Source of the DNA: Nitrospirales bacterium | GTDB lineage: Bacteria > Nitrospirota > Nitrospiria > Nitrospirales > UBA8639 | Length of the DNA stretch: 64,000 bases | Direction: 5' to 3' | Assembly: GCA_965223295.1 (NCBI GenBank) | Contig: CBDCWC010000002.1 | Span: 32,001 to 96,000 of the forward strand | Shown here: piece by piece, positions 1 to 64,000 of the stretch | How positions within the stretch are numbered: the stretch's first letter is position 1 | Layout of the letters: each line of letters opens with the position of its first letter | Position numbers and translations under genes: made by a program | The notes under the pieces: model-generated | Seen by the model: the letters and a program-made list of their open reading frames with translations, nothing else | Told to the model about the DNA's origin: nothing | Databases searched by the model: none

Positions 1-317
1 TTAAAGGTATGGGCGTTTACAAACCAGGTGGTTGGGGAACGATGTATCTAGGTAGAGAGGTGACTGAATTGAGTATCCGCTTTGGGTCGTGATTTGCCGT
101 TTACTGTATCTGGCACCAGGACTTGAAATTGAAAGGTGGGCATGGTTCAAAAGGGGACCGATTGGGATCTGTGCTATTAACCATGTGGTTCACTTACAAG
201 GCCGCTCCACATACGACTTATCTCACCATCCATCGTGCCCTCGATGCATTGGAAATAGCCTGAGGCCGTTTGCTCGGCTGTCAGGATAGGTATCTGGTTC
301 ATGGATATGGGGGGTTC

Positions 318-794
318 TTACTTCACCGCCTCATCTGCGATCGCGTTCAGGGCATGTTCAAACTTTGCCATGGCTGTTTGGTTAGAGGGCATTCCATGCC
401 GAGGGTAGATTGTGCCATACAAGTATGTCGCTGAATTGTAACTCAGAAATACCTGTCCTTTCTCGTCTTCCCAGACCAGGGCTTTTAATGGGAGATCGAT
501 GGCGAGGGTCGGGGTCTTGAGAAAATTCGGTGTCCCAAGGCGAGGATTTCCAAAGACGATGACGGTAGCGGGCGGCATCGTCAACCCCACAGATTTGGCG
601 GCGGCGGAATGATCTAAGCGTGTAAAGAGGGTCAGTCCACGTGCTTTCACGGCTGCTTCAAATTTGTTAATCGTCGCCTCAACGGAATGCGCACTTGGTT
701 TTGTAATTAAACCTTCGGCAGCGAAGTTTGGTATGGCCAGGCACAACAACAAGATGGTGATGCTGCCAGGAAGGAATAATCGATACATCTTCAT
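318..794 (-). CDS. DUF302-family exported protein
   Basis: Signal-peptide-like N-terminus, then LDHSAAAKSVGL...VIVFGNPRLGTP...LAIDLPLKALVWED typical of DUF302. Start moved to ATG 794, which has GGAG 7 nt upstream. Confidence 0.85.
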   Translation of the reverse strand: MKMYRLFLPGSITILLLCLAIPNFAAEGLITKPSAHSVEATINKFEAAVKARGLTLFTRLDHSAAAKSVGLTMPPATVIVFGNPRLGTPNFLKTPTLAIDLPLKALVWEDEKGQVFLSYNSATYLYGTIYPRHGMPSNQTAMAKFEHALNAIADEAVK

Positions 795-1175
795 CATGAT
801 TCTCCGTAAAGTAGGGTGGACTAATGACAGGGGCAATGGCTTGACCTAGCAATGAAGGAATTCTTGAATGAGAGTGAGAAATCAAATTGGTGGGTTGCAA
901 TTAAAGAACTCTGTCTCTTACCACTTGCCTGAAGGAAGACATGCGAATGTATCAAATCACCTGCCTTACAACAACAAACCCCATCTATACTCTGCGCCCT
1001 GCTCAAGATAATTTGTTTTCGACTTTGTGGATATCTCAAAAACCCCTGTTTGTTCTGTACCCGACCTGTCCTGGAGGTTTCAAACAGGTTGGGTCTGTTC
1101 AGTTCTTATCATCCATCCTTAACTATCAAGAGCCTTTCTTCTGCGGACCCATTAACTGTTTCTGATGTGATCTGT

Positions 1176-1216
1176 TTGACATTGGTCTAAAAATTCCATA
1201 TATCTGGATATATGGA
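1176..1216 (+). promoter_or_regulatory. ars promoter and ArsR operator
   Basis: TTGACA (1176-1181), 17 nt spacer, TATATC (1199-1204). Perfect 10-2-10 inverted repeat TCCATATATC-TG-GATATATGGA (1195-1216) covers the -10 box and the arsR ATG. Confidence 0.8.
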
Positions 1217-1592
1217 TATTGAAAAGAGCACACTTGTCTTTGACGCATTATCTCAAGAAACGCGCCTGCGAGCCTTTCGCATGCTGGTCCAAGCGGGATC
1301 AGATGGGCTTCCAGCTGGAGCCATAAGCGAAGAACTTAGCATACCACAGAACACCCTCTCTTTTCACCTCAATCACCTCTCTCATGCGGGTATTGTGAGA
1401 TCACGCAGGGAAGGGCGATCTATTATGTACTTTGCCGATTTTGAACTGATGGGAGAGTTAATCAGTTTTTTGGTGAAGGACTGTTGCAGTAGAGAAGTGG
1501 CCAATATCCGCCGGGATAAAAAGAAGGGCTGTTCTATTATTGAACTTGTCGATTGTTGCAAGCCGAAGGTGGAAGCGACGGCAAATGGCTAA
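1212..1592 (+). CDS. arsR: ArsR/SmtB family arsenic-responsive repressor
   Basis: ALSQETRLRAFRML...PQNTLSFHL winged HTH; C-terminal DCC cysteine pairs; first gene of the ars operon. Confidence 0.93.
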   Translation: MDIEKSTLVFDALSQETRLRAFRMLVQAGSDGLPAGAISEELSIPQNTLSFHLNHLSHAGIVRSRREGRSIMYFADFELMGELISFLVKDCCSREVANIRRDKKKGCSIIELVDCCKPKVEATANG

Positions 1593-2010
1593 TGTTCTTC
1601 AAAAAGTGTTGTTTGTCTGTACGGGAAATTCTTGCCGCTCAATTATGGCCGAAATGTTGCTCAATAGTCTTGGCAAGGGCCGTTATCAGGCTTTCAGTGC
1701 CGGTAGTAGCCCGATAGGTCAAGTTCATCCTCAATCTATTGAAACGCTGAAGCGTCACGGTATCGCCCCCGGCCAGCCGCGTAGTAAATCATGGGATGAG
1801 TTTGCCGGGAGGCATGTTGATATTGTGATAACCGTGTGTGACCGGGCTGCTGGCGAAAGTTGTCCTCTCTTTCCTGGACATTCCAAGAAACTGCATTGGA
1901 GTACGCCTGACCCAGCTCAAGCGACAGATACTGAGGATGAAATCCACGCGGCCTTTGATGAAGCCTTCGCTTTGCTTCGAACCCATATTGAAAAAGAACT
2001 GTTACTATGA
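1585..2010 (+). CDS. arsC: Arsenate reductase (LMW-PTPase/thioredoxin type)
   Basis: [13 protein letters not shown]-loop, ITVCD...ESCP and DP motif. ATG 1585 overlaps the end of arsR. Confidence 0.93.
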
Positions 2011-3077
2011 GTGAACAATCGCCACTTGGGGTGTTTGGCCGTTATTTAAGCCTGTGGGTTGGACTGTGTATTTTGACAGGAATTGGGTTGGGCAACGCCT
2101 TTCCCTCACTGTTCCAAGTGGTGGCTGATTTGAAATATGCCAATGTCAACTTCATCGTGGCCATACTGATCTGGGTCATGATTTACCCGATGATGACGCA
2201 GGTCGATTTTTCCAGCCTAAAAAATCTTAGCCAAAGACCGCGTGGCCTGTGCATCACTCTGGTTGTGAATTGGTTGATTAAACCCTTTACCATGGCTGCA
2301 TTGGGGATTATGTTCTTTGAGCATGTCTTTGCCGGGTGGGTCGAGCCTGAAGCTGCCAAGGAGTATATTGCTGGAATGATCTTGCTTGGTGTGGCGCCAT
2401 GTACAGCCATGGTCTTCGTGTGGAGTCAGCTGACTCGCGGAGATGCTGGCTATACGCTGGTGCAGGTATCCATCAATGATCTCATTATGATCTTTGCCTT
2501 TGCACCCATCGCGGGGTTTCTCCTGGGCATCACAGATATCCTTGTGCCGTGGGAGACTCTGCTGTTGTCTGTGGTGCTGTATGTCGTCATTCCCCTTGTG
2601 GCCGGATTTTTTACCCGGTCTTTTCTTATCAAGAAGAAAGACAACCAAGATACATTAAAACGTTTCGCCAAGCATCTTGAGCCGTATTCGATTATTGGCC
2701 TTTTGGCGACCGTGGTATTACTCTTCGGGTTTCAGGCACAGACGATTCTTGATCAACCCCTGGTGATCGGGCTAATTGCCGTTCCTTTGCTGATACAGAG
2801 CTATGCCATATTCTTTGTGGCCTATGGGTGGTCGTATCTCTGGAGCGTGCCACACAATATTGCCGCTCCCGCATCTTTGATCGGAACCTCTAATTTCTTT
2901 GAGCTGGCCGTCGCGGTGGCCATTAGCCTGTTTGGGCTCCATTCCGGTGCGGCACTGGCGACGGTGGTCGGTGTCTTAGTTGAAGTCCCGGTTATGCTGT
3001 CACTGGTGGCCTTTGCCAATCGCACTAAAAGACAGTTCCTTCACGTACCCCATCTACCGTCTGTCTTCTCTCCGTAA
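2007..3077 (+). CDS. acr3: Acr3 family arsenite efflux transporter
   Basis: [43 protein letters not shown] and [11 protein letters not shown] motifs. Confidence 0.95.
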
Positions 3078-3155
3078 GCAACCGAGCCACACACTTTGTC
3101 TCTCGGTCTTCCATGCTGGTATTTTTTCAGAAGCAGGGCGATGATTTTCATGTTC

Positions 3156-3346
3156 GGGAGTGTTGAATAGTGAGGATATCAAAGGCCATGTTTCATCAGG
3201 AAGTCCTTGACAATCAATAGCCTCGGGTCTGTTCAAAAAAGTCCGTCTAGCAAGGCCGCAGCCCTTTTTGCGCGCGGAGCGTACTGGCACTACGTGAGCA
3301 CGGAAAAAGGGCGAGAACGCCGCTGGCGGCTTTTTTCAACAGACCC
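3156..3346 (+). mobile_element. MITE family A, composite: ~69 bp unit (3156-3224) + 122 bp unit (3225-3346)
   Basis: The 122 bp unit has terminal inverted repeats GGGTCTGTT...AACAGACCC and recurs at 61073-61194. The ~69 bp unit recurs at 20216-20280 and, reversed, at 15631-15699. Confidence 0.8.
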
Positions 3347-3369
3347 AGGCTGAGAAAGGCCTGGGAAGG

Positions 3370-4078
3370 ATGAACTCCGTCCATACCATATCGCTGTTAG
3401 GACTGATTTTGGCATTTATGCCGACGGTCGTTGTCATAAGCATTCTGTATCGATGGGGGTTGGATGTTCGGACCTCCTTGTCTGCCGTCACTCGGATGCT
3501 CGTTCAGTTGTTGTTAATCGGCTATGTCTTGGTGACAATCTTTGAAACCGATCATGCAGGAATGATCGTGCTTGTACTCATGCGATCATGCTCGTCGCAG
3601 CGAGTTGGATTGCACGTGCGCCCCCTTCAGGAAAAACGGACACTCCTGTACAGAAATGCCTTCCTCGGCATATGTGTGGGAAGCATGCTGACTCTTGCGC
3701 TGGTGACGCAGTTGGTGCTGGGCGTTGAACCGTGGTTTTTGCCTCGATATGTTGTGCCTCTTGCTGGAATGATCATTGCCAGCTCTATGAACGCGGTCAG
3801 TCTTGCAGCCGAGCGGTTTGAGTCGGAAATGCGAAAAGGCGGTCGCTATGATGAGGCGAGAAGTGTGGCGCTTACAGGCGGCGCTCATTCCAGTGACTAA
3901 TTCGCTCTTCGCCGTTGGGTTGGTCTCTTTGCCAGGGATGATGACCGGGTCAGATTCTCTCAGGCGTGTCTCGCCTTTCGTGGCTGCGAAATATCAAATT
4001 GTGGTCATGTGTATGATATTCGGAGCTTCAGGAATGTCAGCCGCAATGTACCTGGTGCTTGCAAAAAATCATCACTGA
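3370..4078 (+). pseudogene. fetB: FetB/YbbM (UPF0014) ABC permease, frameshifted (possibly sequencing indels)
   Basis: RMLVQLLLIGYVL, PRYVVPLAGMIIASSMN and VGLVSLPGMMTG motifs are split across frames; apparent extra bases near 3580, 3615, 3871, 3950 and 3966. Confidence 0.75.
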
Positions 4079-4334
4079 CCAACGTGATACGAGCAGATAT
4101 TCAGCAGGACAGTGTCCAATAGAAAAACCACTAGTGCTGCTCCTGAGTCCTATCCCACCACCATCCAGAAACAGGTTCTACAAGAGGTGTTGCGCCTGAT
4201 TCACGAATCACAAATTCTGTACATTTGAAAATGTATTGGCTAGGATTAACTCATTAATATTTAAAAGTATATGTTTTGTCCATTAAACTGTGCGGTAGGC
4301 TTGTGATCAGTTTTTGAAATGAATCGGCTCAGTA

Positions 4335-4464
4335 TTCCTCTCCTTTGTAAGGAGAGGTTAGGTGAGGTAGAGCCTTTGGTCATTGGAAAGTCATGACTCG
4401 TTCAGCTGAGACAAATTTCAAAGAGACTACCTCCCCTCTGCCCCTCCTTACAAAGGAGGGGGAA
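4335..4464. repeat. REP-like inverted doublet (REPIN-like)
   Basis: TTCCTCTCCTTTGTAAGGAGAGGTTAGGTGAGGTAGAG ... CTACCTCCCCTCTGCCCCTCCTTACAAAGGAGGGGGAA. Each arm is a hairpin and the arms are mutually inverted; a single copy lies at 19138-19174. Confidence 0.75.
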
Positions 4465-4492
4465 GAGCAAGGGTTATCCTTATAGAAATCAG

Positions 4493-4981
4493 ATGAAAAC
4501 GAGCATTGCTGTTTTTGTGTCTTATGCCAGGGCTAATCGGGATTTGGCCAGACGTTTTTTGAAGAATTTCAAGGAACAGGTTGCACCCTCAAGGTGCTAT
4601 TCCTATAAATTTTGGCGGGACTCAGACATTCTCGTAGGAGAAAAATGGCACGAAGAAATTCAAAATGCTTTGATGAAATGTGATGTAGGGCTAGTGTTGA
4701 TTAGCCCGGCGTTTTTAGGTTCGCAGTATATTCAAGAGCATGAATTGCCAAAATTTCTGAAGCGGGGAGGAAAAACAGTGATCCCGGTGCTGCTACAGCC
4801 GATTGATTTAGATCGACATGACTTAAAAGGGCTTCAGCGTGTACAAATTTTCAGGTTAGACCGCCCGCGTTTCGCCTCGCCAAAGGCGTATGGCGAATGC
4901 TCTGGTGCCCAGCGCCAGCAATTTACCTTGGAACTCTTTCGTCAAGTTGAGGCACGGTTGGACAAGATTGTGCCTGAATAA
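4493..4981 (+). CDS. Stand-alone TIR domain protein
   Basis: VFVSYA box 1, FWRDSDILVGEKWHEEIQNAL, LISPAFLGSQYIQEHELP (catalytic-type Glu region), VIPVLL. Confidence 0.88.
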   Translation: MKTSIAVFVSYARANRDLARRFLKNFKEQVAPSRCYSYKFWRDSDILVGEKWHEEIQNALMKCDVGLVLISPAFLGSQYIQEHELPKFLKRGGKTVIPVLLQPIDLDRHDLKGLQRVQIFRLDRPRFASPKAYGECSGAQRQQFTLELFRQVEARLDKIVPE

Positions 4982-4995
4982 AATGTCAAAATCTT

Positions 4996-6279
4996 ATGTC
5001 TGAACCAACCATCATCTGTCCAAGTTGCAAAGCTGAGGTCAAACTGACGGAATCTTTAGCCGCTCCGCTGCTGGAAGCCACGAAGCGTGAGTTTGAACAT
5101 CGGCTTATGCAAAAAGAAGCCGAATCGGTTAAGCGAGAAGCGGCTATCCGTGAGCGAGAAGTGGCGCTGGCGAAGTCGCAAGAAGCTCTTGATGCACAAG
5201 TAGCTGAGAAACTAAAGACAGAGCGCACGCGGATTGTTGCTGAGGAGTCAAAGAAAGCGAAGCTGGCGTTAACACATGACCTTGAACAGAAATCAAAAGA
5301 TCTCCTTGAATTGCAGGGACTGCTGAAGCAGCGGGATGAAAAATTAGCTGAAGCCCAGAAAGCACAGGCTGATTTACTTCGCAAACAACGCGAGTTGGAT
5401 GATGCCAAGCGTGAACTCGATCTCACTGTGGAGAAACGTGTTCAAGCGGGGCTCACGGTGACACGGGAGCAAGCGAAGAAAGAAGCCGATGACGCGGCGA
5501 AGTTGAAGCTCATGGAAGCTGAGCAAACGATTTCTTCCATGCAAAAACAAGTGGAAGAATTGAAGCGTAAAGCGGAGCAAGGTTCCCAGCAATTACAGGG
5601 CGAAGTTCAGGAATTGGAACTGGAGGGGCTTCTGACTGCGAAGTTTCCACATGATACAATTCAGCCAGTGCCAAAAGGTGAACATGGCGGTGATGTTTTA
5701 CAATATGTGGGCGGTCCTTATGGTCAAGCTTGCGGCACGATACTCTGGGAATCCAAGCGGACAAAGAATTGGGCCAATGCCTGGCTTGTAAAGTTGCGAG
5801 AGGATCAACGGCAGGCTAAGGCGGAATTAGCTGTGATTGTGAGTCAGAGGCTTCCCAAAGACATGACAACCTTTGGACTGATTGACGGTGTGTGGGTGAC
5901 TGAACCCCAATCAGCGCTTTCCCTTGCGATGGCTCTCCGGCATAGTTTGCTAGAAGTCGCCTTGGCCAAACAGGCGAACGAGGGACAACAAACCAAAATG
6001 GAAATGGTGTATGACTATTTGATGGGCCCCCGGTTCCGTCAGCGTGTGGAGGCCATTGCAGAGGCTTTTAAAACCATGCAAGAAGATCTGGATAAAGAGC
6101 GTAAAGTCATCATGAAGCAATGGGCGAAACGCGAAGCGCAGGTTGATCGTGTGATGCAAGCGACTGTGGGCATGTATGGTGACTTACAGGGTATTGCCGG
6201 TAAAACCCTACAGGAAATCGAAGGTCTGGAATTAAGGGCTCTTGATGTCTCGACTGTTGAGCAATCAACAAAAGACTAG
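4996..6279 (+). CDS. DUF2130-like coiled-coil protein with C-terminal PD-(D/E)xK-like domain
   Basis: N-terminal CPSC...LTESLAAP, long coiled coil, GSQQLQGEVQELELE, GGDVLQ...ILWESKRTKNW. Confidence 0.85.
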   Translation: MSEPTIICPSCKAEVKLTESLAAPLLEATKREFEHRLMQKEAESVKREAAIREREVALAKSQEALDAQVAEKLKTERTRIVAEESKKAKLALTHDLEQKSKDLLELQGLLKQRDEKLAEAQKAQADLLRKQRELDDAKRELDLTVEKRVQAGLTVTREQAKKEADDAAKLKLMEAEQTISSMQKQVEELKRKAEQGSQQLQGEVQELELEGLLTAKFPHDTIQPVPKGEHGGDVLQYVGGPYGQACGTILWESKRTKNWANAWLVKLREDQRQAKAELAVIVSQRLPKDMTTFGLIDGVWVTEPQSALSLAMALRHSLLEVALAKQANEGQQTKMEMVYDYLMGPRFRQRVEAIAEAFKTMQEDLDKERKVIMKQWAKREAQVDRVMQATVGMYGDLQGIAGKTLQEIEGLELRALDVSTVEQSTKD

Positions 6280-6281
6280 AA

Positions 6282-6373
6282 GGCACCTCTAAAAACCGTC
6301 CTTTTTCCCGATGGCGGAGTCAGCTGCGTGCTGCTTCCTTGCCCTCGAAAACCCCCCGATTTTTAGAGATGCC
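6282..6373 (+). mobile_element. MITE family B, short (internally deleted) copy
   Basis: Ends GGCACCTCTAAAAA...TTTTTAGAGATGCC; shares TTTTTCCCGATGGCGGAGTCAGC and GCTTCCTTGCCCTC with 24452-24639. Confidence 0.75.
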
Positions 6374-6762
6374 CTAAAGTATTCAACTTTGTCCTGCCTC
6401 CAACGTGAATTGTTGACTCAAAAAGTCTTGAACCTAGTAAGCGAAAAGTGAGGTTAGTTATTTTCTTTTGACTGAAAGGCCTTCTTCGATTAATATCAGA
6501 GACAACTTTTTTATAGTTCAGACTGCATTATTTTTCCTTTATTGTACTCCCTCTCAATTAGCTATTTGGTCGTTTAGGGTGGTTGCGGTTTGGTTCGAAG
6601 AACTTGCGCTGTGAAAAGTTTTTCTTCCAACTATCTCTACATTCTAAGTAGCAGTGTATTTTTCCTCTTAGTGAACTAGACAGAAAGGTTGACTGTGTTC
6701 ATAGGGCTATTTCTTTGTGAAGCATGTGGAAGTATTGAAGGTGGTAAAGGAGCAGGAAGAAC

Positions 6763-7875
6763 ATGACTCAATCGTCCTATTCTTTTGCTTATAGTAAGCC
6801 TCAGTCACCTCAAGAGAGATCTTCTGATATGCTTGCCGTTGTGACAGGGGGGGCGGGATTCATAGGGCGCCATCTTGTGAACATGCTATTGGACTGTGGA
6901 TTCCAAGTGCGGGTTGTGGATGTCCAAGAACGTAAAAACTTTGATGCACGTGTTGAATACTTTCATGGGTCAATTTTAGATCAAGCCCTGTTGCAAACTG
7001 TGATGGAAGGAGCAAGCCACGTCTTTCATCTTGCCGCTAATCCGAACTTATGGGTGGCTGATAAGAACGAATTTCATCAGGTGAACTTCATGGGCACCCG
7101 GGCAGTCCTAGAAGCGGCCAGGCGAGCTGGCGTTCAGCGCATCGTTCATACTTCCACTGAATCAATTTTGAAGGGTCAACATGAAGAGACGGATCATCCG
7201 GTGAATGAAGGTGTGGTGCGCACGTTGGATGACATGCCTGGTCCCTATTGCCAGTCAAAATTTTTGGCCGAGCAAGAAGCGATGGCGGCAGCGCAGGATG
7301 GGCTGCCTGTTGTCATTGTGAATCCCACCTTGCCGATTGGCCCCGGCGATTATCTGCTCACGCCTCCGACTAAAATGCTGCTGGATTTTGTGAATGGAGA
7401 AAATCCGGCCTATCTGGATTTTGAAATGAATATGATTGACGTGCGGGATGCAGCCTGGGGCCATATTTTGGCGGCCGAGCGGGGGCAGGTTGGTGAACGA
7501 TATATTTTAGGCGGAGAAAATTTGAGGTTGTCACAGATTTTAGCCATTCTTCACGAACTAACAGGATTGTCGATGCCTCGATTTCGGATTCCGTATTTTT
7601 TGGCGTTCGGTGTGGCAGCGGTCTCAGAAGTTATCGCTGATACGTTTACGAATAAGCCTCCGAAAGCTTCTCTCACAGGAGTCCGAGTTGCGGGAGCCTC
7701 TATGGTGTTTGATTGTTCGAAAGCTGTGAACGAATTAGGGCTTCCTCAGAGTTCCGTGCGCCAGGCTATTGCGGAAGGATTGCTCTTTTTGTGTCAACAA
7801 GGTCACGTTCGCCAAGAAGAAATTGGATCACGACTAGAGAACTTTCAATCTGCTCCACATGTCAATATGGCATGA
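6763..7875 (+). CDS. NAD-dependent epimerase/dehydratase (HpnA/dihydroflavonol reductase-like)
   Basis: VTGGAGFIG, HLAA, YCQSK (YxxxK), VIVNPTLPIGPGD...PT, GERYILGGEN. True start may be ATG 6829. Confidence 0.88.
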   Translation: MTQSSYSFAYSKPQSPQERSSDMLAVVTGGAGFIGRHLVNMLLDCGFQVRVVDVQERKNFDARVEYFHGSILDQALLQTVMEGASHVFHLAANPNLWVADKNEFHQVNFMGTRAVLEAARRAGVQRIVHTSTESILKGQHEETDHPVNEGVVRTLDDMPGPYCQSKFLAEQEAMAAAQDGLPVVIVNPTLPIGPGDYLLTPPTKMLLDFVNGENPAYLDFEMNMIDVRDAAWGHILAAERGQVGERYILGGENLRLSQILAILHELTGLSMPRFRIPYFLAFGVAAVSEVIADTFTNKPPKASLTGVRVAGASMVFDCSKAVNELGLPQSSVRQAIAEGLLFLCQQGHVRQEEIGSRLENFQSAPHVNMA

Positions 7876-7963
7876 TACATTCTCTCCTCAAGCAGTAAAC
7901 CTCAGATTTCGCAATCAGAATTGATTGAATCCTTGCCGAAAGAAACACAGGCGGCGCTTTTCC

Positions 7964-8824
7964 TTAAGAAGGAATGACAAAATCATAATAACCAAGGAGT
8001 CCATCGGTGATTTTTCCTGTGGCATCGGGCGCATAGTCGACGATGACATCTTGTTGTTCTTTTGATGACAATCCAGCATCCCTGATGACCACATCATTCG
8101 GTAGCAACTCCTGATTCAGATCATTGTTCGGGATGTGGTCTCCTCTGAAATAAAGTTGAGTGATGAGCGTAGGGAGCTCTGGAGCCAGGATCTTGAAATG
8201 CAAGTGCGAAGGTCGATAAATACCTCGCCGGAGATCGATCGGATAAAATCCTGGCACGATGGTTTTAAACCAATAGTTTCCTTGTTCATCGGTGACAGCT
8301 TTTCCCCAATATTGGAAATGTTCATCGTGGGCTCGATGAATAGCTACTCCTGTCTTAGGATGGGGAAAACTGTATGTCCCGTCGTCTCCTCTATGATTGT
8401 ACCGGCCTGTAGCCGAGGCGCTCCACATAATAAGAGTCGAGTTTGGAATGGGCTGGCCGGTCTTGGCATCCAGCACCCGGCCTCGGATGTAGACAATCTG
8501 CCCCTGTGCCGTACCCTTTCGTCCTTTGACAAATGTCAGATCTTGATCGTTCGCCTCACTGATTGGAATTTTGGGGTCAGCGAGTTCTCGAATGGCATCA
8601 ACTTCATCTCCATTGTCAGGAAAGAATGGGCCTAAACTCTGTTGAGGTGTAGGCTGGATGGGCTGTGCTGCGCCGCGATTGAGAGGGAACATGCTTCCTA
8701 TGAGGAATCCGATGAAGCCAGCACTTTGTATTAAGGCGCGCCGTCGCGAGATATGGTTATCCGAAGAGGGCATAGGTGCTTCTTTCTTTGGATCTGCATT
8801 CTTATTATTTTTTACTTCATTCAT
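7964..8824 (-). CDS. Intradiol ring-cleavage dioxygenase (protocatechuate 3,4-dioxygenase-like) with putative Tat signal
   Basis: TPQQSLGPFFP, GRYNH, GNYWFKTIVPGFYP, RPSHLHF, LITQLYF; SRRRALIQ followed by a hydrophobic stretch; AAGGAG RBS before ATG 8824. Confidence 0.88.
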   Translation of the reverse strand: MNEVKNNKNADPKKEAPMPSSDNHISRRRALIQSAGFIGFLIGSMFPLNRGAAQPIQPTPQQSLGPFFPDNGDEVDAIRELADPKIPISEANDQDLTFVKGRKGTAQGQIVYIRGRVLDAKTGQPIPNSTLIMWSASATGRYNHRGDDGTYSFPHPKTGVAIHRAHDEHFQYWGKAVTDEQGNYWFKTIVPGFYPIDLRRGIYRPSHLHFKILAPELPTLITQLYFRGDHIPNNDLNQELLPNDVVIRDAGLSSKEQQDVIVDYAPDATGKITDGLLGYYDFVIPS

Positions 8825-8921
8825 AGTATACTCCTTATAGTCAATTAGAATTGAAAGAAGACATGCCATTTGGCTGATGGTGTCATCTCAGTGCACTTAC
8901 TTGTGACCATCTGTATCTCTT

Positions 8922-9494
8922 ATGTCCGTTGCCCTTACTTCTGATCCTCCGAAAAAGCTCTTGGCGATCATAGCTTTTTTTGCGGTCCTGTTTCTGATTG
9001 TGGAGATTTCTGGTCTACGTGCCCAACTTTCTCCAGAGACCATTCGCGCCTTGTTTGCTCAACACACACTGATTGGGCTGGTGCTCTTTTGTGTGGCATT
9101 CAGCGTAGGGAACTTATTATATGTGCCCGGTTGGGTGTTTTTAGTGGGGGCAGTATTTGCGCTGGGAAAAGAATGGGGTGGTGTCGCGACGTTCATCGCT
9201 GGGTTGTGCTCCTCGACGTTGAGCTTTTATGTTATTCGTTATTTTGGCGGAACGGCGCTTCGTAGTGTAAGCCATCGTTGGGCAGATAAATTATTCCAGC
9301 ATTTGGACAAACGCCCTATTGTTTCTGTGGCAGCGTTGCGGTTGTTGTTTCAAACGCTTCCAGCTCTTACCTATGCCCTTGCTTTGGCAAATATTCGGTT
9401 CCGTCATTACTTTGTTGGAACTTTTCTTGGTTTGCCGATCCCTATTGCTCTCTACTGCTATTTTTTTGAGATTGTTTTTCAGTATGTACGGTAG
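8922..9494 (+). CDS. DedA/TVP38 (VTT domain) membrane protein
   Basis: Hydrophobic protein with VPGWVFLVGAVFALG, SFYVIRYFG, LRLL and FRHYFVGTFLGL patterns. Confidence 0.8.
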   Translation: MSVALTSDPPKKLLAIIAFFAVLFLIVEISGLRAQLSPETIRALFAQHTLIGLVLFCVAFSVGNLLYVPGWVFLVGAVFALGKEWGGVATFIAGLCSSTLSFYVIRYFGGTALRSVSHRWADKLFQHLDKRPIVSVAALRLLFQTLPALTYALALANIRFRHYFVGTFLGLPIPIALYCYFFEIVFQYVR

Positions 9495-9510
9495 AGCACA
9501 TAGATTCCTC

Positions 9511-9822
9511 CTACTCGATTTCGACCTCATGACTATCAATGACATATTGTGGAAATTGGGCTGAGGCTGTCTCCAGTTGCCGATATTGGCAGGGAGGAAT
9601 GTCCTCCTTGAGACGACGGAGAAGACTGCGGAATTTCATGTCGGGAGGGACGACACACTTCCATACATGCATGCCTGTTTCTGGTTCCTCGAAATGCATA
9701 GTCATTTGAAACCCAGGTCTCTCCATAAAATAAGCTGAGAGAAATCCAGTAATCCCCTGTATGACCCACGGGTGTTCCTGGAGGTAGCGATAACTGACTC
9801 GCAGCTCCGCTTGATGTGTCAT
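9511..9822 (-). CDS. Hypothetical protein
   Basis: Globular-looking ORF (YLQEHPWVIQGITGFLSAYFMERPGF); start chosen at the MTHQ ATG. Confidence 0.6.
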   Translation of the reverse strand: MTHQAELRVSYRYLQEHPWVIQGITGFLSAYFMERPGFQMTMHFEEPETGMHVWKCVVPPDMKFRSLLRRLKEDIPPCQYRQLETASAQFPQYVIDSHEVEIE

Positions 9823-9981
9823 GAATGTCGCAGGGAGCAAATATGAATAAGGGTGGTATGCATCGAGATATTCTAGCAGAAAAAACTGATGCCGCGCTCT
9901 CAATCATTGAACATCATTGAGAGCACGGCATCAGTTGAGAAAACAGACTAAATTGTCTGGGCCTTGGGTTATGTTAATCCC

Positions 9982-10557
9982 TTAATGTCGGCCCTTCCCT
10001 CTCTTTCCCTTTTTCCTCTTCTTTTCATGGTCGTCATCATCGTCGTCGTCATCACTATGGTCGTCATCATCGTCAAGGTCTTCGTCCTGATCGTCGTCGT
10101 TATGATTTTTCCCATGGCCGCGTTTGTGCTTTTTCCCATGCTTGCCTTTTTTACCCTTCTTTCCATGACCGTCACGATATTTTTCCATTTTTCTTTGGCG
10201 TTTTTCGTGAGCCTTTTTGAACTTTTCTTGTTGCTCAGGGGTGAGTTGGGCTTCGACCTGTGCCATCGCGTTCTGGCGCACTTCTTTCATTTGATTATGA
10301 AGGGCTTTCATTTTTTGACGTTTGTCTTCCAAAATAGGAAGGATGGCCGCTCGTTGTTCATCTGTCAGGGATAATTTTTTTGTGAGTTTGTCGAGTTTCT
10401 CCGCAGGTGCGCGTTTGTGATGCCCTTTTCCTCCACCTGCGACAACGGGTGAGGCTAACAGTCCTGCCATTGCGATGAAGACCAACGTTAACAGGGCATA
10501 GAGTATTGTGGAACGGCCCTGGACAGGTTGCTGTGTAGAGTGCATGGAACGAGTCAT
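9982..10557 (-). CDS. Spy/CpxP-like exported helical protein with K/H-rich and D-rich tail
   Basis: Signal peptide, LSLTDEQ and LTPEQQ (LTxxQ) motifs, low-complexity charged C-terminus; GGAGG upstream of the ATG. Confidence 0.8.
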   Translation of the reverse strand: MTRSMHSTQQPVQGRSTILYALLTLVFIAMAGLLASPVVAGGGKGHHKRAPAEKLDKLTKKLSLTDEQRAAILPILEDKRQKMKALHNQMKEVRQNAMAQVEAQLTPEQQEKFKKAHEKRQRKMEKYRDGHGKKGKKGKHGKKHKRGHGKNHNDDDQDEDLDDDDDHSDDDDDDDDHEKKRKKGKRGKGRH

Positions 10558-11004
10558 TCATACCTCCTTAAGTGAAAGCAAATCTGTGAACCACTGGTTG
10601 AGATACTCAGAGTGGTCAAAAGTTCTGATAGCTCGCTACAGTTTTCTGGAGAAGCCATTTCATTCATGGTATCAAGAAACAGGTACTGGTCAATGAGAGG
10701 GCAATTTTTGCCGAGGGGGTGAGATTTTGAGATTTATTTGGAATGTGTAGCGAGACTTTGTCTTCCTTGAATGCATGAGTTTTTCAAGCTATTGAGTTAT
10801 TTCTAGGCAGGAGCCAATATACCCTGTTATACTGTATGCTGCTTGTACCCCCTCCTTCTTATTTTTTCTTAGCGCCCCTTAGGTTTTGTGGATGTGTTTA
10901 GAAAAGAGTGATGACTTTTCTAAAGTTGCATCGCAGAAAATTTTGTATCAACAAGGGGCCACTTTTATTTTTATATCTTTTATCTTTTGAAAGGGTGGTG
11001 ACAA

Positions 11005-11535
11005 ATGGATGTTCAAAACTTAACTGAAGAAGAGTTATTTTTGTTAGCGAGTACTCCGGCGATGATTGGTACTGCAATGGCGTTTTCTGAAAAAAGTGGG
11101 GTGTTTGGCACGATGAAGGAAGTGTGGGCCAGTATGAAATCGCAAGCCTCTGCCCCAAAGGACTACCCCAACAATCAGTTGATTCAAGCGATTTTGCCAA
11201 AGTTGGAATCTCGTGAGGAAGTCGTAGAAAAAGCCAAACAATATCAGGAAATGGCCAAAGCCCGGTTAGAAGAAAAAGGCATCAAGACGCAAGATCAACT
11301 GCGCGATCAATTAATCAAGGATTGTGGAGAGGTGAATGACTTGTTGGCGAATAAAGTCAGTGCGCAGGAAGGCCAAGATTACAAAGCTTGGGTAATGAAG
11401 GTTGCGGAAAATGTGGCCAAGGCAGCTAAAGAAGGTGGATTTCTTGGATTTGGAGGCGAGCAAATTAGTGAAGGAGAAAAGGTCTTGGCACAAGATGTGG
11501 CGCGGGCGTTGGGCACATCGACTTCTCTCGTATAA
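11005..11535 (+). CDS. Conserved hypothetical helical protein
   Basis: Clean ORF with a distinctive C-terminal YKAWVMKVAENVAKAAKEGGFLGFGGEQIS motif. Confidence 0.8.
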   Translation: MDVQNLTEEELFLLASTPAMIGTAMAFSEKSGVFGTMKEVWASMKSQASAPKDYPNNQLIQAILPKLESREEVVEKAKQYQEMAKARLEEKGIKTQDQLRDQLIKDCGEVNDLLANKVSAQEGQDYKAWVMKVAENVAKAAKEGGFLGFGGEQISEGEKVLAQDVARALGTSTSLV

Positions 11536-11571
11536 CCAGTGGAAATGATGAAAAAAATTACCAGTGATGTT

Positions 11572-12009
11572 CTACAGAAATCCCCGGCAGTTGGCGCTTT
11601 GACAATGGCAGGGTAATTTTCCGTTATGGTGAGAGGGGTGGCAGTCCAGGGTAAGTTCAGTGTTGGCCGGGATCGGGCGGAGTGCATAAAACTCCGCCCG
11701 TTCTCCCACTATTCTCAGGAACGTATTGGGTGTGCAAGAATGATTGATAAAGCGAAATCCAGACGTTTCTAGTGAGGCATCGATCGCTTTGCCGTTGTTG
11801 ACTTCAACAATGGCGATCCATCTTTGAGTTTTGGCTCGTCGCCGCGCTTCGCTTTGGGTCACAAGTCTCCCGGTAAATTCTCCAATTTTTTGACGGGCTT
11901 GTAATGACACATTCGTAAACAGTCCCTGGCCTTCGATACGACTAGGCTTGACGGACATGGATACGGGCCAGCGTTGTGGAGCGGGTGTTCTCGGGATCTT
12001 TCTGTGCAT
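11572..12009 (-). CDS. SET domain protein-lysine methyltransferase
   Basis: SRIEGQGLF, RFINHSCTPN, ELTLD and post-SET CHCQSANCRGFL. Confidence 0.9.
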   Translation of the reverse strand: MHRKIPRTPAPQRWPVSMSVKPSRIEGQGLFTNVSLQARQKIGEFTGRLVTQSEARRRAKTQRWIAIVEVNNGKAIDASLETSGFRFINHSCTPNTFLRIVGERAEFYALRPIPANTELTLDCHPSHHNGKLPCHCQSANCRGFL

Positions 12010-12026
12010 GGAGGGAATAACTCGTA

Positions 12027-13036
12027 TTATTTAATCCCGACGACCATCGAGTCTGGACCTATAAGATGCTCGACTCGAGTTTCACGGAATCCTGCTTCCT
12101 TTAGCCAGGCAGTACAATCAGCGCCGGTGTAGTCAAACCCGCCTGGTAACTCAATGAGCATATTTAAGCTCATGAGTAATCCAAACACATTTTCGCGTCG
12201 GTCGTTATCGATTAACGATTCAAAAACAATTAATGCTCCATCTTTTGGCAAGGCATCATAGGCTTTGGCTATGAGAAGTTTTTTCTCTTCAAGATTCCAG
12301 TCGTGAAGAATGTGCCCCATGGTGAGAACGTCGGCTTTGGGCAAAGGGTCTTTGAAGAAATCTCCAGGAATAAATGTGAGGCGGTTGCTCAGTTCAAAAG
12401 ACTGAATATATTCTTCAAAGATTGGCCCGGTCGGCGGAAGATCGAATCCGCTGCCTTTGATATGTGTATGCGCCAACGCGATTTGTACGGCCAACCCGCC
12501 TTGGGCTGAACCAATGTCACAAAATGTTTGATATTGAGACCAGGGAAATTGTTGGGCAATAGCCTTATTGCCTCCCATACTAATTCCCGTCATAGATTGG
12601 AGGAACGCTTTGAGTTTGTCCGGATCGGCATAGAGGGTTTCAAAAAAATTTCCGCCTTCTTTGGCTTCATTTTGGGGAAGGCCTGTCTTGAGTCCTTCGT
12701 CAACGATCCCCAATAGCGGTACAGCCGGCTGTTAGCCATTTCTAGAAATCCACCCATATAGGAGGGTTTCGCTTTATCCAGAAAAAGATCAGTTTCCGGC
12801 GTGTTGGCATACACGCCATTGTCACGCTGAAGCATGCCTAAGGCGACCAGAGCATCAAAAAAATCACGCGCACTTCGTGGGTGCAGACCTAAGCGGGTTT
12901 GCAAGGCATCGCCATCTAATGGTTGGCGGGCTAATGCGGTAAAGACCTCTAATTCAACGGCACTGAGTAGCGTTTTAGAACCCCAAAAGGCCATGCCCAG
13001 GTGCATAATTTTTTCAGGTGTGACAGCCGGTGTCAT
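12027..13036 (-). pseudogene. SAM-dependent O-methyltransferase (dimerisation + Methyltransf_2), single frameshift near 12699
   Basis: N-terminal ORF 12590-13036 ([13 protein letters not shown]) and C-terminal ORF 12027-12713 ([17 protein letters not shown]) join if one base is restored (...WGSLT|EGLKTG). May be a sequencing error. Confidence 0.8.
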
Positions 13037-13087
13037 TGTTACGCTCCTCTCTTAAAGTTCTAAAGGGAATGCATGAATATTGAATTA

Positions 13088-13519
13088 CTAGTCTCCGCCT
13101 TGAAACGCATCTTCCTCGTATTCTGGAACCACGTCTTTGGTTTCAATGCCCAAGCCTCTTTGAAACGATTCTCGAATGGCCAGGATTTGATGGTGACTTG
13201 GCGTGCCTTCGATTTGCTTCCTAAATTGTGTTAAGAACTGATTGCAGGCATTTAGGCCGTGTTGAAAATACCGAGCGAGTGGGCCTTCTGTGACCTGCTG
13301 CCAGGTGATATAAATTAAAAACTCTTGAAACCATTTCGCCTTAGGGAGTTTCCCGCCATATTGCTGGAGAACTTCATAGGCGTGTTTGGCTTCTTGACCT
13401 TGGTCAGTGGAAAAGGTTTCTTCGGCTTCTAAAATATCAGTTTCAAGCTCTCCCAGTTCTCCGTGTAGCTCTGCTTGCTGAAGAGCATGATGTGCGGCTA
13501 TGGCTGGATCAAAATTCAT
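13088..13519 (-). CDS. Hypothetical protein
   Basis: Clean 143 aa ORF co-oriented with its neighbours. Confidence 0.75.
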   Translation of the reverse strand: MNFDPAIAAHHALQQAELHGELGELETDILEAEETFSTDQGQEAKHAYEVLQQYGGKLPKAKWFQEFLIYITWQQVTEGPLARYFQHGLNACNQFLTQFRKQIEGTPSHHQILAIRESFQRGLGIETKDVVPEYEEDAFQGGD

Positions 13520-13575
13520 GATAGCCTTTCGTTGAATGTTTGTGGGTTGGTGTGTTCTGGAGCTTCAATCACCAA

Positions 13576-14382
13576 TTACTCTTTATGCTCTTGTTGCTTT
13601 GTGATGGGGGAGGCGACGGTATGTTGCAAATACGTACCTAAAGCTTCCATCGCGCTGTTCATGAGGTCTGTCCCTCGCTGGCTAGGTGTATTCAGGTGTT
13701 GATGCGTTTCGGCCCACTCAATAGCCAGGGGAAGAGGCAAGAGACGAACTGGTTCATTCGACAAGGTACTCCAGAGGAGACTTAAGACAGTACCTGCCCT
13801 CAAGGGAACATGGAGTTCCTCAATAGGACTATTGTCCATATCTTGACACCATTCAGGGTGTGAGGTGACCAGGTGCCCTCTGCACCCAGCGGGTCGATGG
13901 TCGTAAATGGTGCAGACTTCGTTTTCAAGGAAGATACAGGGAAGACGAAGAGCATAGTAGGCACGGTTGAGGGAGTCGAGATCTTTGTCTGAAGCTTGGG
14001 AAGGGGAATTTACCAAATCTTGAAGGTGCATCAGAATCCCTGATTTCTGTAGTCGATCTTTTGTTGCCGCCAATTTTTGCCTTATTTGGTTTTGATGTTC
14101 TGGAGAGAGAGTATTCATGATTTCGACGAGTGCAAAGGCTTCCGGTGGGGAGACGGGAATCATCGTCCTGCAGCATGCAGCGCACCCTTTTTGGCATGAT
14201 ATAGTTTTTCCGGCACGGATCGTTTTGGTAATTTCCAATTCTTGTGCCTGATCTCCTAGTGAGCGGATCAGGGGGACGATTTGGGAAAGAGGAATCAAAT
14301 TAGTTGGCACGTCAATTTGTGCCTGAAGGTCTCCAGAGGAAGTCGTGATTGTGACGTCTATGCGTTCTTTCTGAGCACTCAT
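13576..14382 (-). CDS. YkgJ-family cysteine-cluster (Zn/Fe-chelating) protein
   Basis: CQKGCAACC...CIFLENEVCTIYDHRPAGCR. Confidence 0.88.
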   Translation of the reverse strand: MSAQKERIDVTITTSSGDLQAQIDVPTNLIPLSQIVPLIRSLGDQAQELEITKTIRAGKTISCQKGCAACCRTMIPVSPPEAFALVEIMNTLSPEHQNQIRQKLAATKDRLQKSGILMHLQDLVNSPSQASDKDLDSLNRAYYALRLPCIFLENEVCTIYDHRPAGCRGHLVTSHPEWCQDMDNSPIEELHVPLRAGTVLSLLWSTLSNEPVRLLPLPLAIEWAETHQHLNTPSQRGTDLMNSAMEALGTYLQHTVASPITKQQEHKE

Positions 14383-14551
14383 AATGGCATTTGTACTTCT
14401 TCTACAGAGAGCTATACGGTCTTTGATTTAGTAAAGGGCAACCTTGAATGAAAAAGCTGAGAAAAGGCCAGGGTAGTTTTAATGAGAGGTGCTGTCAATT
14501 CCTTATTTCTTTCGGTTGTTGGACCCATGTTTTGCAGGGGACTAGCCTAAG

Positions 14552-15526
14552 GTGAACAGATCTCAATCAGCAAGCTCAGCACAAAAAAGCTGGGAGAAAT
14601 TTTGTGATGGACGTCTAGATTATCTCCAAGCACTTGGCGAGGTTGTCGCGCGGAGTTTTATGCGGCGAGATACGCAACATCCAGTATTCTGTGGATGCAT
14701 TGATTGGCATTCCAGTGTGCATGGCGCCTATTCGTTACTGATTGCGGCTCGATTGACTGGACAGAAACGTTGGGTGGGCGTGGTTGACGCGTCGTTAACA
14801 AAAGACTGCCTGGATGGGGAATTTTCATCATTGCAGCAAGGGGAGCTCGATCATGAGTTGCCGTACGGGTTTTCTTGGTTTTTAGCGTTGGCCATTGAGC
14901 GGGAGAGAGGGTGGGGAAGGGCGGATCTGCGGCCACTTGCTATAGAAATCGCTTCACGCTTGGAACAGTGGATGTTTTCACTTCCGGCTGGAGGAGTTAT
15001 TCGTCATTTTCAGCAGAGAGAATATGGGAATTTAGCATGGGCGTTGTTGAATGTATGGAGTTGGAGTCAGTGGACGTCGAACCAGTCGGTACTCGACACA
15101 CTCCTCAACTTTACACGGGAGTGGGTGATGCTGCTTGATGAGACGTTGCCTCCTTCATATGACAACGTGACCGATGAGTTTTTTGCAGCGTCTCTTCAAC
15201 GAACCAGAGTGATCCTGGCGATCCTTCCACCCGAAGAATCTCAAGCATGGTTAGAAAAGTATTATCCCAAAGAATTTTCTTTGAAGCCGCTGCTTCTCCC
15301 TCAAACTCCACATTCAGCAGGCCTGAACTTTAGCCGAGCTTGGACATTCTGGACGCTCTATGCTTGTACCAGGGACGAGAGGTATCGAGGTTTGTACGTC
15401 GACCATATTCTGACTCACATGCAGCTACCTGAGTATTGGCGCAATGACTATCAGAAATATGGGCACTGGGTTCCCCAATTTGGCATCTATGCGATTGCGT
15501 TGAGTCTGAATAACGCGAAGTATTGA
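14552..15526 (+). CDS. DUF2891-family protein
   Basis: HPVFCGCIDWHSSVHG, ELPYGFSWFL, HSAGLNFSRAW, YGHWV motifs. Confidence 0.8.
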   Translation: MNRSQSASSAQKSWEKFCDGRLDYLQALGEVVARSFMRRDTQHPVFCGCIDWHSSVHGAYSLLIAARLTGQKRWVGVVDASLTKDCLDGEFSSLQQGELDHELPYGFSWFLALAIERERGWGRADLRPLAIEIASRLEQWMFSLPAGGVIRHFQQREYGNLAWALLNVWSWSQWTSNQSVLDTLLNFTREWVMLLDETLPPSYDNVTDEFFAASLQRTRVILAILPPEESQAWLEKYYPKEFSLKPLLLPQTPHSAGLNFSRAWTFWTLYACTRDERYRGLYVDHILTHMQLPEYWRNDYQKYGHWVPQFGIYAIALSLNNAKY

Positions 15527-15699
15527 GGGTCTGTTGACAAAAAACCGCCGTCTACTTCCCGAGTCACTCAGTAGGCTATGAAAGCCGAAAGCGGCTTCGC
15601 ACAGGCGAGCGGACTTTTTTGAACCCACCCGATGTTGTTGATCGCCAAGGACTTCCTGGCGAAATACGGCCCTTGACATCTTCAGTATTCAACACTCCC
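15527..15699 (-). mobile_element. MITE family A, composite variant in reverse orientation
   Basis: Read on the - strand: GGGAGTGTTGAATACTGAAGATGTCAAGGGCC...GGAAGTCCTTGGCGATCAA, then GTTCAAAAAAGTCCG...TCAACAGACCC, matching 3156-3346 at the ends but with a different interior. Confidence 0.7.
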
Positions 15700-15921
15700 G
15701 TATTCAACACATCCTATAGACGTGAAAGGTGAGCGATAACAGAGGCTCAATTTGCCAACATAAAGAGGTGGTCAATGCTCTGCATAGGCGTTGTGTTTCG
15801 ATGAGACCGGGTTATTGATGCCATTGAGCATTGGGAGGAAAAATGCGTAGTTTTCCCGGGCCGCGAAAATCTTTTTGCGTATGACTCAAAATGTACAATA
15901 ACTGTGTGACGTATCTTGGGG

Positions 15922-17295
15922 CTAGCGTAGACCTTCTGGGGCAGACCTGGATTCAGTATGAATGGGTGTCGGGCTATTTTTAGCTTTTTCCAAGTGGCTG
16001 ATGGATTGAGCAAGTTTCATCATGCCTGCGGAAACTTCTTGGATATCATGGTGTAGAGCTTCCACTGTCTCAGCGCTTAGGGATGTTGCCAATGTGTTCA
16101 TTCTTGCTGAGACTTCCCCGATTTCATGCTTGAGTGCCTCTACAGTTTCAGCCTGTTGAGCTTCAGAGAGTTTGACGCGTTGTTCTAATGCCTGAAGGTG
16201 CTCAGTCAGGGCCGGGGGAGTTGCAGAAGAAGCTTGGGCTAATTGCTGATACCGCTCTTCAAGTGACTCAAGTGAGTTGACCAGACCCTGAAGATTCTCT
16301 GCACCTTGAGACGTCGTGACAGCCTCCATTCCCGAAGATATGTCCTTCATGTCATCGTGGAGGGCTTTGACAGTTTCCGCATAATGTTTTTCTGATGTTT
16401 CAATGCGCTGTTCTAATGCTTGAAGTTGTGCCGCGAGTGCCGGATTTTCAGGAGATGTTTGAATAAATTCTTGAGGATGGGCCGAATCTTGTGTCTTCAA
16501 GGCGGCTTTTAATGCCGACGTGTCGGAGGTGATGGTGTCTCTGACTTGGTTAATATAGACGTGGAGTTGATTGAGCCGTTTTTGGAGCACCAGAATGTCG
16601 TTCGTTCTCAGCAACATCTGGTCGAGAGTTTCCTGCTGTTTTTTTAATTGATCTTCCAAGGCCACCTCTTTCTGAATGGCCCGCTCTTTTTCGGTATTGA
16701 GGGTCACTGTGTATTCACCCATCACGTCTTTAAATCCAACCAGCGAGTCCTGAAACTCTGTGAGGAGCTTTTCATAGCGTCGGTTATTTTGGTCGATTTG
16801 GTCAACTAAAGCCGTCACCTGATCTCCGTACACGGCGACTCGCGCTTGGGCCTGTTCCAGGTCTTTTTCCAGTTTGGCGATTGTCGAAGAAGTTGTGGTC
16901 TGGTTCGTCCCAACGGTTTCTTCCCATCCTTCAACATGATGCTGCAAAGTCTCGATGGTGGCATTCATGGGAGAAAGATTCTGGTCACGGAATTCTCGCA
17001 GGGTTTGTTTGACTTCCCCTCGCAAGGATAGCAAGCCACCAATTTGCTTTTCGTGATCTTCCAACAAAGCCTTCGTAGAAGAGAGGGCATCTTGGACTTC
17101 TTGAAGGGTAGGTGGTGGGTCAGGCGTTTGAGCCGTGACAGATTCTTCTCCCGAAGTTTCTCCTGTTTCAGTGAGAGTAGACTGGTCTCCAGGAATAGAC
17201 ATTTCTGCACAACCGGATATGGCAAGCACTATGATCAACCCAGTAAGAATGAACCATATGGGAATACCTGAAGAAAAATGGGTGTGACGGTTCAT
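15922..17295 (-). CDS. Long coiled-coil lipoprotein with internal repeats
   Basis: Lipobox-like ISGC; heptad-rich; repeated PAL..LQALEQR..SE...AETV.AL; ATG overlaps the upstream stop (ATGA). Confidence 0.8.
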   Translation of the reverse strand: MNRHTHFSSGIPIWFILTGLIIVLAISGCAEMSIPGDQSTLTETGETSGEESVTAQTPDPPPTLQEVQDALSSTKALLEDHEKQIGGLLSLRGEVKQTLREFRDQNLSPMNATIETLQHHVEGWEETVGTNQTTTSSTIAKLEKDLEQAQARVAVYGDQVTALVDQIDQNNRRYEKLLTEFQDSLVGFKDVMGEYTVTLNTEKERAIQKEVALEDQLKKQQETLDQMLLRTNDILVLQKRLNQLHVYINQVRDTITSDTSALKAALKTQDSAHPQEFIQTSPENPALAAQLQALEQRIETSEKHYAETVKALHDDMKDISSGMEAVTTSQGAENLQGLVNSLESLEERYQQLAQASSATPPALTEHLQALEQRVKLSEAQQAETVEALKHEIGEVSARMNTLATSLSAETVEALHHDIQEVSAGMMKLAQSISHLEKAKNSPTPIHTESRSAPEGLR

Positions 17296-17954
17296 GGTCT
17301 ATTCTCCTCCAGAAGTTGAGAATCATCGGATTGCGGCATCTCAAAAGATTTGAGAAGTGATGAAAGGTTACGATCGGCCACAAACATAAAGGCTCGTCTA
17401 TTCATATCGAAACAAAACGCATCGTCTTCCTCGCAAATCGGATCTAATTCCCCAAATGAGATTGACTCCATAATTTGGGGGTTGATGCCAATATCTTTGA
17501 GATAATTCATGACTGCCTGGGCCCGCTTGTAGCCCAAAGCCTGATTATACGCCTTTGTTCCTTTGGTATCTGTGTGTCCTTCGATCGTCAATTCTCCGTG
17601 CAGAGATGTTCGCAACCAATGGCCGGCATCCTGTAATGTTTTTTCTGCTTCGGGCGTCAATTCCCAGGAATCAAAAGGAAAGAGGACCAGCGGAAAATAG
17701 CGGCCGTCTGGCCGGGATCGCTTTCCAAATCCCACCGGGGCTATGGGTGATGGATTCGACTCGGGTATCTCGGGTCGTAACTCTTCCTTCACTTCCTCTG
17801 CCTCCACCACTCTAAATTCATTTGAGTCAGGGCCACCTGTTTGGATTTTTAAGGGAGCAACTTGTGTGTCACCATTGGCAAAGATACTCGACAAGCTTTC
17901 ACATCCACTCAGTAAACAGCCGGTAAGCATGAGAAACAATACTGGTTTGTGCAT
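17292..17954 (-). CDS. OmpA/Pal-family peptidoglycan-binding lipoprotein
   Basis: LSGC lipobox; FPFDSWEL, IEGHTDTKGTKAYNQALGYKRA, SFGE..P, NRRA; start at MHKPV. Confidence 0.88.
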   Translation of the reverse strand: MHKPVLFLMLTGCLLSGCESLSSIFANGDTQVAPLKIQTGGPDSNEFRVVEAEEVKEELRPEIPESNPSPIAPVGFGKRSRPDGRYFPLVLFPFDSWELTPEAEKTLQDAGHWLRTSLHGELTIEGHTDTKGTKAYNQALGYKRAQAVMNYLKDIGINPQIMESISFGELDPICEEDDAFCFDMNRRAFMFVADRNLSSLLKSFEMPQSDDSQLLEENRP

Positions 17955-18199
17955 CACAGATCCTTTATGGGTCTTAAGACTGGGGGAGGTCAGGGTTTGT
18001 CTTCGTTGATGGATTCTTGGATGACAGCCATCAACTTCATTATGAACTAGACTGGACTTAGCAAAATCTGCACTTCGTAATTTTCCCCTTGGCAAAATAC
18101 CCTCCAAGAAATTTCACGTCAATATCCCTCATTTGCTGTAAGGAATAATACCTGGTATTTCGGCAGAAAGGTTTTTCATCGCTCTTTTTTATTGGAGAG

Positions 18200-19084
18200 T
18201 TAAAAAGTCATAGATATTTTTGCTAATGCGTTTTTTGGTGAAATGAGATTTCGTCGTAAGCCAAGCATGCCAGCCTTTAGGCCCATTGCAAGGCCGAGAA
18301 GTTGGGGGAGGTGGAAAATCGGCAAGTTGATGGAGGTGTTATGTTGTGTGCCTGCCTGCGCCTGCATACCATCCAAGTTGAGATGACAAAGTGGACAGGG
18401 AGTGACCATGATATCGGCGCCATGAGATTTAGCGTCTTGAGTGTGGGTCGCGACCATAGACAGGGAATTTATCTTATTGATAGTGAGAATGGGAAACCCG
18501 CAACATCGGGTTTTCCCAGGAAAGTCCACAACTTCTGCTCCCAATATTTCAATCATGCGTTCCAATGACTTCCCACGGTTAGGATGTTCCTCAAAGTCTA
18601 ACGCATCAGTCGGGCGTTGGATATAGCATCCGTAAAACGGGGCGGCTCGAAGACCGGTTAATGGTTTGGTGATGTGTTCCCGAAGGACTTCCTCGCCAAC
18701 GTCTTCTAATAAAATCCACAGGAAATGTTTAATGGTTGTAGTGCCGCGATAGGTCAGTTCTTCTTCACTTAAGATCTGATTGATTTCTTCAAGGTAGCCG
18801 GATTGGGTTTGTAGTCGATGATTGGTCTGGCTCATGACGCCTTGGCAGGTGCTGCAAATGGTCATAATAGGCAAGCCTTGTTGTTCAGCCAGCGCAAACG
18901 TTCGTGCATTCAGTACATCGCCTAATTTCTCATCTTTTTCTTGCAGAACTCCTGCGCCGGTACAGGAGGCCGTTGTCATTTCATCGAGATCAATACCCAG
19001 TTTGGGATAGACTTGTCTAACTGATTGATACAGTTCAGGGCATGCGCCCTTGGAGACGCAGCCTGGGAAGAAAGCATATTTCAT
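18200..19084 (-). CDS. sdhE: CCG-domain (HdrB-like) anchor subunit of type E succinate dehydrogenase/fumarate reductase
   Basis: YAFFPGC, SCTG, CSTC, FYGC, CCG and CPLC; downstream of sdhAB. Confidence 0.85.
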   Translation of the reverse strand: MKYAFFPGCVSKGACPELYQSVRQVYPKLGIDLDEMTTASCTGAGVLQEKDEKLGDVLNARTFALAEQQGLPIMTICSTCQGVMSQTNHRLQTQSGYLEEINQILSEEELTYRGTTTIKHFLWILLEDVGEEVLREHITKPLTGLRAAPFYGCYIQRPTDALDFEEHPNRGKSLERMIEILGAEVVDFPGKTRCCGFPILTINKINSLSMVATHTQDAKSHGADIMVTPCPLCHLNLDGMQAQAGTQHNTSINLPIFHLPQLLGLAMGLKAGMLGLRRNLISPKNALAKISMTF

Positions 19085-19137
19085 ACTTTTTCCTTCATGA
19101 GCTTCTGGTTGGGAGGCTCATTACTCATTTTTGATGA

Positions 19138-19174
19138 CTCTACCTCACCTTAGTCCTCTTCTTACAAAGGAGAG
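19138..19174 (+). repeat. Single REP-like unit (same family as 4335-4464)
   Basis: CTCTACCTCACCTTAGTCCTCTTCTTACAAAGGAGAG closely matches the reverse complement of 4336-4372. Confidence 0.7.
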
Positions 19175-19182
19175 AAAATTTT

Positions 19183-20142
19183 CTATGATTTCTTTCGCAC
19201 GCGTTTAAAGATTCGTTGAATATGTTGAATGCCTGAAATCGGGCGATGGAGCGGGCCTGACATGGGGACTTTGCCTTTGAATATAGAATGGATAATCATG
19301 GGAATCATTTCCAGCAATCGTCCGAGATGCTTGAGGCCAAAGGTTCTGAGTGCCAACATGGGTTCGTCCAAAATGCCTTTATGTTTGATAATGTCGGTAA
19401 AGACTTCCGCATGGCGTGAGCCACAGGTGGATGGCACCTTTTCCTCTAGACCTTTTGACCGTAAAGCCATGATGCGGTCCATAGGCCCGACACCTTTGGG
19501 GCAGACCTGAATACATTCCATACAGCGGGTACAATCCCACATTCCACTGGGTTGATTGAGGGTCTCTAAGCGGTTGGCTTTGGTTGTATCACGAGGGTCT
19601 GCCACGAACCGGTATGCTTTGGCTAAGGCCGCCGGGCCCATAAAGGTCTTATCAATTTCAAGCACTGTGCAGTCGGAAACGCAGACTCCACACATGATGC
19701 AACTCATCACCCCGGCTAAGTGATTCATGGATTCAGGCGGTGCATGGTATTCAGCTGGTGGAGGAGGCATTGACGGTTGGAGCCAAGGTTGGACCTGCCG
19801 AATCTTTTCCCAAAATGGCGCCATGTCGGTGACCAAATCTTTGATCACCGGCATGTTGTTCATGGGTTCAACTTGAATGGTGCCATCAGCTGCCGTGACA
19901 GACACGACTTTGGTCTTACAGGCCAGTGTCGCATGACCGTTAATCCGCATTCCGCAAGAGCCACAGATCGCCCCTCGGCAGGAGCACCGAAGTGTCAGTG
20001 AATCGTCAAGTGTTTCACGGACTTTGATGAGCCCATCCAGCACGGAGTCGGATGGATCTAGTTCAAGTTCGAAATTTTCAAAGAATGATAATGGTTGTGG
20101 GTGTTCAGGGTTATACCGTCGGACGCGAAGTGTCGTATGCAT
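19183..20142 (-). CDS. sdhB: Succinate dehydrogenase/fumarate reductase Fe-S subunit
   Basis: SCRGAICGSC, CIMCGVCVSDC, CTRCMECIQVCP. Confidence 0.95.
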   Translation of the reverse strand: MHTTLRVRRYNPEHPQPLSFFENFELELDPSDSVLDGLIKVRETLDDSLTLRCSCRGAICGSCGMRINGHATLACKTKVVSVTAADGTIQVEPMNNMPVIKDLVTDMAPFWEKIRQVQPWLQPSMPPPPAEYHAPPESMNHLAGVMSCIMCGVCVSDCTVLEIDKTFMGPAALAKAYRFVADPRDTTKANRLETLNQPSGMWDCTRCMECIQVCPKGVGPMDRIMALRSKGLEEKVPSTCGSRHAEVFTDIIKHKGILDEPMLALRTFGLKHLGRLLEMIPMIIHSIFKGKVPMSGPLHRPISGIQHIQRIFKRVRKKS

Positions 20143-20215
20143 AAGTCGGGGAGTCAATCCTGAACGTACAAAAATTCTAGAGCCTTAATTCATTGTAACA
20201 AAAAAGAGGTAAGAA

Positions 20216-20280
20216 GAGTGTTGAATAATGAGATATCAAAGGCCATATTTCTTCGGGAAGCTCTTGGCGATCAACAGACC
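20216..20280 (+). mobile_element. MITE family A, stand-alone ~65 bp unit
   Basis: GAGTGTTGAATAATGAGATATCAAAGGCCATATTTC...GGCGATCAACAGACC; homologous to 3158-3220 and ends in the family A right end. Confidence 0.65.
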
Positions 20281-20293
20281 TGCAAGAGGAAAT

Positions 20294-20331
20294 CGGAAGC
20301 CCGTTGTCAATACGGAAGCCCGTTGTCAATA
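20294..20331. repeat. Exact 19 bp tandem duplication over the sdhA stop codon
   Basis: CGGAAGCCCGTTGTCAATA twice (20294-20312, 20313-20331). Confidence 0.9.
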
Positions 20332-22041
20332 CAATCGAGTCTGAGGTTGCCATTGGGTAATTTTTACAGGAATGAAACTGATGCGAGGGCTTTTCTGGGG
20401 TTGATGGTATAGTAAAATGTGTTGTAACCATTCTTGATCATCTCGATCCAAATAGTCCGTGCGGAAGTGTGCCCCTCGACTTTCTGTGCGTGTCAGTGCG
20501 CCTGCAATGATCGCTTCGGCGCAATCGAGCATTAAGCTCAATTCTAGAACGGTGATGATACCGGTGTTGAACACCTGACCTTTGTCTTGAGTTGTGACAG
20601 TGGGCCATCGAGCTTGTAACTCCTGGATACGTTGCCGAGCTGTTTCTAGTCCTTCATGTTCTCGAAACACGGATACGTAGCGGTTCATGGTTTTTCCCAT
20701 TTCCAAGCGAATCGCAGCTGCACGCTCACCAGGGCCCTGACGCGCCAAGAGGCTTGACACCAAACGTTGGTCTGCTTCCATGGTGTGTTCTGAAAGGACA
20801 GGTGCAGGAATCGTGCGTGCGTAGTCGGCGGCGCATTGACCGGCCCGGCGACCATAAACGATTGTGTCTAACAGTGAATTGGCTCCAAGCCGATTGCCTC
20901 CATGAAGGCTGACACATGCGGTCTCGCCTGCGGCAAAGAGACCGGGGAGTCCGGCCCATTGATTCTGAATATCCCAGCATCGCCCTTTCGTATCAGTTTT
21001 GATACCTCCCATTTGATAATGCATGCCAGGACGAATCGGAAGCGGATCTTCAGCCAGATCAATATTTGCAAAGATTTTGGCTTCTGCATAAATTTGACCA
21101 AGACGCTCTTGAAGAAATGGTTGGCCTAGATGGCGGCAATCCAGTAAGACACAGCCATTAATGCCTCTGCCTTCATTAATCTCAATTTGTTCTGCACGGG
21201 AGACCACATCCCGGGAGGCCAATTCCAACATGGTTGGGGCATAGCGCTCCATGAAGCGTTCCCCATCTTTATTCAGAAGATATGCGCCCTCGCCTCTGGC
21301 AGCTTCCGTAATGAGTAGCCCTTTGCCTTTGAGGGTGGTGGGGTGATATTGCACCATTTCCATGTCCATTAAAGGTGCCCCAGCACGGTAGGCCAGGGCC
21401 ATGCCATCACCGGTGCAGATCAGGGCATTGGTGCTGGGTTCATACACACGGCCTAATCCGCCTGATGCCATGATGACGGTTTTGGCGCGAAAAATTGAAA
21501 ATTGTCCTGTTTGAATTTCAAAGGCTACCAGACCAGCGCAATGACCTTTCTCGTCTTTGACTAAAGAAGTGACAAACCACTCTTCATAGACGGGAAGTTT
21601 GGCCTGCATCAGTTGTTCATAGAGAACATGGAGCATAGCTTGCCCGGTGAAGTCTGACACAAAAAACGTGCGAGCCTTCTTTTGCCCGCCAAAACGGCGC
21701 GTCCCCAATCGACCTTCCTCACTGCGATTAAATATGACCCCCATATGTTCCAGCGCAATAATGTCTTGTCCGGCCTCTTGTGCGAGGACTTCAACGGCGT
21801 CTTGATCGCCCAGGTAATCACTGCCTTTCACGGTTTCATAGGCATGGTCTTCCCACTTGTCTCCTCGGTCGGTCAAGGCAGCATTAATCCCGCCTTGAGC
21901 CGCGTTGGAGTGACTGCGGACAGGATGGACCTTCGTCAGAATGGCGACTGAGGCTCCATGTTGGTGGGCTGACAGCGCGGCGCGCATGCCAGCTAGTCCC
22001 GCACCCACAATCAGCACATCGTAAACCGGAGGAGATGTCAT
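20326..22041 (-). CDS. sdhA: Succinate dehydrogenase/fumarate reductase flavoprotein
   Basis: GAGLAG, RSHSNAAQGG (covalent FAD His), QYHPT, LASRDVVSR, HYQMGG, LHGGNRLGANSL, ESRGAH. Confidence 0.96.
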   Translation of the reverse strand: MTSPPVYDVLIVGAGLAGMRAALSAHQHGASVAILTKVHPVRSHSNAAQGGINAALTDRGDKWEDHAYETVKGSDYLGDQDAVEVLAQEAGQDIIALEHMGVIFNRSEEGRLGTRRFGGQKKARTFFVSDFTGQAMLHVLYEQLMQAKLPVYEEWFVTSLVKDEKGHCAGLVAFEIQTGQFSIFRAKTVIMASGGLGRVYEPSTNALICTGDGMALAYRAGAPLMDMEMVQYHPTTLKGKGLLITEAARGEGAYLLNKDGERFMERYAPTMLELASRDVVSRAEQIEINEGRGINGCVLLDCRHLGQPFLQERLGQIYAEAKIFANIDLAEDPLPIRPGMHYQMGGIKTDTKGRCWDIQNQWAGLPGLFAAGETACVSLHGGNRLGANSLLDTIVYGRRAGQCAADYARTIPAPVLSEHTMEADQRLVSSLLARQGPGERAAAIRLEMGKTMNRYVSVFREHEGLETARQRIQELQARWPTVTTQDKGQVFNTGIITVLELSLMLDCAEAIIAGALTRTESRGAHFRTDYLDRDDQEWLQHILLYHQPQKSPRISFIPVKITQWQPQTRLY

Positions 22042-22210
22042 GTTAGGAGGTCAACGGTGTTTGATCGGAAGGTAGGCGGTTGATACAAACTCGAGTTCTA
22101 TCAGAGGGAGTTTGCCATATCAGTGAAAAGGGAAATGTAACACGTGGAGTGTAAGATAATATGATTTGTAGATGATGATTGTTTCTTGACAGGTATAGCA
22201 TCTTGCTCGT

Positions 22211-23371
22211 TCAATTTTCTTTCTTCTTACGTTTCACGTCGATTCTTTCCTCAACTGGTATATAAGAAAGGTGGTGTGGGCCATCATAAATCTGGTCGGG
22301 ACGAAAGAGATGATTATCTTGATACTGTTCAAAGCAATGGGCCAGCCATCCTGCGACCCGGGCCATGGCAAAAATCGGGGTAAAGAGATCGGTCTCGATT
22401 CCCAGGCGATGGTAAATGATACCGGAATAAAAATCTACGTTGGGGCGTATGCCTTTTGAGCCTACGCGAGTTTCCATGTGATGTTCCATGACTCTGGCGA
22501 GGTTGAAGAGAGAGTGAGCGTTGGTATTGGTATCCAATTGCTGAGCAAAAGCCTGCATCACAATGGCACGGGGATCTTTCACTTTGTAGATCCGATGGCC
22601 AAATCCCATGATTTTTTCCCTATTCAATAATTTGTTGTCGAGATAGAAGGGAAGACGATCCGCTGAATCGATCTCCTCTAACATATGAATCACCGCTTCG
22701 TTCGCGCCGCCATGGAGCGGTCCTTTCAAGGTTCCAATGGCTGATGAAATCACCGTGTAAGGATCGGCCAGTGTTGAGGCTGTCACCATGCCGCTGAATG
22801 TTGAGGCGTTCATCGTGTGTTCGGCATGTAAAATCAGACAGACGTCGAATATCTTAGCCAATGCCGGATCTGGAATCTGGTCTGTTAACATGTAGAGAAA
22901 ATTCTCTGCAAAGGAGAGATCATCTCGTGGTTGGATTGACTCATCTCCCCGGCGTAGCCGAGCGAAAGCGGCGACAATGGTAGGAAGTTTAGCAATCAGA
23001 CGGACGGCGGTGAGATAACGAGTGCGTTCTTCCCGTACATCGTGAACGGGATAAAACATTCCCAAGGCTGCAACGGCTGCCTGCAGAGCGTCCATGGGAT
23101 GTCCCTGTTCCGGGAGCGATTTCAAGAGATCAATAATGCGGTATTTGATACGACGGTGATGTGAAATATCTTTGATGAAATTCTCTAACTCCAGTTTGGT
23201 TGGGAGTCGCTTGAACAATAAAAGGAACGTGGTTTCAAGAAAGGAACTGTGTTTGGCCAAATCTTCAATGCGAATGCCGGAGTATTCTAATATTCCCGCT
23301 TCACCGTCAACGAAACTGATAGAAGATTTGGCTGCAGGAATTCCAGCTAACCCAGGGAAGAAATCGCGCAT
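22211..23371 (-). CDS. gltA: Citrate synthase
   Basis: HAEHTMNAST, GPLHGGANE, MGFGHRIYK..DPRA, PNVDFYSG, FRP. Confidence 0.96.
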   Translation of the reverse strand: MRDFFPGLAGIPAAKSSISFVDGEAGILEYSGIRIEDLAKHSSFLETTFLLLFKRLPTKLELENFIKDISHHRRIKYRIIDLLKSLPEQGHPMDALQAAVAALGMFYPVHDVREERTRYLTAVRLIAKLPTIVAAFARLRRGDESIQPRDDLSFAENFLYMLTDQIPDPALAKIFDVCLILHAEHTMNASTFSGMVTASTLADPYTVISSAIGTLKGPLHGGANEAVIHMLEEIDSADRLPFYLDNKLLNREKIMGFGHRIYKVKDPRAIVMQAFAQQLDTNTNAHSLFNLARVMEHHMETRVGSKGIRPNVDFYSGIIYHRLGIETDLFTPIFAMARVAGWLAHCFEQYQDNHLFRPDQIYDGPHHLSYIPVEERIDVKRKKKEN

Positions 23372-23766
23372 GTTTTCAGTTTCTTATTTTTTAGAGGGGC
23401 CCATATGAATCATTGTAGGCTCGTCGATACCTTATCGTCCAAAGAGCTCATAAACCAATTTGATCGACAAGAATGCTTCATCTTAATAAGTATTAGGTTC
23501 AATTACTTAATTTTAAACTATGAATTTTTGCTCTTGTTCTGCACTGCCAGCCATACATGCATTATGGGTATAGTGTATGGTTTGCCCTTCAGCTCGCTGG
23601 GCGTTTTTCGTGCTTATAGCATGCCTGGCCGACCTCAACTCTTTGGATTCATTTTAGAATTTGCCTGGACTAAATAAACGGAATGGTCTTTGCATTTTTC
23701 CCTTGGTTATTGATTATAGCTTATTAATTTGGCTTGGTCAGTATCAGATGACTAAGGAGGTGCCTG

Positions 23767-24117
23767 ATGAAAAAATTTAGCTATTTTTGTGGATGGGCGT
23801 TATTTCTAGGCTGCCAAGGTGTCACCCCAAGCCTCGCTGCAGGTGCTGACATGAATAGTGCCCTTCTGCTGAGTCAAAAGGGTGTGCAAGCGGAATCAGC
23901 GAAATCTGCTGCTCCAACCACGAAGTTTCAAAATGTGGAAGGAACGCTCAAGGAAATTCAGGGTGACATTTATGTCGTGGAAGGAGAAGATTCACAGCAA
24001 ACGATTAAAGTTCAAGTTGGTCGGGATACAGCTTTTCCAAATGGGCACAAGGAGCCTGGCCAATCACTACATGCTTTGATTTCTACTATAGATGGGCATG
24101 CGTTGATAATTCGGTAA
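23767..24117 (+). CDS. Small exported hypothetical protein (beta-rich C-terminus)
   Basis: AAGGAGG RBS, MKK plus hydrophobic signal sequence. Confidence 0.8.
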   Translation: MKKFSYFCGWALFLGCQGVTPSLAAGADMNSALLLSQKGVQAESAKSAAPTTKFQNVEGTLKEIQGDIYVVEGEDSQQTIKVQVGRDTAFPNGHKEPGQSLHALISTIDGHALIIR

Positions 24118-24259
24118 GACGAAAACTGCATAAAGAATGCGGGAGGGTTGGGCATTTTAGGGCGTTCACTTTGTCACTTGGGGGAGATACGGTGGGAACC
24201 TTGATATGTTCGATCCTCCGCTATTTTGTCGAAAGTACCACATTGTGGAATGGAGGCCA

Positions 24260-24451
24260 ATGATGAGGTGCGAAACTTGTTTGCATGAATGCACTGTGGT
24301 TGATTTTGTCACGCGTCGAAATCTGTGTGAGCATCTGTATTTAGACTCTCTGGCTGCGAAGCAGAATCCCACCAGGAATTCAACACATGTTCATGTAGGA
24401 AACAGGAAAGATTTTCAATCTCTCGTGTCGTCCTGTGCGGTTGAATCATAA
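24260..24451 (+). CDS. Possible small Cys/His-containing protein
   Basis: GGAGG RBS at 24252-24256 before ATG ATG; MMRCETCLHEC...LCEH; stop abuts a MITE. Confidence 0.35.
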   Translation: MMRCETCLHECTVVDFVTRRNLCEHLYLDSLAAKQNPTRNSTHVHVGNRKDFQSLVSSCAVES

Positions 24452-24639
24452 GTGCACCTCTAAACTCTAAAAACTTTCCTTTTTCCCGATGGCGGAGTCA
24501 GCGTCGTGCTCACAGCCTTCGACGCGCACAGACTTGGTGCTCTTCGCACCGTGCCCCTCATGTATTGGCCCATACACTGCCGTTTTCCGCGCGCCGCTTC
24601 CTTGCCCTCAGAAAAAATCATCAGTTTTTAGAGATGTCC
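24452..24639 (+). mobile_element. MITE family B, long copy
   Basis: GTGCACCTCTAAA...TTTTTAGAGATGTCC ends; internal blocks shared with 6282-6373; no transposase. Confidence 0.75.
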
Positions 24640-24689
24640 ATAAGCTGAAAAAGTCCGTCGCTTCGTTGGAAGCCCTATAGCGATGTTGC

Positions 24690-25607
24690 TTAGGGGAGAA
24701 GGGTTCGAACAGCTTGCTGCTCTGCATGGTAGGAACTCCGAACTAATGGTCCGGACTCAACATGTAAAAACCCGAGTTGGAGGGCCTCCTGTTTAAATTC
24801 CTCAAATTTCTCCGGACTATAAAAGCGAGCAACAGGTGCATGTTCGGGTGTCGGACGGAGATATTGTCCAAGGGTGATCATTTGACAACCTGTCTTTCGA
24901 AGATCGTTCAAGACCGAGAGAATTTCTTCTTCCGTTTCTCCTAATCCAGCCATCAGCCCAGATTTTGTCCGGGCACCATTCTTCTGAGCCCATTCAATCA
25001 CGGCCAGTGAGCGCTGGTATTTTCCTTGCGGCCGTATAGCAGGGAAAAGGCGTGGAACTGTTTCAATATTATGATTGAGGATATGAGGATGTTCGCGCAG
25101 GATGGTGGCGAGATCACCTTGATTGCCTTGAAAATCAGGAATAAGTACTTCAACCGTGCAGTCCGGTGCTAAGCCTCGAATGCGTCGGATTGTTTCGGCA
25201 AATAATTCCGCTCCGCCATCTGGCAAGTCGTCCCGATTAACCGATGTAATAACCGCATGGCGAAGCTTCAGTAGTTTGACAGCCTTAGCAATCCGTTGAG
25301 GTTCTTCCGTATCGACCTTCAATGGGCGTCCGGTTGTGACTGAACAATAGTGACAACGTCTGGTGCAAATATCTCCAAGAATGAGAAATGTTGCCGTTCG
25401 GTTATTCCAACATTCCCATAGATTAGGACAGCGGGCTTCCTCGCAGATGGTATGGAGCTGGTGTGTGTTCACCAATTGGCGAAGTTCTCGGTAATGAGGG
25501 CCGGCTTGGAGACGAACACGAAACCAGGGAGGCAACCGGTGGTGTGAGCTTGAATCTGCTGATGCAGACGGAGACGAAGTGATGTCAGAAGGCGGAATAA
25601 GGTTCAT
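24690..25607 (-). CDS. lipA: Lipoyl synthase
   Basis: CEEARCPNLWEC (CX4CX5C), CTRRCHYC radical SAM motif, VRSSYHA. Confidence 0.96.
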   Translation of the reverse strand: MNLIPPSDITSSPSASADSSSHHRLPPWFRVRLQAGPHYRELRQLVNTHQLHTICEEARCPNLWECWNNRTATFLILGDICTRRCHYCSVTTGRPLKVDTEEPQRIAKAVKLLKLRHAVITSVNRDDLPDGGAELFAETIRRIRGLAPDCTVEVLIPDFQGNQGDLATILREHPHILNHNIETVPRLFPAIRPQGKYQRSLAVIEWAQKNGARTKSGLMAGLGETEEEILSVLNDLRKTGCQMITLGQYLRPTPEHAPVARFYSPEKFEEFKQEALQLGFLHVESGPLVRSSYHAEQQAVRTLLP

Positions 25608-25783
25608 TATACCCTATGGTCGTTCCTGGTGAATATGTCTCAAAATACGACTAAACGGGAAATCCATCCATAGACAAGTAAGTGGGATTATGGAAGCATA
25701 ACATGTTTGAGATGTCAGACCTACTTGAAGATCTGTTGATTTGAAAATAACTCACGATGAACAAGAGAGAAGGCTCCATGCCA

Positions 25784-27007
25784 CTACGCGACAAGGGGAG
25801 AGAAATGATTTGCCCAATCAATGGCATCCAGATAAAAATCACGGATAGTCGACGGTTCAAGTCTGAGAGACTTGAGTTCCAACCACTTGCCAGATTCATA
25901 GGCTTTGACAGAAGAAAGCACTAACCCCATATCTCCTGTTCCCTCGACTAAGGCATCCGCAATATCCTCAGGTAATGGAAGTTTTTCAAGAATGTGTTCC
26001 ATGGGTGAGTTGTACAAGGTTTCTAAAACTGAAAGCAGGCCCATTGTGAAATATTTTTCTGGTGCCACGGATCCTAATTTTTCTCCCAACCGTTCGCACA
26101 TTTTAGCTCGTACGAGCGCAATGACTAATATTTCATGAGCTTGAGCCTGACCGCTGGCCATGATGATGAGTGTGGCCCATGTTCGAATACGATCGATGCC
26201 AACCATACAGGCAGCATGGTCAATCGATTCGACTCGTCTGGGAAGCCCGACGTACGCAGAATTGACATATCGCAAGACTTTATAGCTGAGAGAGAGATCG
26301 TTGCGAATATGTTGTACGAGTCCTTTAAACGGAATGTGGGGGTCCTGAATTTTCCCCAGTAACTCTAAGAGAGCCACACGGTTTGCGGGAATCTCTCGCC
26401 CCCGAATCACGTCTGGACGAAAAAAGAAATACCCTTGAAAATAGTAGAACCCTAGCTTTTTGCAAGTCTCATAGTCTTCAACCGTCTCTACTTTTTCAGC
26501 GAGGAGACGGACACGTGACTCTCCTATGTGGGACACTTCTCGTTGCAATTGACTTTCGGTTTTTCCCAAGACATCGATTTTGACAATATCGGCGAACTCT
26601 AGAAATAGGCGCGATCGATCATTAAAGACAAAATCGTCCAGCGCAATGGTATAACCTTGCTGTGAAAGTCCTTCAAGTGTTTCAAGGACCTGGGGAGTGG
26701 GTTCCACATTTTCTAGGATTTCGAGCACGACACGATTTTTAGGAAGTGCCTCACAAAAATGTTCCAAGAGAAATTGCTTGGGAATATTGAGGAATGCTAA
26801 ATGAGATCCCACGACATGTTCCAGCCCAATATCTAAATAAGTGTTGAGAAGAACCGTGGCTGTTGCCACGCTCTCATCCTTATAGATAGCCTGACCGATC
26901 TCGCAATTGCGGTAGAGCACCTCGTACCCAATGGTCTTTAACGTTGGCCCGAGAATGGGCTGACGTCCGACAAACACATCTCCATATTGGGCGAGTGCGT
27001 TTTTCAT
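25784..27007 (-). CDS. EAL-HDOD domain protein (YuxH/PdeH-like c-di-GMP phosphodiesterase)
   Basis: RQPI...YEVLYR, LEILE, ALDDF, KID, AEKVE, FQGYFF; HDOD part D..LSYKVLRYVNSA, RAKMCE, GLLS. Confidence 0.92.
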   Translation of the reverse strand: MKNALAQYGDVFVGRQPILGPTLKTIGYEVLYRNCEIGQAIYKDESVATATVLLNTYLDIGLEHVVGSHLAFLNIPKQFLLEHFCEALPKNRVVLEILENVEPTPQVLETLEGLSQQGYTIALDDFVFNDRSRLFLEFADIVKIDVLGKTESQLQREVSHIGESRVRLLAEKVETVEDYETCKKLGFYYFQGYFFFRPDVIRGREIPANRVALLELLGKIQDPHIPFKGLVQHIRNDLSLSYKVLRYVNSAYVGLPRRVESIDHAACMVGIDRIRTWATLIIMASGQAQAHEILVIALVRAKMCERLGEKLGSVAPEKYFTMGLLSVLETLYNSPMEHILEKLPLPEDIADALVEGTGDMGLVLSSVKAYESGKWLELKSLRLEPSTIRDFYLDAIDWANHFSPLVA

Positions 27008-27360
27008 GCTTTGTTCAATCGCCTCTCTTTATTGGGCGCAAGGGTCCGTGATGGAAGCGCAGACATACCTGTATCTATTTTCGGCCAACAAAACCAAACA
27101 ATTGAGATTTGCAGAAAAATGACTAAAATGAAGACAAGCGGCTTTAAGCAGGCATGGCCTATTTTTCATCGTTGCTTATTGATTCGTTCCTGCAGCGCGA
27201 GTTTTCGTCGGTCGTACGAGATACGATTGAGAAAAAATTTTCTTGTGCTGTTGATTAGTGCCTGTTGTTGTCGGTTGTACGACATAAGGGAGGATGGGAT
27301 CGCCACGATCGTGAAGAGTAGTGCCTACTAGAGAGAAAGATCTCCTCCAAGGAAGGCAGC

Positions 27361-29193
27361 TTAGGTTTTTTGGCTAACCGAAGATCTGACAAAGATTGCA
27401 GTCAAGTCAGTTGCGGACACAGGTGGGCTAAAGAAGTGTCCTTGGTATTGATCACATTTGAGAGTTGCCAGGATATCTCGTTGTTCCTGCTTCTCGACAC
27501 CTTCAGCGACGACATTTAAATGGAATTCATGAGCGAGATAAATAATTGCGGATACTAAGGCCTTATCTTCAGGATTGTCGGTGATGTCCATCATGAAGGA
27601 ACGGTCGATTTTTAGTTCGTGGAGTGGAAGACTCTTTAAATAGCTCAGTGATGAATATCCTGTACCAAAGTCATCCATAGAGACCTTTATCCCTAAGGCG
27701 ATCAGTTGGTTCAATGTTTCCGTAGTCTGTTCAACGTTTTCCATGATGAGACTCTCAGTGAGTTCTAACGTCAAATATTGTTGGTCGACATGATGAGACA
27801 GTAAGGCGTCTCTCACGGATTGGACAATCGAGCCTCCGTGAAATTGTTTGGCTGAGAGATTCACTGACACACGAATCCAAATTCCCTGTGCTTGCCAAGA
27901 GGATAGTTGGTTGCAGACTTCCCTTAGTGCCCATTCGCCAAGCGGTACAACGATCCCAGTTTCTTCTGCTAATGGAATAAAGTCATTTGGAGAGACTAAC
28001 GTTCCGTCGGGTTGTTGCCATCGAGCCAAGGCTTCGGTCCCAAGGATTTCTCCGGTTGCGACACTGATCTGAGGTTGATAATGCATGATGAGTTGTTTGT
28101 CTTCGATTGCGTGGCGTAAAGCAGCTTCACGTTTGAGATGCTGATGGCTCTTGGCATTCATCTCCCTCGAATAAAATTGATAGCTTCCCTGATCTTGAGA
28201 GGAAACTTGTGCGCTGGCCCCGATAGCACACTGAACCAAGGTCACGACATCTCTCGCGTCACCGGGGAAACTTGCCATGCCAATGCTGGGGAGAATGGAA
28301 ACTTCAGTGCCATCAGCATCGAAGGGAATCGACATCGCTTCAATAATTCGAGAGGCGATCTTCATCGCATGTTCTGGGTGAGCCATATGTGGGCAGACAA
28401 CTGAAAATTCATCTCCACTCACGTGAAACAAGCATGTCAATTGCTGCTCTTCCTGTATGCCTTTCCCGAGAAGGTCCGTTCCCCGGACACAGGCTTGAAT
28501 CCGGTTGGCGATCTGCTTAATAACCTTGTCACCCACTTGTGGCCCAAACGTGTTGTATATGCGTTTAAACTGAGGCAGGCTAATGTGCAACATGACGAGA
28601 TGATCGTTCCGGGACTCGGCCTGTTGGAGAAACCAGGTCAACCGGTCCAGAAATAAACTCCGGTTTGGTAAGTGTGTTAGGGCATCGTAGTAGGCGAGTT
28701 GGTTTTGATATGCTTTTGCTGCAAGCGTATTGCGTACACGGAGTACCAATTCACTTGGGTCAACTGGCTTCGCCAAAAAATCCGTGGCCCCCCGGTCTAG
28801 AGCTTCGAGTTTGGTTTCAGCATCGGAAGAGGACGTGAGCATAATGACGGGTAGATGTTTGAATAACGAATGAGACCGTATCTGGTGCAAGATTTCAAAT
28901 CCGCTGACTTCCGGCATGACCAGATCGAGCAGAAGGATATCTGGACGACAGGTTTCGATCTCTGAAATGGCTTGAGAGGAATGTTCTATCAGAACAAAGC
29001 GTTGATAGCCCGCGTCCTCTAAAAAGGTTTGCATCACCTCCATGGTGGTGACTTCATCATCAACCATCATGATCGTCGCTTGACTGAGTAAGGAGGGATC
29101 ACTTCCCAGTTCCGAAGGCAGTCCTTGCGTGATGGAGGAACGTTCATGATCCAAGGTGCCTGTTGAAGCTTGGACTGGGCTGAATGATTCCAT
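27361..29193 (-). CDS. Response regulator REC-GGDEF(degenerate)-EAL, predicted phosphodiesterase
   Basis: REC VDDE/LLDLVMP/KP. GGDEF altered to SGDEF and the DxDxFK site replaced by SLPQFK. EAL intact (EALARW, ELTES, DDFGTGYSSL, KIDRSF, EGVE). Confidence 0.92.
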   Translation of the reverse strand: MESFSPVQASTGTLDHERSSITQGLPSELGSDPSLLSQATIMMVDDEVTTMEVMQTFLEDAGYQRFVLIEHSSQAISEIETCRPDILLLDLVMPEVSGFEILHQIRSHSLFKHLPVIMLTSSSDAETKLEALDRGATDFLAKPVDPSELVLRVRNTLAAKAYQNQLAYYDALTHLPNRSLFLDRLTWFLQQAESRNDHLVMLHISLPQFKRIYNTFGPQVGDKVIKQIANRIQACVRGTDLLGKGIQEEQQLTCLFHVSGDEFSVVCPHMAHPEHAMKIASRIIEAMSIPFDADGTEVSILPSIGMASFPGDARDVVTLVQCAIGASAQVSSQDQGSYQFYSREMNAKSHQHLKREAALRHAIEDKQLIMHYQPQISVATGEILGTEALARWQQPDGTLVSPNDFIPLAEETGIVVPLGEWALREVCNQLSSWQAQGIWIRVSVNLSAKQFHGGSIVQSVRDALLSHHVDQQYLTLELTESLIMENVEQTTETLNQLIALGIKVSMDDFGTGYSSLSYLKSLPLHELKIDRSFMMDITDNPEDKALVSAIIYLAHEFHLNVVAEGVEKQEQRDILATLKCDQYQGHFFSPPVSATDLTAIFVRSSVSQKT

Positions 29194-29409
29194 CTGTCTC
29201 TCGTTCTAGTTCAATCGACGTACTGGTTGCTAAAATGAGCGGATTCGACTTTCTTTCCTAAATGCTGCTGGCTATAAAATGCCATAGTGCTGAACTAACC
29301 TATTGACACACTTGGACTATCTCTAAATTTCTCGGCTACTTTGAGAGTAATCCTAAGAGATTCTCAGTACTTTTCTGAAATTTGAAATTTATGAGGGAAG
29401 TGGTGTCGG

Positions 29410-31926
29410 TTAGTTCTGGGGAAATTGTTGGTTGCTGGAGACCAGCGGTTCGTCGATTCTGACACGGGAGGCCAGTGCCTGTATCTGGTCAATGTGCTGC
29501 TTCATGAGGGTGAGATTCTCAGCCTTTGCGGCAGCTTCAAGTTCACTGGCTGGCTCGAAAAAGACATCAAATCCTACCGTTCCTCCCGCTCCCTTCAACC
29601 AATGAGCGAGTTTTGCTGAGGCATCAAAGTCCTGCTCTGAATAAGCCGTTTCCATAGCTTGTAGCTGTGTTTCCAAACGACCGACAAAATTGGAAATAAT
29701 CCGTGCAAATTTGGGATTGGCGGAATCCAATCTGGACACAATAGGGGAATTTCCCGTTTCTAAGCACAGAGATTCTTTGATGGCGTCTTGCAATGGCTGG
29801 TTGGGTTCGATGGGCGTGGCTTGGAGTATCTCGGCCAACTTTGTCAGAAAGTGGTTCAGGTCTATGGGTTTGGTGAGGAAATCACTGTACCCGGCAGAGA
29901 AGAGTTCTGGTTCAAATCCTTTCATGGCGTTAGCGGTTAGCGCGATGATTGGCATTTGGAAACCTTGATCCCGCAGCATTCGAGTCGCTGTTAAACCGTC
30001 TAGTTCAGGCATTTGAATATCCATCAGCACGAGATCGTAATCGGTCCTGGAGACCATTTCTACCGCTATGCGTCCATTGGCGGCTTCCTCAACGGTTAAG
30101 TCATAATCTTCCAACACGACTTTGACGAACTCACGATTTTCCGGCCCATCATCCACGACTAGAATTTTGGCGGGAGGGAAGTCCCAATGTATCGGTGCTT
30201 TATTTGTAGAAAGATTGCTGGCTGTGAGGGCCTGCTCGGGGGATATCCAAGTCATGGCGGCGGGAATGGGCGTCTCCAGGGTTACCTTGAAAGTACTTCC
30301 CATGTTCGGCTGACTCTCCACCGTAATGTCGCCACCTAAGGCGCGGGCAAATTTCCGGCTAATGGTTAATCCGAGTCCGGTGCCCCCAAATTTTCGCGTG
30401 ATAGAAGCATCAGCTTGTGTGAAGTCCTCAAAAATACGTTCCATAGCTTCAGAGCTCATGCCCACTCCAGTATCGGAGACATCAATATGAAACCGCAGCG
30501 TGTGATCATTGATCGGTTGGGCATAGGCCTTCACGGTAATCCCGCCCTCCTCCGTGAATTTCACCGCGTTCCCCACAAGGTTCGTGATGATTTGCCGTGT
30601 GCGTCCCGGGTCGCCAATGATGGATGACGGCACATCATCCTGGAGTTGAAGATCCAAGCCGATCCCTTTGTCTTTGGCCTGAACACCAAGAACCTGCACG
30701 ACTTCGAGAATGATGGTATAGGGGGTAAACTCGACCTGCTCGATCTCCAGCCGGCCGGACTCGATTTTGGAAAGATCCAAGATATCGTTAATGAGTTCTA
30801 ATAAATGTTTTCCACTGGAATGGATAATTTCCAGATGATGCCGGGTTTCTTCCGAGTCCCGTCCGAATCCACGCTTGAGGAGTTCCGTGAAACCTAGGAT
30901 GGCATTCATGGGTGTTCGGATTTCATGGCTCATGTTGGCTAAGAACGCGCTCTTGGCTTGGTTAGCCGCTTCGGCGGCTTCTTTGGACTTCAGTAACTCA
31001 ATTTCAGCTTCTTCTAACTGGGTCACATCATCAAAACTGGCGAGGACTCCAACGTATCTTCCCCCGCTGCCGAGGATGGGGGAGCAGTTGATCATAAACG
31101 TCATGCGTTCGTCGTCGGATAACGTGAGGCGCACTCGCTGATTTATTTGCGCCTTACCTGATTCCAAGGCTATATGCCACGGGTGTTGCATGGCGTCGAG
31201 AGATTGTCCATGGGCATCTGCCCAGGGGAACTCCAGGACTTGCCGTCCCAGTAATGCCTCAGGTGTTGTGTGGAGTAAGGTCGCAAAAGCCCGGTTGGCC
31301 AACATAATCTGTTCCTTGTTGTCCAAGACCAACAGGCCTTCGGCCATAGTGTCCAGCGCGGACCGTACTCGCTCGGGAACGGCTTGAGAGGGATCAAGCT
31401 GCTTCAACATTTTGCCCAGATAAAAGTAAAACCCAAAGAAGCATGCTACTGCCACGTAGGTTAAGACCAACAGGTAAGAACCCGCAATCATGTCAACCAA
31501 ACCATTGCTGCCGATTGCATTGAATCGTAATTCCACTTGGCCCCATTGGGTTTCGCCTTCCCAAATTGGGACGGCAACTTGAGAGAGGGTGGAGGAGTCT
31601 CCAGCGGCATGATTGATATTCCAGTAGTCCTCGTGCTTGCCAATCGTCACGAGGAGGTCTCCAGATTCAGTGCGCAAGGCTGCAGAGAGCAGGTCCTCGT
31701 TGCGGTCGACCACGAGCTGTAAAGTCCCTTCGAGTCGGTCAAGATCTCTTTGCGTTAGAAAAATTGAAGTGTTGGCGGCAATGGATTCCGCCAATGCCGT
31801 TCGTCCCTCACGCACCGCTGCCGTTCGGTCTGGGATAAAACCTAAGAAGCTGGCTGTCAGCAGAACGCTGATGACCAGGCAGACTTGGCCAATGGCTAAT
31901 CGAGACTTTGTTGAAAGAATATTCAT
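29410..31926 (-). CDS. Membrane hybrid histidine kinase (TM-sensor-TM-PAS-HisKA-HATPase-REC-Hpt)
   Basis: [53 protein letters not shown]. Confidence 0.95.
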
Positions 31927-31943
31927 CGTCAGTGTTGCCGAGG

Positions 31944-34900
31944 TCAGCGGGACTGTCGTGGTAAACCAGTCTTCCTTTCTGGAGGTTCGGGAGTGGCAGC
32001 TGGTTTTTCAAACATGGTTTCGAGCGAATCTTCTTTGGAGAGGTCCTGATTCTTCGTCCCTTTCTTTCTTCGTTTTCTTGCCGGAGCGTCTAAAATTAAC
32101 AAGGGATTCACAAACTGCCAGGCTGGAACCGTCGACAAGAGAGCCGTGAGAAGGACGCCGCTTCGAAGGAGCCAGATAATATACCCGACGGAAAGTCCGG
32201 TAGAGGCCGCGAGGCTCGAGACCACATACATTTGTTCCGTTTCGGATATCGTATTGAGAGTGTCACGTGCTTGGTCAAGGCTGTTGAGCAATCCGGAAGA
32301 GGGGTTCAGCAAGGCTTGAACCTCATGTTTGAAATCGATAGTTTCAAATGGCAGTTGTAAGAGACTCAAGAGTTCATTGGCGGTGGCCCCCCGGCCTATC
32401 CTGCCGTCGAGAGCTTGGAGCGTTTCGGCATCATTCCCTTGAGATGTGTTGAACGAATCTGGGCCCTTCTGGTTGTCTTCGGAGAGGTTTGAGCCATGAC
32501 TGGAACCAAATCCCTGGGACTCAGTCACAAAAAACTCTCCACTTCCTGGTAATTCTTCCTGTGTATCTCCTTCGTCAGGCGGCGGTGGAGATTCAGGTGA
32601 TGGATCCGGAGGAGGCGGCAGAACAACAAGTGGCAGATCGGTGACTGTGACGGCAATGGTCTGTGTATCGGTTAAGGTCCCATCAGAGGTTTGCACGATC
32701 ACGTCATAGACGTTGTTGGCCCCTACGTCCGTTGGAGCTTGTAGGTCTGGAGCCGTGATGAAGGTCAGCGCGCCAGTGGTGGAGTCTATGCTGAATTGGG
32801 CGGCATCAGCCCCGCCGATAATGCTATAGGTTAGTGGCGTGCCTTCGGGATCTGTGGCTGAGACATTGGTGACAGCGGTGTTGCCAGCTAAGACAGTGGC
32901 GGTGGCGGTGGCACCGCCTCCATTTGACGTAATGCGGGGTGCATCGTTTTGAGGGGTAATGGTGAGATTCACCATTGCGCCGTTCGATACGGTCCCGGCA
33001 AAGTCCTGGATGGTATAGGTAAAACTGTCCGTCAGGGTCTCCGAACCGTTATGGGTATAGACCACGGTTCCATCAGTGTTGATCTGGGTGATTGTGCCGT
33101 TTGTTGGCCCGGAAACGATGGTGATGCTGGTCAAATCGAGGCCGTCGTCGGCATCCGAATCATTGCCCGCCACATTCAATGTGGCAGAGGCCCCTTCGTT
33201 AACGGTGAACGTGTCGGAAACCGCGGTGGGTGAGGTGTTCGTGGCCGTGACAAGAAGTGTGGTGCGGGCCGCGGCACTGTCAGCCGAGCCATCGTTGACG
33301 GTGACATCAATCAGCCGGTTTCCACCGGTGGGTGTGTTGGTGTCTGTGTGTTGATACTGAATGGCTTGGATCAAGGTTTCAGCTTGGGCTTCGGTGAAGA
33401 CGCCGGCGCTTTGTCTGGTAATCGTGAGGGTCGCGGTTCCGGCACCAGTGGCCACGGCGACGTGATAATTGCCTCCTGAGGTATTTTGACTGGCAACTGC
33501 TGTGCCCAAAGCAAATGTATCGCCGTCGAGAATCAATATTTCGGCATTACCATCCTGGATTCCGCTGATAGTAAGCATGACATTAGCGAAGGAGCCGCTA
33601 TCCACATCAGTGACGGTGGCATCGCTGTCAACGATGGCTACAGGCGCTCCACCTTCGGTAAACGTAGTTTGATAGCCGGTTCCGGTCGCACCAGAACTGT
33701 CATCGGCATCCAGGTCGAGCGTGGGCAGATTGTTTACGGAATTAATGGTGACAGTAATGGATCCTGTCGTGTCTAATGCGCCACCGCTGCCTTGGGCGCC
33801 GGTATTTCCGTCGTTAAAGGTGAAATCGATTTGGACGCTGACGGGCGGGTTGCTGCTGGCGTTGGCGTAGGTCAGGCGGTTTAAGAGTTGATCTACCAAG
33901 GTTGAGGTGGCATTTCCGTTAAACGTGATGACCAGCGTCCCGCCACTATTGGTGGTGGCGGTCCCGATGGTGGTGCCGCCTAACACAATGGAGCTGCCTT
34001 CCATGAGCGATCCTGTAACGCCAGCTGCGCTGAAGCGGTCATCCGCATTGGCGCCGCCATTGCGCGCAAGCGTCAATGTGGCGCCGTTATAGTTGTTAGC
34101 CACATCCAATTCAGGATCAGCGATGGTGGCGTTGGAGTCCAGGACTACGGCTATGCTGCCTTCGGTAAAGACAGGGGTGGCATCAAGGCCGCTAAAAGAT
34201 GGGGGTTCATTGACGGGGTTTACGTTGATCGTGGATCGGGCGGTTGTGCTGCTTAATGCTCCATCGCTGACCTGTACGTCTATGAAGCGATTGCCATCGG
34301 TGGGCGTGCTCGTATTGGTATGTTGGTACTGAATGGTTTGGATCAGCGTTTCGGTTTGAGCCAGGGTCCAGGTGCCTCCTCCGGCTTTCGTGATGGTGAC
34401 GTTGGCGGTTCCGGTTCCGGTGGTGATGACGACATGGTAAAGCCCCCCAGAGGTATTCTGCCCCGCCTCAGCCGTGGCTAGAGCAAAGGTACTTCCATCC
34501 AGCTCTAGGATTTCTGCGTTGCCGTCCAGAAGCCCGATGATTGCCAATGTTACGGATGTAAAGGCCGTGCTGTCAGGATCGGATAGCACGGCATCTGTAT
34601 CGGCAATGGATACCAAGCTTCCGCCTTCTGTGAACGTAAGTTGATAATCGATGCCGCTAGCGCCCGAACTGTCATCGGCATCCAGGTCTAATGTCGGGCC
34701 ATTGGATGCCACGTATTCGTAAGAGCCGATATCCACGTTCGCATCGCGGGTGGTGCTGCGTTGGTCAACAGCAGGCGCGCCGATGGAGTTGCCTGCGTTA
34801 ATAGCAGGGCTTCCGGCCAACAACGCATGGGTGAGCGTGGCTCCGCCGTTATTGGCCAACACACTCAACAATGGGTCCACGTTGTTCTGGTCCGAGGGAT

Positions 34901-36620
34901 CGCCTAACAAGGCTGTGCCATCACTGTCGATGTTGTTGCCCAGAGAGGTCAGGGCTACATTGGAATTACCTCCAACGTGATTCACCAAAATGGTGTTTTT
35001 CAGGCTGATTGATCCACTGCCGGCTAGGTTAATGCCATCATTGCCGGCATTCGAGGCAATCGTGGAGTTGGTGAGTGTCGTCGTGCCTCGGTTAAAAATG
35101 GCTCCGCCGTTTCCCACCGCACTGTTGCCGCTGACTGTGGTATTCAGCACTGTGGTGGTTGCTCCGCCCTGTATGGCCAATCCACCGCCCGTGTTGGCGC
35201 TGTTGTTCACAATGGCCACGCGATCCATAATTGCTGTGCCCAAAACGATTACCCCGCCGCCGCTGCCTGTGGTGGTATTGTCCCGCACAATGGCGTCTTG
35301 TAGCGTGAGCGTGTTGCTTGGGCCGACCCAGAGTCCTCCACCTCCCAACAGACCCGTTTCTCCGTTCTGAGCGGTGAGCCTGGAGATGGTAGCAGTGTTA
35401 CTGTGGACGGCGAATATCCGGTCCGGTGTGCTGCCAAGCCCGGAAGCATCAATGATGGTGGTTGTGGCGGAATCGCCAACAATAGTGACATCTTGTAGTA
35501 TGTCTAAGTCGCCGAAAGTGGCATCTGGCGCAAGTTCGTTGCTGGCGCCGATTGAGAGGGTATAGGTTCCAGCACTCAGGACGATTGTGTCTCCGCCTGA
35601 ACCGGCATTGGCTTGCAGAACGGCTTCGCGTAGCGACGTGACGCCATCACCAGCATCGATGACATCGGCAAAGGTCGTCACGTTGATGGTGGCTAGTTTG
35701 CCAATCCACTCTTCTTGCGTGGAGCTATCGATCACGACGTGCGAGTCAATCGTTCCGGTTTGATATTCCAGATCCCAGTTAGCGCCGTACTGCAGGCTGC
35801 CGGTGTTGTCGGTACTGGCGGCCAGGTCGGCGCCGGTAAGTTTGGCCAATAACCTGGCGGCAGCGCTCCCCGCATCGCCTTGTCCAAAGTCACAGCCGTA
35901 GATAAGAAGGTCTGCGTCTTCCGTTAAGGCTTGATGAATCGTGGCTAGTTCATCGGCGTAGGCATCTTGCATGGACATCATGTTGAGCACTCCTGTTCCC
36001 AGTTGCAATTCGCCTTGATTGCCATGAGAAATGACATGAATTGCGTCGATGCCAGACCGGTCTTTCAAGATTTCAGCCATTTGTTCGATGCCGTCTCTGG
36101 TCGGATCTAAAAGAATCACATCGGCATTAGGATCAATGCCTTCCATGAGTGTCTGATAGTCATTGATATTGGTATCGATGAATACAACTTCCTGTCGACT
36201 AGTGGGCGCTGCAACTGTGGATAGCGCTGACTGAAGATTAATGCTGTCCGTGAATGGATTTGAACGAGATTCAGATTCGGGTGGTGTACTGATTTCTTGA
36301 AGGTTGCGATCTTGAGTGATCTGATCCTGAATCACTTCCACCCCGGTGAGAAGGGCCGCCCCGTCAAACATAATTCTTGGCTCCAGAGGCAGCAGTAAAC
36401 CAATGCTTTGAAACGGTTGGTGCTCATTGGAAGGTCGGTAGGGATGTTTCTTTCTGTGTGAGGCACCTTGATTGAATCCTTGCCCCAGAATCGTGTGCGT
36501 GATTTTTGGGAGAAATCGCTGGACCCAATTCTTGCGTAGTGTAGGGGGGACAAGGTGGGATAGACCTGTATCCCTCTTGCTGTGTGTGCGTCTCATCACA
36601 TCCATTAGTTCCAAGAACAT
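31944..36620 (-). CDS. Large surface protein A: LEPR motif, DUF4347, SLREA beta-helix/choice-of-anchor-Q-like region, Ig/cadherin repeats, Pro linker, C-terminal hydrophobic motif
   Basis: [17 protein letters not shown]...SHG...LLIYGCD...LAASTDNTG...[45 protein letters not shown] repeats; GGAGG RBS before ATG 36620 (ORF open to 36695). Confidence 0.9.
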
Positions 36621-36904
36621 AGTATTCCTCCATCTCTCTTTTCGGGAACTTGGATGACGATCTGGAAAATCTTTTGAGAGAACTTTTCCGAACACTGCCA
36701 GTTCTGAGAAATTCTTTCTAATTAATGGATATTACAGAAAGAACTGAAGGGACAGAAGAACGAATAAGTGAAAGTATTCAATATCAAGGAAATATGAACC
36801 GAAAGATTGAACTGGAATCTTATACTTAGGAACTGAGGGTTTTGTGGGGAGAGCTGCTTCTCGGCCTTTCTGAATAAAGACGCATAGGATCTGTTGCAAG
36901 ATAA

Positions 36905-38479
36905 ATGATGAAAGACAATTGTAAGGCTTTGGCAATGGCATCAACATCTATTCATCGATGGATGTGTCTAATGGTGAGTAGTTTCATGTGTGTTGTGGGA
37001 GGCTGTGCGATCGTTCCTGAACCTCTCACTTCCGAAGAGTTAGAACAGCGTGTTCAAAATGATCTCCAGAATCTCAGTGGGTATCAGGAGCCTGTTGCTC
37101 GCCCCATAACCTTGTATGATGCTATGGCTCGGGCATTGAAGTTTAATTTGGAAGCCCGTGTCCAAGGGTTGAAGGAAATGGTAGCGCATCGGCAATTGGA
37201 TCTCGCACATTATGATATGTTACCAAAATTGGTTGCGGATGGGGCCTATAACGGACGTTCAAATTTTGCTGGTGCGCGAAGCCGCTCTTTGCTCTCAGGG
37301 CAAACATCTTTAGAGCCGTCTACCTCGTCAGATAAGGATTTGTTTACGGCGAATCTCACCTTAAGCTGGGATGTTTTAGATTTTGGCTTGTCATATGTCC
37401 GAGCGCAACAAGCATCGAATGATGTGTTGATAGCGGAAGAAGATAAACGACGCATTGCCAATCGTGTCATTCAAGAAGTCCGTTCGGCTTTTTGGAAAGC
37501 TGTCGGGGCGGAACGAGCCCTTGGGCGTCTATCCTTTTTAGACGATTGGGTGACGAAAGCCATTCAAGAGACCCGGGTGATTCGAGCCAGGGCCTTGGAG
37601 GCACCGCTGACCTCTCTCCAATATGAACGAGAACTCCTACAGGCTCAACAAGAAATACAGCAGCTGTATCAAGAACTTTCGGTGGCCAGAATTCAACTTG
37701 GGGAACTCATGAATTTGCAGCCTGGAGAGCCGTATGAACTGGTGAAACCTAAGCGGACGCCACCAGTCTCAAAGGTTAGGGACAATCTGGAGAAGTTGGA
37801 ACAACAAGCTTTACTTAATCGTCCTGAGTTGCGCACGGTGGACTATCAGAAACGTATTAATGCCAAAGAAACTAAGGTGGCCATTTTAGAACTGTTGCCA
37901 AGTCTCAATGTCTACCTTGGAGAAAATTATGATAGTAATTCGTTTCTATTTCATGATAATTGGCTGAGTTATGGAGCAAAAATCAGCTGGAATCTTATGA
38001 ATGTTTTCAGACATCCAACTCGGTTGCAAGTCATTGATGCTCAGGACGAAGTGCTGAATGCACAAAGTTTGGCGCTGACGATGACGATCATGACACAAGT
38101 GCATGTGGCCGTTGCCCAGTACGAGGCTGCCTTAAGGGAAGTCAAAATCGCTCAGCGGTATTTCGCGACGCAACTGAAAATAGCCACTCATGTTCAGCGG
38201 GCTTGGTCCTTGAATCGGCTGAGTGAACATCGTGTGATTCGAGAAAAGGTTCAAGGGTTGTTAGCCGAATTGCGGCATGAAATGGCGTTAGCCAAGTTAG
38301 AGATGGCTTATGCCAATCTATTAGCAGCCATAGGCGAAGATCCTTTCCCTGCGAAATTATCTGATGACGATTTGGACGAATTGGCCGATGCGTTGGAGCA
38401 ACGCTGGGAATTGTTAGAGCAGCATGCCATGGTTTCACCTGTGAATATGGAACAACCAGAAGGAGTGTTACAGCCATGA
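36905..38479 (+). CDS. TolC-family outer membrane channel (lipoprotein)
   Basis: VGGC lipobox; AMARALKFNL, LSWDVLDFG, ALLNRPELR, LLPSL outer-membrane efflux repeats. Exact start uncertain. Confidence 0.9.
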   Translation: MMKDNCKALAMASTSIHRWMCLMVSSFMCVVGGCAIVPEPLTSEELEQRVQNDLQNLSGYQEPVARPITLYDAMARALKFNLEARVQGLKEMVAHRQLDLAHYDMLPKLVADGAYNGRSNFAGARSRSLLSGQTSLEPSTSSDKDLFTANLTLSWDVLDFGLSYVRAQQASNDVLIAEEDKRRIANRVIQEVRSAFWKAVGAERALGRLSFLDDWVTKAIQETRVIRARALEAPLTSLQYERELLQAQQEIQQLYQELSVARIQLGELMNLQPGEPYELVKPKRTPPVSKVRDNLEKLEQQALLNRPELRTVDYQKRINAKETKVAILELLPSLNVYLGENYDSNSFLFHDNWLSYGAKISWNLMNVFRHPTRLQVIDAQDEVLNAQSLALTMTIMTQVHVAVAQYEAALREVKIAQRYFATQLKIATHVQRAWSLNRLSEHRVIREKVQGLLAELRHEMALAKLEMAYANLLAAIGEDPFPAKLSDDDLDELADALEQRWELLEQHAMVSPVNMEQPEGVLQP

Positions 38480-39315
38480 AATCAAAAATTTCAATCACCG
38501 TAATATGTGTGGCGGGCCTCATGGTGGGAAGTGGAGACAACAGTCTTGCGAAAAAAGGAAGCCTTCAATCTGCCAATCTGAATGCTGTTCGTGGAATAGT
38601 CAAGCCCACTCAAGAAGCCGTCATTTCTAGTGAATTACAAGCCCGAGTCAAACAAATCCCTTTTCGGGACGGGCAACGGTTTAAAAAAGGAGACCTACTT
38701 ATTGAATTTGACTGTTCGAAATACTTGGCAGAACTAGCGGCGGCCAAAGCTGAATTCGAGGCACGGGAAAAAACGGCTATCAATAATAAGGAGTTAGCCA
38801 AACTCCATGGCATAGCTCAGCTAGAAGTTGATATCTCTCGGGCAGAGGTCAAACAGGCCAAAGCGGCTGTGAGAAGTGCCAATTTGGCCGTCAGACATTG
38901 CCGAATTACGGCCCCATTTTCGGGACGGATAGTGAAAACGCTCGTTCATCCTTATGAAAGTGTGAATCCTTATGATGAAGTGATGAGTGTGTTAAATGAT
39001 CAGAATTTCGAAATTGAATTGATTCTACCGTCCACGTCTCTGCGGTGGGTGGCGAAAACCAGCCCATTTAAATTTTTTATTGATGAAACCCAAGAAGTCT
39101 ATGCTGCTGAAGTCGTCGATATTGGGGCTCGTGTGGATCCCGTGAGTCAAACCATTCGTATCTTTGGTCAGTTTAGGAAGCAACCGAAGCAGGTGTTGGC
39201 GGGCATGAGCGGGAGTGCCAGATTTACCGATCGAAAGCTTATATCTCAAAACAAGAAATCAACCTTCAATCCCAGTACATCGCCGAGTCCTTCAGCCAAA
39301 ACAGCAAAAAAGTAA
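38476..39315 (+). CDS. Periplasmic adaptor (HlyD/MFP-like), short
   Basis: Signal peptide; FKKGDLLIEFDC, CRITAPFSG, RVDPVSQT, LAGMSG; overlaps the upstream stop. Confidence 0.88.
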   Translation: MKSKISITVICVAGLMVGSGDNSLAKKGSLQSANLNAVRGIVKPTQEAVISSELQARVKQIPFRDGQRFKKGDLLIEFDCSKYLAELAAAKAEFEAREKTAINNKELAKLHGIAQLEVDISRAEVKQAKAAVRSANLAVRHCRITAPFSGRIVKTLVHPYESVNPYDEVMSVLNDQNFEIELILPSTSLRWVAKTSPFKFFIDETQEVYAAEVVDIGARVDPVSQTIRIFGQFRKQPKQVLAGMSGSARFTDRKLISQNKKSTFNPSTSPSPSAKTAKK

Positions 39316-39379
39316 GTCGCTTTGACATTATGTACAGGCTTGACCATTTCCAGCGTATAGAGTTGTCGGTCTTCAACGC

Positions 39380-40843
39380 ATGAGCCAGAATTTTCGAGAC
39401 ACATGCCAGTCTTCTGTTGGTGCGGGGGTGATGGAGCCTCCAGCACCCACTCAAGCTTCATCAGCGTCAACAAGTGGGCAATCTTCGGCACCGCCGGACA
39501 AGGGTTCTGACATTGATCCTCAATTGCTGTTGGCCCTTCTGCAATTAGAAAGTCAGGTCCGTGCTGCGCAAACTGTCAAAGAGTTATGTTTTCTCTTAGC
39601 CAATGAAACTCGCCGTCTTATTGGGTTTCGGCAGGCCTGTGTATTTTCCTTTGGCACGAATTTACGCCAGGCTTGCCAAGTTGAGGTGGTGTCGAGTGTG
39701 GCGATTGTGGATCGAAAATCTCCTATGGTGCAGTGGATGGAAGAAGTTGTGTCCGACCTCTGGGGTCGGCAGGCGTTGCAAGCCCCATGTCATTTGAATG
39801 TCGAGCAATGTGCCAAGCATCTTCAAGCCGATTGGAGACGGTTTGCCTTTCCACATGTGTTGTGGTGTCCCATTGTTTGGAATAGCCAACAAGTGATGGG
39901 AGGGGTCTGGCTGGCACGGGAACGTCCCTGGCAAGAAGGTGAAATTCAATTGATTCGGCGATTTGCCGAAACGGCAGCCCATGCCTGGAATGCTTTAGGG
40001 AAAACCAAGACTTCTGTTAAAAATTGGACATTGTCTCAACGTTGGTTATGGGTTGTGTTGGTCCTGATGGTTGGAGTGATGTGTGTGCCGATTCGGCTAT
40101 CAACCTTGGCTCCGGTTGAAGTGGTAGCTCATGAACCAGCCGTGGTGACAGCTCCGCTCGATGGAGTCATTGCTGAAATTTTCGTTGAACCCAATACCGT
40201 GGTGACAGAAGGACAGGCACTGTACCGCTTTGAAGACACGAAATTTCGTAACGACTATGAAGTCGCTGAGAAAAACTTAGCAGTAGGGTTTATGGAATAT
40301 CGAAAAATGACTCAGGGTGCATTTGTCGATGATGAAACAGGTGCAGGGATGCCTGTGCAAGCTTCTGAAGTGCGGTTGAAAGAAACCGAACGGGACTATG
40401 CCTGGGAAATCTTACAGCAAGTGGAGGTGAAAGCCCCAAGGGGAGGCATTGTCCTGTTCAATGATAAATCCGACTGGATCGGGAAGCCTGTGGTAATTGG
40501 AGAACGGATCATGGAAGTGGCAAATCCGAAAGAATATGAATTAAAAATTGATCTACCTGTGGAAGATGCGATTGTCTTGCGGGAGGGGGCCGAGGTTGAG
40601 GTTTTTTTAAATGCAGATCCCTTGGGAGCGATTCCTGCCAGTTTGTCCCATGCCAGTTACCATGCCGAAGTGTTGCCCGATAATGTGTTGGCCTATCGAG
40701 TGAAAGCCAAGGTTACTGAGCCACCAGAATCCATTCGGATCGGGTGGCAAGGTACGGCTAAGATTTATGGTGAACGTGTATCGCTCTTTTTCTATTTGTT
40801 CCGACGACCGCTGTCCGTCTTTCGCCAAACCGTAGGCTGGTAA
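39380..40843 (+). CDS. Membrane fusion protein with N-terminal GAF-like cytoplasmic domain
   Basis: N-terminal alpha/beta domain (LANETRRLIGFRQA...GGVWLARERPW..GEIQLI), one TM, then VTAPLDGVI, VKAPRGG and IRIGWQGTAKI adaptor motifs. Alternative start 39431. Confidence 0.85.
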   Translation: MSQNFRDTCQSSVGAGVMEPPAPTQASSASTSGQSSAPPDKGSDIDPQLLLALLQLESQVRAAQTVKELCFLLANETRRLIGFRQACVFSFGTNLRQACQVEVVSSVAIVDRKSPMVQWMEEVVSDLWGRQALQAPCHLNVEQCAKHLQADWRRFAFPHVLWCPIVWNSQQVMGGVWLARERPWQEGEIQLIRRFAETAAHAWNALGKTKTSVKNWTLSQRWLWVVLVLMVGVMCVPIRLSTLAPVEVVAHEPAVVTAPLDGVIAEIFVEPNTVVTEGQALYRFEDTKFRNDYEVAEKNLAVGFMEYRKMTQGAFVDDETGAGMPVQASEVRLKETERDYAWEILQQVEVKAPRGGIVLFNDKSDWIGKPVVIGERIMEVANPKEYELKIDLPVEDAIVLREGAEVEVFLNADPLGAIPASLSHASYHAEVLPDNVLAYRVKAKVTEPPESIRIGWQGTAKIYGERVSLFFYLFRRPLSVFRQTVGW

Positions 40844-42972
40844 TGTCTCCGGCGTCTCCACAAGAAGATATTGCCCTTCCCCCATTACGAGATGATCTAC
40901 AAATCCTGTCTGGCACTCCTACGGCAGAAGGAGTGCCCACTTGGAATATTTTGGATCCCGTCCGGCATCAATACTTTCAAATAGGCTGGGCGGCATTTCA
41001 ACTTCTTTCCCAATGGCATCTGGGGTCAGCAAACAAGCTTATCGAGGTGGTCTCGAGCTCTACGACAGCCAAGGTGTCACAACGGGATGTCATGGAACTG
41101 CTACAGTTTCTCTATCGGCACAATCTCACCAGAGAGGCACCCATGGGAGGCAGCAAAGGCCTCTATGCCCAAGCCGAGCAAAGCAAGCAACATTGGCTCC
41201 TGAAACTTCTCCATAGCTATCTCTTTTTTAGAATTCCGTTGTTCAATCCCGATCGGTTCCTGCAACGAACGTCGCCCATTGTCGCTCCCCTCTATACGAA
41301 AGCAGCCTTGATCCTGATTGTGCTTTTGGGGGTGGTGGGATGCGTGGGGATTGTGCGGCAATGGGAATCATTTGCGAATACGTTTTTGTATTTCTTTTCC
41401 CTGCAAGGGATGACGGCGTATGTGTTGGGATTGCTGGGGATCAAAATCTTGCATGAGTTAGGACATGCCTATACGGCTGCCCGGTATGGCTGCCGGGTCC
41501 AGACTATGGGTGTGGGCTTTCTCATAATGGTGCCGGTCCTCTATACGGATACCACGGATTCTTGGAAATTGACATCCCGTTGGCAGCGTGCTGTGATCGC
41601 TGCAGCAGGGACAGTTGTTGAGTTGGGTATCGCTATGCTTGCTACGTTTGCATGGCATCTGTGCCCGGAAGGAGTCACAAAAAGTGTGCTCTTTGTGTTG
41701 GCCACCACGAGCTGGATCATGGGTTTGTTCATCAATCTGAATCCGCTGCTTCGCTTTGATGGGTATTACGTGTTGTCGGATTGGTTAGGGGTTCCCAATC
41801 TTCAATCACGAGCCTTTGCGTTTGGACAATGGAAGTTACGAGAATGGTTATTTGGCTGGGGGGATGCGCCTCCTGAGGAACTACCCGCTACGCGCCAGCG
41901 AATCTTGATAGGCTATGCTTGGGCGACGTGGGTCTATCGGGCGTTCATGTTTTTGGGTATTGCGGTGTTGGTCTATTATTTCTTTTTCAAAGTCTTGGGC
42001 ATTATTTTGTTTTTAGTGGAAATCGGATGGTTCCTGGCATGGCCGGTCTATCAAGAAATGCACGTGTGGTGGAAGCGACGTGATGAAGTGGCGCGTTCAT
42101 GGCGTGGGAGAGTGGTTGGTGCCCTTGTTATGCTGACGATGGTTGTAGGATTCCTCCCTCTAGATCGGATGGTGTCGATTCCAGCGGTCCTGGAGGCACG
42201 GGAGCGAGCCACAGTGTTTTCACCTGTTCCCGCCAAAATTGTCGACGTGCAAGTGAATGAAGGCGATCGAGTTCAAGAAGGCGATGCATTGATGGTGTTG
42301 GAGTCGCCCGTAACTGAGCAAAACATTCTGATGCTCGAACAACGGATCACGGCGTTACACGTGCGTTTGCAACGGGAAGCAGCGTTCCAAGAAGACCGAG
42401 ATGATCATCAAGTCTTGTGGGAACATCTTCAAGGAGAACTGAAAGAACTGGAAGGCTTGCTGAAAATTCGTGCCCAGTTAGTCCTACGGGCACCGTTTGC
42501 TGGATTGGTCACTGATACGACCTCTTCGCTGCATGAAGGCCGATGGGTTAAAGCTGAGCTTCCTCTCATGCATCTCATCAAACCAGAAGGAATGGTTGTT
42601 CAGGCGTATGCGACAGAAGAACAACATGCTCGAATTGGCTCACAGAGCGAGGGGTGGTTTTATGCGGACGACCCAGCTTTGCCTGCTCGACGGAGTCGCA
42701 TACAGGATCTTCAGGAAGTGGATGAATCACATTTTTCTCTGTCCTATTTGGCTTCGCTGTATTCAGGCCCTGTGCCCGTCCGCCAAGATGAGCAGGGCAA
42801 TCTCAAGCCCGAGACTTCTATCTATCGCGTTCTCTTGGATGTCGACGATGGAGGTGGTCACTGGCCTCAAGCCGTGCGAGGAATCGTCCAGGTTCAAGCA
42901 GAATCCCAGAGTGCTTGGGGACAACTCTGGGAACATGTCGCAGCGGTCTTTATCCGAGAAAGTGGGATGTGA
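40843..42972 (+). CDS. Fusion of PqqD/RRE-like domain, site-2 (M50) zinc protease and periplasmic adaptor
   Basis: LHELGH (HExxH) and NLNPLLRFDGY M50 motifs within a multi-TM region; C-terminal VNEGDRV and LRAPFAG adaptor motifs; N-terminal ILDPVRHQYFQIG...helical bundle. Confidence 0.88.
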   Translation: MSPASPQEDIALPPLRDDLQILSGTPTAEGVPTWNILDPVRHQYFQIGWAAFQLLSQWHLGSANKLIEVVSSSTTAKVSQRDVMELLQFLYRHNLTREAPMGGSKGLYAQAEQSKQHWLLKLLHSYLFFRIPLFNPDRFLQRTSPIVAPLYTKAALILIVLLGVVGCVGIVRQWESFANTFLYFFSLQGMTAYVLGLLGIKILHELGHAYTAARYGCRVQTMGVGFLIMVPVLYTDTTDSWKLTSRWQRAVIAAAGTVVELGIAMLATFAWHLCPEGVTKSVLFVLATTSWIMGLFINLNPLLRFDGYYVLSDWLGVPNLQSRAFAFGQWKLREWLFGWGDAPPEELPATRQRILIGYAWATWVYRAFMFLGIAVLVYYFFFKVLGIILFLVEIGWFLAWPVYQEMHVWWKRRDEVARSWRGRVVGALVMLTMVVGFLPLDRMVSIPAVLEARERATVFSPVPAKIVDVQVNEGDRVQEGDALMVLESPVTEQNILMLEQRITALHVRLQREAAFQEDRDDHQVLWEHLQGELKELEGLLKIRAQLVLRAPFAGLVTDTTSSLHEGRWVKAELPLMHLIKPEGMVVQAYATEEQHARIGSQSEGWFYADDPALPARRSRIQDLQEVDESHFSLSYLASLYSGPVPVRQDEQGNLKPETSIYRVLLDVDDGGGHWPQAVRGIVQVQAESQSAWGQLWEHVAAVFIRESGM

Positions 42973-43068
42973 AAAGTGGAAGAGTGGAAAGTGAACAGGG
43001 AGAAGCAAAACATTAGATATAGAGACGTTCCGATGGGGTGTCTTCTTTCTCGCTCCGTAACCGTTTCT

Positions 43069-43467
43069 TCATTTCAATAAGGTGAATTCAGAAGATTTGC
43101 TGGCCTGACGATCAAATGTCATTGTTGTGGTGCAATGCTTGCTGTGATTGATTCGACTCAAGAGATAATCTGCAAAATCTGCTGGATTGTTCCGATAATC
43201 CTCTAAGGCTTGCCAAACCACCTGTGGCTCGTCAACACGAAGTTGAGCCACGCGCAAAATTTGTTCAAGAGTTTTGATCAGGGTGTTCTTAGGCTGGTCA
43301 TAGCATCCTTCTAATACCCAAAGGGTTTCGCATAACACCAAATGATTGAGAAATCCTGGGTCGTCTTTTGTACAGGTTCCCTCGATTAGAACTGTCGCAG
43401 ATTTGGCTTGAGGAAGATCGTCCTGGACAAGGTATCGAACTAAAACGTTGGTATCAATCCCTATCAC
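43069..43467 (-). CDS. vapC: VapC PIN-domain toxin
   Basis: IDTNVLVRYL, E..WVL, DFAD, TFD. Confidence 0.92.
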   Translation of the reverse strand: MIGIDTNVLVRYLVQDDLPQAKSATVLIEGTCTKDDPGFLNHLVLCETLWVLEGCYDQPKNTLIKTLEQILRVAQLRVDEPQVVWQALEDYRNNPADFADYLLSRINHSKHCTTTMTFDRQASKSSEFTLLK

Positions 43468-43702
43468 CGCTTTTCCCTCGTTGTTTAATTACTGACCGCA
43501 TAGCTTCCAATGAAACTGATTGTTTGGGCCTTGGAATTAGGCCTTTCAAGGTCGTGACGTCTGAGGTCACCGGCCAGACAGTGACCTGTCCATTAGGCCC
43601 AAGCAAAAATTCGACTCGGTCCCCTGGTTGCAGCTGTAGCTGGTCTCGAATGACTTTTGGAAGGGTAATTTGCCCTTTACTCGTCAAGGTAGCAACAGAC
43701 AT
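43454..43702 (-). CDS. vapB: AbrB/MazE/SpoVT-family antitoxin
   Basis: TLTSKGQITLPKVIRDQLQLQPGDRVEF; overlaps the toxin start. Confidence 0.92.
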   Translation of the reverse strand: MSVATLTSKGQITLPKVIRDQLQLQPGDRVEFLLGPNGQVTVWPVTSDVTTLKGLIPRPKQSVSLEAMRSVIKQRGKSGDRD

Positions 43703-43727
43703 AAAAATCCTTTCTAATATTAATAAT

Positions 43728-43745
43728 CCTTACCATGCAGTAAGG
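43728..43745. promoter_or_regulatory. Possible antitoxin operator
   Basis: CCTTAC-N6-GTAAGG inverted repeat upstream of the antitoxin, next to TTGACC on the - strand (43751-43756). Confidence 0.45.
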
Positions 43746-44020
43746 GGAATGGTCAAGAAACTCGTGGACCTTTTATTTCATGAAAGTCTTAAAGTTTTTT
43801 ATAAATGCCAAAGCCGAGCAATACCTTTTCAGTCAAGAGAATCTCCAACAATGGTGAGTAATCTCAAAATAACTGGGCAACATATTCCTCTGATTCCGTC
43901 AAGAGATTCACTAAATGCCCGACAAGGAAATGAGGTCCCCTCGTTTGAGGGAGGAGAGGCTTCTACCCAATACACTGGGGAATAGTTCTCACCCTGATGA
44001 TATAGACAGGAAGCTGAACA

Positions 44021-47000
44021 ATGAAAAAGATGAATTGTAAGCCCGCCACATTGGAGTCGGCCCAAGAAAAGAAAAGTAGGCCGTCTAAGGCCGGGACCAC
44101 TAAAAAGAAAAAGAATCCACCCTTGGAAGAGTTCGAAGTGATAGAGCCATCTGGGGGAATCGGGACGCTGGTAGCTCTAGAGCCTCGTATCATGTTTGAT
44201 GGGGCAGCGGTCGCCACTGGAGCCGAGGTCATCCAAGACGCCATGACAACGGATCAAACTCCAATCCCCGGAAGTGATGGAGATATGCCTGCTGGTCAAG
44301 ATACTGCTCAAAACTCAGATGAGATCCTCTGGTCGTCTGGTCTTTCACTCTCGGCTCCCTCGGATCGTAAGGAAATTGTGTTCATAGATACGAGTGTGGA
44401 TGACTATCAAACACTTATGGCAGGCATCGATCCCAATGCGGAAGTTATTCTCTTAGACCCTACCCGTGATGGCATTGAACAAATCGCAGAGATTCTCGGG
44501 GATCGCTCGGATATTGATGCCATCCATCTCATTTCACATGGAGATCCAGGGGAGCTGCAACTCGGCACAGGGACACTTAACCTTGCGTCGATGCAAGGGG
44601 AGTATGCCGACGAACTAGCCATTATAAGCCAAGCCTTAACAGAAGAAGCGGATTTTCTCATCTACGGCTGTAATTTTGGAGAAGGCGAATCTGGCAGTAA
44701 TGCCGCCACTCTCCTAGCCGAACTGACCGGGGCGGATATCGCCGCTAGCATCGACCTCACAGGGGCCGAAGCGCTGGGCGGCGACTGGGATCTTGAAGTG
44801 CAAACCGGCTCTATTGAAACGGCCGTAATTATTGATGAGCAAGTGCAAGAGGACTTTGCTGGCGTTTTAGATATCACCACGGGGTTAGTTGGTAATTGGA
44901 CGTTTGATGCGGACGCCACTGATTCAAGCGGCAATAATTATGACGGAACCTTAACTGGTGATGCGTCAATTGATACCGCAGATGCCACAGATATTGTAGG
45001 AGAGGGCAAGCTTTCGCTGGATGGCAGCGGGGACTATGTTGATCTCTCGGCCCATGTAGCAACCTTCAATAGCTTTTCGGAAGGCACGATTACCGCCTGG
45101 GTGAGGACCACCGATTCCGGCGAGAGCGTCATTTTCGACATGACGGACAACGATGGCAGTGGCGAGGTGGCGAAGTTTGGCATAGAGGCCGGCGGGCAAC
45201 TGAAGTGGCTGACGTTCAATGACGTGGGTGGCTATGTGATTGCCTATAGTGATGCGACCGTCAATGATGGAAACTGGCATCATGTCGCAGTCACCGTCGG
45301 GGCAGGCGGCAATACCCTGTATATCGATGGCGCAGTGGTCAGTGTGACCTATTCTGGGGGAAGCAGCTCAGATTCCGACTTTCTCAGTGCGATTACCGGT
45401 GCCGATTCGGTGAGCATTGGCCGCTCGGAGTATACCGGGAGTACTGCCGACTACAGTGGATTGGTCGATAACGTACATTTGTACAATCGGGTCTTGAGTC
45501 TCGGAGATATCCAAGAACTCATGGCCGAGGCCCCAACCTCTTATGGCGAAATTGGGCACTGGACCTTTGATGCGGATGCAACGGATTCGAGCGGGAATAA
45601 CTACGATGGAACGCTGACCAATGGCGCCACCGTCGATACGACCGATACGACCGATCAGGTGGGTGTGGCCAAACTGTCGTTGGATGGGACGAATGATTAT
45701 GTTGATCTCTCTAGTCACGTATCCAATTTTAGTAGTCTCAATGAAGGCACCATTTCTGCTTGGGTCAACACCACCGGGACCTCCGAAACGATATTTTCAA
45801 TCTCTGATACGGCGGACGCCAATAGTTATGCCACCTTGTTTGTAGGGGTTTCCGGGTACCTCACGTTTGAAGTGTATGAAAATGGAACCCCATTGTTGGC
45901 GGTCTATAATGGGAATGGGGACACGATTAATGATGGGGCATGGCATCACGTGTCGATCTCAATGAGTGCGACAGGGCATAGTCTCTACATAGATGGACAA
46001 CTGATTGCACCAGGCGATCTGATCTATGATACAGGGTCATCAAGCACAAGTGCGTTCTTTAATGATGTTTCTGGCCTGGATGCCATGGCGATCGGACGCA
46101 TTGAAAACTCAAGTGGAGGACGATGGTATTCAAGCGGCTTGATTGATGATGTTCGTGTGCATAATCGAGCATTAAGCACGGCAGTTATTGATCAGTTAGC
46201 GCAAGAAGGGCCTGTTGCCAACGATGATACAGCGACGACTAGTGTAGACACTGCGGTAAATATTAATCTAACTGCAAACGACACTGATCTAGACAGCGAA
46301 ACCATCACGGTCCTTGATGTCAGCAATCCCACCAACGGCACGGTGGTGAATAATGAAGACGGCACCGTCACCTATACTCCCGATGGTGGTTATTCCGGGC
46401 CTGACAGCTTTACCTATCTTACGGCCGATCTGGATGACACGGTCAGCTATTGGCGGTTAGACGGCGATGCCACTGATGCGGTGGGGAGCAATGATGGGAC
46501 GATTACAGGCACGACCACCGTGGAAGGCCATTATGGGGATGCGCTGAGTTTCGATGAAGTCGATGACAAAGTGGTGATTTCTGATTTCGCGATCAATAAC
46601 GAGTTTTCCATCTCCTTTAAAATTAAAATCGATGATAACACGGGCTCGTTGTTTCAATATATCTACAGCCACGGGGATATCAATTCGACCAACAGCTTGA
46701 ATGTATTTCTGGTTGAGGCGTCTCATGGAGACCTTGCAGCCCAAAATAAATTGCGAACGGTCATTCGTGACACCAACGATACCCTCTTAAACACGGCTTT
46801 GGAATTTGATGCGAGTAGTATCATCGGGGATGGCAATTGGCACACCTACACCTTGACGGTGGCGGCAGGAGAAGGGGCCAAAGTCTATCTCGATGGGGTG
46901 CTGCAAAATACTGATGCGACGCGTGGAGGCGATGCCTTTGATCCTGGGACTAACCTCTATCTTGGAGCTAGGCAGGACCTCGATTCCAATCGGTTTTTCG

Positions 47001-50000
47001 GAGGAGCATTGGACAGTGTCCAAGTATTCAATCGTGCATTGAGTGCTTCTGAGGCCAATGAGACTCACACCGGCGGGAGTTCACTAGGGACTGTGAATGT
47101 TACAATTGATTCCAATGCCACACCGGTCAACACGGTGCCCGGGGCGCAGGCGGTGGCCGAAGATACTTCATTAGCGATCACCGGGATCTCGGTCAATGAT
47201 TCGGATGGAAATCTCTCCACGGTCCAACTCTCGGTCACCAATGGCACGTTGAGTGTCACCCTTTCCGGTTCTGCCGCGATTAGTGCAGGGGCTGACGGCA
47301 CCAATACATTGACTCTTTCTGGCACGCAAGCCGATATTAATGCGACTTTGGCCAGTCTCACCTATCAAGGCGATCTGAACTACACGGGCAGCGATACGCT
47401 GACGGTAACCAGCACTGACGCCAATAGCGCGACGGATGTCGATACCGTGGCAATCACGGTCAATGCGGTGAACGATGCGCCCACCGACTTATCAAGCGGC
47501 ATTGAGGTGAATACGGACGGTGGGAATGATGCCTACCTGATTGCCGACGATGGCGGTGCGATCTTGGGTGGCCTCTCGTCGGTGACCTTTGAGATCCAGT
47601 TTGCCACGGACGATACGAGTTCGTTTACGCCGCTTGTCTCCTACGCGACGGCGACGAATGACAACGAGTTCGCTTTTGTGTTCGCCGGAACTGATGCCTA
47701 TCTCTACATCGCAAACAACGACATTCTGCTCAATAGTATTGACTACACGAGTCTCAGGGATGGAACGCTGCAGCATCTGGCCGTCACCTGGGACAACACG
47801 AATGGGGATTGGGCAGTTTACAGCAACGGCGTGCTCATTGAGCAGGGCACGGGTCATGAGGTGGGCAATACCATTGAGGGCGGGGGTGAGCTGGTGTTCG
47901 GTAACGAACAGGATGCGCTGGGCGGTTCTTTTCAATCCAACCAGGCGTTCAAAGGCACCTACTACGACGTCCGCATCTGGAACGATGTGCGAACCGCCGG
48001 TGAGATTGCCCAGTATGATCAGCAGCAGCTCGCTCTGACACCGTCAGGAGCGGCAGCCATCGGCCTAGTGGCCAATTGGCAGATGGATGGTCTCGATGGT
48101 TCCAACCAGGTGGTCGATATCGTCAGTGGCAACAACCTGAGCATTGCGCATGCGAGTGGGACGGGATTCACTGCAGGAAACGTGGATTCACAACTGTCGA
48201 TCGATGAAAATAGTGCCAACGGCAGCCATGTTGGTTTTGTGACGACGCAAGACCCCGATGCTAGCGAAACGTTCAGCTATAGCCTCACTGATTCTGCTGG
48301 GGGACGGTTTGCCATCAATGCGTCCACGGGCGAGATCACGGTTGCCGATGGATCGCTGCTCGACTACGAATCGTCCACCTCCCACAGCGTTACCGTGCGG
48401 GTGACTGATTCCGGTGGGCTGACCTATGATGAGGTCCTTACGATTCAAATCAATGATCTCGACGAGGCGCCAGTCAACACGGTGCCGGGGGGGCAAACGA
48501 CCAATGAAGATACCACTCTCACCTTTAATACGACTAACAGTAATCTGATCTCCATTGCGGATGATGCTGGCGATACCTTGGTGGTCACCGTGTCAGTAAA
48601 TAACGGCACCGTGACATTGTCGGGCACGACCGGTCTGACTTTCACGGCTGGAGACGGGACGGCCGATGCCACGATGACCTTCTCCGGCACGGTGGAAGAC
48701 ATCAATGCCGCGCTGGATGGCCTGCAATACGACCCCACCACGGATTACTCCGGAAGCGATACGCTCACCATCACAAGCTACGATCAAACGCTCTACTCCT
48801 TGGATTTTGACGCCAACCTGCAAGGGTATTATCAGTTCGACAGCGCCGACCCTGGTAATGACAGCAGCCCAAGTGGGACGCTAGATGGCACGCTTAATGG
48901 CGACGCGACGGTGGTCACAGATGGAACAAGAGGGGATGTGCTATCTCTAGATGGTACCGGTGACTATGTGGAGATTGCCGGAACATTATCAAATCCCACC
49001 AACGTCACCCTTTCCGCTTGGGTGAAATATTCTTCCGCCCCGGCCAATGGGGGTGAAGTGATCTCTATCGGCAACGACATCGCGTTGCGAGTTGATGATT
49101 GGACACAGGGGGTAACGGGATTCTTCTGGGACGGGACCACTCATCAATTTGTTGGAAGCAATGTCAGTTTGGCCGATAACAGTTGGCACCATATTGCGTT
49201 TTCCTTCGATGATGGTGCGAACACTCAAAGTCTCTACATTGATGGGACTTTAGTTGCTTCGGGGAACTTTACCTCTTCCATTACCTATACTGGCTGGTTC
49301 CCTCAAACGACGATCGGAACCCACGCTGATTTGGGCGACTCTAGTTTTGACTTTAGTGGGTTGATCGATGACGCCCGAATCTATGATCGCGCCTTATCCG
49401 CCAGCGAAATTCAGGGATTGGCCTCCGCGCCGGTCACCGCCAGCGACACCGATACGGTGGCTATGATTGTGACTGCAGTGAACGATGCGCCGGTGAACAC
49501 GGTGCCAGGGGCGCAAGTGGTTCTTGAGGATTCCGCGTTGAACATCACGGGCATTTCCGTGAATGACGTGGACGGCAATCTGTCCACTGTCCAGCTGTCC
49601 GTCACGAACGGGACACTGAATGTGACTTTAAGTGGCGCGGCGACGATTAGTGCAGGGGCGAACGGAACGAACACTCTGACCTTGAGTGGGACCCAAACCG
49701 ACATCAATGCGACGTTAGCTAGCCTGACTTATCAGGGTGCTCTCAATTATGTCGGGGGTGATACATTGACCGTGCTCTCAACGGACAGCAATGCGGATAC
49801 TGATTCTGACATGGTCACCATCACCGTCAATCAAGATAATGATGCGCCGGTGGTCACCGCTAGCGGTGGGGTGACGAGTTATGCCGAACAAGCGACTGCC
49901 ACTGTGATTGATAGCGCGGTGACCTTAGTAGACCCCGATGGTTTTGATGGGACCGATCCGTCGGATCAGTATGTGGGTGTGGTTCAGATCACAGGGAATT

Positions 50001-53000
50001 ACGAGGCGGCAGATATTTTGGGCTTTACCAACACCTCGAAGATTCAAGGCAATCTCGTAGGCGATACCTTGACACTCACGGTCATTGGCGGGCAGACCGC
50101 GACGGTTGCGGAGTTTGAGGCGGCCTTGCGCACCGTCACTTTCTATAACGGAAGTGATACGCCAGGAGTGTTGGATCGGACGATTACCTTTAGCTTTGAT
50201 GATGGAGTGGATAGCTCCAACTCATCTACGAAAACGGTGCAATTGTCAGCCGTGAATGATCAAGCTATTGCTGATCTTAATGGGGTGGATGGGGGAGGAA
50301 ATAATTATTCCACGACCTTTACGGAAGGATCGAGTGCTGTCAATGTCACTGATACCGATGCCACACTGAGTGATGTAGATCACTCCACATACGATTCCAT
50401 CGGCATCAATTTGTCCGGCTTTGTGGATGGGAGTAATGAAAAGATCACCATCGGAGGTTATACCTTCACGTTTGGCACCGCAGAAACCGTTGTCCGAACT
50501 GTCGGGGCCACGGATTTTGAGATCGACTTTGATGGGAGTGGCTTTTCTATACAAAAAAATATCAGTGGCGAAATGCCGGAGGCAGACCTGCAAACTCTCC
50601 TTCGTGGCATCACGTACGAAAATATTTCAGAAAACCCGACTATTGGGAATCGTACCATCGATTTTATTCCCCAAGATGGTGATGCCTTGGTCGGACAGAC
50701 CTCTACCAGCACCATTACGGTAGCCGCTACCAACGATGCACCCGTTATTGCCAATTTAGGCGGTGATGCGCTCACCTACACCGAAGGTGATGGAGCCCAA
50801 GTAATTGAGCAGAGTGCCGATGCTGCCGTTTCGGATGTGGATAGTTCCAACTTCGATACCGGCACCTTAACGGTTTCCTTCCAAGCTGGCAGTGATTCCG
50901 CCGAAGACATCTTGAGTATTCGCAACCAAGGCACGGGGGCAGGGCAGATTGGCGTGAGTGGTTCAAATGTCACCTATCAAGGGGTCACGATCGGCACATT
51001 CACTGGGGGATCGGGTGGGACCGATCTGGTAATTACCTTGAATGCCAGTGCTGATGCAGATGCCGTCAGCGCCTTAATCCAAAATATCACCTATGAGAAT
51101 ACCGATATCGATAATCCCACGACTGGTGCCCGCACCGTGCGTTACATTCTGACCGATGGGGATAGCGGCACGAGCGCCAATTACGACACGACCGTGACAG
51201 TCAGCGCGGTCAATGATATGCCTATCATCACGACCTCCGGAGGAATTTCGATTGACGAAGATACCTCGGGCACGATGATGCTTTCCATCAATGATCCTGA
51301 CGTTGGCAGTGGAAACCTTCGAGTGACACTGACCGTCAGCAATGGATTGATTTCTTTAGCTTCCACCACTGGGCTGACCTTCACAACGGGTGATGGTACC
51401 AGTGATCTTACGATGACCTTCGAAGGCACCCAAGCCGATGTGAACACGGCCTTAGCCACGATCACCTATACACCAAACCCGGATTATACGGGATCAGATT
51501 CGCTGAGTTATTCCATTAATGATTTGGGGAATACAGGTGGACCTGCCAATACGTTTAATGCGGCTGTGGGCATCACCGTGAATTCTGTCAACGACGCGCC
51601 GGTCAATACAGTGCCGGGGGCGCAAGTGGTGGCGGAAGATACCGCGCTGAATATCAGCGGCATTAGCGTCAATGACGTGGATGGTAATCTGAGCAAGGTG
51701 CAGCTGGCGGTAACCAACGGGACCTTGAACGTGACGCTCTCGGGCAGTGCTACGATTAGCACGGGTGCGAATGGGACGAGCACCTTGACCTTAAGCGGCA
51801 CGCAAGCTGACATCAATGCGACCTTGGCGAGCCTCAGCTATCAAGGGACCCTGAACTATACCGGGGCGGATACGCTGACGGTGACCAGCACTGACGCTAA
51901 CAGTGTGACAGACGTCGATACGGTGGCGATTAATGTCGGATTGTTTGTGACCACGACCAGTGATGTGTCCGATGGCGATACGTCCTCCACTGCGGCTCTG
52001 TTGGCGAACATGGGGGCTGATGGATTCATCTCTTTGCGAGAAGCCATTGAAGCGACCAATAACACGCTGGGCTTGGACACCATTAGTTTTAACATTGGAT
52101 TAAGCGATGCTGGACATGTGTATTACCAAGATGATGCGATTGGTGGATCGCTTTCGACAATAGTGAATACGACGTTAGCGGATGGCAGTATTTCAGACTT
52201 TGATGCCGATTATGTTGGTGGTGCTGGGCAAGGTTTTTCTTGGTGGCAGATTGAACCTACCTCTCTGTTACCGAGCATTACCGATTCGGTGATTATTGAT
52301 GGGTCGACGCAAGCTGGGTGGCAAGCCGGGCGTCCGGTCATTGAACTCAGTGGGTCGTTGGCTGGGACGGGAGCGAATTTCAATGGCTTGACCCTCAACT
52401 CAGCAGCCGGCAGTACGATTCGTGGTTTGGCGATTAATCAATTCGATTGGGCTGGCATTCAGCTCAATGGCGGCGGCGGACATACGATTGTTAGCAATTT
52501 TATTGGCACGGATATTACCGGCACCCAAGACTTGGGCAATCGAATCAACGGGATCGAGGTGAGTTCGCTTAATAGTAACAATGTGATTGGTGGGACCACG
52601 TTAGTTGATCGGAATGTGATTGCTGGAAACGACCAAGGGGAGATCACGTTAGGTTCTGGCACAGGGAATATCGTGCAGGGTAATTATTTGGGTGTGGATG
52701 TCACAGGGATGAATCGGTTGGGTAATAGCTATGGATTGCGTATCTATGGTGACAGCAATCAAATCGGGGGAACCGGCGCAGGAGAAGAAAATGTCATTGC
52801 TGGGATACGTTTAGAAACCAGCGCGCAATCCAATACCTTTGAAGGCAATTTTATTGGAACCAATGCAGCTGGAACAGCATCCATCGGGGGGACCTGGGGG
52901 ATGGTGGTGTATGGATCGGATAATGTGATTGGTGGCACCGCCACGGGGGCTGGCAATGTGATTGCTGGGAATTCCTCAATCGGCATCTTGTTATCGGGGA

Positions 53001-56000
53001 CCTCCGCGACCGGGAACTTTGTCCAAGGGAATTTCATTGGAACAGATATTACCGGAACATTAGCGCTTGGCAATGGGGATGGGGTTCGGATTGAAAATGG
53101 GGCGAGTAATAATACCATTGGCGGTTCCACCGCTGGAGTACGCAATATTATTTCAGGCAATACGAGTGACGGGATTGAAATATCTGGAGCAACTTCCACG
53201 GGCAACATTGTGCAGGGTAATTATATTGGTACGGACGTGACCGGCACAGTTGATCTGGGAAATAATGTGGCCGGTATTCGGCTCAATGGGGCGAATAATA
53301 TTATTGGTGGGACGACGGCCGGAGAGGGCAATGTGATTGCTGGGAATAGTTCTGGGATTACCATTGCCTCAACCGATGCGACGGGGAACACGATTGAAGG
53401 GAATTATATTGGCACGGATGCCACGGGTACGGCGGCATTGGGAAATTCGTTTGGTATTTGGGTGACGGCAGGGTCAAGCAACGTTATTGGGGGCACCGTA
53501 TCTGGAGCGGGTAATGTAATTGCCGGGAATACCAATCATGGTATTTATCTGCTTGGAAGTGGGACAACAGGAAACCTTGTTCAGGGAAATTATATCGGCA
53601 CGACGTCTGGAAGCCTTGCCCTTGGTAATGGTGGAGCTGGGGTGTTTGTGAGTAGTGGAGCGTCAAGCAATATCATTGGCGGAACGAGTGTTGGTGCGCG
53701 CAATGTGATATCTGGTAATACAAGTGATGGAATCTATGTTACTGGGGCAGGGACAGACGACAACGTCATTCAGGGTAATTTTATTGGGACGAATGTGGCT
53801 GGAACTGCGGCCCTTGGGAATGGTGATCGAGGTATTCAAATCGAAGATAACGCCTCCAATACGCAAATTGGTGGCACTGCAGCTGGTGCGGGTAATGTGA
53901 TTTCTGGGAATAGCAACGATGGCATCATCCTATCGAATTCCTCTACTGGCAGCATCATTGAGGGGAATTTTATTGGCACTGATCTGACCGGAACAACCAA
54001 TATTGGCAATGGCGCCTGGGGCATACGAATAACGAATTCCAGTGGTAACACCATAGGAGGAACAGAGGTTGATGCCGGAAACGCCATTGCGTACAACGCG
54101 CAAGCAGGTATCGGACTCCAGGACACGTCTGGTGCTGGCAATAGTATTCTCGGTAATGCGATCTACTTGAATTCGGGGATAGGGATTGATCTTGGAATTG
54201 ATGGCGTGACCGCTAATGATACGGGAGATGGGGATACGGGGCCTAATGATCTGCAAAATTTCCCGGTGTTAACTTCCGTGTACACAGATGGGTCCAATCT
54301 GAATGTGATTGGTACTTTTAACAGCACGGCCAGCACGACCTATCGCATCGAATTTTTTGCCAGTACGACGGCGGATGGCTCAGGCTATGGAGAAGCGGAA
54401 CGCTATCTCGGCTTTGCCACGGTCACGACTGATGGAAGTGGCAATGCCATCTTCAATGCCACGCTCGCTGCAGCTGTAGGCCTTGGCGAATTTGTCACGG
54501 CCACGGCTACAGTTGATCTTGGTGGAGGCAATTATGAGAATACGTCGGAGTTTGCCGCTAACGTAGCAGCGGGAAATCCAATTCCCTTCATTGACCTTGA
54601 TGCTGATGACAGTTCGGGTGCCGGCATCACCAACTTCGTGACGAGTTTTACAGAAGACGGTGGGCCAGTCACATTGGCCGATAGTGATGCTACCCTTACG
54701 GACCTGGATAGCGCCAATCTCACTTCTCTTACTGTCACGATTACCAACTTACAGGATGGAGCTTTTGAACTCTTAGCGGCTGATACAACGGGGACCAATA
54801 TCACCGCGAGCTATGATAGTGGGACAGGCGTTCTCACATTGAGTGGTACGGATACCGTCGCCAATTATGAACAGGTGTTGCGCACCGTCATGTATGACAA
54901 CACCTCTGATAGCCCAACAACAACGACCAGGGTCATTCAGTTTCAAGCCAACGACGGGACCTACTCAGGAAATGTTGCGACCACGAATCTTACGGTAACT
55001 GCCGTCAATGATGCGCCGGTGAACACGGTACCGGGCGCGCAGACGGTGGCGGAAGATACCTCGCTGGCTATCAGTGGCATTTCCGTGACCGATGTGGACG
55101 GCAACCTCTCGACGGTGCAGCTGAGCGTGACGAACGGGACCTTAAACGTCACGCTCTCGGGCAGTGCTACGATCAGCGCGGGAGCCAATGGGAGTAATAC
55201 CCTGACGCTCTCGGGGTCCCATGCTGACATCAATGCGACGTTGACGTCGCTGAGCTATCAAGGGACCCTGAACTATACCGGCAGCGATACGCTGACCATC
55301 ACGAGCACGGATGGTAACTCGGCGACGGATGTGGACACGGTGGCCATCACGGTGACCAACGTGGATGATGCGGCGACCATTGGCGGGCAGACGAGCTACA
55401 GTGGCAACGAAGGCGACGTGGGCAGCGGCACCATGACGGCCACCGACCCGGATGGGCTGACCGACGGGACGTACTTCACGGTGACGACGCCGGCCAGTAA
55501 CGGCACCGCGGCCATTGACCCAGCGACGGGCGCGTGGACGTTTACGCCGACCGACCCCAACTGGTTTGGAACGGACAGCTTCACGGTGACGGTGACGGAC
55601 GATCAAGGGGGCACGACCACGCAAGTGATCTCGGTGACCCTCGCCAACGTGGATGATGCGGCGACCATTGGCGGGCAGACGAGCTACAGTGGCAACGAAG
55701 GCGACGTGGGCAGCGGCACCATGACGGCCACCGACCCGGATGGGCTGACCGACGGGACGTACTTCACGGTGACGACGCCGGCCAGTAACGGCACCGCGGC
55801 CATTGACCCAGCGACGGGCGCGTGGACGTTTACGCCGACCGACCCCAACTGGTTTGGAACGGACAGCTTCACGGTGACGGTGACGGACGATCAAGGGGGC
55901 ACGACCACGCAAGTGATCTCGGTGACCCTCGCCAACGTGGATGATGCGGCGACCATTGGCGGGCAGACGAGCTACAGTGGCAACGAAGGCGACGTGGGCA

Positions 56001-59000
56001 GCGGCACCATGACGGCCACCGACCCGGATGGGCTGACCGACGGGACGTACTTCACGGTGACGACGCCGGCCAGTAACGGCACCGCGGCCATTGACCCAGC
56101 GACGGGCGCGTGGACGTTTACGCCGACCGACCCCAACTGGTTTGGAACGGACAGCTTCACGGTGACGGTGACGGACGATCAAGGGGGCACGACCACGCAA
56201 GTGATCTCGGTGACCCTCGCCAACGTGGATGATGCGGCGACCATTGGCGGGCAGACGAGCTACAGTGGCAACGAAGGCGACGTGGGCAGCGGCACCATGA
56301 CGGCCACCGACCCGGATGGGCTGACCGACGGGACGTACTTCACGGTGACGACGCCGGCCAGTAACGGCACCGCGGCCATTGACCCAGCGACGGGCGCGTG
56401 GACGTTTACGCCGACCGACCCCAACTGGTTTGGAACGGACAGCTTCACGGTGACGGTGACGGACGATCAAGGGGGCACGACCACGCAAGTGATCTCGGTG
56501 ACCCTCGCCAACGTGGATGATGCGGCGACCATTGGCGGGCAGACGAGCTACAGTGGCAAGAAGGCGACGTGGGCAGCGGCACCATGACGGCCACCGACCC
56601 GGATGGGCTGACCGACGGGACGTACTTCACGGTGACGACGCCGGCCAGTAACGGCACCGCGGCCATTGACCCAGCGACGGGCGCGTGGACGTTTACGCCG
56701 ACCGACCCCAACTGGTTTGGAACGGACAGCTTCACGGTGACGGTGACGGACGATCAAGGGGGCACGACCACGCAAGTGATCTCGGTGACCCTCGCCAACG
56801 TGGATGATGCGGCGACCATTGGCGGGCAGACGAGCTACAGTGGCAACGAAGGCGACGTGGGCAGCGGCACCATGACGGCCACCGACCCGGATGGGCTGAC
56901 CGACGGGACGTACTTCACGGTGACGACGCCGGCCAGTAACGGCACCGCGGCCATTGACCCAGCGACGGGCGCGTGGACGTTTACGCCGACCGACCCCAAC
57001 TGGTTTGGAACGGACAGCTTCACGGTGACGGTGACGGACGATCAAGGGGGCACGACCACGCAAGTGATCTCGGTGACCCTCGCCAACGTGGATGATGCGG
57101 CGACCATTGGCGGGCAGACGAGCTACAGTGGCAACGAAGGCGACGTGGGCAGCGGCACCATGACGGCCACCGACCCGGATGGGCTGACCGACGGGACGTA
57201 CTTCACGGTGACGACGCCGGCCAGTAACGGCACCGCGGCCATTGACCCAGCGACGGGCGCGTGGACGTTTACGCCGACCGACCCCAACTGGTTTGGAACG
57301 GACAGCTTCACGGTGACGGTGACGGACGATCAAGGGGGCACGACCACGCAAGTGATCTCGGTGACCCTCGCCAACGTGGATGATGCGGCGACCATTGGCG
57401 GGCAGACGAGCTACAGTGGCAACGAAGGCGACGTGGGCAGCGGCACCATGACGGCCACCGACCCGGATGGGCTGACCGACGGGACGTACTTCACGGTGAC
57501 GACGCCGGCCAGTAACGGCACCGCGGCCATTGACCCAGCGACGGGCGCGTGGATCGTTTACGCCGACCGACCCCAACTGGTTTGGAACGGACAGCTTCAC
57601 GGTGACGGTGACGGACGATCAAGGGGGCACGACCACGCAAGTGATCTCGGTGACCCTCGCCAACGTGGATGATGCGGCGACCATTGGCGGGCAGACGAGC
57701 TACAGTGGCAACGAAGGCGACGTGGGCAGCGGCACCATGACGGCCACCGACCCGGATGGGCTGACCGACGGGACGTACTTCACGGTGACGACGCCGGCCA
57801 GTAACGGCACCGCGGCCATTGACCCAGCGACGGGCGCGTGGACGTTTACGCCGACCGACCCCAACTGGTTTGGAACGGACAGCTTCACGGTGACGGTGAC
57901 GGACGATCAAGGGGGCACGACCACGCAAGTGATCTCGGTGACCCTCGCCAACGTGGATGATGCGGCGACCATTGGCGGGCAGACGAGCTACAGTGGCAAC
58001 GAAGGCGACGTGGGCAGCGGCACCATGACGGCCACCGACCCGGATGGGCTGACCGACGGGACGTACTTCACGGTGACGACGCCGGCCAGTAACGGCACCG
58101 CGGCCATTGACCCAGCGACGGGCGCGTGGACGTTTACGCCGACCGACCCCAACTGGTTTGGAACGGACAGCTTCACGGTGACGGTGACGGACGATCAAGG
58201 GGGCACGACCACGCAAGTGATCTCGGTGACCCTCGCCAACGTGGATGATGCGGCGACCATTGGCGGGCAGACGAGCTACAGTGGCAACGAAGGCGACGTG
58301 GGCAGCGGCACCATGACGGCCACCGACCCGGATGGGCTGACCGACGGGACGTACTTCACGGTGACGACGCCGGCCAGTAACGGCACCGCGGCCATTGACC
58401 CAGCGACGGGCGCGTGGACGTTTACGCCGACCGACCCCAACTGGTTTGGAACGGACAGCTTCACGGTGACGGTGACGGACGATCAAGGGGGCACGACCAC
58501 GCAAGTGATCTCGGTGACCCTCGCCAACGTGGATGATGCGGCGACCATTGGCGGGCAGACGAGCTACAGTGGCAACGAAGGCGACGTGGGCAGCGGCACC
58601 ATGACGGCCACCGACCCGGATGGGCTGACCGACGGGACGTACTTCACGGTGACGACGCCGGCCAGTAACGGCACCGCGGCCATTGACCCAGCGACGGGCG
58701 CGTGGACGTTTACGCCGACCGACCCCAACTGGTTTGGAACGGACAGCTTCACGGTGACGGTGACGGACGATCAAGGGGGCACGACCACGCAAGTGATCTC
58801 GGTGACCCTCGCCAACGTGGATGATGCGGCGACCATTGGCGGGCAGACGAGCTACAGTGGCAACGAAGGCGACGTGGGCAGCGGCACCATGACGGCCACC
58901 GACCCGGATGGGCTGACCGACGGGACGTACTTCACGGTGACGACGCCGGCCAGTAACGGCACCGCGGCCATTGACCCAGCGACGGGCGCGTGGACGTTTA

Positions 59001-61027
59001 CGCCGACCGACCCCAACTGGTTTGGAACGGACAGCTTCACGGTGACGGTGACGGACGATCAAGGGGGCACGACCACGCAAGTGATCTCGGTGACCCTCGC
59101 CAACGTGGATGATGCGGCGACCATTGGCGGGCAGACGAGCTACAGTGGCAACGAAGGCGACGTGGGCAGCGGCACCATGACGGCCACCGACCCGGATGGG
59201 CTGACCGACGGGACGTACTTCACGGTGACGACGCCGGCCAGTAACGGCACCGCGGCCATTGACCCAGCGACGGGCGCGTGGACGTTTACGCCGACCGACC
59301 CCAACTGGTTTGGAACGGACAGCTTCACGGTGACGGTGACGGACGATCAAGGGGGCACGACCACGCAAGTGATCTCGGTGACCCTCGCCAACGTGGATGA
59401 TGCGGCGACCATTGGCGGGCAGACGAGCTACAGTGGCAACGAAGGCGACGTGGGCAGCGGCACCATGACGGCCACCGACCCGGATGGGCTGACCGACGGG
59501 ACGTACTTCACGGTGACGACGCCGGCCAGTAACGGCACCGCGGCCATTGACCCAGCGACGGGCGCGTGGACGTTTACGCCGACCGACCCCAACTGGTTTG
59601 GAACGGACAGCTTCACGGTGACGGTGACGGACGATCAAGGGGGCACGACCACGCAAGTGATCAGCGTGACGTTGGCGAACGTGAACGATGGGCCAGTGGC
59701 GAACGACGATAGTTTTACCACTCTAGAAGACACTCCGATTTCTGCAACACTTGGGACAGGAGTCTTAGCCAATGATACCGATGTGGATGGAGATTCGTTA
59801 ACCGTTAACACAATTCCTATCATGGACGTCTCAAATGGGGCATTAGTTCTGAATACCGATGGCAGCTTTACCTATACACCGAATATCGGCTGGAGTGGAA
59901 CGGATACCTTTACCTATCAGATTACGGATGGTAATGGAGGCAGTGCGCAGGCCACCGTGACCCTTACGGTAGTCAGTGTGAACGATTCCCCGGTCTTCAC
60001 GTCGCATGGTGGTGGAGCCACCGCTGGTGTCAGCGTTGCGGAGAATCTGACCAATGTGGCGGCCATGACGGCGATGGATCCCGATGGGGATCCCTTGACC
60101 TATAGCATTGTGGGAGGCGAGGATGCCGCTCGTTTCACGGTCGATGCGACGACAGGGGCACTAAGGTTTATGAGCGCTCCAGATTTTGAGCATCCAACTG
60201 ACGTCGGCGGAGACAATGTGTATGAAGTGCAGGTGCAGGTGAGTGATGGGCGGGGGGGTGCGACTCTCCAAACGCTAACCGTGTCGGTGACGGACGTCGC
60301 GGAGGGCTTGGTCCTGCTACCGGATCCCACCCCGGATCCCACTCCGGAGCCGACGCCGGAACCAGAGCTGATGCCCGAGGTAGAGGCCGAAATAGCAATG
60401 TTGGCACCCAGTGGTTCCGGGGGAGAAGGCGAGGGGAGCCGCGAAGGGACATATGCGGAGCTAGCCAGTCGAGGGCTGGAAGACCAAGCCCAGGTTGGAA
60501 CCGACCGTGAGGTGGTGGATGTGCGGAACTTGCCGCCGCTACTGCGACCAGGGGCCTGGGCCACCACGTCCGACCAGATTCGGTCCTATTATCCCGATCC
60601 GGTAGATATGACGAAAACAGCATTGCCGACTGAATTTCTTCAGCAATTGAGTACATTTTCCGATGAATTAGGAGAGACAATGGACGAGCAGACCACGGCC
60701 CGGTCCATGTTCGTGAACATGGTGAAGAGTACGGGGCTGGCGCTGTGGACAGGAATTGTGGCTTGGATGGTCCGAGGCGGCGCGTTACTAACAGGCTTGA
60801 TGGCAGCGGCTCTCCCGGCGTGGCGGCAGTTTGATCCGGTGCCGATTCTGCGGATGGATAAAAAGGACCAGGAAGCCTGGTCTCGCCGAGTGAAGGAAGC
60901 GGCCACAATGGAAGCCCGAGAACATCAGGGGTTAGATCAGATTCTTCAGGATGCGGGTAAAGAATCCTCTCCGTCTACATACGAAACGTCATCTGCGAAG
61001 AATACAAAATTCACATCACAGTCTTAG
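44021..61027 (+). CDS. Giant surface protein B (~5,668 aa after correcting two compensating indels): LEPR motif, DUF4347, 5 LamG/pentraxin-like domains, Ig/cadherin domains, long beta-helix, 15 VCBS-like repeats, Pro linker, C-terminal hydrophobic motif
   Basis: ORFs 44021-56587, 56569-57672 and 57530-61027 join across a missing C after 56559 and an extra T at 57554; total span 17007 nt is divisible by 3. Confidence 0.9.
55358..59677 (+). repeat. Tandem array of 15 x 288 bp (96 aa Ig/VCBS-like) near-identical units
   Basis: Unit NVDDAATIGG...DSFTVTVTDDQGGTTTQVISVTLA. Units look identical at nucleotide level except two single-base indels and synonymous changes in the last ~15 nt. Confidence 0.97.
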
Positions 61028-61072
61028 TTCACGACTCATCGTATTTTCTCAGCGAAGTTGTTCCTTGAGAGG

Positions 61073-61194
61073 GGGTCGGTTCAAAAAAGTCCGTCCAACA
61101 AGGCCACAGCCATTTTTGCGCGCGGAGCGTGCTGGTCCTACGTGAGCAAGGAAAAAGGGCGAGAACGCCGCTGACAGCTTTTTTCAACAGACCC
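61073..61194 (+). mobile_element. MITE family A, 122 bp unit
   Basis: Same length as and highly similar to 3225-3346; ends GGGTCGGTTCAAAAAAG...CTTTTTTCAACAGACCC. Confidence 0.85.
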
Positions 61195-61683
61195 CTGTTG
61201 GTATCAGGCTCTTGGGCCACAACCTCTGACCAAATTCAAGCTAACTACCCGGATCCGGTGGATATGACAAAAACAGCATAGCCGACCGAATTCCTTCAGC
61301 GATTGAATTCGTTTTCCGATGAATGAAGGAAGAACCTGCAAGAAGAGACAGGTGCCTGCTCCATGTTGGTCAATATGGTAAAGAATCAGGGGGTGGTGCC
61401 CTCAACCGAGATTGTAGCCTGGATGGTTCGAGTTGGCATGTTGCTGACGAGGTTTATGGAGGCGGCAGTTCCAGCCTGTCGCCAATTTGATCCAGTGCCG
61501 ATATTGGGCATGGGTAAAAAGGGCCGAGAAACCTGGATCCGACGAGTAAAGGAAACCGCAACAATGGAACGTTGCAAATACCAAGGATTAGACCAAATTC
61601 TTCAAAAAGCTGAGAAAGAGGCACCGGCTTTGATTTTGGGAAAGACTGCATCAGATACGCCGCGAACGATGACTTTCTCATGA
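61192..61683 (+). pseudogene. Decayed paralogous 3' end of a giant surface protein
   Basis: Colinear with about 60536-61027 (WATTSDQI...YPDPVDMTKTA...VAWMVR...RQFDPVPIL...GLDQILQ); in-frame stops TAG 61279 and TGA 61324; final TGA overlaps the cyclase ATG. Confidence 0.88.
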
Positions 61684-63191
61684 AGCGTCCTACTCCACTA
61701 CTTTGGATTAGTTTTGGCCTTGTTTCGCTTACGCTCAGTATCCTTTTAATGAGCGACCTAGCCGTTGATTTGATCCCTGATCAAGCCGTCGAAATTTTTG
61801 AATATCGACAAAAATATAGCGAGGCTCTTGCGGTGCAATATTCTTTGTTGGCAGAAAATGGGGATAGTCGCGCGATTCAAGAAGCCTTTGATCTCTTAGT
61901 GGAACGGAATGACGATATCCTGTCTGCTGCGGTTGTCCTAAGTGACGGGGATCTGTTGGCCTTTGCTGGAAGGCATCAGGAGGTCTGGGAACAGCCGCCG
62001 GGTGATTCTTCAACTTCTGACCACATTCAAGTTCCAATTTTCAATGGGGCAGACCGCTGGGGAACGGTTCAACTCCGGTTTCGTACGCTTGAGAATGGTA
62101 GTTGGAGTGAGTGGCTCAACGATCCATGGACTCGATTTTTAGGTATGGTGGTAGGAGCAACGTTTTTGGGGTATTTTTTGTATATGAAACGGACTCTTCG
62201 CCAACTTGATCCCAGTGCAGTGGTGCCTCTGCGGGTGAAGGCCGCTTTTGATGTGCTGACCGAAGGCGTAGTGTTATTGAACAATCAAGGAGACATTGTG
62301 TTGGCTAACCGTGCTTTTGGGAAAGTTGTGAATCAAGATCCCAGTGAGATGCTCGGGAAGCGTTTAGATGAATTTTCCTGGACCTCGGTTCCTCCGGCGC
62401 CACCCTTAACGCAATTACCGTGGGTTACGGCTCGACAGGATAAGTGCTTGGAGTTGGATGTGCCCATCATGCTTCCTGATCCTTCAGGCAAGTTACTGAA
62501 ATTTCGTGTCAATTGTACGCCGATTTTGAATGAACAAGAACGGGTCCAGGGGATGTTAGTGTCGCTTGATGACGTAACCAAGCTGGAAGAAACGATTCGC
62601 GAGTTAGAATCTTCCAAAGCCGAGTTAGAAACCTTGGCAATGCGTGATCCTCTTACTGGGTGTTTTAATCGCCGTGCCCTGTTTGAAGCCTTTGAAGATC
62701 TTTGCAGGGTAAGCCTTGCTAGCGGACAAGATCTTGGATGTATTATGACGGATATTGACCATTTCAAATCCTTTAATGATCGATTTGGTCATGCTGTTGG
62801 AGACCAGGTCATTCAAGTCGTCTCGAATATCCTCACTGAGACGATAAGGCCAACCGACATTATTAGTCGGTATGGGGGAGAGGAATTCTGTATCTTATTG
62901 CCTGGGCAAGGTCCAGAGGGAACAGCAATGGCGGCTGAACGTCTTCGTCTTGCTGTCGAAACTCAGGCTAACCAAATCATTCGGACAACCCATTCAACCA
63001 AGATTACCATGAGTTTTGGTATTTCCTGTTTATCCCTAGGTTCGGCTGATGCATTAGAACTTGTCGATCAAGCGGATAAAGGTCTCTATGCGGCAAAACA
63101 GGGAGGGAGGAATCAGGTCGGACAGTGGACCCACACGGGTCCAGTAGCCGGATCGCTCTCTGCCGAAGAACTTGTCAGATTTTTATCGTGA
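61680..63191 (+). CDS. Membrane diguanylate cyclase (TM-sensor-TM-PAS-GGDEF)
   Basis: DPLTG..NRR, DIDHFKSFND.FGH..GD, RPTD I-site, RYGGEEF intact; N-terminus homologous to the kinase at 29410-31926. Confidence 0.95.
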   Translation: MKRPTPLLWISFGLVSLTLSILLMSDLAVDLIPDQAVEIFEYRQKYSEALAVQYSLLAENGDSRAIQEAFDLLVERNDDILSAAVVLSDGDLLAFAGRHQEVWEQPPGDSSTSDHIQVPIFNGADRWGTVQLRFRTLENGSWSEWLNDPWTRFLGMVVGATFLGYFLYMKRTLRQLDPSAVVPLRVKAAFDVLTEGVVLLNNQGDIVLANRAFGKVVNQDPSEMLGKRLDEFSWTSVPPAPPLTQLPWVTARQDKCLELDVPIMLPDPSGKLLKFRVNCTPILNEQERVQGMLVSLDDVTKLEETIRELESSKAELETLAMRDPLTGCFNRRALFEAFEDLCRVSLASGQDLGCIMTDIDHFKSFNDRFGHAVGDQVIQVVSNILTETIRPTDIISRYGGEEFCILLPGQGPEGTAMAAERLRLAVETQANQIIRTTHSTKITMSFGISCLSLGSADALELVDQADKGLYAAKQGGRNQVGQWTHTGPVAGSLSAEELVRFLS

Positions 63192-63301
63192 AGATGCCCA
63201 GTGAACGAAAAATCTTGGGAGAAGGTGTCTGCCGGAAATTATCAACGTAGATAGGGTAGGGAGGATTTTTCGCGGGTTGCTCTTTGTGGAGTGTGCCGCT
63301 A

Positions 63302-64000
63302 TCACGTTTGAGGCTTCATGGCATGGTGCAAAGTGTCGGTGATCCATAGGTTAAAAAATCGGCGAGCGGATTGGTGGTAGTCGTTGAGTTTTGTTTGAAC
63401 ATCCGCTAAGGCGAATTGCCCCTCAACAAAAAAGTCGTGATCAATAAGATACCCCATTTCTTTGACGGGCTGGGCAATGGGGACCAAGCCGTGCCGTACA
63501 CAAACCAAATCGTTTCCTCCATTTAATCCCATAAGCACTTCACTGTGTGTTGCCTTCATTTCTCCAGCTGTTCCTGCCCAAGCTAAATCGCCTGTCCATT
63601 TAGTTTGGAGGAGGTGTGTCCATTCTTTCTTTGCCACGCCCAAAGCTGATTTGCGTATGATGTTGCGGAAACGTAAGCCGACTCGCGATAAAAATTGTGG
63701 GGGATATTCTTTCTCGAAAGCTGTCAGAGATTCTTGAAAGTATTGCGAAAAATTCTCCCATCCCTCGTATTGCCTGGCGACCAGAGTCAGGGCGCCTTTT
63801 CCTAACACAAGTTGTTTGCGTTGATCGGCACTTGTGAAATTATAAGCAGTTTTATCTTGTGTGAGGGAGAACATCGGTAGTTTGGCCTTAACCTTTTCTT
63901 GAAATCCTACAGGAGGAGCGGCTGAAATTTTCAGATTTTGGGGGAAAGTCAATTGACAGGTGACATCAATTAACGGGGCGTTTTCGTAGGTAACGGAAGA
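63302..64000 (-). CDS. TIGR04255-like protein (5' end beyond window)
   Basis: Frame open to the window edge: YENAPLIDVTCQLTFP...YEGWENF...RVGLRFRNII...YLIDHDFF. Confidence 0.8.
   Translation of the reverse strand, partial: SSVTYENAPLIDVTCQLTFPQNLKISAAPPVGFQEKVKAKLPMFSLTQDKTAYNFTSADQRKQLVLGKGALTLVARQYEGWENFSQYFQESLTAFEKEYPPQFLSRVGLRFRNIIRKSALGVAKKEWTHLLQTKWTGDLAWAGTAGEMKATHSEVLMGLNGGNDLVCVRHGLVPIAQPVKEMGYLIDHDFFVEGQFALADVQTKLNDYHQSARRFFNLWITDTLHHAMKPQT

Follow-up and report, generated by a model that had tools for sequence, protein, structure and literature searches.

Related systems

In the LapA–LapBCE system, with LapD and LapG, one locus brings together a giant adhesin built of repeats, periplasmic adaptors, a channel of the TolC type and enzymes of c-di-GMP turnover, and the adhesin is thought to remain tethered to the envelope; the locus described here is alike in all these respects. 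The tether of the LapA/LapBCE type is an N-terminal plug, whereas that of the giant proteins found here would be a C-terminal inner-membrane segment, and their recognition element (LEPR) is N-terminal. The locus also differs in having no ABC transporter, and its genome in having neither LapG nor a type-I HlyD above cut-off. The best LapD score among the proteins searched is 139 bits, far from the 1020 required.

Sensor kinases can be governed by accessory membrane proteins, as in the pairs MzrA–EnvZ, SafA–PhoQ and LiaF–LiaS. The logic proposed below is the same, i.e., a membrane partner would set the activity of a sensor via membrane or periplasmic contacts, but here a giant adhesin, or a beta-helix protein exported by Sec, would provide the partner as its end domain. 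The sensors have an input domain of their own, for which Pfam has no model.

A “type I secretion-related” module was described in silico by Kamneva, Poudel & Ward in 2015 (PLoS One, PMC4452313), and its cases included one Nitrospirae genome. In the sections of that paper available to us it contains, like the present locus, a HlyD-type adaptor, GAF-HlyD, Peptidase_M50-HlyD and sometimes OEP/TolC, with no ABC transporter. It is defined there by a secondary SecA_DEAD protein, whereas the genome studied here has no second SecA_DEAD protein, its sole SecA being the 907-aa housekeeping copy. DUF4347 has 0 occurrences in the paper, and its available sections name neither cargo, C-terminal tail nor sensors. 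The exporter core is already described, and the new element is the tail domain with its sensor pairing, which is conserved in several bacterial phyla and seems not to have been described.

Giant LEPRxLL proteins of 20,000–37,000 aa, expressed and leaving the cell, are reported for the Chlorochromatium epibiont in a preprint (bioRxiv 10.64898/2026.03.19.712371). By the description in its available part they are alike in their N-terminal LEPRxLL, the lack of a known transport signal and a TolC-like gene between them; an M50 fusion, such a tail and a paired sensor are not mentioned in that part.

Layout of the locus

The window, i.e., the whole 64,000-nucleotide stretch that was analysed, comes from a Nitrospirales genome (completeness 100%), the host being a nitrite-oxidiser-type bacterium. 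Two giant LEPR/DUF4347 proteins, A and B, flank a set of TolC, adaptor, GAF-adaptor and M50-adaptor genes:

25784..27007, minus strand: HDOD protein with a partial EAL domain (EVL), the gene that ends the left arm (Pfam HDOD 1.2e-16, EAL 3e-13)
27361..29193, minus strand: REC-GGDEF(degenerate SGDEF)-EAL response regulator (Response_reg 8e-28, GGDEF 5e-28, EAL 4e-76)
29410..31926, minus strand: hybrid histidine kinase (TM, ~130-aa periplasmic domain, TM, PAS, HisKA, HATPase, REC, Hpt)
31944..36695, minus strand: giant protein A, 1583 aa (ORF, Pfam, NCBIfam)
31947..32336, minus strand: C-terminal tail domain of A (alignments A1 and A3)
35562..36461, minus strand: leader and DUF4347 region of A, with invariant His (ISHG) and Cys (YGC) (alignment A2)
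36905..38479, plus strand: TolC-type outer-membrane factor (TolC/OEP; Pfam OEP 5e-32, two stretches)
38476..39315, plus strand: short periplasmic adaptor, a membrane fusion protein (TIGR01730 RND_mfp 2e-35; HlyD_3)
39380..40843, plus strand: GAF-adaptor with cytoplasmic GAF, TM and periplasmic adaptor (Pfam GAF, HlyD_3)
40843..42972, plus strand: M50-adaptor, a site-2-protease-like intramembrane metalloprotease with periplasmic adaptor (Peptidase_M50 3e-10, HlyD_3 9e-10)
43069..43702, minus strand: AbrB-type/PIN toxin-antitoxin pair between exporter and B
44021..61027, plus strand: giant protein B, ~5668 aa if read through (Pfam, NCBIfam, repeat analysis)
55356..59662, plus strand: tandem repeat inside B, 288 nt x 15.0, 99% matches, holding both indels of B
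60635..61024, plus strand: C-terminal tail domain of B (alignment A1)
61261..61683, plus strand: decayed extra tail copy, after B and before the cyclase (stops inside the match; ORF of 106 aa at 61363–61683)
61680..63191, plus strand: diguanylate cyclase with tail-associated input domain and PAS (Pfam GGDEF 7e-43, PAS)

Every gene named in the preliminary description was recovered at its place, and its domain descriptions agreed with the Pfam and NCBIfam profiles apart from three corrections. The gene given as REC-EAL does have both parts, but a GGDEF domain with a degenerate SGDEF motif had been missed between them; the C-terminal hydrophobic motif is indeed common to A and B, but is a conserved domain of ~115 aa rather than a short motif; and the giant B is present, but is read in three frames and not as a single open one.

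The export set

The short adaptor scores 122 bits against TIGR01730 RND_mfp (cut-off 94.9). In the GAF-adaptor, Pfam places GAF at aa 68–202 (3.4e-5) and finds HlyD_3 (2e-14), with a hydrophobic segment at aa 218–236. The M50-adaptor, of which the genome holds one copy, carries the motifs HELGH and NLNPLLRFDG and six hydrophobic segments; its residues 1–120 have no Pfam match at E <= 0.1, and residues 36–394 match the daptide_HExxH-like family NF041824 (2.9e-47) with 161.6 bits, short of the 300 that the family requires. The M50 part keeps the HExxH and NxxPxxxxDG motifs of the RiPP leader peptidases (daptide NF041824, YydH/LiaK), from which it differs in being fused to a periplasmic adaptor and in having a giant protein as neighbour instead of a small peptide.

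No ABC or other ATPase gene was seen within the cluster among the window's ORFs or with Pfam and NCBIfam, in line with the ATPase-less exporter proposed earlier. The alternative that an ABC type I system encoded elsewhere serves the giants is unsupported: across the complete genome no type-I HlyD passes the cut-off of 208.65 (the best candidate scores 71 bits), every ABC exporter falls short of the cut-offs for type I secretion, and a canonical type I ABC/HlyD pair was not found. The apparatus has no recognisable energy source in the same genome, which counts against the reading given below.

The exporter and the LEPR/DUF4347 giants are associated at the gene level, which is the co-occurrence and adjacency that the preliminary description proposed to test. 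Among 301 Nitrospirota genomes, a strong M50-adaptor match (E < 1e-100) occurs in 34, and DUF4347 is present in 32 of these 34 versus 4 of the 267 others; in 30 of these genomes, as read from two coordinate tables, a DUF4347 match begins no more than 4 kb downstream of the M50-adaptor match and on its strand. Among 151 Burkholderiales genomes, an M50 match of this type was obtained in 22 of the 26 with DUF4347 versus 8 of the 125 others, and at eight loci M50, DUF4347, tail and sensor follow in that order on one contig. The genomes in each sample are kin, so these counts, and those for tail and sensor below, overstate independence.

The four proteins (TolC, short adaptor, GAF-adaptor and M50/adaptor fusion) would make up an apparatus that spans the envelope, has no ABC transporter and is dedicated to cargo that lacks a Sec signal and is marked by a basic N-terminus, the leader LEPR(I/L)(M/L)FD(G/A)AA and, after it, DUF4347. 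The leader might be recognised, and perhaps clipped, by the M50 fusion, the cargo would then leave through TolC, and the GAF domain could gate the machine.

The giant proteins

Protein A consists of the 11-residue LEPR leader, DUF4347, a beta-helix/choice-of-anchor Q region, cadherin-like repeats and the C-terminal membrane tail, with a single hydrophobic segment (aa 1501–1519) followed by 7 K/R in 30 aa. Protein B has the same kind of leader and DUF4347, then laminin-G, cadherin-like and beta-helix repeats, 15 near-identical 96-aa repeats and the tail. Leader and DUF4347 are common to both, as first described (Pfam E 3e-54 and 3e-57), the N-terminal regions being 59% identical over 264 aa, and A and B are the only DUF4347 genes of the genome. 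Neither has a Sec-like hydrophobic N-terminus or a Pfam match to RTX repeats. Two compensating indels break the frame of B, one nucleotide being lost near 56560 and one gained near 57554; the orthologue in the sister genome L026 is intact, with 4854 aa in one frame, and B with its two indels might be a pseudogene in the host strain.

The invariant His and Cys of DUF4347 align with those of PDB 9qpe_G, in a profile search whose sequence match is weak (E 0.013). In the available text of the paper on this protein, Tce1 (PMC13323088), His186 and Cys240 are matched to the protease dyad of TcdB, and Tce1 is called a “putative” protease in the paper's own words. The conserved His/Cys, aligned to this putative dyad, are common to the giants, the CPD-type TcdB/MARTX domains and the DUF4347 effector Tce1/PA0256, as far as the available parts of the sources go (PMC13323088, PMC8262886). 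From sequence and the structural comparison in the cited paper, the DUF4347 of the giants is probably a CPD-like His/Cys protease, albeit a putative one; Tce1/PA0256 differs in being, in those parts, a type VI cargo effector, while here the domain stands at the N-terminus of envelope proteins.

The tail domain

The tail comprises 115 C-terminal residues and was found by profile search in 5218 representative proteins, at the C-terminus in all of the 150 listed among these matches; neither Pfam nor NCBIfam has a model for it. Its parts are a juxtamembrane helix, a hydrophobic segment in which one Arg is invariant, a P-A-W-x-x-F-D-P-L-P motif (PAW..(F)(D)P in A) and a charged or basic end, and it contains Gly and Pro, which are helix-breaking. 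The hydrophobic segment is followed by a basic stretch, suggestive of an N-out/C-in orientation, in which the tail would keep the C-terminus of the giant in the inner membrane with its charged end in the cytoplasm.

The decayed copy downstream of B (G000:C2:93261-93620, E 4e-22) has one TGA and one TAG within it, and its ORF resembles the end of B. A third tail protein of the genome, a Sec-exported beta-helix protein, has 967 aa, a Sec signal and no LEPR, and its gene too is followed by that of a sensor.

Sensors and their pairing with the tail

As had been noticed in the preliminary description, each giant is followed by a sensor with a common input domain: the first 311 aa of kinase and cyclase are 35% identical (E 6e-59). 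Pfam has no model for this domain. The kinase has hydrophobic segments at aa 10–28 and 152–170, and its input domain is 44–51% identical to those of tail-adjoining hybrid kinases at Pseudomonadota and Pirellulaceae loci; for the cyclase input domain a word search gave 251 proteins, the named ones all from Nitrospirota. By language-model features, used as a lead only, the N-terminal part of the sensors resembles periplasmic sensor domains, including LapD_MoxY_N (0.87).

The GGEEF site of the cyclase is intact (RYGGEEFCI). On the left arm, SGDEF and EAL motifs were read in the response regulator, which on its sequence is likely the arm's phosphodiesterase output; in seven loci not labelled Nitrospirota its orthologue comes third, behind the tail gene and that of the hybrid kinase. 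The EAL match of the EAL-HDOD protein covers profile positions 103–236 only, with the motif YEVLYR. In output the pairs converge on c-di-GMP: across 59 tail-sensor pairs, nine sensors are cyclases, and a GGDEF/EAL gene lies within 6 kb downstream in 32.

Tail and sensor co-occur, are adjacent and have co-diversified. From 80 loci chosen by the tail alone, the 77 that extend 700 nt or more downstream were scored, and in 58 of these, from several phyla, the sensor domain starts −60 to +1500 nt after the tail gene (46/57 Nitrospir*-labelled loci and 12/20 otherwise labelled, the non-Nitrospirota cases being mostly metagenome bins, some of whose labels may be wrong); 19 had no downstream sensor. 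In Nitrospirota, full tail and intact sensor occur in one and the same set of 25 genomes, and six with a truncated tail all lack the sensor; tail-coding sequence lies directly upstream at 31 of 39 sensor places, and no upstream tail at the other eight. In Burkholderiales the identical 14 of 151 genomes carry both, the tail being no more than ~300 nt upstream at 18 of 19 sensor places, and in the window's own genome all three sensors come after a tail gene. The co-occurrence and adjacency that the preliminary description proposed to test are found here too (58/77 loci; 14 Burkholderiales genomes). In the tail tree, the tails adjoining hybrid kinases fall into a single clade of 10 (SH-aLRT 98) with A inside and B outside; the tail of A sits there with tails from other phyla whose next gene encodes a hybrid kinase.

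Interpretation

On balance, the locus probably comprises two conserved, separable modules: one for leader-dependent export, the other a signalling pair of adhesin tail and sensor. The distinct system first proposed stands in that its components are linked across genomes, but not as one obligate system, because the tail/sensor pair also occurs on the Sec-signal protein without LEPR in the same genome, because genome G293 has the pair while neither M50 fusion nor DUF4347 was found in it, and because half of the Burkholderiales genomes with DUF4347 (13/26) lack both tail and sensor; exporter-adjoining DUF4347 giants without a full tail are also present in genomes G059 and G152. The tail would be the dedicated partner of the membrane sensors (TM, ~130-aa periplasmic domain, TM, PAS) encoded directly downstream, contacting them in or at the membrane, and c-di-GMP would be set by whether the adhesin is present, exported, under pull or severed. 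The adhesins might in this way report attachment to their sensors, with opposite outputs from the two arms: B to the cyclase, A through the hybrid kinase to the likely REC-SGDEF-EAL phosphodiesterase.

The pairing data fit the reverse direction equally well, in which, by a Lap-like logic, the sensors act on the adhesin rather than listen to it: the sensor's periplasmic domain would bind the juxtamembrane part of the tail or hold a protease, deciding between tether and release, and the cutting would be done by the DUF4347 protease or the M50 enzyme. The two built-in proteases (M50 and the putative DUF4347), the likeness to LapD_MoxY_N, again as a lead only, and the loss of the sensor along with a truncated tail speak for it. 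It is nevertheless unlikely, given sensor outputs that are classical (cyclase, kinase) and not LapD-like degenerate c-di-GMP receptors, from which flow is therefore expected from the input domain to the cytoplasm; a LapG-type protease was also not found in the genome.

Mere co-regulation is likewise doubtful. Adhesin genes are often neighboured by c-di-GMP genes, as in Lap-type loci, and ordinary environmental sensors could sit in an adhesin operon because adhesin expression is c-di-GMP-controlled, the tail being a simple anchor that makes no contact; the PAS domain could receive another signal, and some sensors have no adjoining tail. Against this, one input domain, not c-di-GMP genes generally, is tied to one tail, down to the same set of Burkholderiales genomes; output varies (cyclase, kinase, hybrid kinase) while input domain and tail stay constant, decayed tail remnants remain directly upstream of sensors, tail clustering follows sensor class across phyla, and DUF4347 giants without tail are also without sensor.

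A tail that serves the exporter as C-terminal signal for sorting or secretion, or the M50 enzyme as a helical substrate, with the sensor's position incidental, would accord with the C-terminal signals of type I substrates, the cleavage of membrane helices by site-2 proteases and the helix-breaking Gly and Pro, but is very improbable in view of the tail on the Sec-signal protein without LEPR leader and in G293, the exporter-adjoining giants without a full tail (G059, G152 and the 13 Burkholderiales genomes), and a suggested N-out/C-in orientation that differs from the usual one of site-2 protease substrates.

The PAS domain of the sensors may, in addition, respond to unrelated cues.

Organization of the locus

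The layout set out in the preliminary description, with two giant surface proteins (A and B) around a set of export genes and signalling genes on both arms, was matched by an ORF map and by domain scans. The names given to close relatives of the M50 fusion and of the cyclase put the organism in the Nitrospirales.

Features of the window (coordinates, strand, product)
25784–27007, −, EAL-HDOD protein
27361–29193, −, REC-GGDEF-EAL protein
29410–31926, −, hybrid histidine kinase, starting 17 nt downstream of A
31944–36695, −, protein A, 1583 aa
36905–38479, +, TolC (Pfam OEP, 5e-32)
38476–39315, +, short adaptor
39380–40843, +, GAF-adaptor
40843–42972, +, M50-protease/adaptor fusion (M50 fusion)
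43069–43467, −, PIN-domain ORF, 132 aa
43454–43702, −, AbrB/SpoVT-type antitoxin-like ORF, 82 aa, overlapping the PIN ORF
44021–61027, +, protein B, ~5668 aa
61680–63191, +, diguanylate cyclase

The common N-terminus that had been reported for A and B was found in both, as the same 11 residues (the LEPR leader) followed by DUF4347, and the N-terminal 264 residues of the two proteins are 59% identical. The protein previously called REC-EAL does contain REC and EAL domains, and also a GGDEF domain that had been missed and that has a degenerate SGDEF site; the cyclase (61680–63191) has an intact active site, RYGGEEFCI, with the GG(D/E)EF signature of an active diguanylate cyclase. Protein B is not a single open frame, as the ORF map gives three. 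A 1-nt deletion at ~56560 and a 1-nt insertion at ~57554 both lie within a repeat (55356–59662) of fifteen 288-nt units at 99% identity, which encode Ig-like units of 96 aa and of which 12 of the 14 full ones are identical; the second indel returns B to its first frame, giving ~5668 aa. Since the orthologue in a sister genome is a single open frame of 4854 aa, the two indels are more likely to be assembly errors than signs of a broken gene.

The C-terminal tail and the sensor input domain

The C-terminal ends of A, B and further giants from Nitrospirales can be aligned over ~115 residues, so that the hydrophobic C-terminal motif of the preliminary description is indeed common to both proteins and is not a short motif, being a domain of that length. 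In order, this tail consists of a helix-like stretch, a hydrophobic segment of the form G..LS.GF..W.LR.G.LL.S with an invariant Arg, the sequence P-A-W-x-x-F-D-P-L-P-V-L, a basic run, an acidic run and E-F-x-G-L; in A, seven K/R fall within the 30 residues after the hydrophobic segment. The invariant tail residues are G, W, R, PAW and P. A profile built from 13 tails matched 5218 representative proteins at E <= 0.001 and 3246 at E <= 1e-10, and the tail was C-terminal in 150 of the 150 matches listed. Among 36 listed tail proteins of at least 800 aa, 18 have a LEPR-like motif, three begin just after that motif and two have a Sec-like N-terminus; the remainder look truncated. Pfam (down to E <= 0.1) and NCBIfam returned nothing on the tail, its profile reached a best E of 0.5 against solved structures, and in the ESM Atlas it lands in unnamed clusters.

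The claim that the two sensors have the same input domain was borne out, the first 311 residues of the kinase and the cyclase being 35% identical (E 6e-59). Within it, two hydrophobic segments flank ~130 residues and are followed by a PAS domain; R43, E48, S111 and W127 of the sensor are invariant. Pfam at E <= 0.1 gave no match on sensor residues 1–190, the best E of the sensor profile against solved structures was 1.5, and the ESM Atlas placed this part near unnamed, single-Cache, CHASE and LapD_MoxY_N clusters at 0.87–0.92, which serve as leads only.

Pairing of tail and sensor

A third sensor, encoded elsewhere in the window's own genome, is also preceded by a tail gene (G000:C2:896628-901091; L025:2629-7091). 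This tail protein, of 967 aa, has a Sec signal peptide and beta-helix/NosD-like repeats, is free of LEPR and DUF4347, and its gene is directly followed by that of a 520-aa cyclase whose input domain is the same; all three sensors of the genome thus sit after a tail. That each giant is followed by a sensor had been noted from the window, and the tail–sensor adjacency was found to recur in samples of Nitrospirota and Burkholderiales.

Among 301 Nitrospirota genomes (this sample and the next both include related genomes, and their counts are not independent events), a full tail and an intact sensor occur in precisely the same 25, and six genomes with a shortened tail that lacks PAW..FDPLP have no sensor. 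Tail-coding sequence lies directly upstream of 31 of the 39 sensor places; in three genomes (G044, G293 and G297) it is a decayed remnant, like a decayed duplicate of the B tail that lies in the window between B and the cyclase (61261–61683, +), with a 106-aa ORF and with stop codons within the profile match. Such copies of the tail may survive as small partner genes or be fossils. Two genomes of one Nitrospirales genus, G059 (L023:6392-12583) and G152 (L024:10437-15254), have exporter-adjacent DUF4347 giants with a shortened tail, in which the hydrophobic segment is preserved over its first half and PAW..FDPLP is missing, and neither genome has a sensor-domain match.

The second sample comprised 151 Burkholderiales genomes, for which completeness figures were not at hand. 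Here the sensor profile and the tail profile match the same 14 genomes, and a tail lies within ~300 nt upstream of 18 of 19 sensor places. DUF4347 is present in 13 of these 14 genomes, and 13 further genomes have DUF4347 with neither tail nor sensor. At eight loci the M50 fusion, DUF4347, tail and sensor follow in that order on one contig.

A wider scan of one genome per species with the Nitrospirales tail alignment (A1) confirmed 504 places, of which the best 80, picked by the tail alone, were analysed; the scan pattern PAW[RQN]x[FIV]DP[LV]P biases these 80 loci to Nitrospira-like tails. Within the best 80 of 504, a sensor domain starts −60 to +1500 nt after the tail gene in 58 of the 77 loci whose downstream sequence reaches 700 nt or more (46 of 57 labelled Nitrospir* and 12 of 20 labelled otherwise). 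The other labels include Granulosicoccaceae, Burkholderiales/Burkholderiaceae, Rhodocyclaceae, a beta- and a delta-proteobacterial bin, and Pirellulaceae, these cases being mostly metagenome bins with unverified labels. The order of the left arm of the window, i.e., tail gene, hybrid kinase, REC-GGDEF-EAL, was seen in seven non-Nitrospirota loci among the same best 80 of 504. Overall, the pairing of tail and sensor spans Nitrospirota, Beta- and Gammaproteobacteria, a delta-proteobacterial bin and Planctomycetota. Both this pairing and that of exporter and giant recur in no fewer than two well-sampled lineages, and single loci come from others.

A tree built from 61 tails groups the ones that come before hybrid kinases in a single clade of 10 (SH-aLRT 98), which joins A of the window with proteobacterial and Pirellulaceae tails and includes neither B nor the third tail of the same genome. 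The class of sensor changes three times on this tree, versus a shuffled mean of 19.4, and none of 200 shuffles was as low; A sits on a long branch. The tree shows that tail–sensor pairs are kept as units and does not show binding, because linked genes share a history and A has its long branch. That the association of tail and sensor is functional is judged very likely, and the balance leans slightly towards direct contact between the two.

Three further loci show other arrangements. L053:6421-12281 is a compact locus in which a TolC-type gene sits directly upstream of an 829-aa cadherin-like tail protein free of DUF4347, after which comes the sensor kinase, with no M50 set in view. At L090:2-15494 (Chromatiales) and L091:2136-12451 (Burkholderiales), what comes after the tail-bearing giant is no sensor but another DUF4347 giant, giving adhesins in tandem.

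Sensor outputs

The same input domain is joined to varied outputs, in cyclases of ~503 aa, kinases of ~637 aa and hybrid kinases of 835–976 aa. The pathways all the same converge on c-di-GMP enzymes: in 59 tail–sensor pairs, nine of the sensors are themselves cyclases and 32 are followed by a GGDEF/EAL gene no more than 6 kb downstream; the other 18 have none, and 10 of these 18 have less than 4 kb of sequence after the sensor. The partner at a Pirellulaceae locus is a REC-GGDEF-REC-HD_5 protein, and that at a Nitrospira locus consists of REC-HisKA and then REC-GGDEF.

Export genes and their probable cargo

The window's genome (3.78 Mb in three contigs, 100% complete) has one M50 fusion, and its DUF4347 genes are those of A and B alone. 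In both giants the LEPR motif, which was kept in 16 of 16 aligned proteins, is followed by DUF4347 (PF14252, 183.5 and 193.4 bits, cut-off 24.6). The stretch ahead of the motif is basic, and a hydrophobic N-terminus is absent from A and B. No NCBIfam model for the LEPR part scored on either protein. The N-terminal element is presumably the one called ‘LEPR-XLL’, and it is reportedly named in two genome papers. A preprint also names a LEPR element, for giant proteins of Chlorochromatium (bioRxiv 10.64898/2026.03.19.712371).

The M50 fusion has six hydrophobic segments and the two metal-binding motifs, HExxH (as HELGH) and NxxPxxxxDG (as NLNPLLRFDG), and matches PF02163 at 40.2 bits (cut-off 27.2). 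Its M50 part resembles RiPP leader peptidases with a score under the family cut-off, and Pfam at E <= 0.1 gave no match on residues 1–120.

Strong matches to the M50 fusion were found in 34 of the 301 Nitrospirota genomes. DUF4347 is present in 32 of these 34 versus 4 of the 267 others, and, going by the coordinate tables, 30 of the 34 have a DUF4347 match on the same strand that begins no more than 4 kb downstream. The Burkholderiales sample, where DUF4347 occurs in 26 of 151 genomes and an M50 match of the fusion type (frames of 700–1270 aa) in 30 of 151, gave 22 of the 26 DUF4347 genomes with an M50 match versus 8 of the 125 others. Nitrospirales also have a paralogous M50-adaptor family, with frames of 716–797 aa that are 27–30% identical. 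This paralogue occurs as a second M50 match in G044, G222, G162, G240, G177, G204, G059 and G192, and in two genomes that have no DUF4347 match at all, G273 and G289 (28% identity).

Comparison with known systems

The cluster shares a TolC-type factor with type I secretion and differs from it in the remaining components. No ABC transporter of the HlyB/PrtD/LssB type is encoded in the window, the three adaptors match only the general HlyD_3/RND_mfp models, neither RTX nor hemolysin-type calcium-binding repeats were reported for A or B by Pfam and NCBIfam, and the C-terminus of both giants is the hydrophobic tail domain. A classical ABC type I system encoded elsewhere in the genome was rejected, because no ABC or HlyD protein reaches a type I cut-off: of the four ABC_membrane proteins, one is MsbA (616 bits, cut-off 602) and the other three fall below every type I secretion cut-off across the whole genome, where the best score for the type I HlyD adaptor (TIGR01843) was 71 bits against a cut-off of 208.65. 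The single SecA_DEAD match in the genome is the 907-aa housekeeping SecA, on another contig. With neither a type I ABC or HlyD protein nor a second SecA in a complete genome, the cluster is without a recognizable motor and without a classical type I backup.

The last point also separates the cluster from an export module described in silico by Kamneva et al. In that paper (Kamneva et al. 2015, PMC4452313), HlyD, GAF-HlyD and M50-HlyD genes, with or without OEP, are accompanied by a secondary SecA_DEAD protein; DUF4347 goes unmentioned in the part available. The three adaptor types occur together here too, with OEP, whereas the secondary SecA_DEAD protein of that locus is lacking in the window's genome.

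The earlier statement that parts of the Lap control system are missing was upheld for LapG, as the 100% complete genome has no match to a LapG-type protease (Peptidase_C93), the control being positive in Caulobacter. The LapD model NF045673 scored 139 bits on the REC-GGDEF-EAL protein, far under its cut-off of 1020. PF16448 had no match in the genome, and its positive control was likewise without a match in any genome. The system would operate in the manner of a tethered type I adhesin system under the control of c-di-GMP.

DUF4347 as a putative protease domain

An alignment of 16 N-terminal regions has an invariant Cys (in Y-G-C) and a nearly invariant His (in I-S-H-G). The profile of this alignment had one match among solved structures, 9qpe chain G (‘DUF4347 domain-containing protein’, E 0.013), and the alignment pairs exactly the conserved His and Cys of DUF4347. 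9QPE is the Hcp3–Tce1 complex of Pseudomonas aeruginosa, in which Tce1 His186 and Cys240 were equated with the TcdB cysteine protease domain's catalytic dyad and Tce1 was termed a putative protease (PMC13323088); PA0256 (Tce1) is stated to contain DUF4347 in a second paper (PMC8262886). The His–Cys dyad of CPD-like (C80-type) domains was thus found at conserved positions. As far as the sequence goes, DUF4347 is probably a protease domain, albeit a putative one, and we infer that it may cut itself or the leader.

A proposed mechanism

The observations can be read as an export module (the exporter with a LEPR/DUF4347 giant) that is separable from a signalling module (tail and sensor), and taken as a whole this reading is judged probable. 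The M50 fusion, the GAF-adaptor, the short adaptor and TolC would form a conduit that the LEPR-tagged giants enter N-terminus first, the leader being removed or used by the M50 enzyme or by the DUF4347 domain. The tail would stay in the inner membrane with its N-terminus out and its C-terminus in, an orientation suggested by the basic run after the hydrophobic segment and by the Sec-exported protein with the same tail. There it would touch the sensor, so that the state of the adhesin would set c-di-GMP. In the B arm, c-di-GMP would be raised through the GGEEF cyclase; in the A arm, the hybrid kinase would act on the REC-SGDEF-EAL protein, and c-di-GMP would probably be lowered. A feedback loop closed by c-di-GMP through the GAF domain is speculation.

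In its fullest form the proposal is a bacterial adhesion receptor, which at present seems rather doubtful: a surface adhesin would run through a TolC/adaptor conduit, with an inner-membrane helix held against a dedicated sensor, and pull or loss would change c-di-GMP. This would amount to a mechanosensory outside-in path across both membranes, with export independent of an ABC or SecA-like motor, and two receptors of opposite output, a cyclase on one side and a kinase-to-phosphodiesterase relay on the other, would allow the cell to compare two kinds of contact.

Two open questions are touched by these results, namely how bacteria sense surface touch and how proteins thousands of residues long pass through two membranes, and both become testable with named parts, a widespread but unnamed tail domain and its matching sensor input domain. 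If the tail talks to the sensor, giant adhesins would be signalling receptors as well as glue. On the export side, the cluster suggests TolC-dependent secretion that does without an ABC motor, the defining part of type I systems. In nitrite oxidisers, organisms of flocs and biofilms in wastewater and drinking-water systems, the module may govern attachment. Family models for both domains would mean that these genes are no longer annotated as hypothetical.

TolC-dependent export and sensors with a membrane partner are kinds already known. The openly accessible main texts searched gave no account of the tail domain, of the input domain of the sensors or of their pairing, and an unnamed domain offers no name to search by; as far as could be found, the tail–sensor pair is new.

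Neighbouring genes

A VapBC-like pair (43069–43702, −) lies between the M50 fusion and B. Its PIN gene is also present in the locus of a relative (L030, 83% identity), and other Nitrospirales have only 0.1–0.6 kb at that spot. Downstream of the cyclase, an ORF of at least 216 aa (63302–64000, −) runs past the end of the window. The left boundary of the cluster is formed by a lipoyl synthase-like ORF (24690–25607, −), identified by eye from its radical-SAM CxxxCxxC motif.

Follow-up and report, generated by a model that had tools for sequence, protein, structure and literature searches.

A shared N-terminal module on a hybrid kinase and a diguanylate cyclase is linked in genomes to an adhesin C-terminal tail

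The hybrid sensor kinase and the diguanylate cyclase encoded in the window (the whole 64,000-nucleotide stretch of Nitrospirales DNA analysed here) begin with the same membrane-spanning unit, and genomics strongly supports a link between this module and the C-terminal tail of the adhesins encoded beside it. We think it about evenly balanced, for and against, that this unit provides the input of inner-membrane sensors belonging to a large, uncatalogued family, functionally dedicated to tail-bearing surface proteins, and that the sensor sits next to the tail in the inner membrane and reports the state of the adhesin. The pattern points to bacteria keeping watch over their own adhesins. How bacteria recognise surface contact is a long-standing question, and the usual read-out is c-di-GMP. 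Our literature searches, supplements aside, turned up no account of a link between module and tail.

The two proteins and their shared parts occupy these window positions:
29410-31926, minus strand: hybrid sensor kinase P0001 (838 aa), with N-module, PAS, HisKA, HATPase_c, REC and Hpt
31372-31926, minus strand: N-module of the kinase (aa 1-185), with TM1, a PDC/sCache-like domain, TM2 and the start of the LDPS linker
31012-31374, minus strand: cytoplasmic PAS of the kinase (aa 185-305), which Pfam and BLASTP place within the shared unit
61680-63191, plus strand: diguanylate cyclase P0002 (503 aa), with N-module, PAS and GGDEF
61680-62234, plus strand: N-module of the cyclase (aa 1-185), identified by its sequence match to the kinase

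An earlier note on this DNA had aligned short motifs of an extracytoplasmic input module, followed by a PAS domain, in both proteins. Translation of 29410-31926 (minus strand) and 61680-63191 (plus strand) recovers every motif quoted there, and Pfam places a PAS domain after the module in each (aa 185-305 in the kinase, 186-302 in the cyclase). BLASTP aligned the pair with 108/311 identities (35%, E 6e-59), spanning residues 10-319 of the kinase and 10-317 of the cyclase; the likeness thus takes in the N-terminal module together with the PAS domain, and the N-module by itself is 33% identical. Within the unit, a TM helix is followed by a periplasmic PDC/sCache-like domain of about 120 aa, a second TM helix, a conserved LDPS..RVR linker and the PAS domain. 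C-terminal to the PAS domain the pair diverges, the kinase continuing into HisKA-HATPase_c-REC-Hpt and the cyclase into GGDEF. All four kinase domains exceeded their Pfam cut-offs (HisKA E 3.9e-24, HATPase_c 7.2e-27, REC 3.3e-28, Hpt 1.4e-11). Judged by its residues, the cyclase is apparently active: the GGDEF domain (PF00990, E 6.7e-43) has an intact RYGGEEF motif and, five residues upstream, an RxxD (RPTD).

The family to which these proteins belong comprises 1446 representative clusters at 50% identity and has no entry in Pfam or NCBIfam; a third copy of the module is encoded elsewhere in the same genome, outside the window, bringing the total to three. Module and PAS domain are joined to hybrid-kinase, GGDEF, GGDEF-EAL, HD-type and HATPase-only outputs, which bears out the proposal that the output domains are interchangeable. 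The outputs of 45 representatives were limited to two-component and c-di-GMP enzymes (HisKA in 22, GGDEF in 17, HD in 4 and EAL in 3, with PAS in 38), and none of the 45 carried a chemoreceptor output.

The AF2 model of the kinase N-module (pLDDT 90.7) has TM-PDC-TM topology, with TM1 at aa 6-27, the PDC/sCache-like domain at aa ~31-148 (helices 34-58 and 62-75, four strands) and TM2 at aa 150-176. Model and VIA structural search agree on a PDC/sCache-type fold, in which N-terminal helices precede an antiparallel sheet and two TM helices flank the domain. The VIA search returned 34 chains at Z>=8, chemoreceptor Cache domains included, the best being WalK (Z 11.6, rmsd 3.0, 114 aligned, 8% identity), followed by 3cwf (Z 11.5), CitA (Z 10.8), the Legionella LapD orthologue CdgS9 (4u64, Z 10.3, a score that ties with many PDC domains), DctB (Z 10.0) and LuxQ (Z 9.9). 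The top of the list consists of extracytoplasmic sensor domains, and several (WalK, CdgS9, LuxQ) act through protein partners. Foldseek against the PDB gave no match to the module model at E <= 0.001, a profile search of PDB sequences gave none, and among curated sCache/Cache/CHASE profiles no Pfam family exceeded its cut-off on the N-module. CHASE8 (PF17152) reached 13.2 bits (E 0.11) on the cyclase, against a Pfam gathering cut-off of 27 bits, and did not match the kinase; it matched 6 of 33 family members weakly (best E 0.015, all far under the cut-off), and in genomes carrying both, the model matched genes other than the module genes. LapD_MoxY_N (PF16448) did not match the modules, a control search with the same profile likewise matching in no genome. 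Look-alikes in the Protein Atlas, at 0.89-0.93, were unnamed clusters, sCache, CHASE5/8 and LapD_MoxY_N, and serve as leads only.

The adhesins beside the two module genes are laid out as follows:
31944-36695, minus strand: adhesin P0003 (1583 aa as listed), with LEPR-type N-terminus, DUF4347, choice-of-anchor Q, cadherin-like repeats and C-terminal tail
31947-32300, minus strand: P0003 tail (last 118 aa), a long helix that leads into a single TM segment, with a basic/acidic cytoplasmic end after it
44021-61027, plus strand: giant adhesin in three overlapping frames (44021-56587, 56569-57672, 57530-61027), with LEPR/DUF4347 N-terminus, tandem repeats of ~95 aa and C-terminal tail
60680-61024, plus strand: tail of the giant adhesin
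61270-61683, plus strand: decayed duplicate of the adhesin tail, with upstream stops (ORF 61363-61683)

Invariant residues in the tail TM segment are W, R, PAW and DP, and the segment contains helix-breaking R-G-G and P residues. No relevant match to known sorting or anchor signals (PEP-CTERM, GlyGly-CTERM, LPXTG, T1SS/RTX and others) was found on five tails with NCBIfam and Pfam at E up to 10. Each module gene had been said to follow an adhesin 3' end directly. This is so for the kinase, whose ATG (31926) lies 17 nt past the P0003 stop; for the cyclase it holds in part, since its ATG (61680) overlaps ORF 61363-61683 of the decayed copy by 4 nt, whereas the intact giant adhesin ends ~650 nt earlier, at 61027. 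This ORF is 61% identical to the giant adhesin C-terminus (E 2e-38), and one TGA and one TAG stop lie farther upstream in the decayed copy. A repeat search found no inverted repeat at 61000-61260; an RNA fold nevertheless pairs the ends of that element.

The genome that contains the window has three modules and four tail matches (three intact, one remnant), and all three module genes directly follow a tail gene; the third pair, P0275/P0276, overlaps by 4 nt and lies far from any export genes. Elsewhere, a tail adjoins the module at 23 of the 29 further Nitrospirota loci and, outside that phylum, at 49 of 67 loci, where adjacency means the same strand and a tail ending between 7 nt inside the module match and 270 nt upstream of it. 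The same holds for 20 of 23 evaluable genes in an even sample of Gammaproteobacteria, with gaps of 2-627 nt (19/22 without the unpublished genome G546). Across 400 Gammaproteobacteria genomes the module occurs in 20 and the tail in 20, and these are the same 20 genomes (19/19 without G546); among 401 Nitrospirota genomes, 36 carry both, two the module alone (one a pseudogene) and seven the tail alone. With adjacency this high and co-occurrence near-perfect, the module is thus not a common domain without such neighbours, the outcome that the earlier note had set against its own proposal.

Adjacency has exceptions: in the Nitrospirota sample, 12/54 modules and 22/65 tails lack an adjoining partner, and 17 Granulosicoccaceae kinases directly follow M50-HlyD genes, not an adhesin. 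For 10 of the 12 unlinked Nitrospirota modules the genome holds a tail elsewhere, as do all five tested Granulosicoccaceae genomes whose kinase has no adjoining tail. Iterating the tail HMM recovered no tails at 24 tail-less loci. Short upstream ORFs were considered as tail-only genes and rejected, being pieces of giant repeat genes that are frame-broken in metagenome assemblies. Modules and tails also pair by class: hybrid-kinase modules pair with acidic tails of the ..SLESMV type (41, none of the other type), and modules of diguanylate cyclases and short kinases with ..GLDxIL-type tails (16).

These data bear on an independent environmental sensor, a reading that we consider unlikely, in which the PDC-like domain would bind a small molecule or ion and the gene would adjoin the adhesin as regulator of its production, export or biofilm via c-di-GMP, the tail having no input role. 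PDC/sCache folds frequently bind small molecules, and the fold class of the module is rich in such binders (CitA, DctB and chemoreceptor Cache domains among the matches above); charged and aromatic positions are conserved in the periplasmic domain, co-transcription of regulators with their targets is common, and the 12 modules unlinked to a tail also fit. A free-standing ligand sensor, however, would be expected in tail-less genomes as well and on further outputs such as chemoreceptors, whereas the module and tail genome sets are identical in the Gammaproteobacteria, the tail is missing in only 2/38 Nitrospirota module genomes, chemoreceptor outputs are missing among the 45 representatives, and module class tracks tail class.

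The module genes are part of a wider cassette, which combines a pump-less TolC/HlyD/M50 module with a REC-GGDEF-EAL regulator:
25784-27007, minus strand: EAL-HDOD protein
27361-29193, minus strand: response regulator P0396, with REC, degenerate GGDEF (SGDEF) and EAL with intact EALAR
36905-42972, plus strand: pump-less export module, made up of the four genes that follow
36905-38479, plus strand: OEP/TolC-like
38476-39315, plus strand: HlyD
39380-40843, plus strand: GAF-HlyD
40843-42972, plus strand: M50 protease-HlyD fusion

P0396 likely receives phosphate from the kinase in a phosphorelay. Of 37 long loci, 28 encode a homologue directly downstream of the kinase, and 23 have an M50-HlyD gene within 10 kb of the module gene. 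The export genes resemble a locus of 'Secondary SecA_DEAD', GAF-HlyD, M50-HlyD, HlyD and OEP described by Kamneva, Poudel & Ward 2015 (PMC4452313), whose carriers include Nitrospirae: genes 36905-42972 have the same domain set, but no SecA_DEAD gene was seen within the window. The terms 'histidine kinase', 'adhesin' and 'cadherin' do not occur in the main text of that paper, supplements aside, and the sensor module and tail thus appear to fall outside its description (PMC4452313).

The module might instead serve docking or inside-out control, binding the tail or the M50-HlyD/TolC machine and thereby placing an enzyme at the export site or controlling tail retention or M50 cleavage, by a logic like that of LapD and not by sensing of the adhesin. 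We give this little credence. The structural resemblance to the periplasmic output domain of a LapD orthologue (Z 10.3) is in its favour, as are the 17 Granulosicoccaceae kinases behind M50-HlyD genes, the nearby M50-HlyD in the 23 long loci, and the R-G-G and P residues of the tail TM segment, which are of the kind that, from work on site-2 proteases, favours intramembrane cleavage. Yet the cytoplasmic side bears outputs of the usual signalling kind (a GGEEF cyclase that is apparently active, a complete hybrid kinase including Hpt) where LapD has c-di-GMP receptor domains, a LapG-type protease (Peptidase_C93, PF06035) was not found in this 100%-complete genome, and the P0275/P0276 pair stands alone, far from export genes. 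That module and tail are mere neighbours in one horizontally mobile cassette, with shared regulation as their sole relation, is improbable: the cassette is patchy (5% of sampled Gammaproteobacteria and two Nitrospirota families), a pattern typical of mobile gene sets, but the pair is kept where other cassette genes are missing (P0275/P0276), and co-occurrence outlasts adjacency in the unlinked Nitrospirota modules (10/12) and the tested Granulosicoccaceae genomes (5/5).

We favour a sensor of the adhesin. Module anatomy, family size, exchange of outputs, gene adjacency and genome co-occurrence are observations; that the module is a receptor for the adhesin C-terminus is an inference, as are physical contact with the tail, which way the signal runs and what the enzymes do. 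The sensor would sit beside the tail in the inner membrane, touching it through TM helices and juxtamembrane segments on both sides, and would report whether its cognate adhesin is present or loaded, and whether it is undergoing export or cleavage. In the cyclase form the response would be c-di-GMP synthesis. In the hybrid-kinase form, phosphate would move through the Hpt domain to the neighbouring REC-(SGDEF)-EAL regulator, a probable c-di-GMP-degrading enzyme, and the window's two adhesins would thus be wired to opposite c-di-GMP outputs. Several points count against direct sensing. Adjacency and co-occurrence would also be expected from one mobile cassette, the conserved polar residues of the periplasmic domain (R42, E47, R75, R85, H98 and E132) could line a ligand pocket, and recognition by the export machine alone could explain the tail invariants. 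There are also the non-adjacent modules and tails in Nitrospirota, the Granulosicoccaceae kinases beside M50-HlyD, and the seven Nitrospirota genomes with tail matches and no module, and the module TM helices contain no invariant acidic residue to pair with the invariant Arg of the tail. Co-folding of module and tail at 1:1 gave a score of 0.00 (mark 0.32), the partner's own fold being uncertain, and we weigh it neither for nor against.

A bolder version, which we offer as speculative and probably wrong, makes the giant tail-bearing adhesin the ligand-binding arm of a two-protein receptor: pull, engagement or release outside the cell would shift its single TM helix against the bound sensor, so that attachment itself would drive c-di-GMP synthesis through the cyclase, or breakdown through the kinase and its EAL partner in turn. 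If true, it would be a bacterial counterpart, in many phyla, of outside-in mechanosignalling by integrins and adhesion GPCRs. More broadly, a widespread sensor family hardly ever occurs in genomes apart from one type of adhesin tail, and its outputs, which are limited to c-di-GMP enzymes and kinases feeding a c-di-GMP regulator, make it a concrete candidate, open to testing, for signalling coupled to adhesins. For the orphan pump-less TolC/HlyD/M50 export module this supplies a sensor and a candidate cargo mark, and cultured carriers (Marinobacterium profundum, Pseudomaricurvus alcaniphilus, Granulosicoccus) make bench work feasible.

Four known systems offer comparisons. In the LapD-LapG-LapA system of Pseudomonas fluorescens, LapD acts as a c-di-GMP receptor, has a degenerate GGDEF-EAL and signals inside-out by trapping the protease LapG. 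Like the proteins described here, it is an inner-membrane c-di-GMP signalling protein whose small PAS-like domain lies in the periplasm between TM helices; a giant adhesin is encoded nearby, and the system couples c-di-GMP to that adhesin. In contrast, the outputs here are an apparently active cyclase (GGEEF with RxxD) and a hybrid kinase, with PAS in place of HAMP, and the adhesin has a C-terminal TM tail where the Lap adhesin has an N-terminal retention module and a T1SS signal; as this genome is without Peptidase_C93, the LapD/LapG mechanism was rejected. The CHASE8 sensors YfiN/DgcN/TpbB take their input from a protein partner, the periplasmic repressor YfiR, and are likewise diguanylate cyclases with a periplasmic domain of ~100 aa between TM helices, echoed in the weak CHASE8 scores; here, however, PAS and not HAMP follows the domain, and there is no YfiR/YfiB context. 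PilS is a kinase that gauges the inner-membrane PilA pool through a TM segment; it has six TM helices, no periplasmic domain and a pilin N-terminus as partner, but the concept is the same, a kinase measuring a surface-structure subunit in the membrane. The best structural match, the kinase WalK (4ywz, 9a5d), carries a minimal PAS-like domain outside the cytoplasm. It has no sequence relationship to the module, and belongs to a Gram-positive cell-wall system whose partners are small and not giant adhesins, but its activity is set by the single-pass membrane proteins YycH/YycI via TM contacts, and such regulation by a single-pass partner is the working model that we propose for the tail.

The kinase P0001 and the cyclase P0002 carry one N-terminal unit joined to different output domains. 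The genes concerned are:

29410-31926, minus strand: hybrid sensor kinase P0001, 838 aa
31944-36695: adhesin ORF P0003, 1583 aa
61680-63191, plus strand: diguanylate cyclase P0002, 503 aa

The motifs from which the earlier note had proposed a common input module were all present in both translations, and the unit aligned by BLASTP at 35% identity across 311 residues (E 6e-59). The two proteins resemble each other from the first transmembrane helix through to the end of a PAS domain (Pfam PAS at residues 185-305 of the kinase and 186-302 of the cyclase); beyond it the Pfam architectures are no longer alike, being HisKA-HATPase_c-REC-Hpt in P0001 and GGDEF in P0002.

In the module proteins the first ~180 residues lie outside every Pfam and NCBIfam model. 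The best Pfam match of the N-terminal module was CHASE8 (E 0.11; 13 bits, where the cut-off is 27), with weak matches to 6 of 33 relatives as well (best E 0.015). The family is large: phmmer, run exhaustively against 1.84 billion representatives, recovered 1446 clusters at E <= 0.001, of which 995 remained at E <= 1e-10. Given a 33-sequence alignment, AlphaFold2 produced a confident model (pLDDT 90.7) with TM1 at residues 6-27, helices at 34-58 and 62-75, strands at 79-86, 91-95, 116-123 and 126-135, and TM2 at 150-176. Foldseek returned no match to this model at E <= 0.001; a structural search independent of Foldseek returned WalK (Z 11.6), 3cwf (11.5), CitA (10.8), the LapD orthologue CdgS9 (10.3) and LuxQ (9.9). 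That search places the periplasmic part with the extracytoplasmic PAS-like (PDC/sCache) sensor domains. Conservation is complete or nearly so at P32, R42, E47, A50, R75, S81, R85, G89, H98, W102, V119, P120, W128, G129 and E132, and the linker from TM2 to PAS (LDPS..VP.RVR.ALDTLAEGL) is strongly conserved too.

Both genes adjoin an adhesin 3' end: P0001 starts 17 nt past the stop of P0003, and the start of P0002 overlaps an ORF at 61363-61683 by 4 nt. What directly abuts the cyclase is a remnant, whereas the intact giant adhesin ends at 61027, ~650 nt upstream. The overlapping ORF is a decayed duplicate of the giant adhesin's C-terminus (61% identity, E 2e-38), and the remnant (61270-61683) contains one TGA and one TAG. 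In four genomes of the same genus an intact tail, belonging to a giant ORF, lies directly ahead of the cyclase, so the present lineage has undergone a local duplication or rearrangement. A ~122-nt element separates the giant adhesin stop from the remnant (61073-61195) and recurs at about 3225-3346; it is a dispersed repeat (40 copies scored at 89-93% identity, of 289 first-look candidates in this genome), has no match in Rfam, and has ends that pair in an RNA fold with a z of only -1.27. In appearance it is of the MITE/REP type, and it may have come with the tail duplication. The giant adhesin itself (44021-61027) is read as three overlapping frames (44021-56587, 56569-57672 and 57530-61027) within near-identical ~95-aa tandem repeats; genuine frameshifts, phase variation or slips of the assembly could each account for the breaks, and in relatives one uninterrupted frame, as long as 5125 aa, occupies the same place.

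A related segment of ~110 aa, here called the tail, forms the C-terminus of three proteins: P0003, the giant adhesin and P0275. A 50-sequence alignment gave G39, W43, W61 and P66 as invariant and S37, R46, L50, P59, A60, D65, L67, P68 and L70 as nearly so; these positions belong to a hydrophobic segment that has R-G-G at its centre, a P-A-W end and a turn of D-P-L-P-V-L, and that runs into a charged end. AlphaFold2 (pLDDT 74) models one long helix at 2-56 that is interrupted at PAW and succeeded by another at 66-86, which would suit a C-terminal anchor crossing the membrane once, with its last ~50 residues in the cytoplasm. Nothing relevant matched five tails in NCBIfam and Pfam at E up to 10. 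The LEPR-type adhesins (31944-36695; 44021-44920) share an 11-residue N-terminal motif followed by DUF4347, with no obvious Sec signal at either N-terminus. P0275, a 967-aa beta-helix/cadherin-like protein, differs in starting with a signal-peptide-like segment (by eye, an apparent Sec signal peptide), and the tail is thus joined to different N-terminal export features.

This genome, 100% complete, holds exactly three modules; its four tail matches comprise three intact tails and the remnant. The third module belongs to the cyclase P0276, whose start overlaps the end of P0275 by 4 nt. Genes flanking this pair are unrelated (GH114, NFACT, NUDIX and endonuclease III), so a module-tail pair exists without export genes; mere linkage within a cassette would be a distinctly improbable account of the pairing.

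We built HMMs of module and tail and scanned the six-frame ORFs of every fetched locus, counting a tail as adjacent in Nitrospirota and other-phyla loci when it lay on the same strand and ended between 7 nt inside the module match and 270 nt upstream; gaps in the Gammaproteobacteria sample were 2-627 nt. A tail lay directly upstream of 23/29 module genes in loci of other Nitrospirota genomes; the six without one are Nitrospirales short kinases. The same held for 49/67 module genes in loci found through a Granulosicoccus homologue (L034-L101, from Gamma-, Beta- and Deltaproteobacteria, Myxococcota, Planctomycetota, Nitrospirales and one bin labelled Rhodothermales; L056 and L102, where a contig end cuts the module, were left out). 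Misses there include L058, in which a 443-aa ORF parts tail and kinase, and 17 Granulosicoccaceae kinases located after an M50-HlyD gene and a ~310-aa gene. An even sample of 400 Gammaproteobacteria gave 20/23 evaluable module genes (19/22 without the unpublished genome G546), with misses at L129, L135 and L137; its 25 module matches represent 24 genes, one with just 84 nt of upstream sequence.

Co-occurrence extends to whole genomes, the figures here, like those for adjacency, being counts from related, non-independent genomes and not statistics: the 400 Gammaproteobacteria have the module in 20 genomes and the tail in the same 20 (19 and 19 without G546; G653 was unscored in the module search). 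Among 401 Nitrospirota, the module occurs in 38 genomes and the tail in 43; 36 hold both, two hold just the module (a fragment containing a stop in G265; G325 is an assembly of 90 contigs) and seven just the tail, six of these by weak, core-only matches (E 1e-9 to 1e-11). A tail precedes 42/54 modules in this sample, and a module follows 43/65 tails; 10 of the 12 unlinked modules occur in genomes holding a tail elsewhere. All five Granulosicoccaceae genomes tested that have an unlinked kinase likewise hold 1-3 tails elsewhere, two of these nine tails having another module gene downstream. These counts show that the presence of the sensor family depends on tail-bearing surface proteins.

The outputs are interchangeable, as had been proposed, with kinase, GGDEF, HD and EAL outputs all found on one module. 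Close homologues have three architectures: PAS-GGDEF (~503 aa), PAS-HATPase_c (~637 aa) and hybrid kinases with REC and Hpt (838-990 aa). Across 45 representatives, chosen for varied length from the best 150 phmmer matches, we counted PAS in 38, HisKA in 22, GGDEF and HATPase_c in 17 each, REC and Hpt in 11 each, HD/HD_5 in 4 and EAL in 3; no chemoreceptor or other output class appeared among them, and outputs are confined to two-component and c-di-GMP enzymes. Sorting 120 unique modules by a simple motif classification placed 41 hybrid-kinase modules behind tails with an acidic ..SLESMV-type motif in their cytoplasmic end and none behind ..GLDxIL-type tails; another 14 follow other tails, and 17 have no tail ahead of them. 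Modules of the GGDEF and ~640-aa kinase forms followed ..GLDxIL-type tails in 16 cases, and 17 GGDEF forms had tails of neither type; two apparent exceptions to the pairing (L061, L073) are truncated ORFs whose output type is unknown. This shows module and tail diversifying jointly as outputs are exchanged. Common descent by itself could explain the class pairing.

Between the two adhesins lie OEP/TolC-like, HlyD adaptor, GAF-HlyD and M50-protease-HlyD fusion genes, with no pump gene among them, a domain set already described by comparative genomics (Kamneva, Poudel & Ward 2015, PMC4452313) in an article whose main text does not contain the words 'histidine kinase', 'adhesin' or 'cadherin'. 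Our literature searches on the adhesins, the export module and DUF4347 found no description of a module-tail link. A 205-aa ORF (43368-43985, plus strand) separates the M50-HlyD gene from the giant adhesin; neither Pfam nor NCBIfam matches it, and the 37 loci that are 15 kb or longer contain no homologue at E <= 1e-10. In 28 of those 37, a REC-GGDEF-EAL gene directly follows the kinase; within 10 kb, 23 have an M50-HlyD gene and 17 a GAF-HlyD gene. In the window this regulator is P0396, which reads SGDEF instead of GGDEF and keeps its EALAR motif intact, whereas P0002 has GGEEF with RxxD, and the two adhesin-linked sensors would therefore probably drive c-di-GMP in opposite directions.

The earlier note's dedicated receptor for the adhesin C-terminus holds as a dedicated association, through adjacency and co-occurrence; reception of the tail is a reading of that association. 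We consider it very probable that the module is functionally dedicated to tail-bearing proteins, and put direct sensing of the tail at even chances. The PDC/sCache fold class covers small-ligand binders as well as domains acting through protein partners; that the module senses a ligand independently seems unlikely. Equally doubtful is docking or inside-out control at the export machine. In Granulosicoccaceae loci L080-L097, a paralogous kinase group directly follows the M50-HlyD and ~310-aa genes, not an adhesin, and the best-scoring tails in these genomes have no sensor adjoining; such a rearranged cassette could help separate sensing of the tail from sensing of the machine. A LapD/LapG-type mechanism as such is unlikely because Peptidase_C93 is absent from the genome and none of the outputs is a receptor domain. 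The most economical reading would be direct coupling of sensor and tail within the inner membrane, the module apparently being a PDC-type sensor under the control of a membrane partner. Such coupling would resemble the control of WalK by YycH/YycI and of PilS by PilA.

Follow-up and report, generated by a model that had tools for sequence, protein, structure and literature searches.

A TolC/adaptor gene cluster with an RRE-M50-HlyD fusion and no linked ABC pump, flanked by two giant cargo candidates in a Nitrospirales bacterium

How might giant proteins be handled by a TolC-type channel whose neighboring genes encode three adaptors and an intramembrane protease, but no pump? The question is raised by a cluster in a 64,000-nucleotide stretch of DNA from a Nitrospirales bacterium (hereafter the window), in which four co-directional open reading frames occupy positions 36905-42972 of the forward strand (36905-38479, 38476-39315, 39380-40843 and 40843-42972), with overlaps of 4 and 1 nt and a single gap of 64 nt. 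The first encodes a TolC-type outer-membrane factor of 524 aa (Pfam OEP, 5.4e-32; PF02321 at 111.6 bits, cut-off 22), a probable lipoprotein whose translation carries a VGGC lipobox close to the N-terminus, and its orthologue is found at the equivalent position in all 10 Nitrospirales loci. The second, MFP1, is a short periplasmic adaptor of 279 aa (HlyD_3, 9.7e-12; TIGR01730 RND_mfp, 2.3e-35, above cut-off) with one N-terminal hydrophobic segment in its translation. The third, MFP2 (487 aa; GAF, 3.4e-5; HlyD_3, 1.8e-14), joins a cytoplasmic GAF domain (residues 68-202) through a hydrophobic segment at about residues 222-245 to a periplasmic HlyD part, and a GAF-bearing adaptor recurs in 74 of 80 related loci.

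The fourth protein, MFP3, is a 709-aa RRE-M50-HlyD fusion recognized by Pfam (Peptidase_M50, 3e-10; HlyD_3, 8.9e-10) and NCBIfam, with full-length orthologues in relatives; the best 150 of its 11627 library matches are mostly 700-725 aa long. Its HlyD-type periplasmic adaptor part (residues 443-641; 42169-42765, forward strand) also matches Biotin_lipoyl_2 (4.5e-8), and HlyD_3 scores above its cut-off in three of the cluster's proteins. These assignments of OEP, HlyD, GAF-HlyD and M50-HlyD to four linked reading frames bear out the gene cluster of the original prediction. Searches of the four proteins with Pfam and NCBIfam found no NTPase domain and, judging from hydrophobic segments read by eye, the M50 domain appears to be the only polytopic membrane part of the cluster.

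The N-terminus of MFP3 had been likened to a RiPP recognition element (RRE), and this resemblance holds at the level of fold but not at that of Pfam sequence families. An AlphaFold2 model with a pLDDT of ~95 across residues 10-100 (40870-41142, forward strand) predicts a winged-helix domain of three strands followed by three helices. By VIA-align, its top three matches are the stand-alone RREs 6jx3_B (Z 9.6, rmsd 2.9, 82 residues aligned), 5v1u_A (TbiB1; Z 9.2) and PqqD (5sxy; Z 8.2), that is, two lasso-peptide B1 proteins and PqqD, with 81-85 residues covered, and many of the lower matches (Z 4.0-7.1) are RRE-bearing RiPP enzymes. Foldseek also ranked TbiB1 first (E 0.015) and returned nothing at E ≤ 0.001. 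Pfam assigned the domain to no family at E ≤ 10, and PqqD (PF05402) matched 2 of 32 homologous N-terminal domains with a best E of 0.023. Together, the model and the structural comparisons support an RRE fold in silico.

The adjoining M50 domain has both of its signatures intact, as originally predicted: the zinc-binding/catalytic motif HELGH (residues 204-208; 41452-41466, forward strand) and NLNPLLRFDG (residues 298-307; 41734-41763, forward strand), of which H204, E205, H208, N298, D306 and G307 show no variation across 26 homologues. PF02163 matches MFP3 at 40.2 bits, over a gathering cut-off of 27.2. Further, residues 36-394 match positions 20-358 of the 379 in NF041824, the daptide intramembrane metalloprotease profile (2.9e-47), at a score of 161.6 bits, which lies under the equivalog cut-off of 300 and therefore makes MFP3 a homologue, not an equivalog, of that family. 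As Ren et al. (2023) present them, its members (MpaP/DapP) are RRE-dependent intramembrane leader peptidases of daptide pathways in which, as in MFP3, an N-terminal RRE is fused to a site-2 protease, and they take off the leader that the RRE recognizes. By contrast, the RRE-M50 module of MFP3 is fused to HlyD and encoded within a TolC/adaptor operon, and its candidate substrate, unlike a short peptide, runs to thousands of residues. Among the Pfam-scanned reading frames between 13.5 and 63.2 kb of the window, we found no aminotransferase or methyltransferase.

The candidate substrates lie on either side of the cluster. Downstream, a reading frame of 4188 aa (44021-56587, forward strand) encodes a leader, a DUF4347 domain, LamG, cadherin and Big_9 repeats (Pfam) and probably continues through 56569-57672 and 57530-61027. 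The last of these, an 1165-aa frame of tandem Big_9 repeats (forward strand; Pfam, NCBIfam) in frame with 44021-56587, likely supplies the C-terminal part of this cargo: its end can be aligned by eye to the C-termini of intact orthologues, and the G012 orthologue is one 4655-aa reading frame with the same C-terminus. An 11-residue LEPR leader motif spans residues 53-63 of the giant's translation (44177-44209, forward strand); its L, E, R and D do not vary among the 26 leaders compared, and the leader matches NF012209 (LEPR-XLL) weakly, at 13.5 bits where the cut-off is 17. The DUF4347 domain follows at residues 119-283 (44375-44869, forward strand; Pfam 2.9e-57, or 1.5e-59 in the genome search), and its model (pLDDT 83), which matches 9qpe_G (Z 11.6) and SAVED-CHAT (Z 8.4), probably represents a clan-CD/CPD-like cysteine-protease fold. 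At the far end, a hydrophobic segment ending in PAWRQFDP precedes a charged tail (60719-60838, forward strand).

The second candidate (31944-36695, reverse strand) is a 1583-aa protein with cadherin and Big_9 repeats (Pfam), transcribed divergently from the exporter genes, and it carries the same marks on the reverse strand: an 11-residue LEPR motif in its translation (36354-36386), a DUF4347 domain (Pfam; 35700-36188) and a C-terminal PAWQFVNP found by motif search (32103-32126). Genome-wide there are two DUF4347 domains, two LEPR motifs (among 10599 six-frame reading frames) and two C-terminal PAW motifs, one of each per candidate, all in the two genes that flank the cluster. Pfam found no HemolysinCabind match in the window's giants, which have a conserved N-terminal leader and also conserved C-termini.

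The expectation that the RRE binds the LEPR leader carried by the flanking giants and feeds it to the M50 active site gains support from co-folding. In the predicted complex of MFP3 with the cargo leader, the leader lies along strand 3 of the RRE and extends into the HExxH site, with an ipSAE of 0.67 (three runs) against 0.01 for the best of three controls; the score mark used was passed by 58 of 80 solved complexes versus 2 of 110 mismatched pairs. Contacts agreed between runs to at least 81%, and the partner's pLDDT never fell below 56. Residues 43-51 and 77-93 form the RRE side of the predicted interface, against cargo residues 45-61; the M50 side comprises residues 201, 204-205, 208, 232-241, 293-298 and 304-306, with HELGH touching the leader and the NLNPLLRFDG signature taking part through residues 297-298 and 304-306. 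The co-folds thus predict binding along RRE strand 3 and helix 3. Because RRE-leader complexes have already been solved, part of the score may be memory of their binding mode.

The association of cluster and cargo extends well beyond this genome. All 10 Nitrospirales loci keep the four genes next to an LE[PS]R/DUF4347 protein. Across 401 Nitrospirota genomes, cross-tabulated by hand, an MFP3 orthologue was found in 48 and DUF4347 in 50, with the two together in 45; for 41 of those 48, the DUF4347 match shares the contig and is no more than ~6 kb away. The three orthologue-bearing genomes with no DUF4347 match (G221, G260 and G367) are fragmented assemblies, and five genomes have DUF4347 and no orthologue, two of these matches being strong. 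The RRE-M50 part of MFP3 matches 2763 library clusters at E ≤ 1e-30, and the system occurs at no fewer than 588 species loci, its range running from Nitrospirota and SAR11 to Pseudomonas, Azospirillum and Escherichia plasmids; on plasmid p2 of Azospirillum brasilense Sp7, the same five genes appear in the RefSeq annotation.

From the 588 or more loci we kept 80. OEP, GAF and three or more HlyD reading frames were found together in 57 of these, and in 48 of the 59 whose upstream sequence runs to 6 kb or more; a giant reading frame or DUF4347 was present in 55 of the same 59, and the leader motif in 32 of the 80. Eight of ten giants cut by a locus edge have an N-terminal DUF4347 just outside the locus, and in L106 the sole DUF4347 protein lies on a different contig. 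The leader is the constant feature of the cargo: one Pseudomonas genome (G045, locus L083) has no DUF4347 match, yet its adjacent giant still begins LALEQRMLFEAA. Related genomes are non-independent samples in all of these linkage counts.

What might drive such a machine? PF00005 (ABC) has 46 matches in the genome and none in the window, the nearest to the cluster lying ~41 kb away (C2:116166-117524). The claim of an ABC-free cluster was upheld across homologous clusters: no ABC gene lies inside the operon at any of the 80 related loci. An ABC domain occurs within 10 kb at 12 of them, in stop-to-stop reading frames of 236-571 aa that are 2.2-10.4 kb away, and RefSeq annotation places no ABC gene within 14 kb of the Azospirillum cluster. 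Pfam found no linked ABC, RND, MFS, SecA-like or AAA gene in the window; among the 80 loci, an AAA gene lies downstream in three, and a SecA-like query matched none. SecA_DEAD has a single match in the genome, on another contig (C3:93582-94769), and a possible classical pair of HlyD (478 aa) and ABC (571-aa reading frame) lies elsewhere (C3:124.7-129.4 kb). The cluster itself encodes no energy source; the drive might come from the lone housekeeping SecA, from the proton-motive force or from some unlinked component, and we consider the housekeeping SecA or another unlinked motor more likely than a pore that truly has none.

A sister family in related Nitrospirota bears on this point. Its proteins, which have the GAF-HlyD and M50-HlyD parts too, are ~30% identical, its cadherin/Big_9 cargo starts LEPLEGRILLAADL, and in each of the 5 genomes examined the M50-HlyD gene has a SecA-like ATPase as its neighbor, suggesting that such machines use a motor. 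The original idea of a protease acting as translocase in place of a motor is not supported, and nothing in our results shows translocation or an energy source.

Signaling genes adjoin the locus as well. Upstream on the reverse strand are a hybrid histidine kinase (PAS-HisKA-HATPase-REC-Hpt; 29410-31926; Pfam), orthologues of which adjoin the cluster in G016, G012 and G018, and a REC-GGDEF-EAL protein of c-di-GMP turnover (27361-29193; Pfam, synteny); immediately 3' of the giant gene is a PAS-GGDEF protein (61680-63191, forward strand; Pfam). Each of the three is a possible regulator. A reading frame of 504-510 aa also lies 3' of the giant gene in G012, G018, G004, G009 and G014; these frames matched the histidine-kinase query at 31-37% identity and may or may not be orthologous to the 61680-63191 gene.

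On balance, we favor an envelope machine dedicated to the two giant adhesin-like proteins on either side of the cluster, combining leader-guided recognition and cleavage with a TolC/adaptor duct. From the computed domains, catalytic motifs, RRE fold, predicted leader docking, cross-phylum cargo linkage and absence of a linked ABC, RND or SecA gene, we infer cleavage, export, an order of events, a ring composition and regulation as follows. The cytoplasmic RRE of the 709-aa fusion would bind the cargo leader, hydrophobic residues followed by the 11-residue LEPR motif, as an added beta-strand and pass it to the adjoining M50 intramembrane metalloprotease, which would clip it. The fusion's HlyD part, together with the GAF-HlyD and short adaptors, would form a mixed ring docking the TolC-like lipoprotein, and the resulting duct would take the cargo to the surface with its N-terminus leading. 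The cytoplasmic GAF domain and the neighboring c-di-GMP enzymes probably gate the process. Against export stands the inner-membrane passage: a protein of 1583 to ~5700 residues has no route here through a linked transporter or ATPase.

That gap would be filled if rings of M50 domains were themselves the inner-membrane pore, driven by the proton-motive force or by extracellular folding and not by an ATPase, as the lack of linked motor genes in the window, and in the operons of the 80 loci bar the downstream AAA gene in three, would allow. A pore of M50 helices has in fact been proposed already (Kamneva et al., 2015; PMC4452313). The sister family, however, retains its SecA-like ATPase. Moreover, we know of no site-2 protease that conducts a protein, and we regard a motor-less translocase as improbable. 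A further reading is a distinct secretion pathway for giant surface proteins, with no dedicated ATPase, in which a heteromeric ring of three adaptors, one with RRE and site-2 protease, forms the inner-membrane gate, cargo enters N-terminus first once the LEPR leader has been read and cut, and in Nitrospirales the C-terminal membrane anchor of the cargo is cut later by the same protease for GAF/c-di-GMP-controlled release of the adhesin; this, too, we hold unlikely.

Somewhat less probable still is a device for processing, retention or release that exports nothing, the giants crossing elsewhere, for example through an unlinked type I system; the HlyD and ABC pair on C3 could export them instead. 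The M50 fusion would then trim the leader or cut a C-terminal anchor by regulated intramembrane proteolysis under c-di-GMP/GAF control, in a LapG/LapD-like role. Four c-di-GMP/signaling genes do flank the locus, and the C-terminus of Nitrospirales cargo, a hydrophobic segment with PAWxxFDP and a charged tail, is a plausible intramembrane-protease substrate; proteobacterial cargo, however, lacks such a hydrophobic anchor, and a TolC-type channel with three adaptors is kept with the protease across phyla, which exceeds the needs of a trimming enzyme. Finally, a system devoted to efflux or maturation of some small RiPP-like peptide or metabolite, with the giants as mere neighbors, would suit the homology to the daptide leader peptidase but is very improbable, given a leader motif found on the giants and nowhere else in the genome, a linkage to giants that holds across phyla, and an NF041824 score so far under its cut-off.

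To our knowledge, all described TolC-dependent protein exporters rely on an ABC pump, in contrast to this conserved TolC/adaptor machine. If the system exports the giants, it is an unstudied route to bacterial surfaces and biofilms, and RREs, familiar from natural products made of small peptides, would be seen to serve proteins thousands of residues long as well. For experiments, the pairing of leader with RRE and the HExxH motif both offer direct handles, and Azospirillum brasilense Sp7 is a carrier that is tractable and harmless.

Among the closest known systems is the secondary-SecA_DEAD locus, itself known from in silico work only (Kamneva, Poudel & Ward, 2015), to which the sister family in related Nitrospirota corresponds. 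As described there, that locus shares with the window a GAF-HlyD, an M50-HlyD, a further HlyD and often an OEP gene, and has no ABC transporter, but it encodes a secondary SecA_DEAD where the window's cluster has no SecA-like gene; the abstract and two text sections of that study mention no RRE domain, LEPR leader or DUF4347 cargo, and its supplementary tables may list SecA-less loci. We regard the window's system as a new variant, lacking SecA, of a type so far described in silico alone. Type I secretion systems pair an ABC transporter with an MFP and an OMF, and their cargo carries an uncleaved C-terminal signal and often RTX repeats; the window has the TolC-type outer-membrane factor and HlyD-family fusion proteins, but no ABC protein with a nucleotide-binding domain linked to them. 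Bacteriocin-type systems, in which a C39 cysteine protease on the ABC pump cleaves an N-terminal double-glycine leader within an MFP and TolC assembly, resemble the proposed machine in having a leader read and cut by a built-in protease, whereas the window's protease is an intramembrane metalloprotease carried on an adaptor, with no ABC and with giant cargo. The LapA-LapBCE system, with its ABC pump, C-terminal signal and periplasmic cysteine protease (LapD/LapG), likewise places a giant repeat adhesin, governed by a protease, beside a TolC-type channel and adaptor with c-di-GMP enzymes near; the window's cluster, by contrast, lacks an ABC gene and combines a conserved N-terminal signal on its candidate cargo with an intramembrane protease.

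The cluster at 36905-42972 comprises four co-directional ORFs on the (+) strand, whose junctions are a 4-nt overlap, a 1-nt overlap and one 64-nt gap. The first gene encodes a TolC-type outer-membrane factor (Pfam OEP, 5.4e-32) with a lipobox-like VGGC; the second, a short adaptor (HlyD_3, 9.7e-12; RND_mfp, 2.3e-35; Pfam and NCBIfam) with a single N-terminal hydrophobic segment; and the third, an adaptor in which a cytoplasmic N-terminal GAF domain (3.4e-5) is followed by one hydrophobic segment and then by the adaptor part (HlyD_3, 1.8e-14). The lipobox, the hydrophobic segments and the GAF placement in these three proteins were read from the translations by eye. The fourth gene, single-copy in this genome, encodes a 709-aa fusion in which a Peptidase_M50 domain (3e-10, exceeding the cut-off) precedes Biotin_lipoyl_2 and HlyD_3; its HELGH (residues 204-208) and NLNPLLRFDG (298-307) motifs are invariant in 26 of 26 full-length homologues. 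No NTPase domain was found in the four cluster proteins with Pfam or NCBIfam. Domain searches and translations therefore agree with the original prediction on linked genes, a TolC-type channel, three adaptors, intact M50 motifs and the lack of an ATPase domain. A PDB sequence search returned no relative of the fusion or of the GAF adaptor, and a promoter and terminator scan of 36400-44200 gave fewer sites than in shuffled sequence.

Flanking the cluster are a 1583-aa gene at 31944-36695 (-) and a 4188-aa ORF at 44021-56587 (+). Both encode giant proteins with an N-terminal DUF4347 domain (35700-36188 and 44375-44869, respectively), cadherin, Big_9 or LamG repeats (Pfam), and a LEPR-type motif ~55 residues ahead of DUF4347. 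The whole genome holds exactly two DUF4347 matches, and its 10599 six-frame ORFs contain exactly two LEPR-type motifs, all of them in these flanking genes. The leader motif scores weakly against NCBIfam 'LEPR-XLL' (13.5 bits; cut-off 17). Its L, E, R and D never vary across 26 leaders taken from several phyla, and in SAR11 and Methylocystaceae loci it lies 9-11 residues past a methionine. A double-glycine-type leader was set aside, the spacing of hydrophobic residues misfitting the usual consensus; GAA in the leader as a mimic of a LapG site was likewise considered and set aside.

The larger giant gene, at 44021-61027 (+), reads as three ORFs (44021-56587, 56569-57672 and 57530-61027), the first bearing the leader and the third the conserved C-terminal motif. 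Because the two outer ORFs share a frame and the orthologue in another genome (G012) is one 4655-aa ORF, the region probably forms a single gene of ~5700 codons in which the frame shifts twice within GC-rich tandem repeats, either truly or through assembly errors; short-read contigs over 56300-57800 fail to span these repeats. At the C-terminus of Nitrospirales cargo, a hydrophobic stretch is followed by PAW(R/Q)xFDPxPxL and then a charged tail, and in this genome the PAW-type motif occurs only in the 1583-aa protein (32103-32126, -) and at the end of ORF 57530-61027 (60719-60838, +). This C-terminus might anchor the protein or act as a second site for recognition. Proteobacterial cargo carries a motif of non-hydrophobic type, SF(S/T)xQL...LL, at its C-terminus.

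A model of DUF4347 (pLDDT 83) has an alpha/beta fold whose nearest structural match is the T6SS cargo Tce1 in the Hcp3-Tce1 complex (9qpe_G; Z 11.6, Foldseek E 1.9e-4), with a SAVED-CHAT protease second (Z 8.4). Further down, at Z 5.7-6.7, generic alpha/beta folds are mixed with Csx29, C11 proteases, legumain, separase, caspases and a toxin cysteine-protease domain. The Tce1 paper assigns a His/Cys dyad to the Tce1 domain and describes it as putatively a cysteine protease. In DUF4347 one Cys is invariant and one His nearly so, each at a strand end. The modelled domain suggests that a cysteine protease acting on itself directly follows the leader.

The original prediction had also likened the N-terminus of the fusion to a RiPP recognition element (RRE). 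From an alignment of residues 1-142 and 31 homologues drawn from several phyla, AlphaFold2 gave a model (pLDDT ~95 over residues 10-100) in which three strands precede three helices. In a VIA-align comparison with 48161 chains, stand-alone RREs lead (6jx3_B, Z 9.6, rmsd 2.9, 82/85 residues; 5v1u_A, Z 9.2; PqqD 5sxy, Z 8.2), and at Z 5.0-7.1 RRE-bearing RiPP enzymes such as TigE, ThcOx, CteB, MccB, TbtB, LynD, MibB, NisB and PbtF are interleaved with unrelated winged-helix proteins. Foldseek against the PDB gave no match at E <= 0.001; its top rows are the lasso-peptide RRE proteins TbiB1 (E 0.015, TM 0.65 on target) and 6jx3, then CteB and PqqD. The likeness thus stands at the level of fold but not of sequence, where Pfam PqqD matches 2 of 32 N-domains weakly (best E 0.023) and does not match the window's own. 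Residues 36-394 of the fusion cover nearly the whole NCBIfam profile of the daptide intramembrane metalloprotease (2.9e-47, below the equivalog cut-off). That enzyme, as described by Ren et al. (2023), is an RRE fused to a site-2 protease and removes the leader. Together, the daptide homology and the RRE fold make the RRE-M50 unit a known kind of leader peptidase; the adaptor fused onto it is the new element.

We then co-folded fusion residues 1-420 with cargo residues 43-77, each with a 26-sequence alignment, in three runs with three controls. The cargo leader scored an ipSAE of 0.66-0.67 in the three runs against 0.01 for the best control, although part of this score may be memory of the binding mode, since RRE-leader complexes have already been solved. 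The same mark is attained by 58 of 80 solved complexes and by 2 of 110 mismatched pairs. Partner pLDDT was at least 56, and at least 81% of contacts were common to the runs. The predicted complex places cargo L50-L53 on strand 3 (residues 43-48) and helix 3 (85, 89, 93) of the RRE, and L53-R56 with the next residues contacts M50 residues 201, 204, 205, 208, 232-241, 293-298 and 304-306, at the catalytic site. The model is in line with the leader recognition originally proposed, and lends support to a putative reading and cleavage of the leader by the fusion.

Full-length orthologues of the fusion are present in relatives. All ten Nitrospirales loci (40-48 kb each) retain the order OEP, adaptor, GAF-adaptor, fusion, and in all ten the cluster adjoins an LE[PS]R/DUF4347 protein of 458 to 5115 aa. 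Searching fusion residues 1-420 against 1.84 billion cluster representatives returned 11627 proteins at E <= 1e-3, of which 2763 reach E <= 1e-30. Lengths of 700-725 aa predominate among the best 150 of the 11627 matches, which makes the fusion the usual form. When one genome was scanned for each species, at least 588 loci emerged, 80 of which were retained for study, from Nitrospirota, Alpha-, Beta-, Gamma- and Zetaproteobacteria, Pelagibacteraceae, Scalindua and Desulfobacterota. Among these, 58 have an OEP gene, 74 a GAF adaptor, 68 at least three HlyD ORFs, and 57 all of these; an ORF of at least 900 aa is present in 50 and DUF4347 in 36. Where at least 6 kb lies upstream of the fusion (59 loci), 48 loci hold all four parts and 55 a giant or DUF4347. 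Missing parts are largely explained by contigs of limited length, or by a giant gene that separates the channel gene from those of the adaptors. For ten giants truncated by the locus edge, a genome search placed DUF4347 at the N-terminus of the same giant in eight; of the remaining two genomes, one has DUF4347 on a different contig and one, a Pseudomonas, has none. The cluster-linked giant of this Pseudomonas still starts LALEQRMLFEAA, so the leader is the constant feature and DUF4347 optional.

Across 401 Nitrospirota genomes, cross-tabulated by hand and, being related, non-independent, an orthologue (E <= 1e-90) is found in 48, DUF4347 in 50, both in 45 and neither in 348; the two lie within ~6 kb on the same contig in 41 of the 48. 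One genome, G307, has a fusion orthologue interrupted by TAA and TAG stops (G307:C1:3041308-3042547), and its sole DUF4347 match is in a 393-aa ORF ~340 kb from the broken fusion; machine and cargo may have decayed jointly.

None of the genome's 46 ABC_tran matches falls within the window, the nearest being ~41 kb from the cluster. In the ten Nitrospirales loci one ORF (87 aa, G034b) matches the ABC-signature pattern, and none matches it plus Walker A. Twelve of the 80 loci have an ABC domain within 10 kb, carried by stop-to-stop ORFs (236-571 aa) that lie 2.2-10.4 kb away; the sole one longer than 500 aa (locus L085) is 2.9 kb off, past two opposite-strand genes. Plasmid p2 of Azospirillum brasilense Sp7 carries the same five genes at AMK58_RS22620-22640, annotated in RefSeq as 'DUF4347 domain-containing protein', 'TolC family protein' and, for the other three, adaptor subunits; RefSeq annotates no ABC gene within 14 kb. 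Homologous clusters thus do not consistently include an ABC ATPase, which is found inside none of the 80 operons. The genome's sole candidate for a classical type I system lies beyond the window (G000:C3:124759-129402), where a 571-aa ORF that matches ABC weakly is close to the gene for a 478-aa HlyD-type protein. The genome's single SecA_DEAD match is on another contig and no SecA-like gene occurs in the 80 loci, making the window's system a SecA-less variant.

In three loci from alphaproteobacterial MAGs (L062:12326-19038, L057 and L065; 'Rhizobiaceae' is the label of two and 'Pseudomonadota' of one), two unknown genes come after the cluster, and then a 636-aa AAA ATPase, DUF6638 and DUF2333. 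Because just 3 of 80 loci have them there, the last three were ruled out as a general motor.

The best-supported reading is that the cluster encodes a machine that processes and exports giant adhesin-like proteins, guided by their leader. From the computed domains, motifs, fold, predicted docking and linkage, we infer an order of events in which the RRE of the fusion would bind the cargo leader, the M50 domain would cleave it, and the cargo would pass through a mixed adaptor ring and then the TolC-like channel, with the GAF domain and c-di-GMP enzymes as likely regulators. Of the original prediction, the leader-reading part fits the RRE fold and the predicted docking, and no ABC gene is linked to the cluster; that the protease would itself be a translocase, moving the cargo without a motor, we regard as possible yet unlikely. 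The main rival, a pure processing or release role for the cluster, strikes us as unlikely too.

Genes upstream of the machine are metabolic or c-di-GMP-related. The metabolic ones (fumarate reductase/succinate dehydrogenase subunits, citrate synthase, lipoyl synthase) were excluded as parts of the system. Four signalling genes, encoding EAL-HDOD, REC-GGDEF-EAL, hybrid histidine kinase and PAS-GGDEF proteins, surround the locus at 25784-31926 (-) and 61680-63191 (+), and relatives of the kinase and the EAL protein adjoin the cluster in other Nitrospirales. Between exporter and giant gene sit a PIN-domain gene (43069-43467, -; Pfam 2.3e-6) and, upstream of and overlapping it, an 82-aa ORF (43454-43702, -), which look like a VapBC-type toxin-antitoxin pair. 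Another genome, G018, has a 65% identical PIN gene at the corresponding place.

A distant paralogue of the fusion (~30% identity) occurs at a different locus in 13 of the 401 Nitrospirota genomes. In one related Nitrospirota genome (G037 contig C2; L033:14797-19046 and L034:1-8053), this sister locus runs from a CARDB/Big_9 (also given as cadherin/Big_9) cargo starting LEPLEGRILLAADL through a second Big_9 protein, GAF-HlyD, M50-HlyD and a SecA-like protein (663 aa; SecA_DEAD, 2.2e-102) to OEP, and in five of five genomes tested the SecA-like gene directly adjoining the paralogue is the genome's second. The sister locus is the module of Kamneva, Poudel and Ward (2015; PMC4452313), described in silico, for which those authors proposed the SecA_DEAD protein as ATPase and the M50 helices as pore. 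Our literature search found no combination of site-2 protease, HlyD and adhesin, nothing on export for DUF4347, and no link of an RRE, LEPR leader or DUF4347 cargo to the machine, though loci of the SecA-less type may be listed in the supplement to the Kamneva paper. The window's system differs from type I secretion in having no linked ABC pump and from the Kamneva module in having no linked SecA; on both counts, we file it as a variant of a kind known only in silico.
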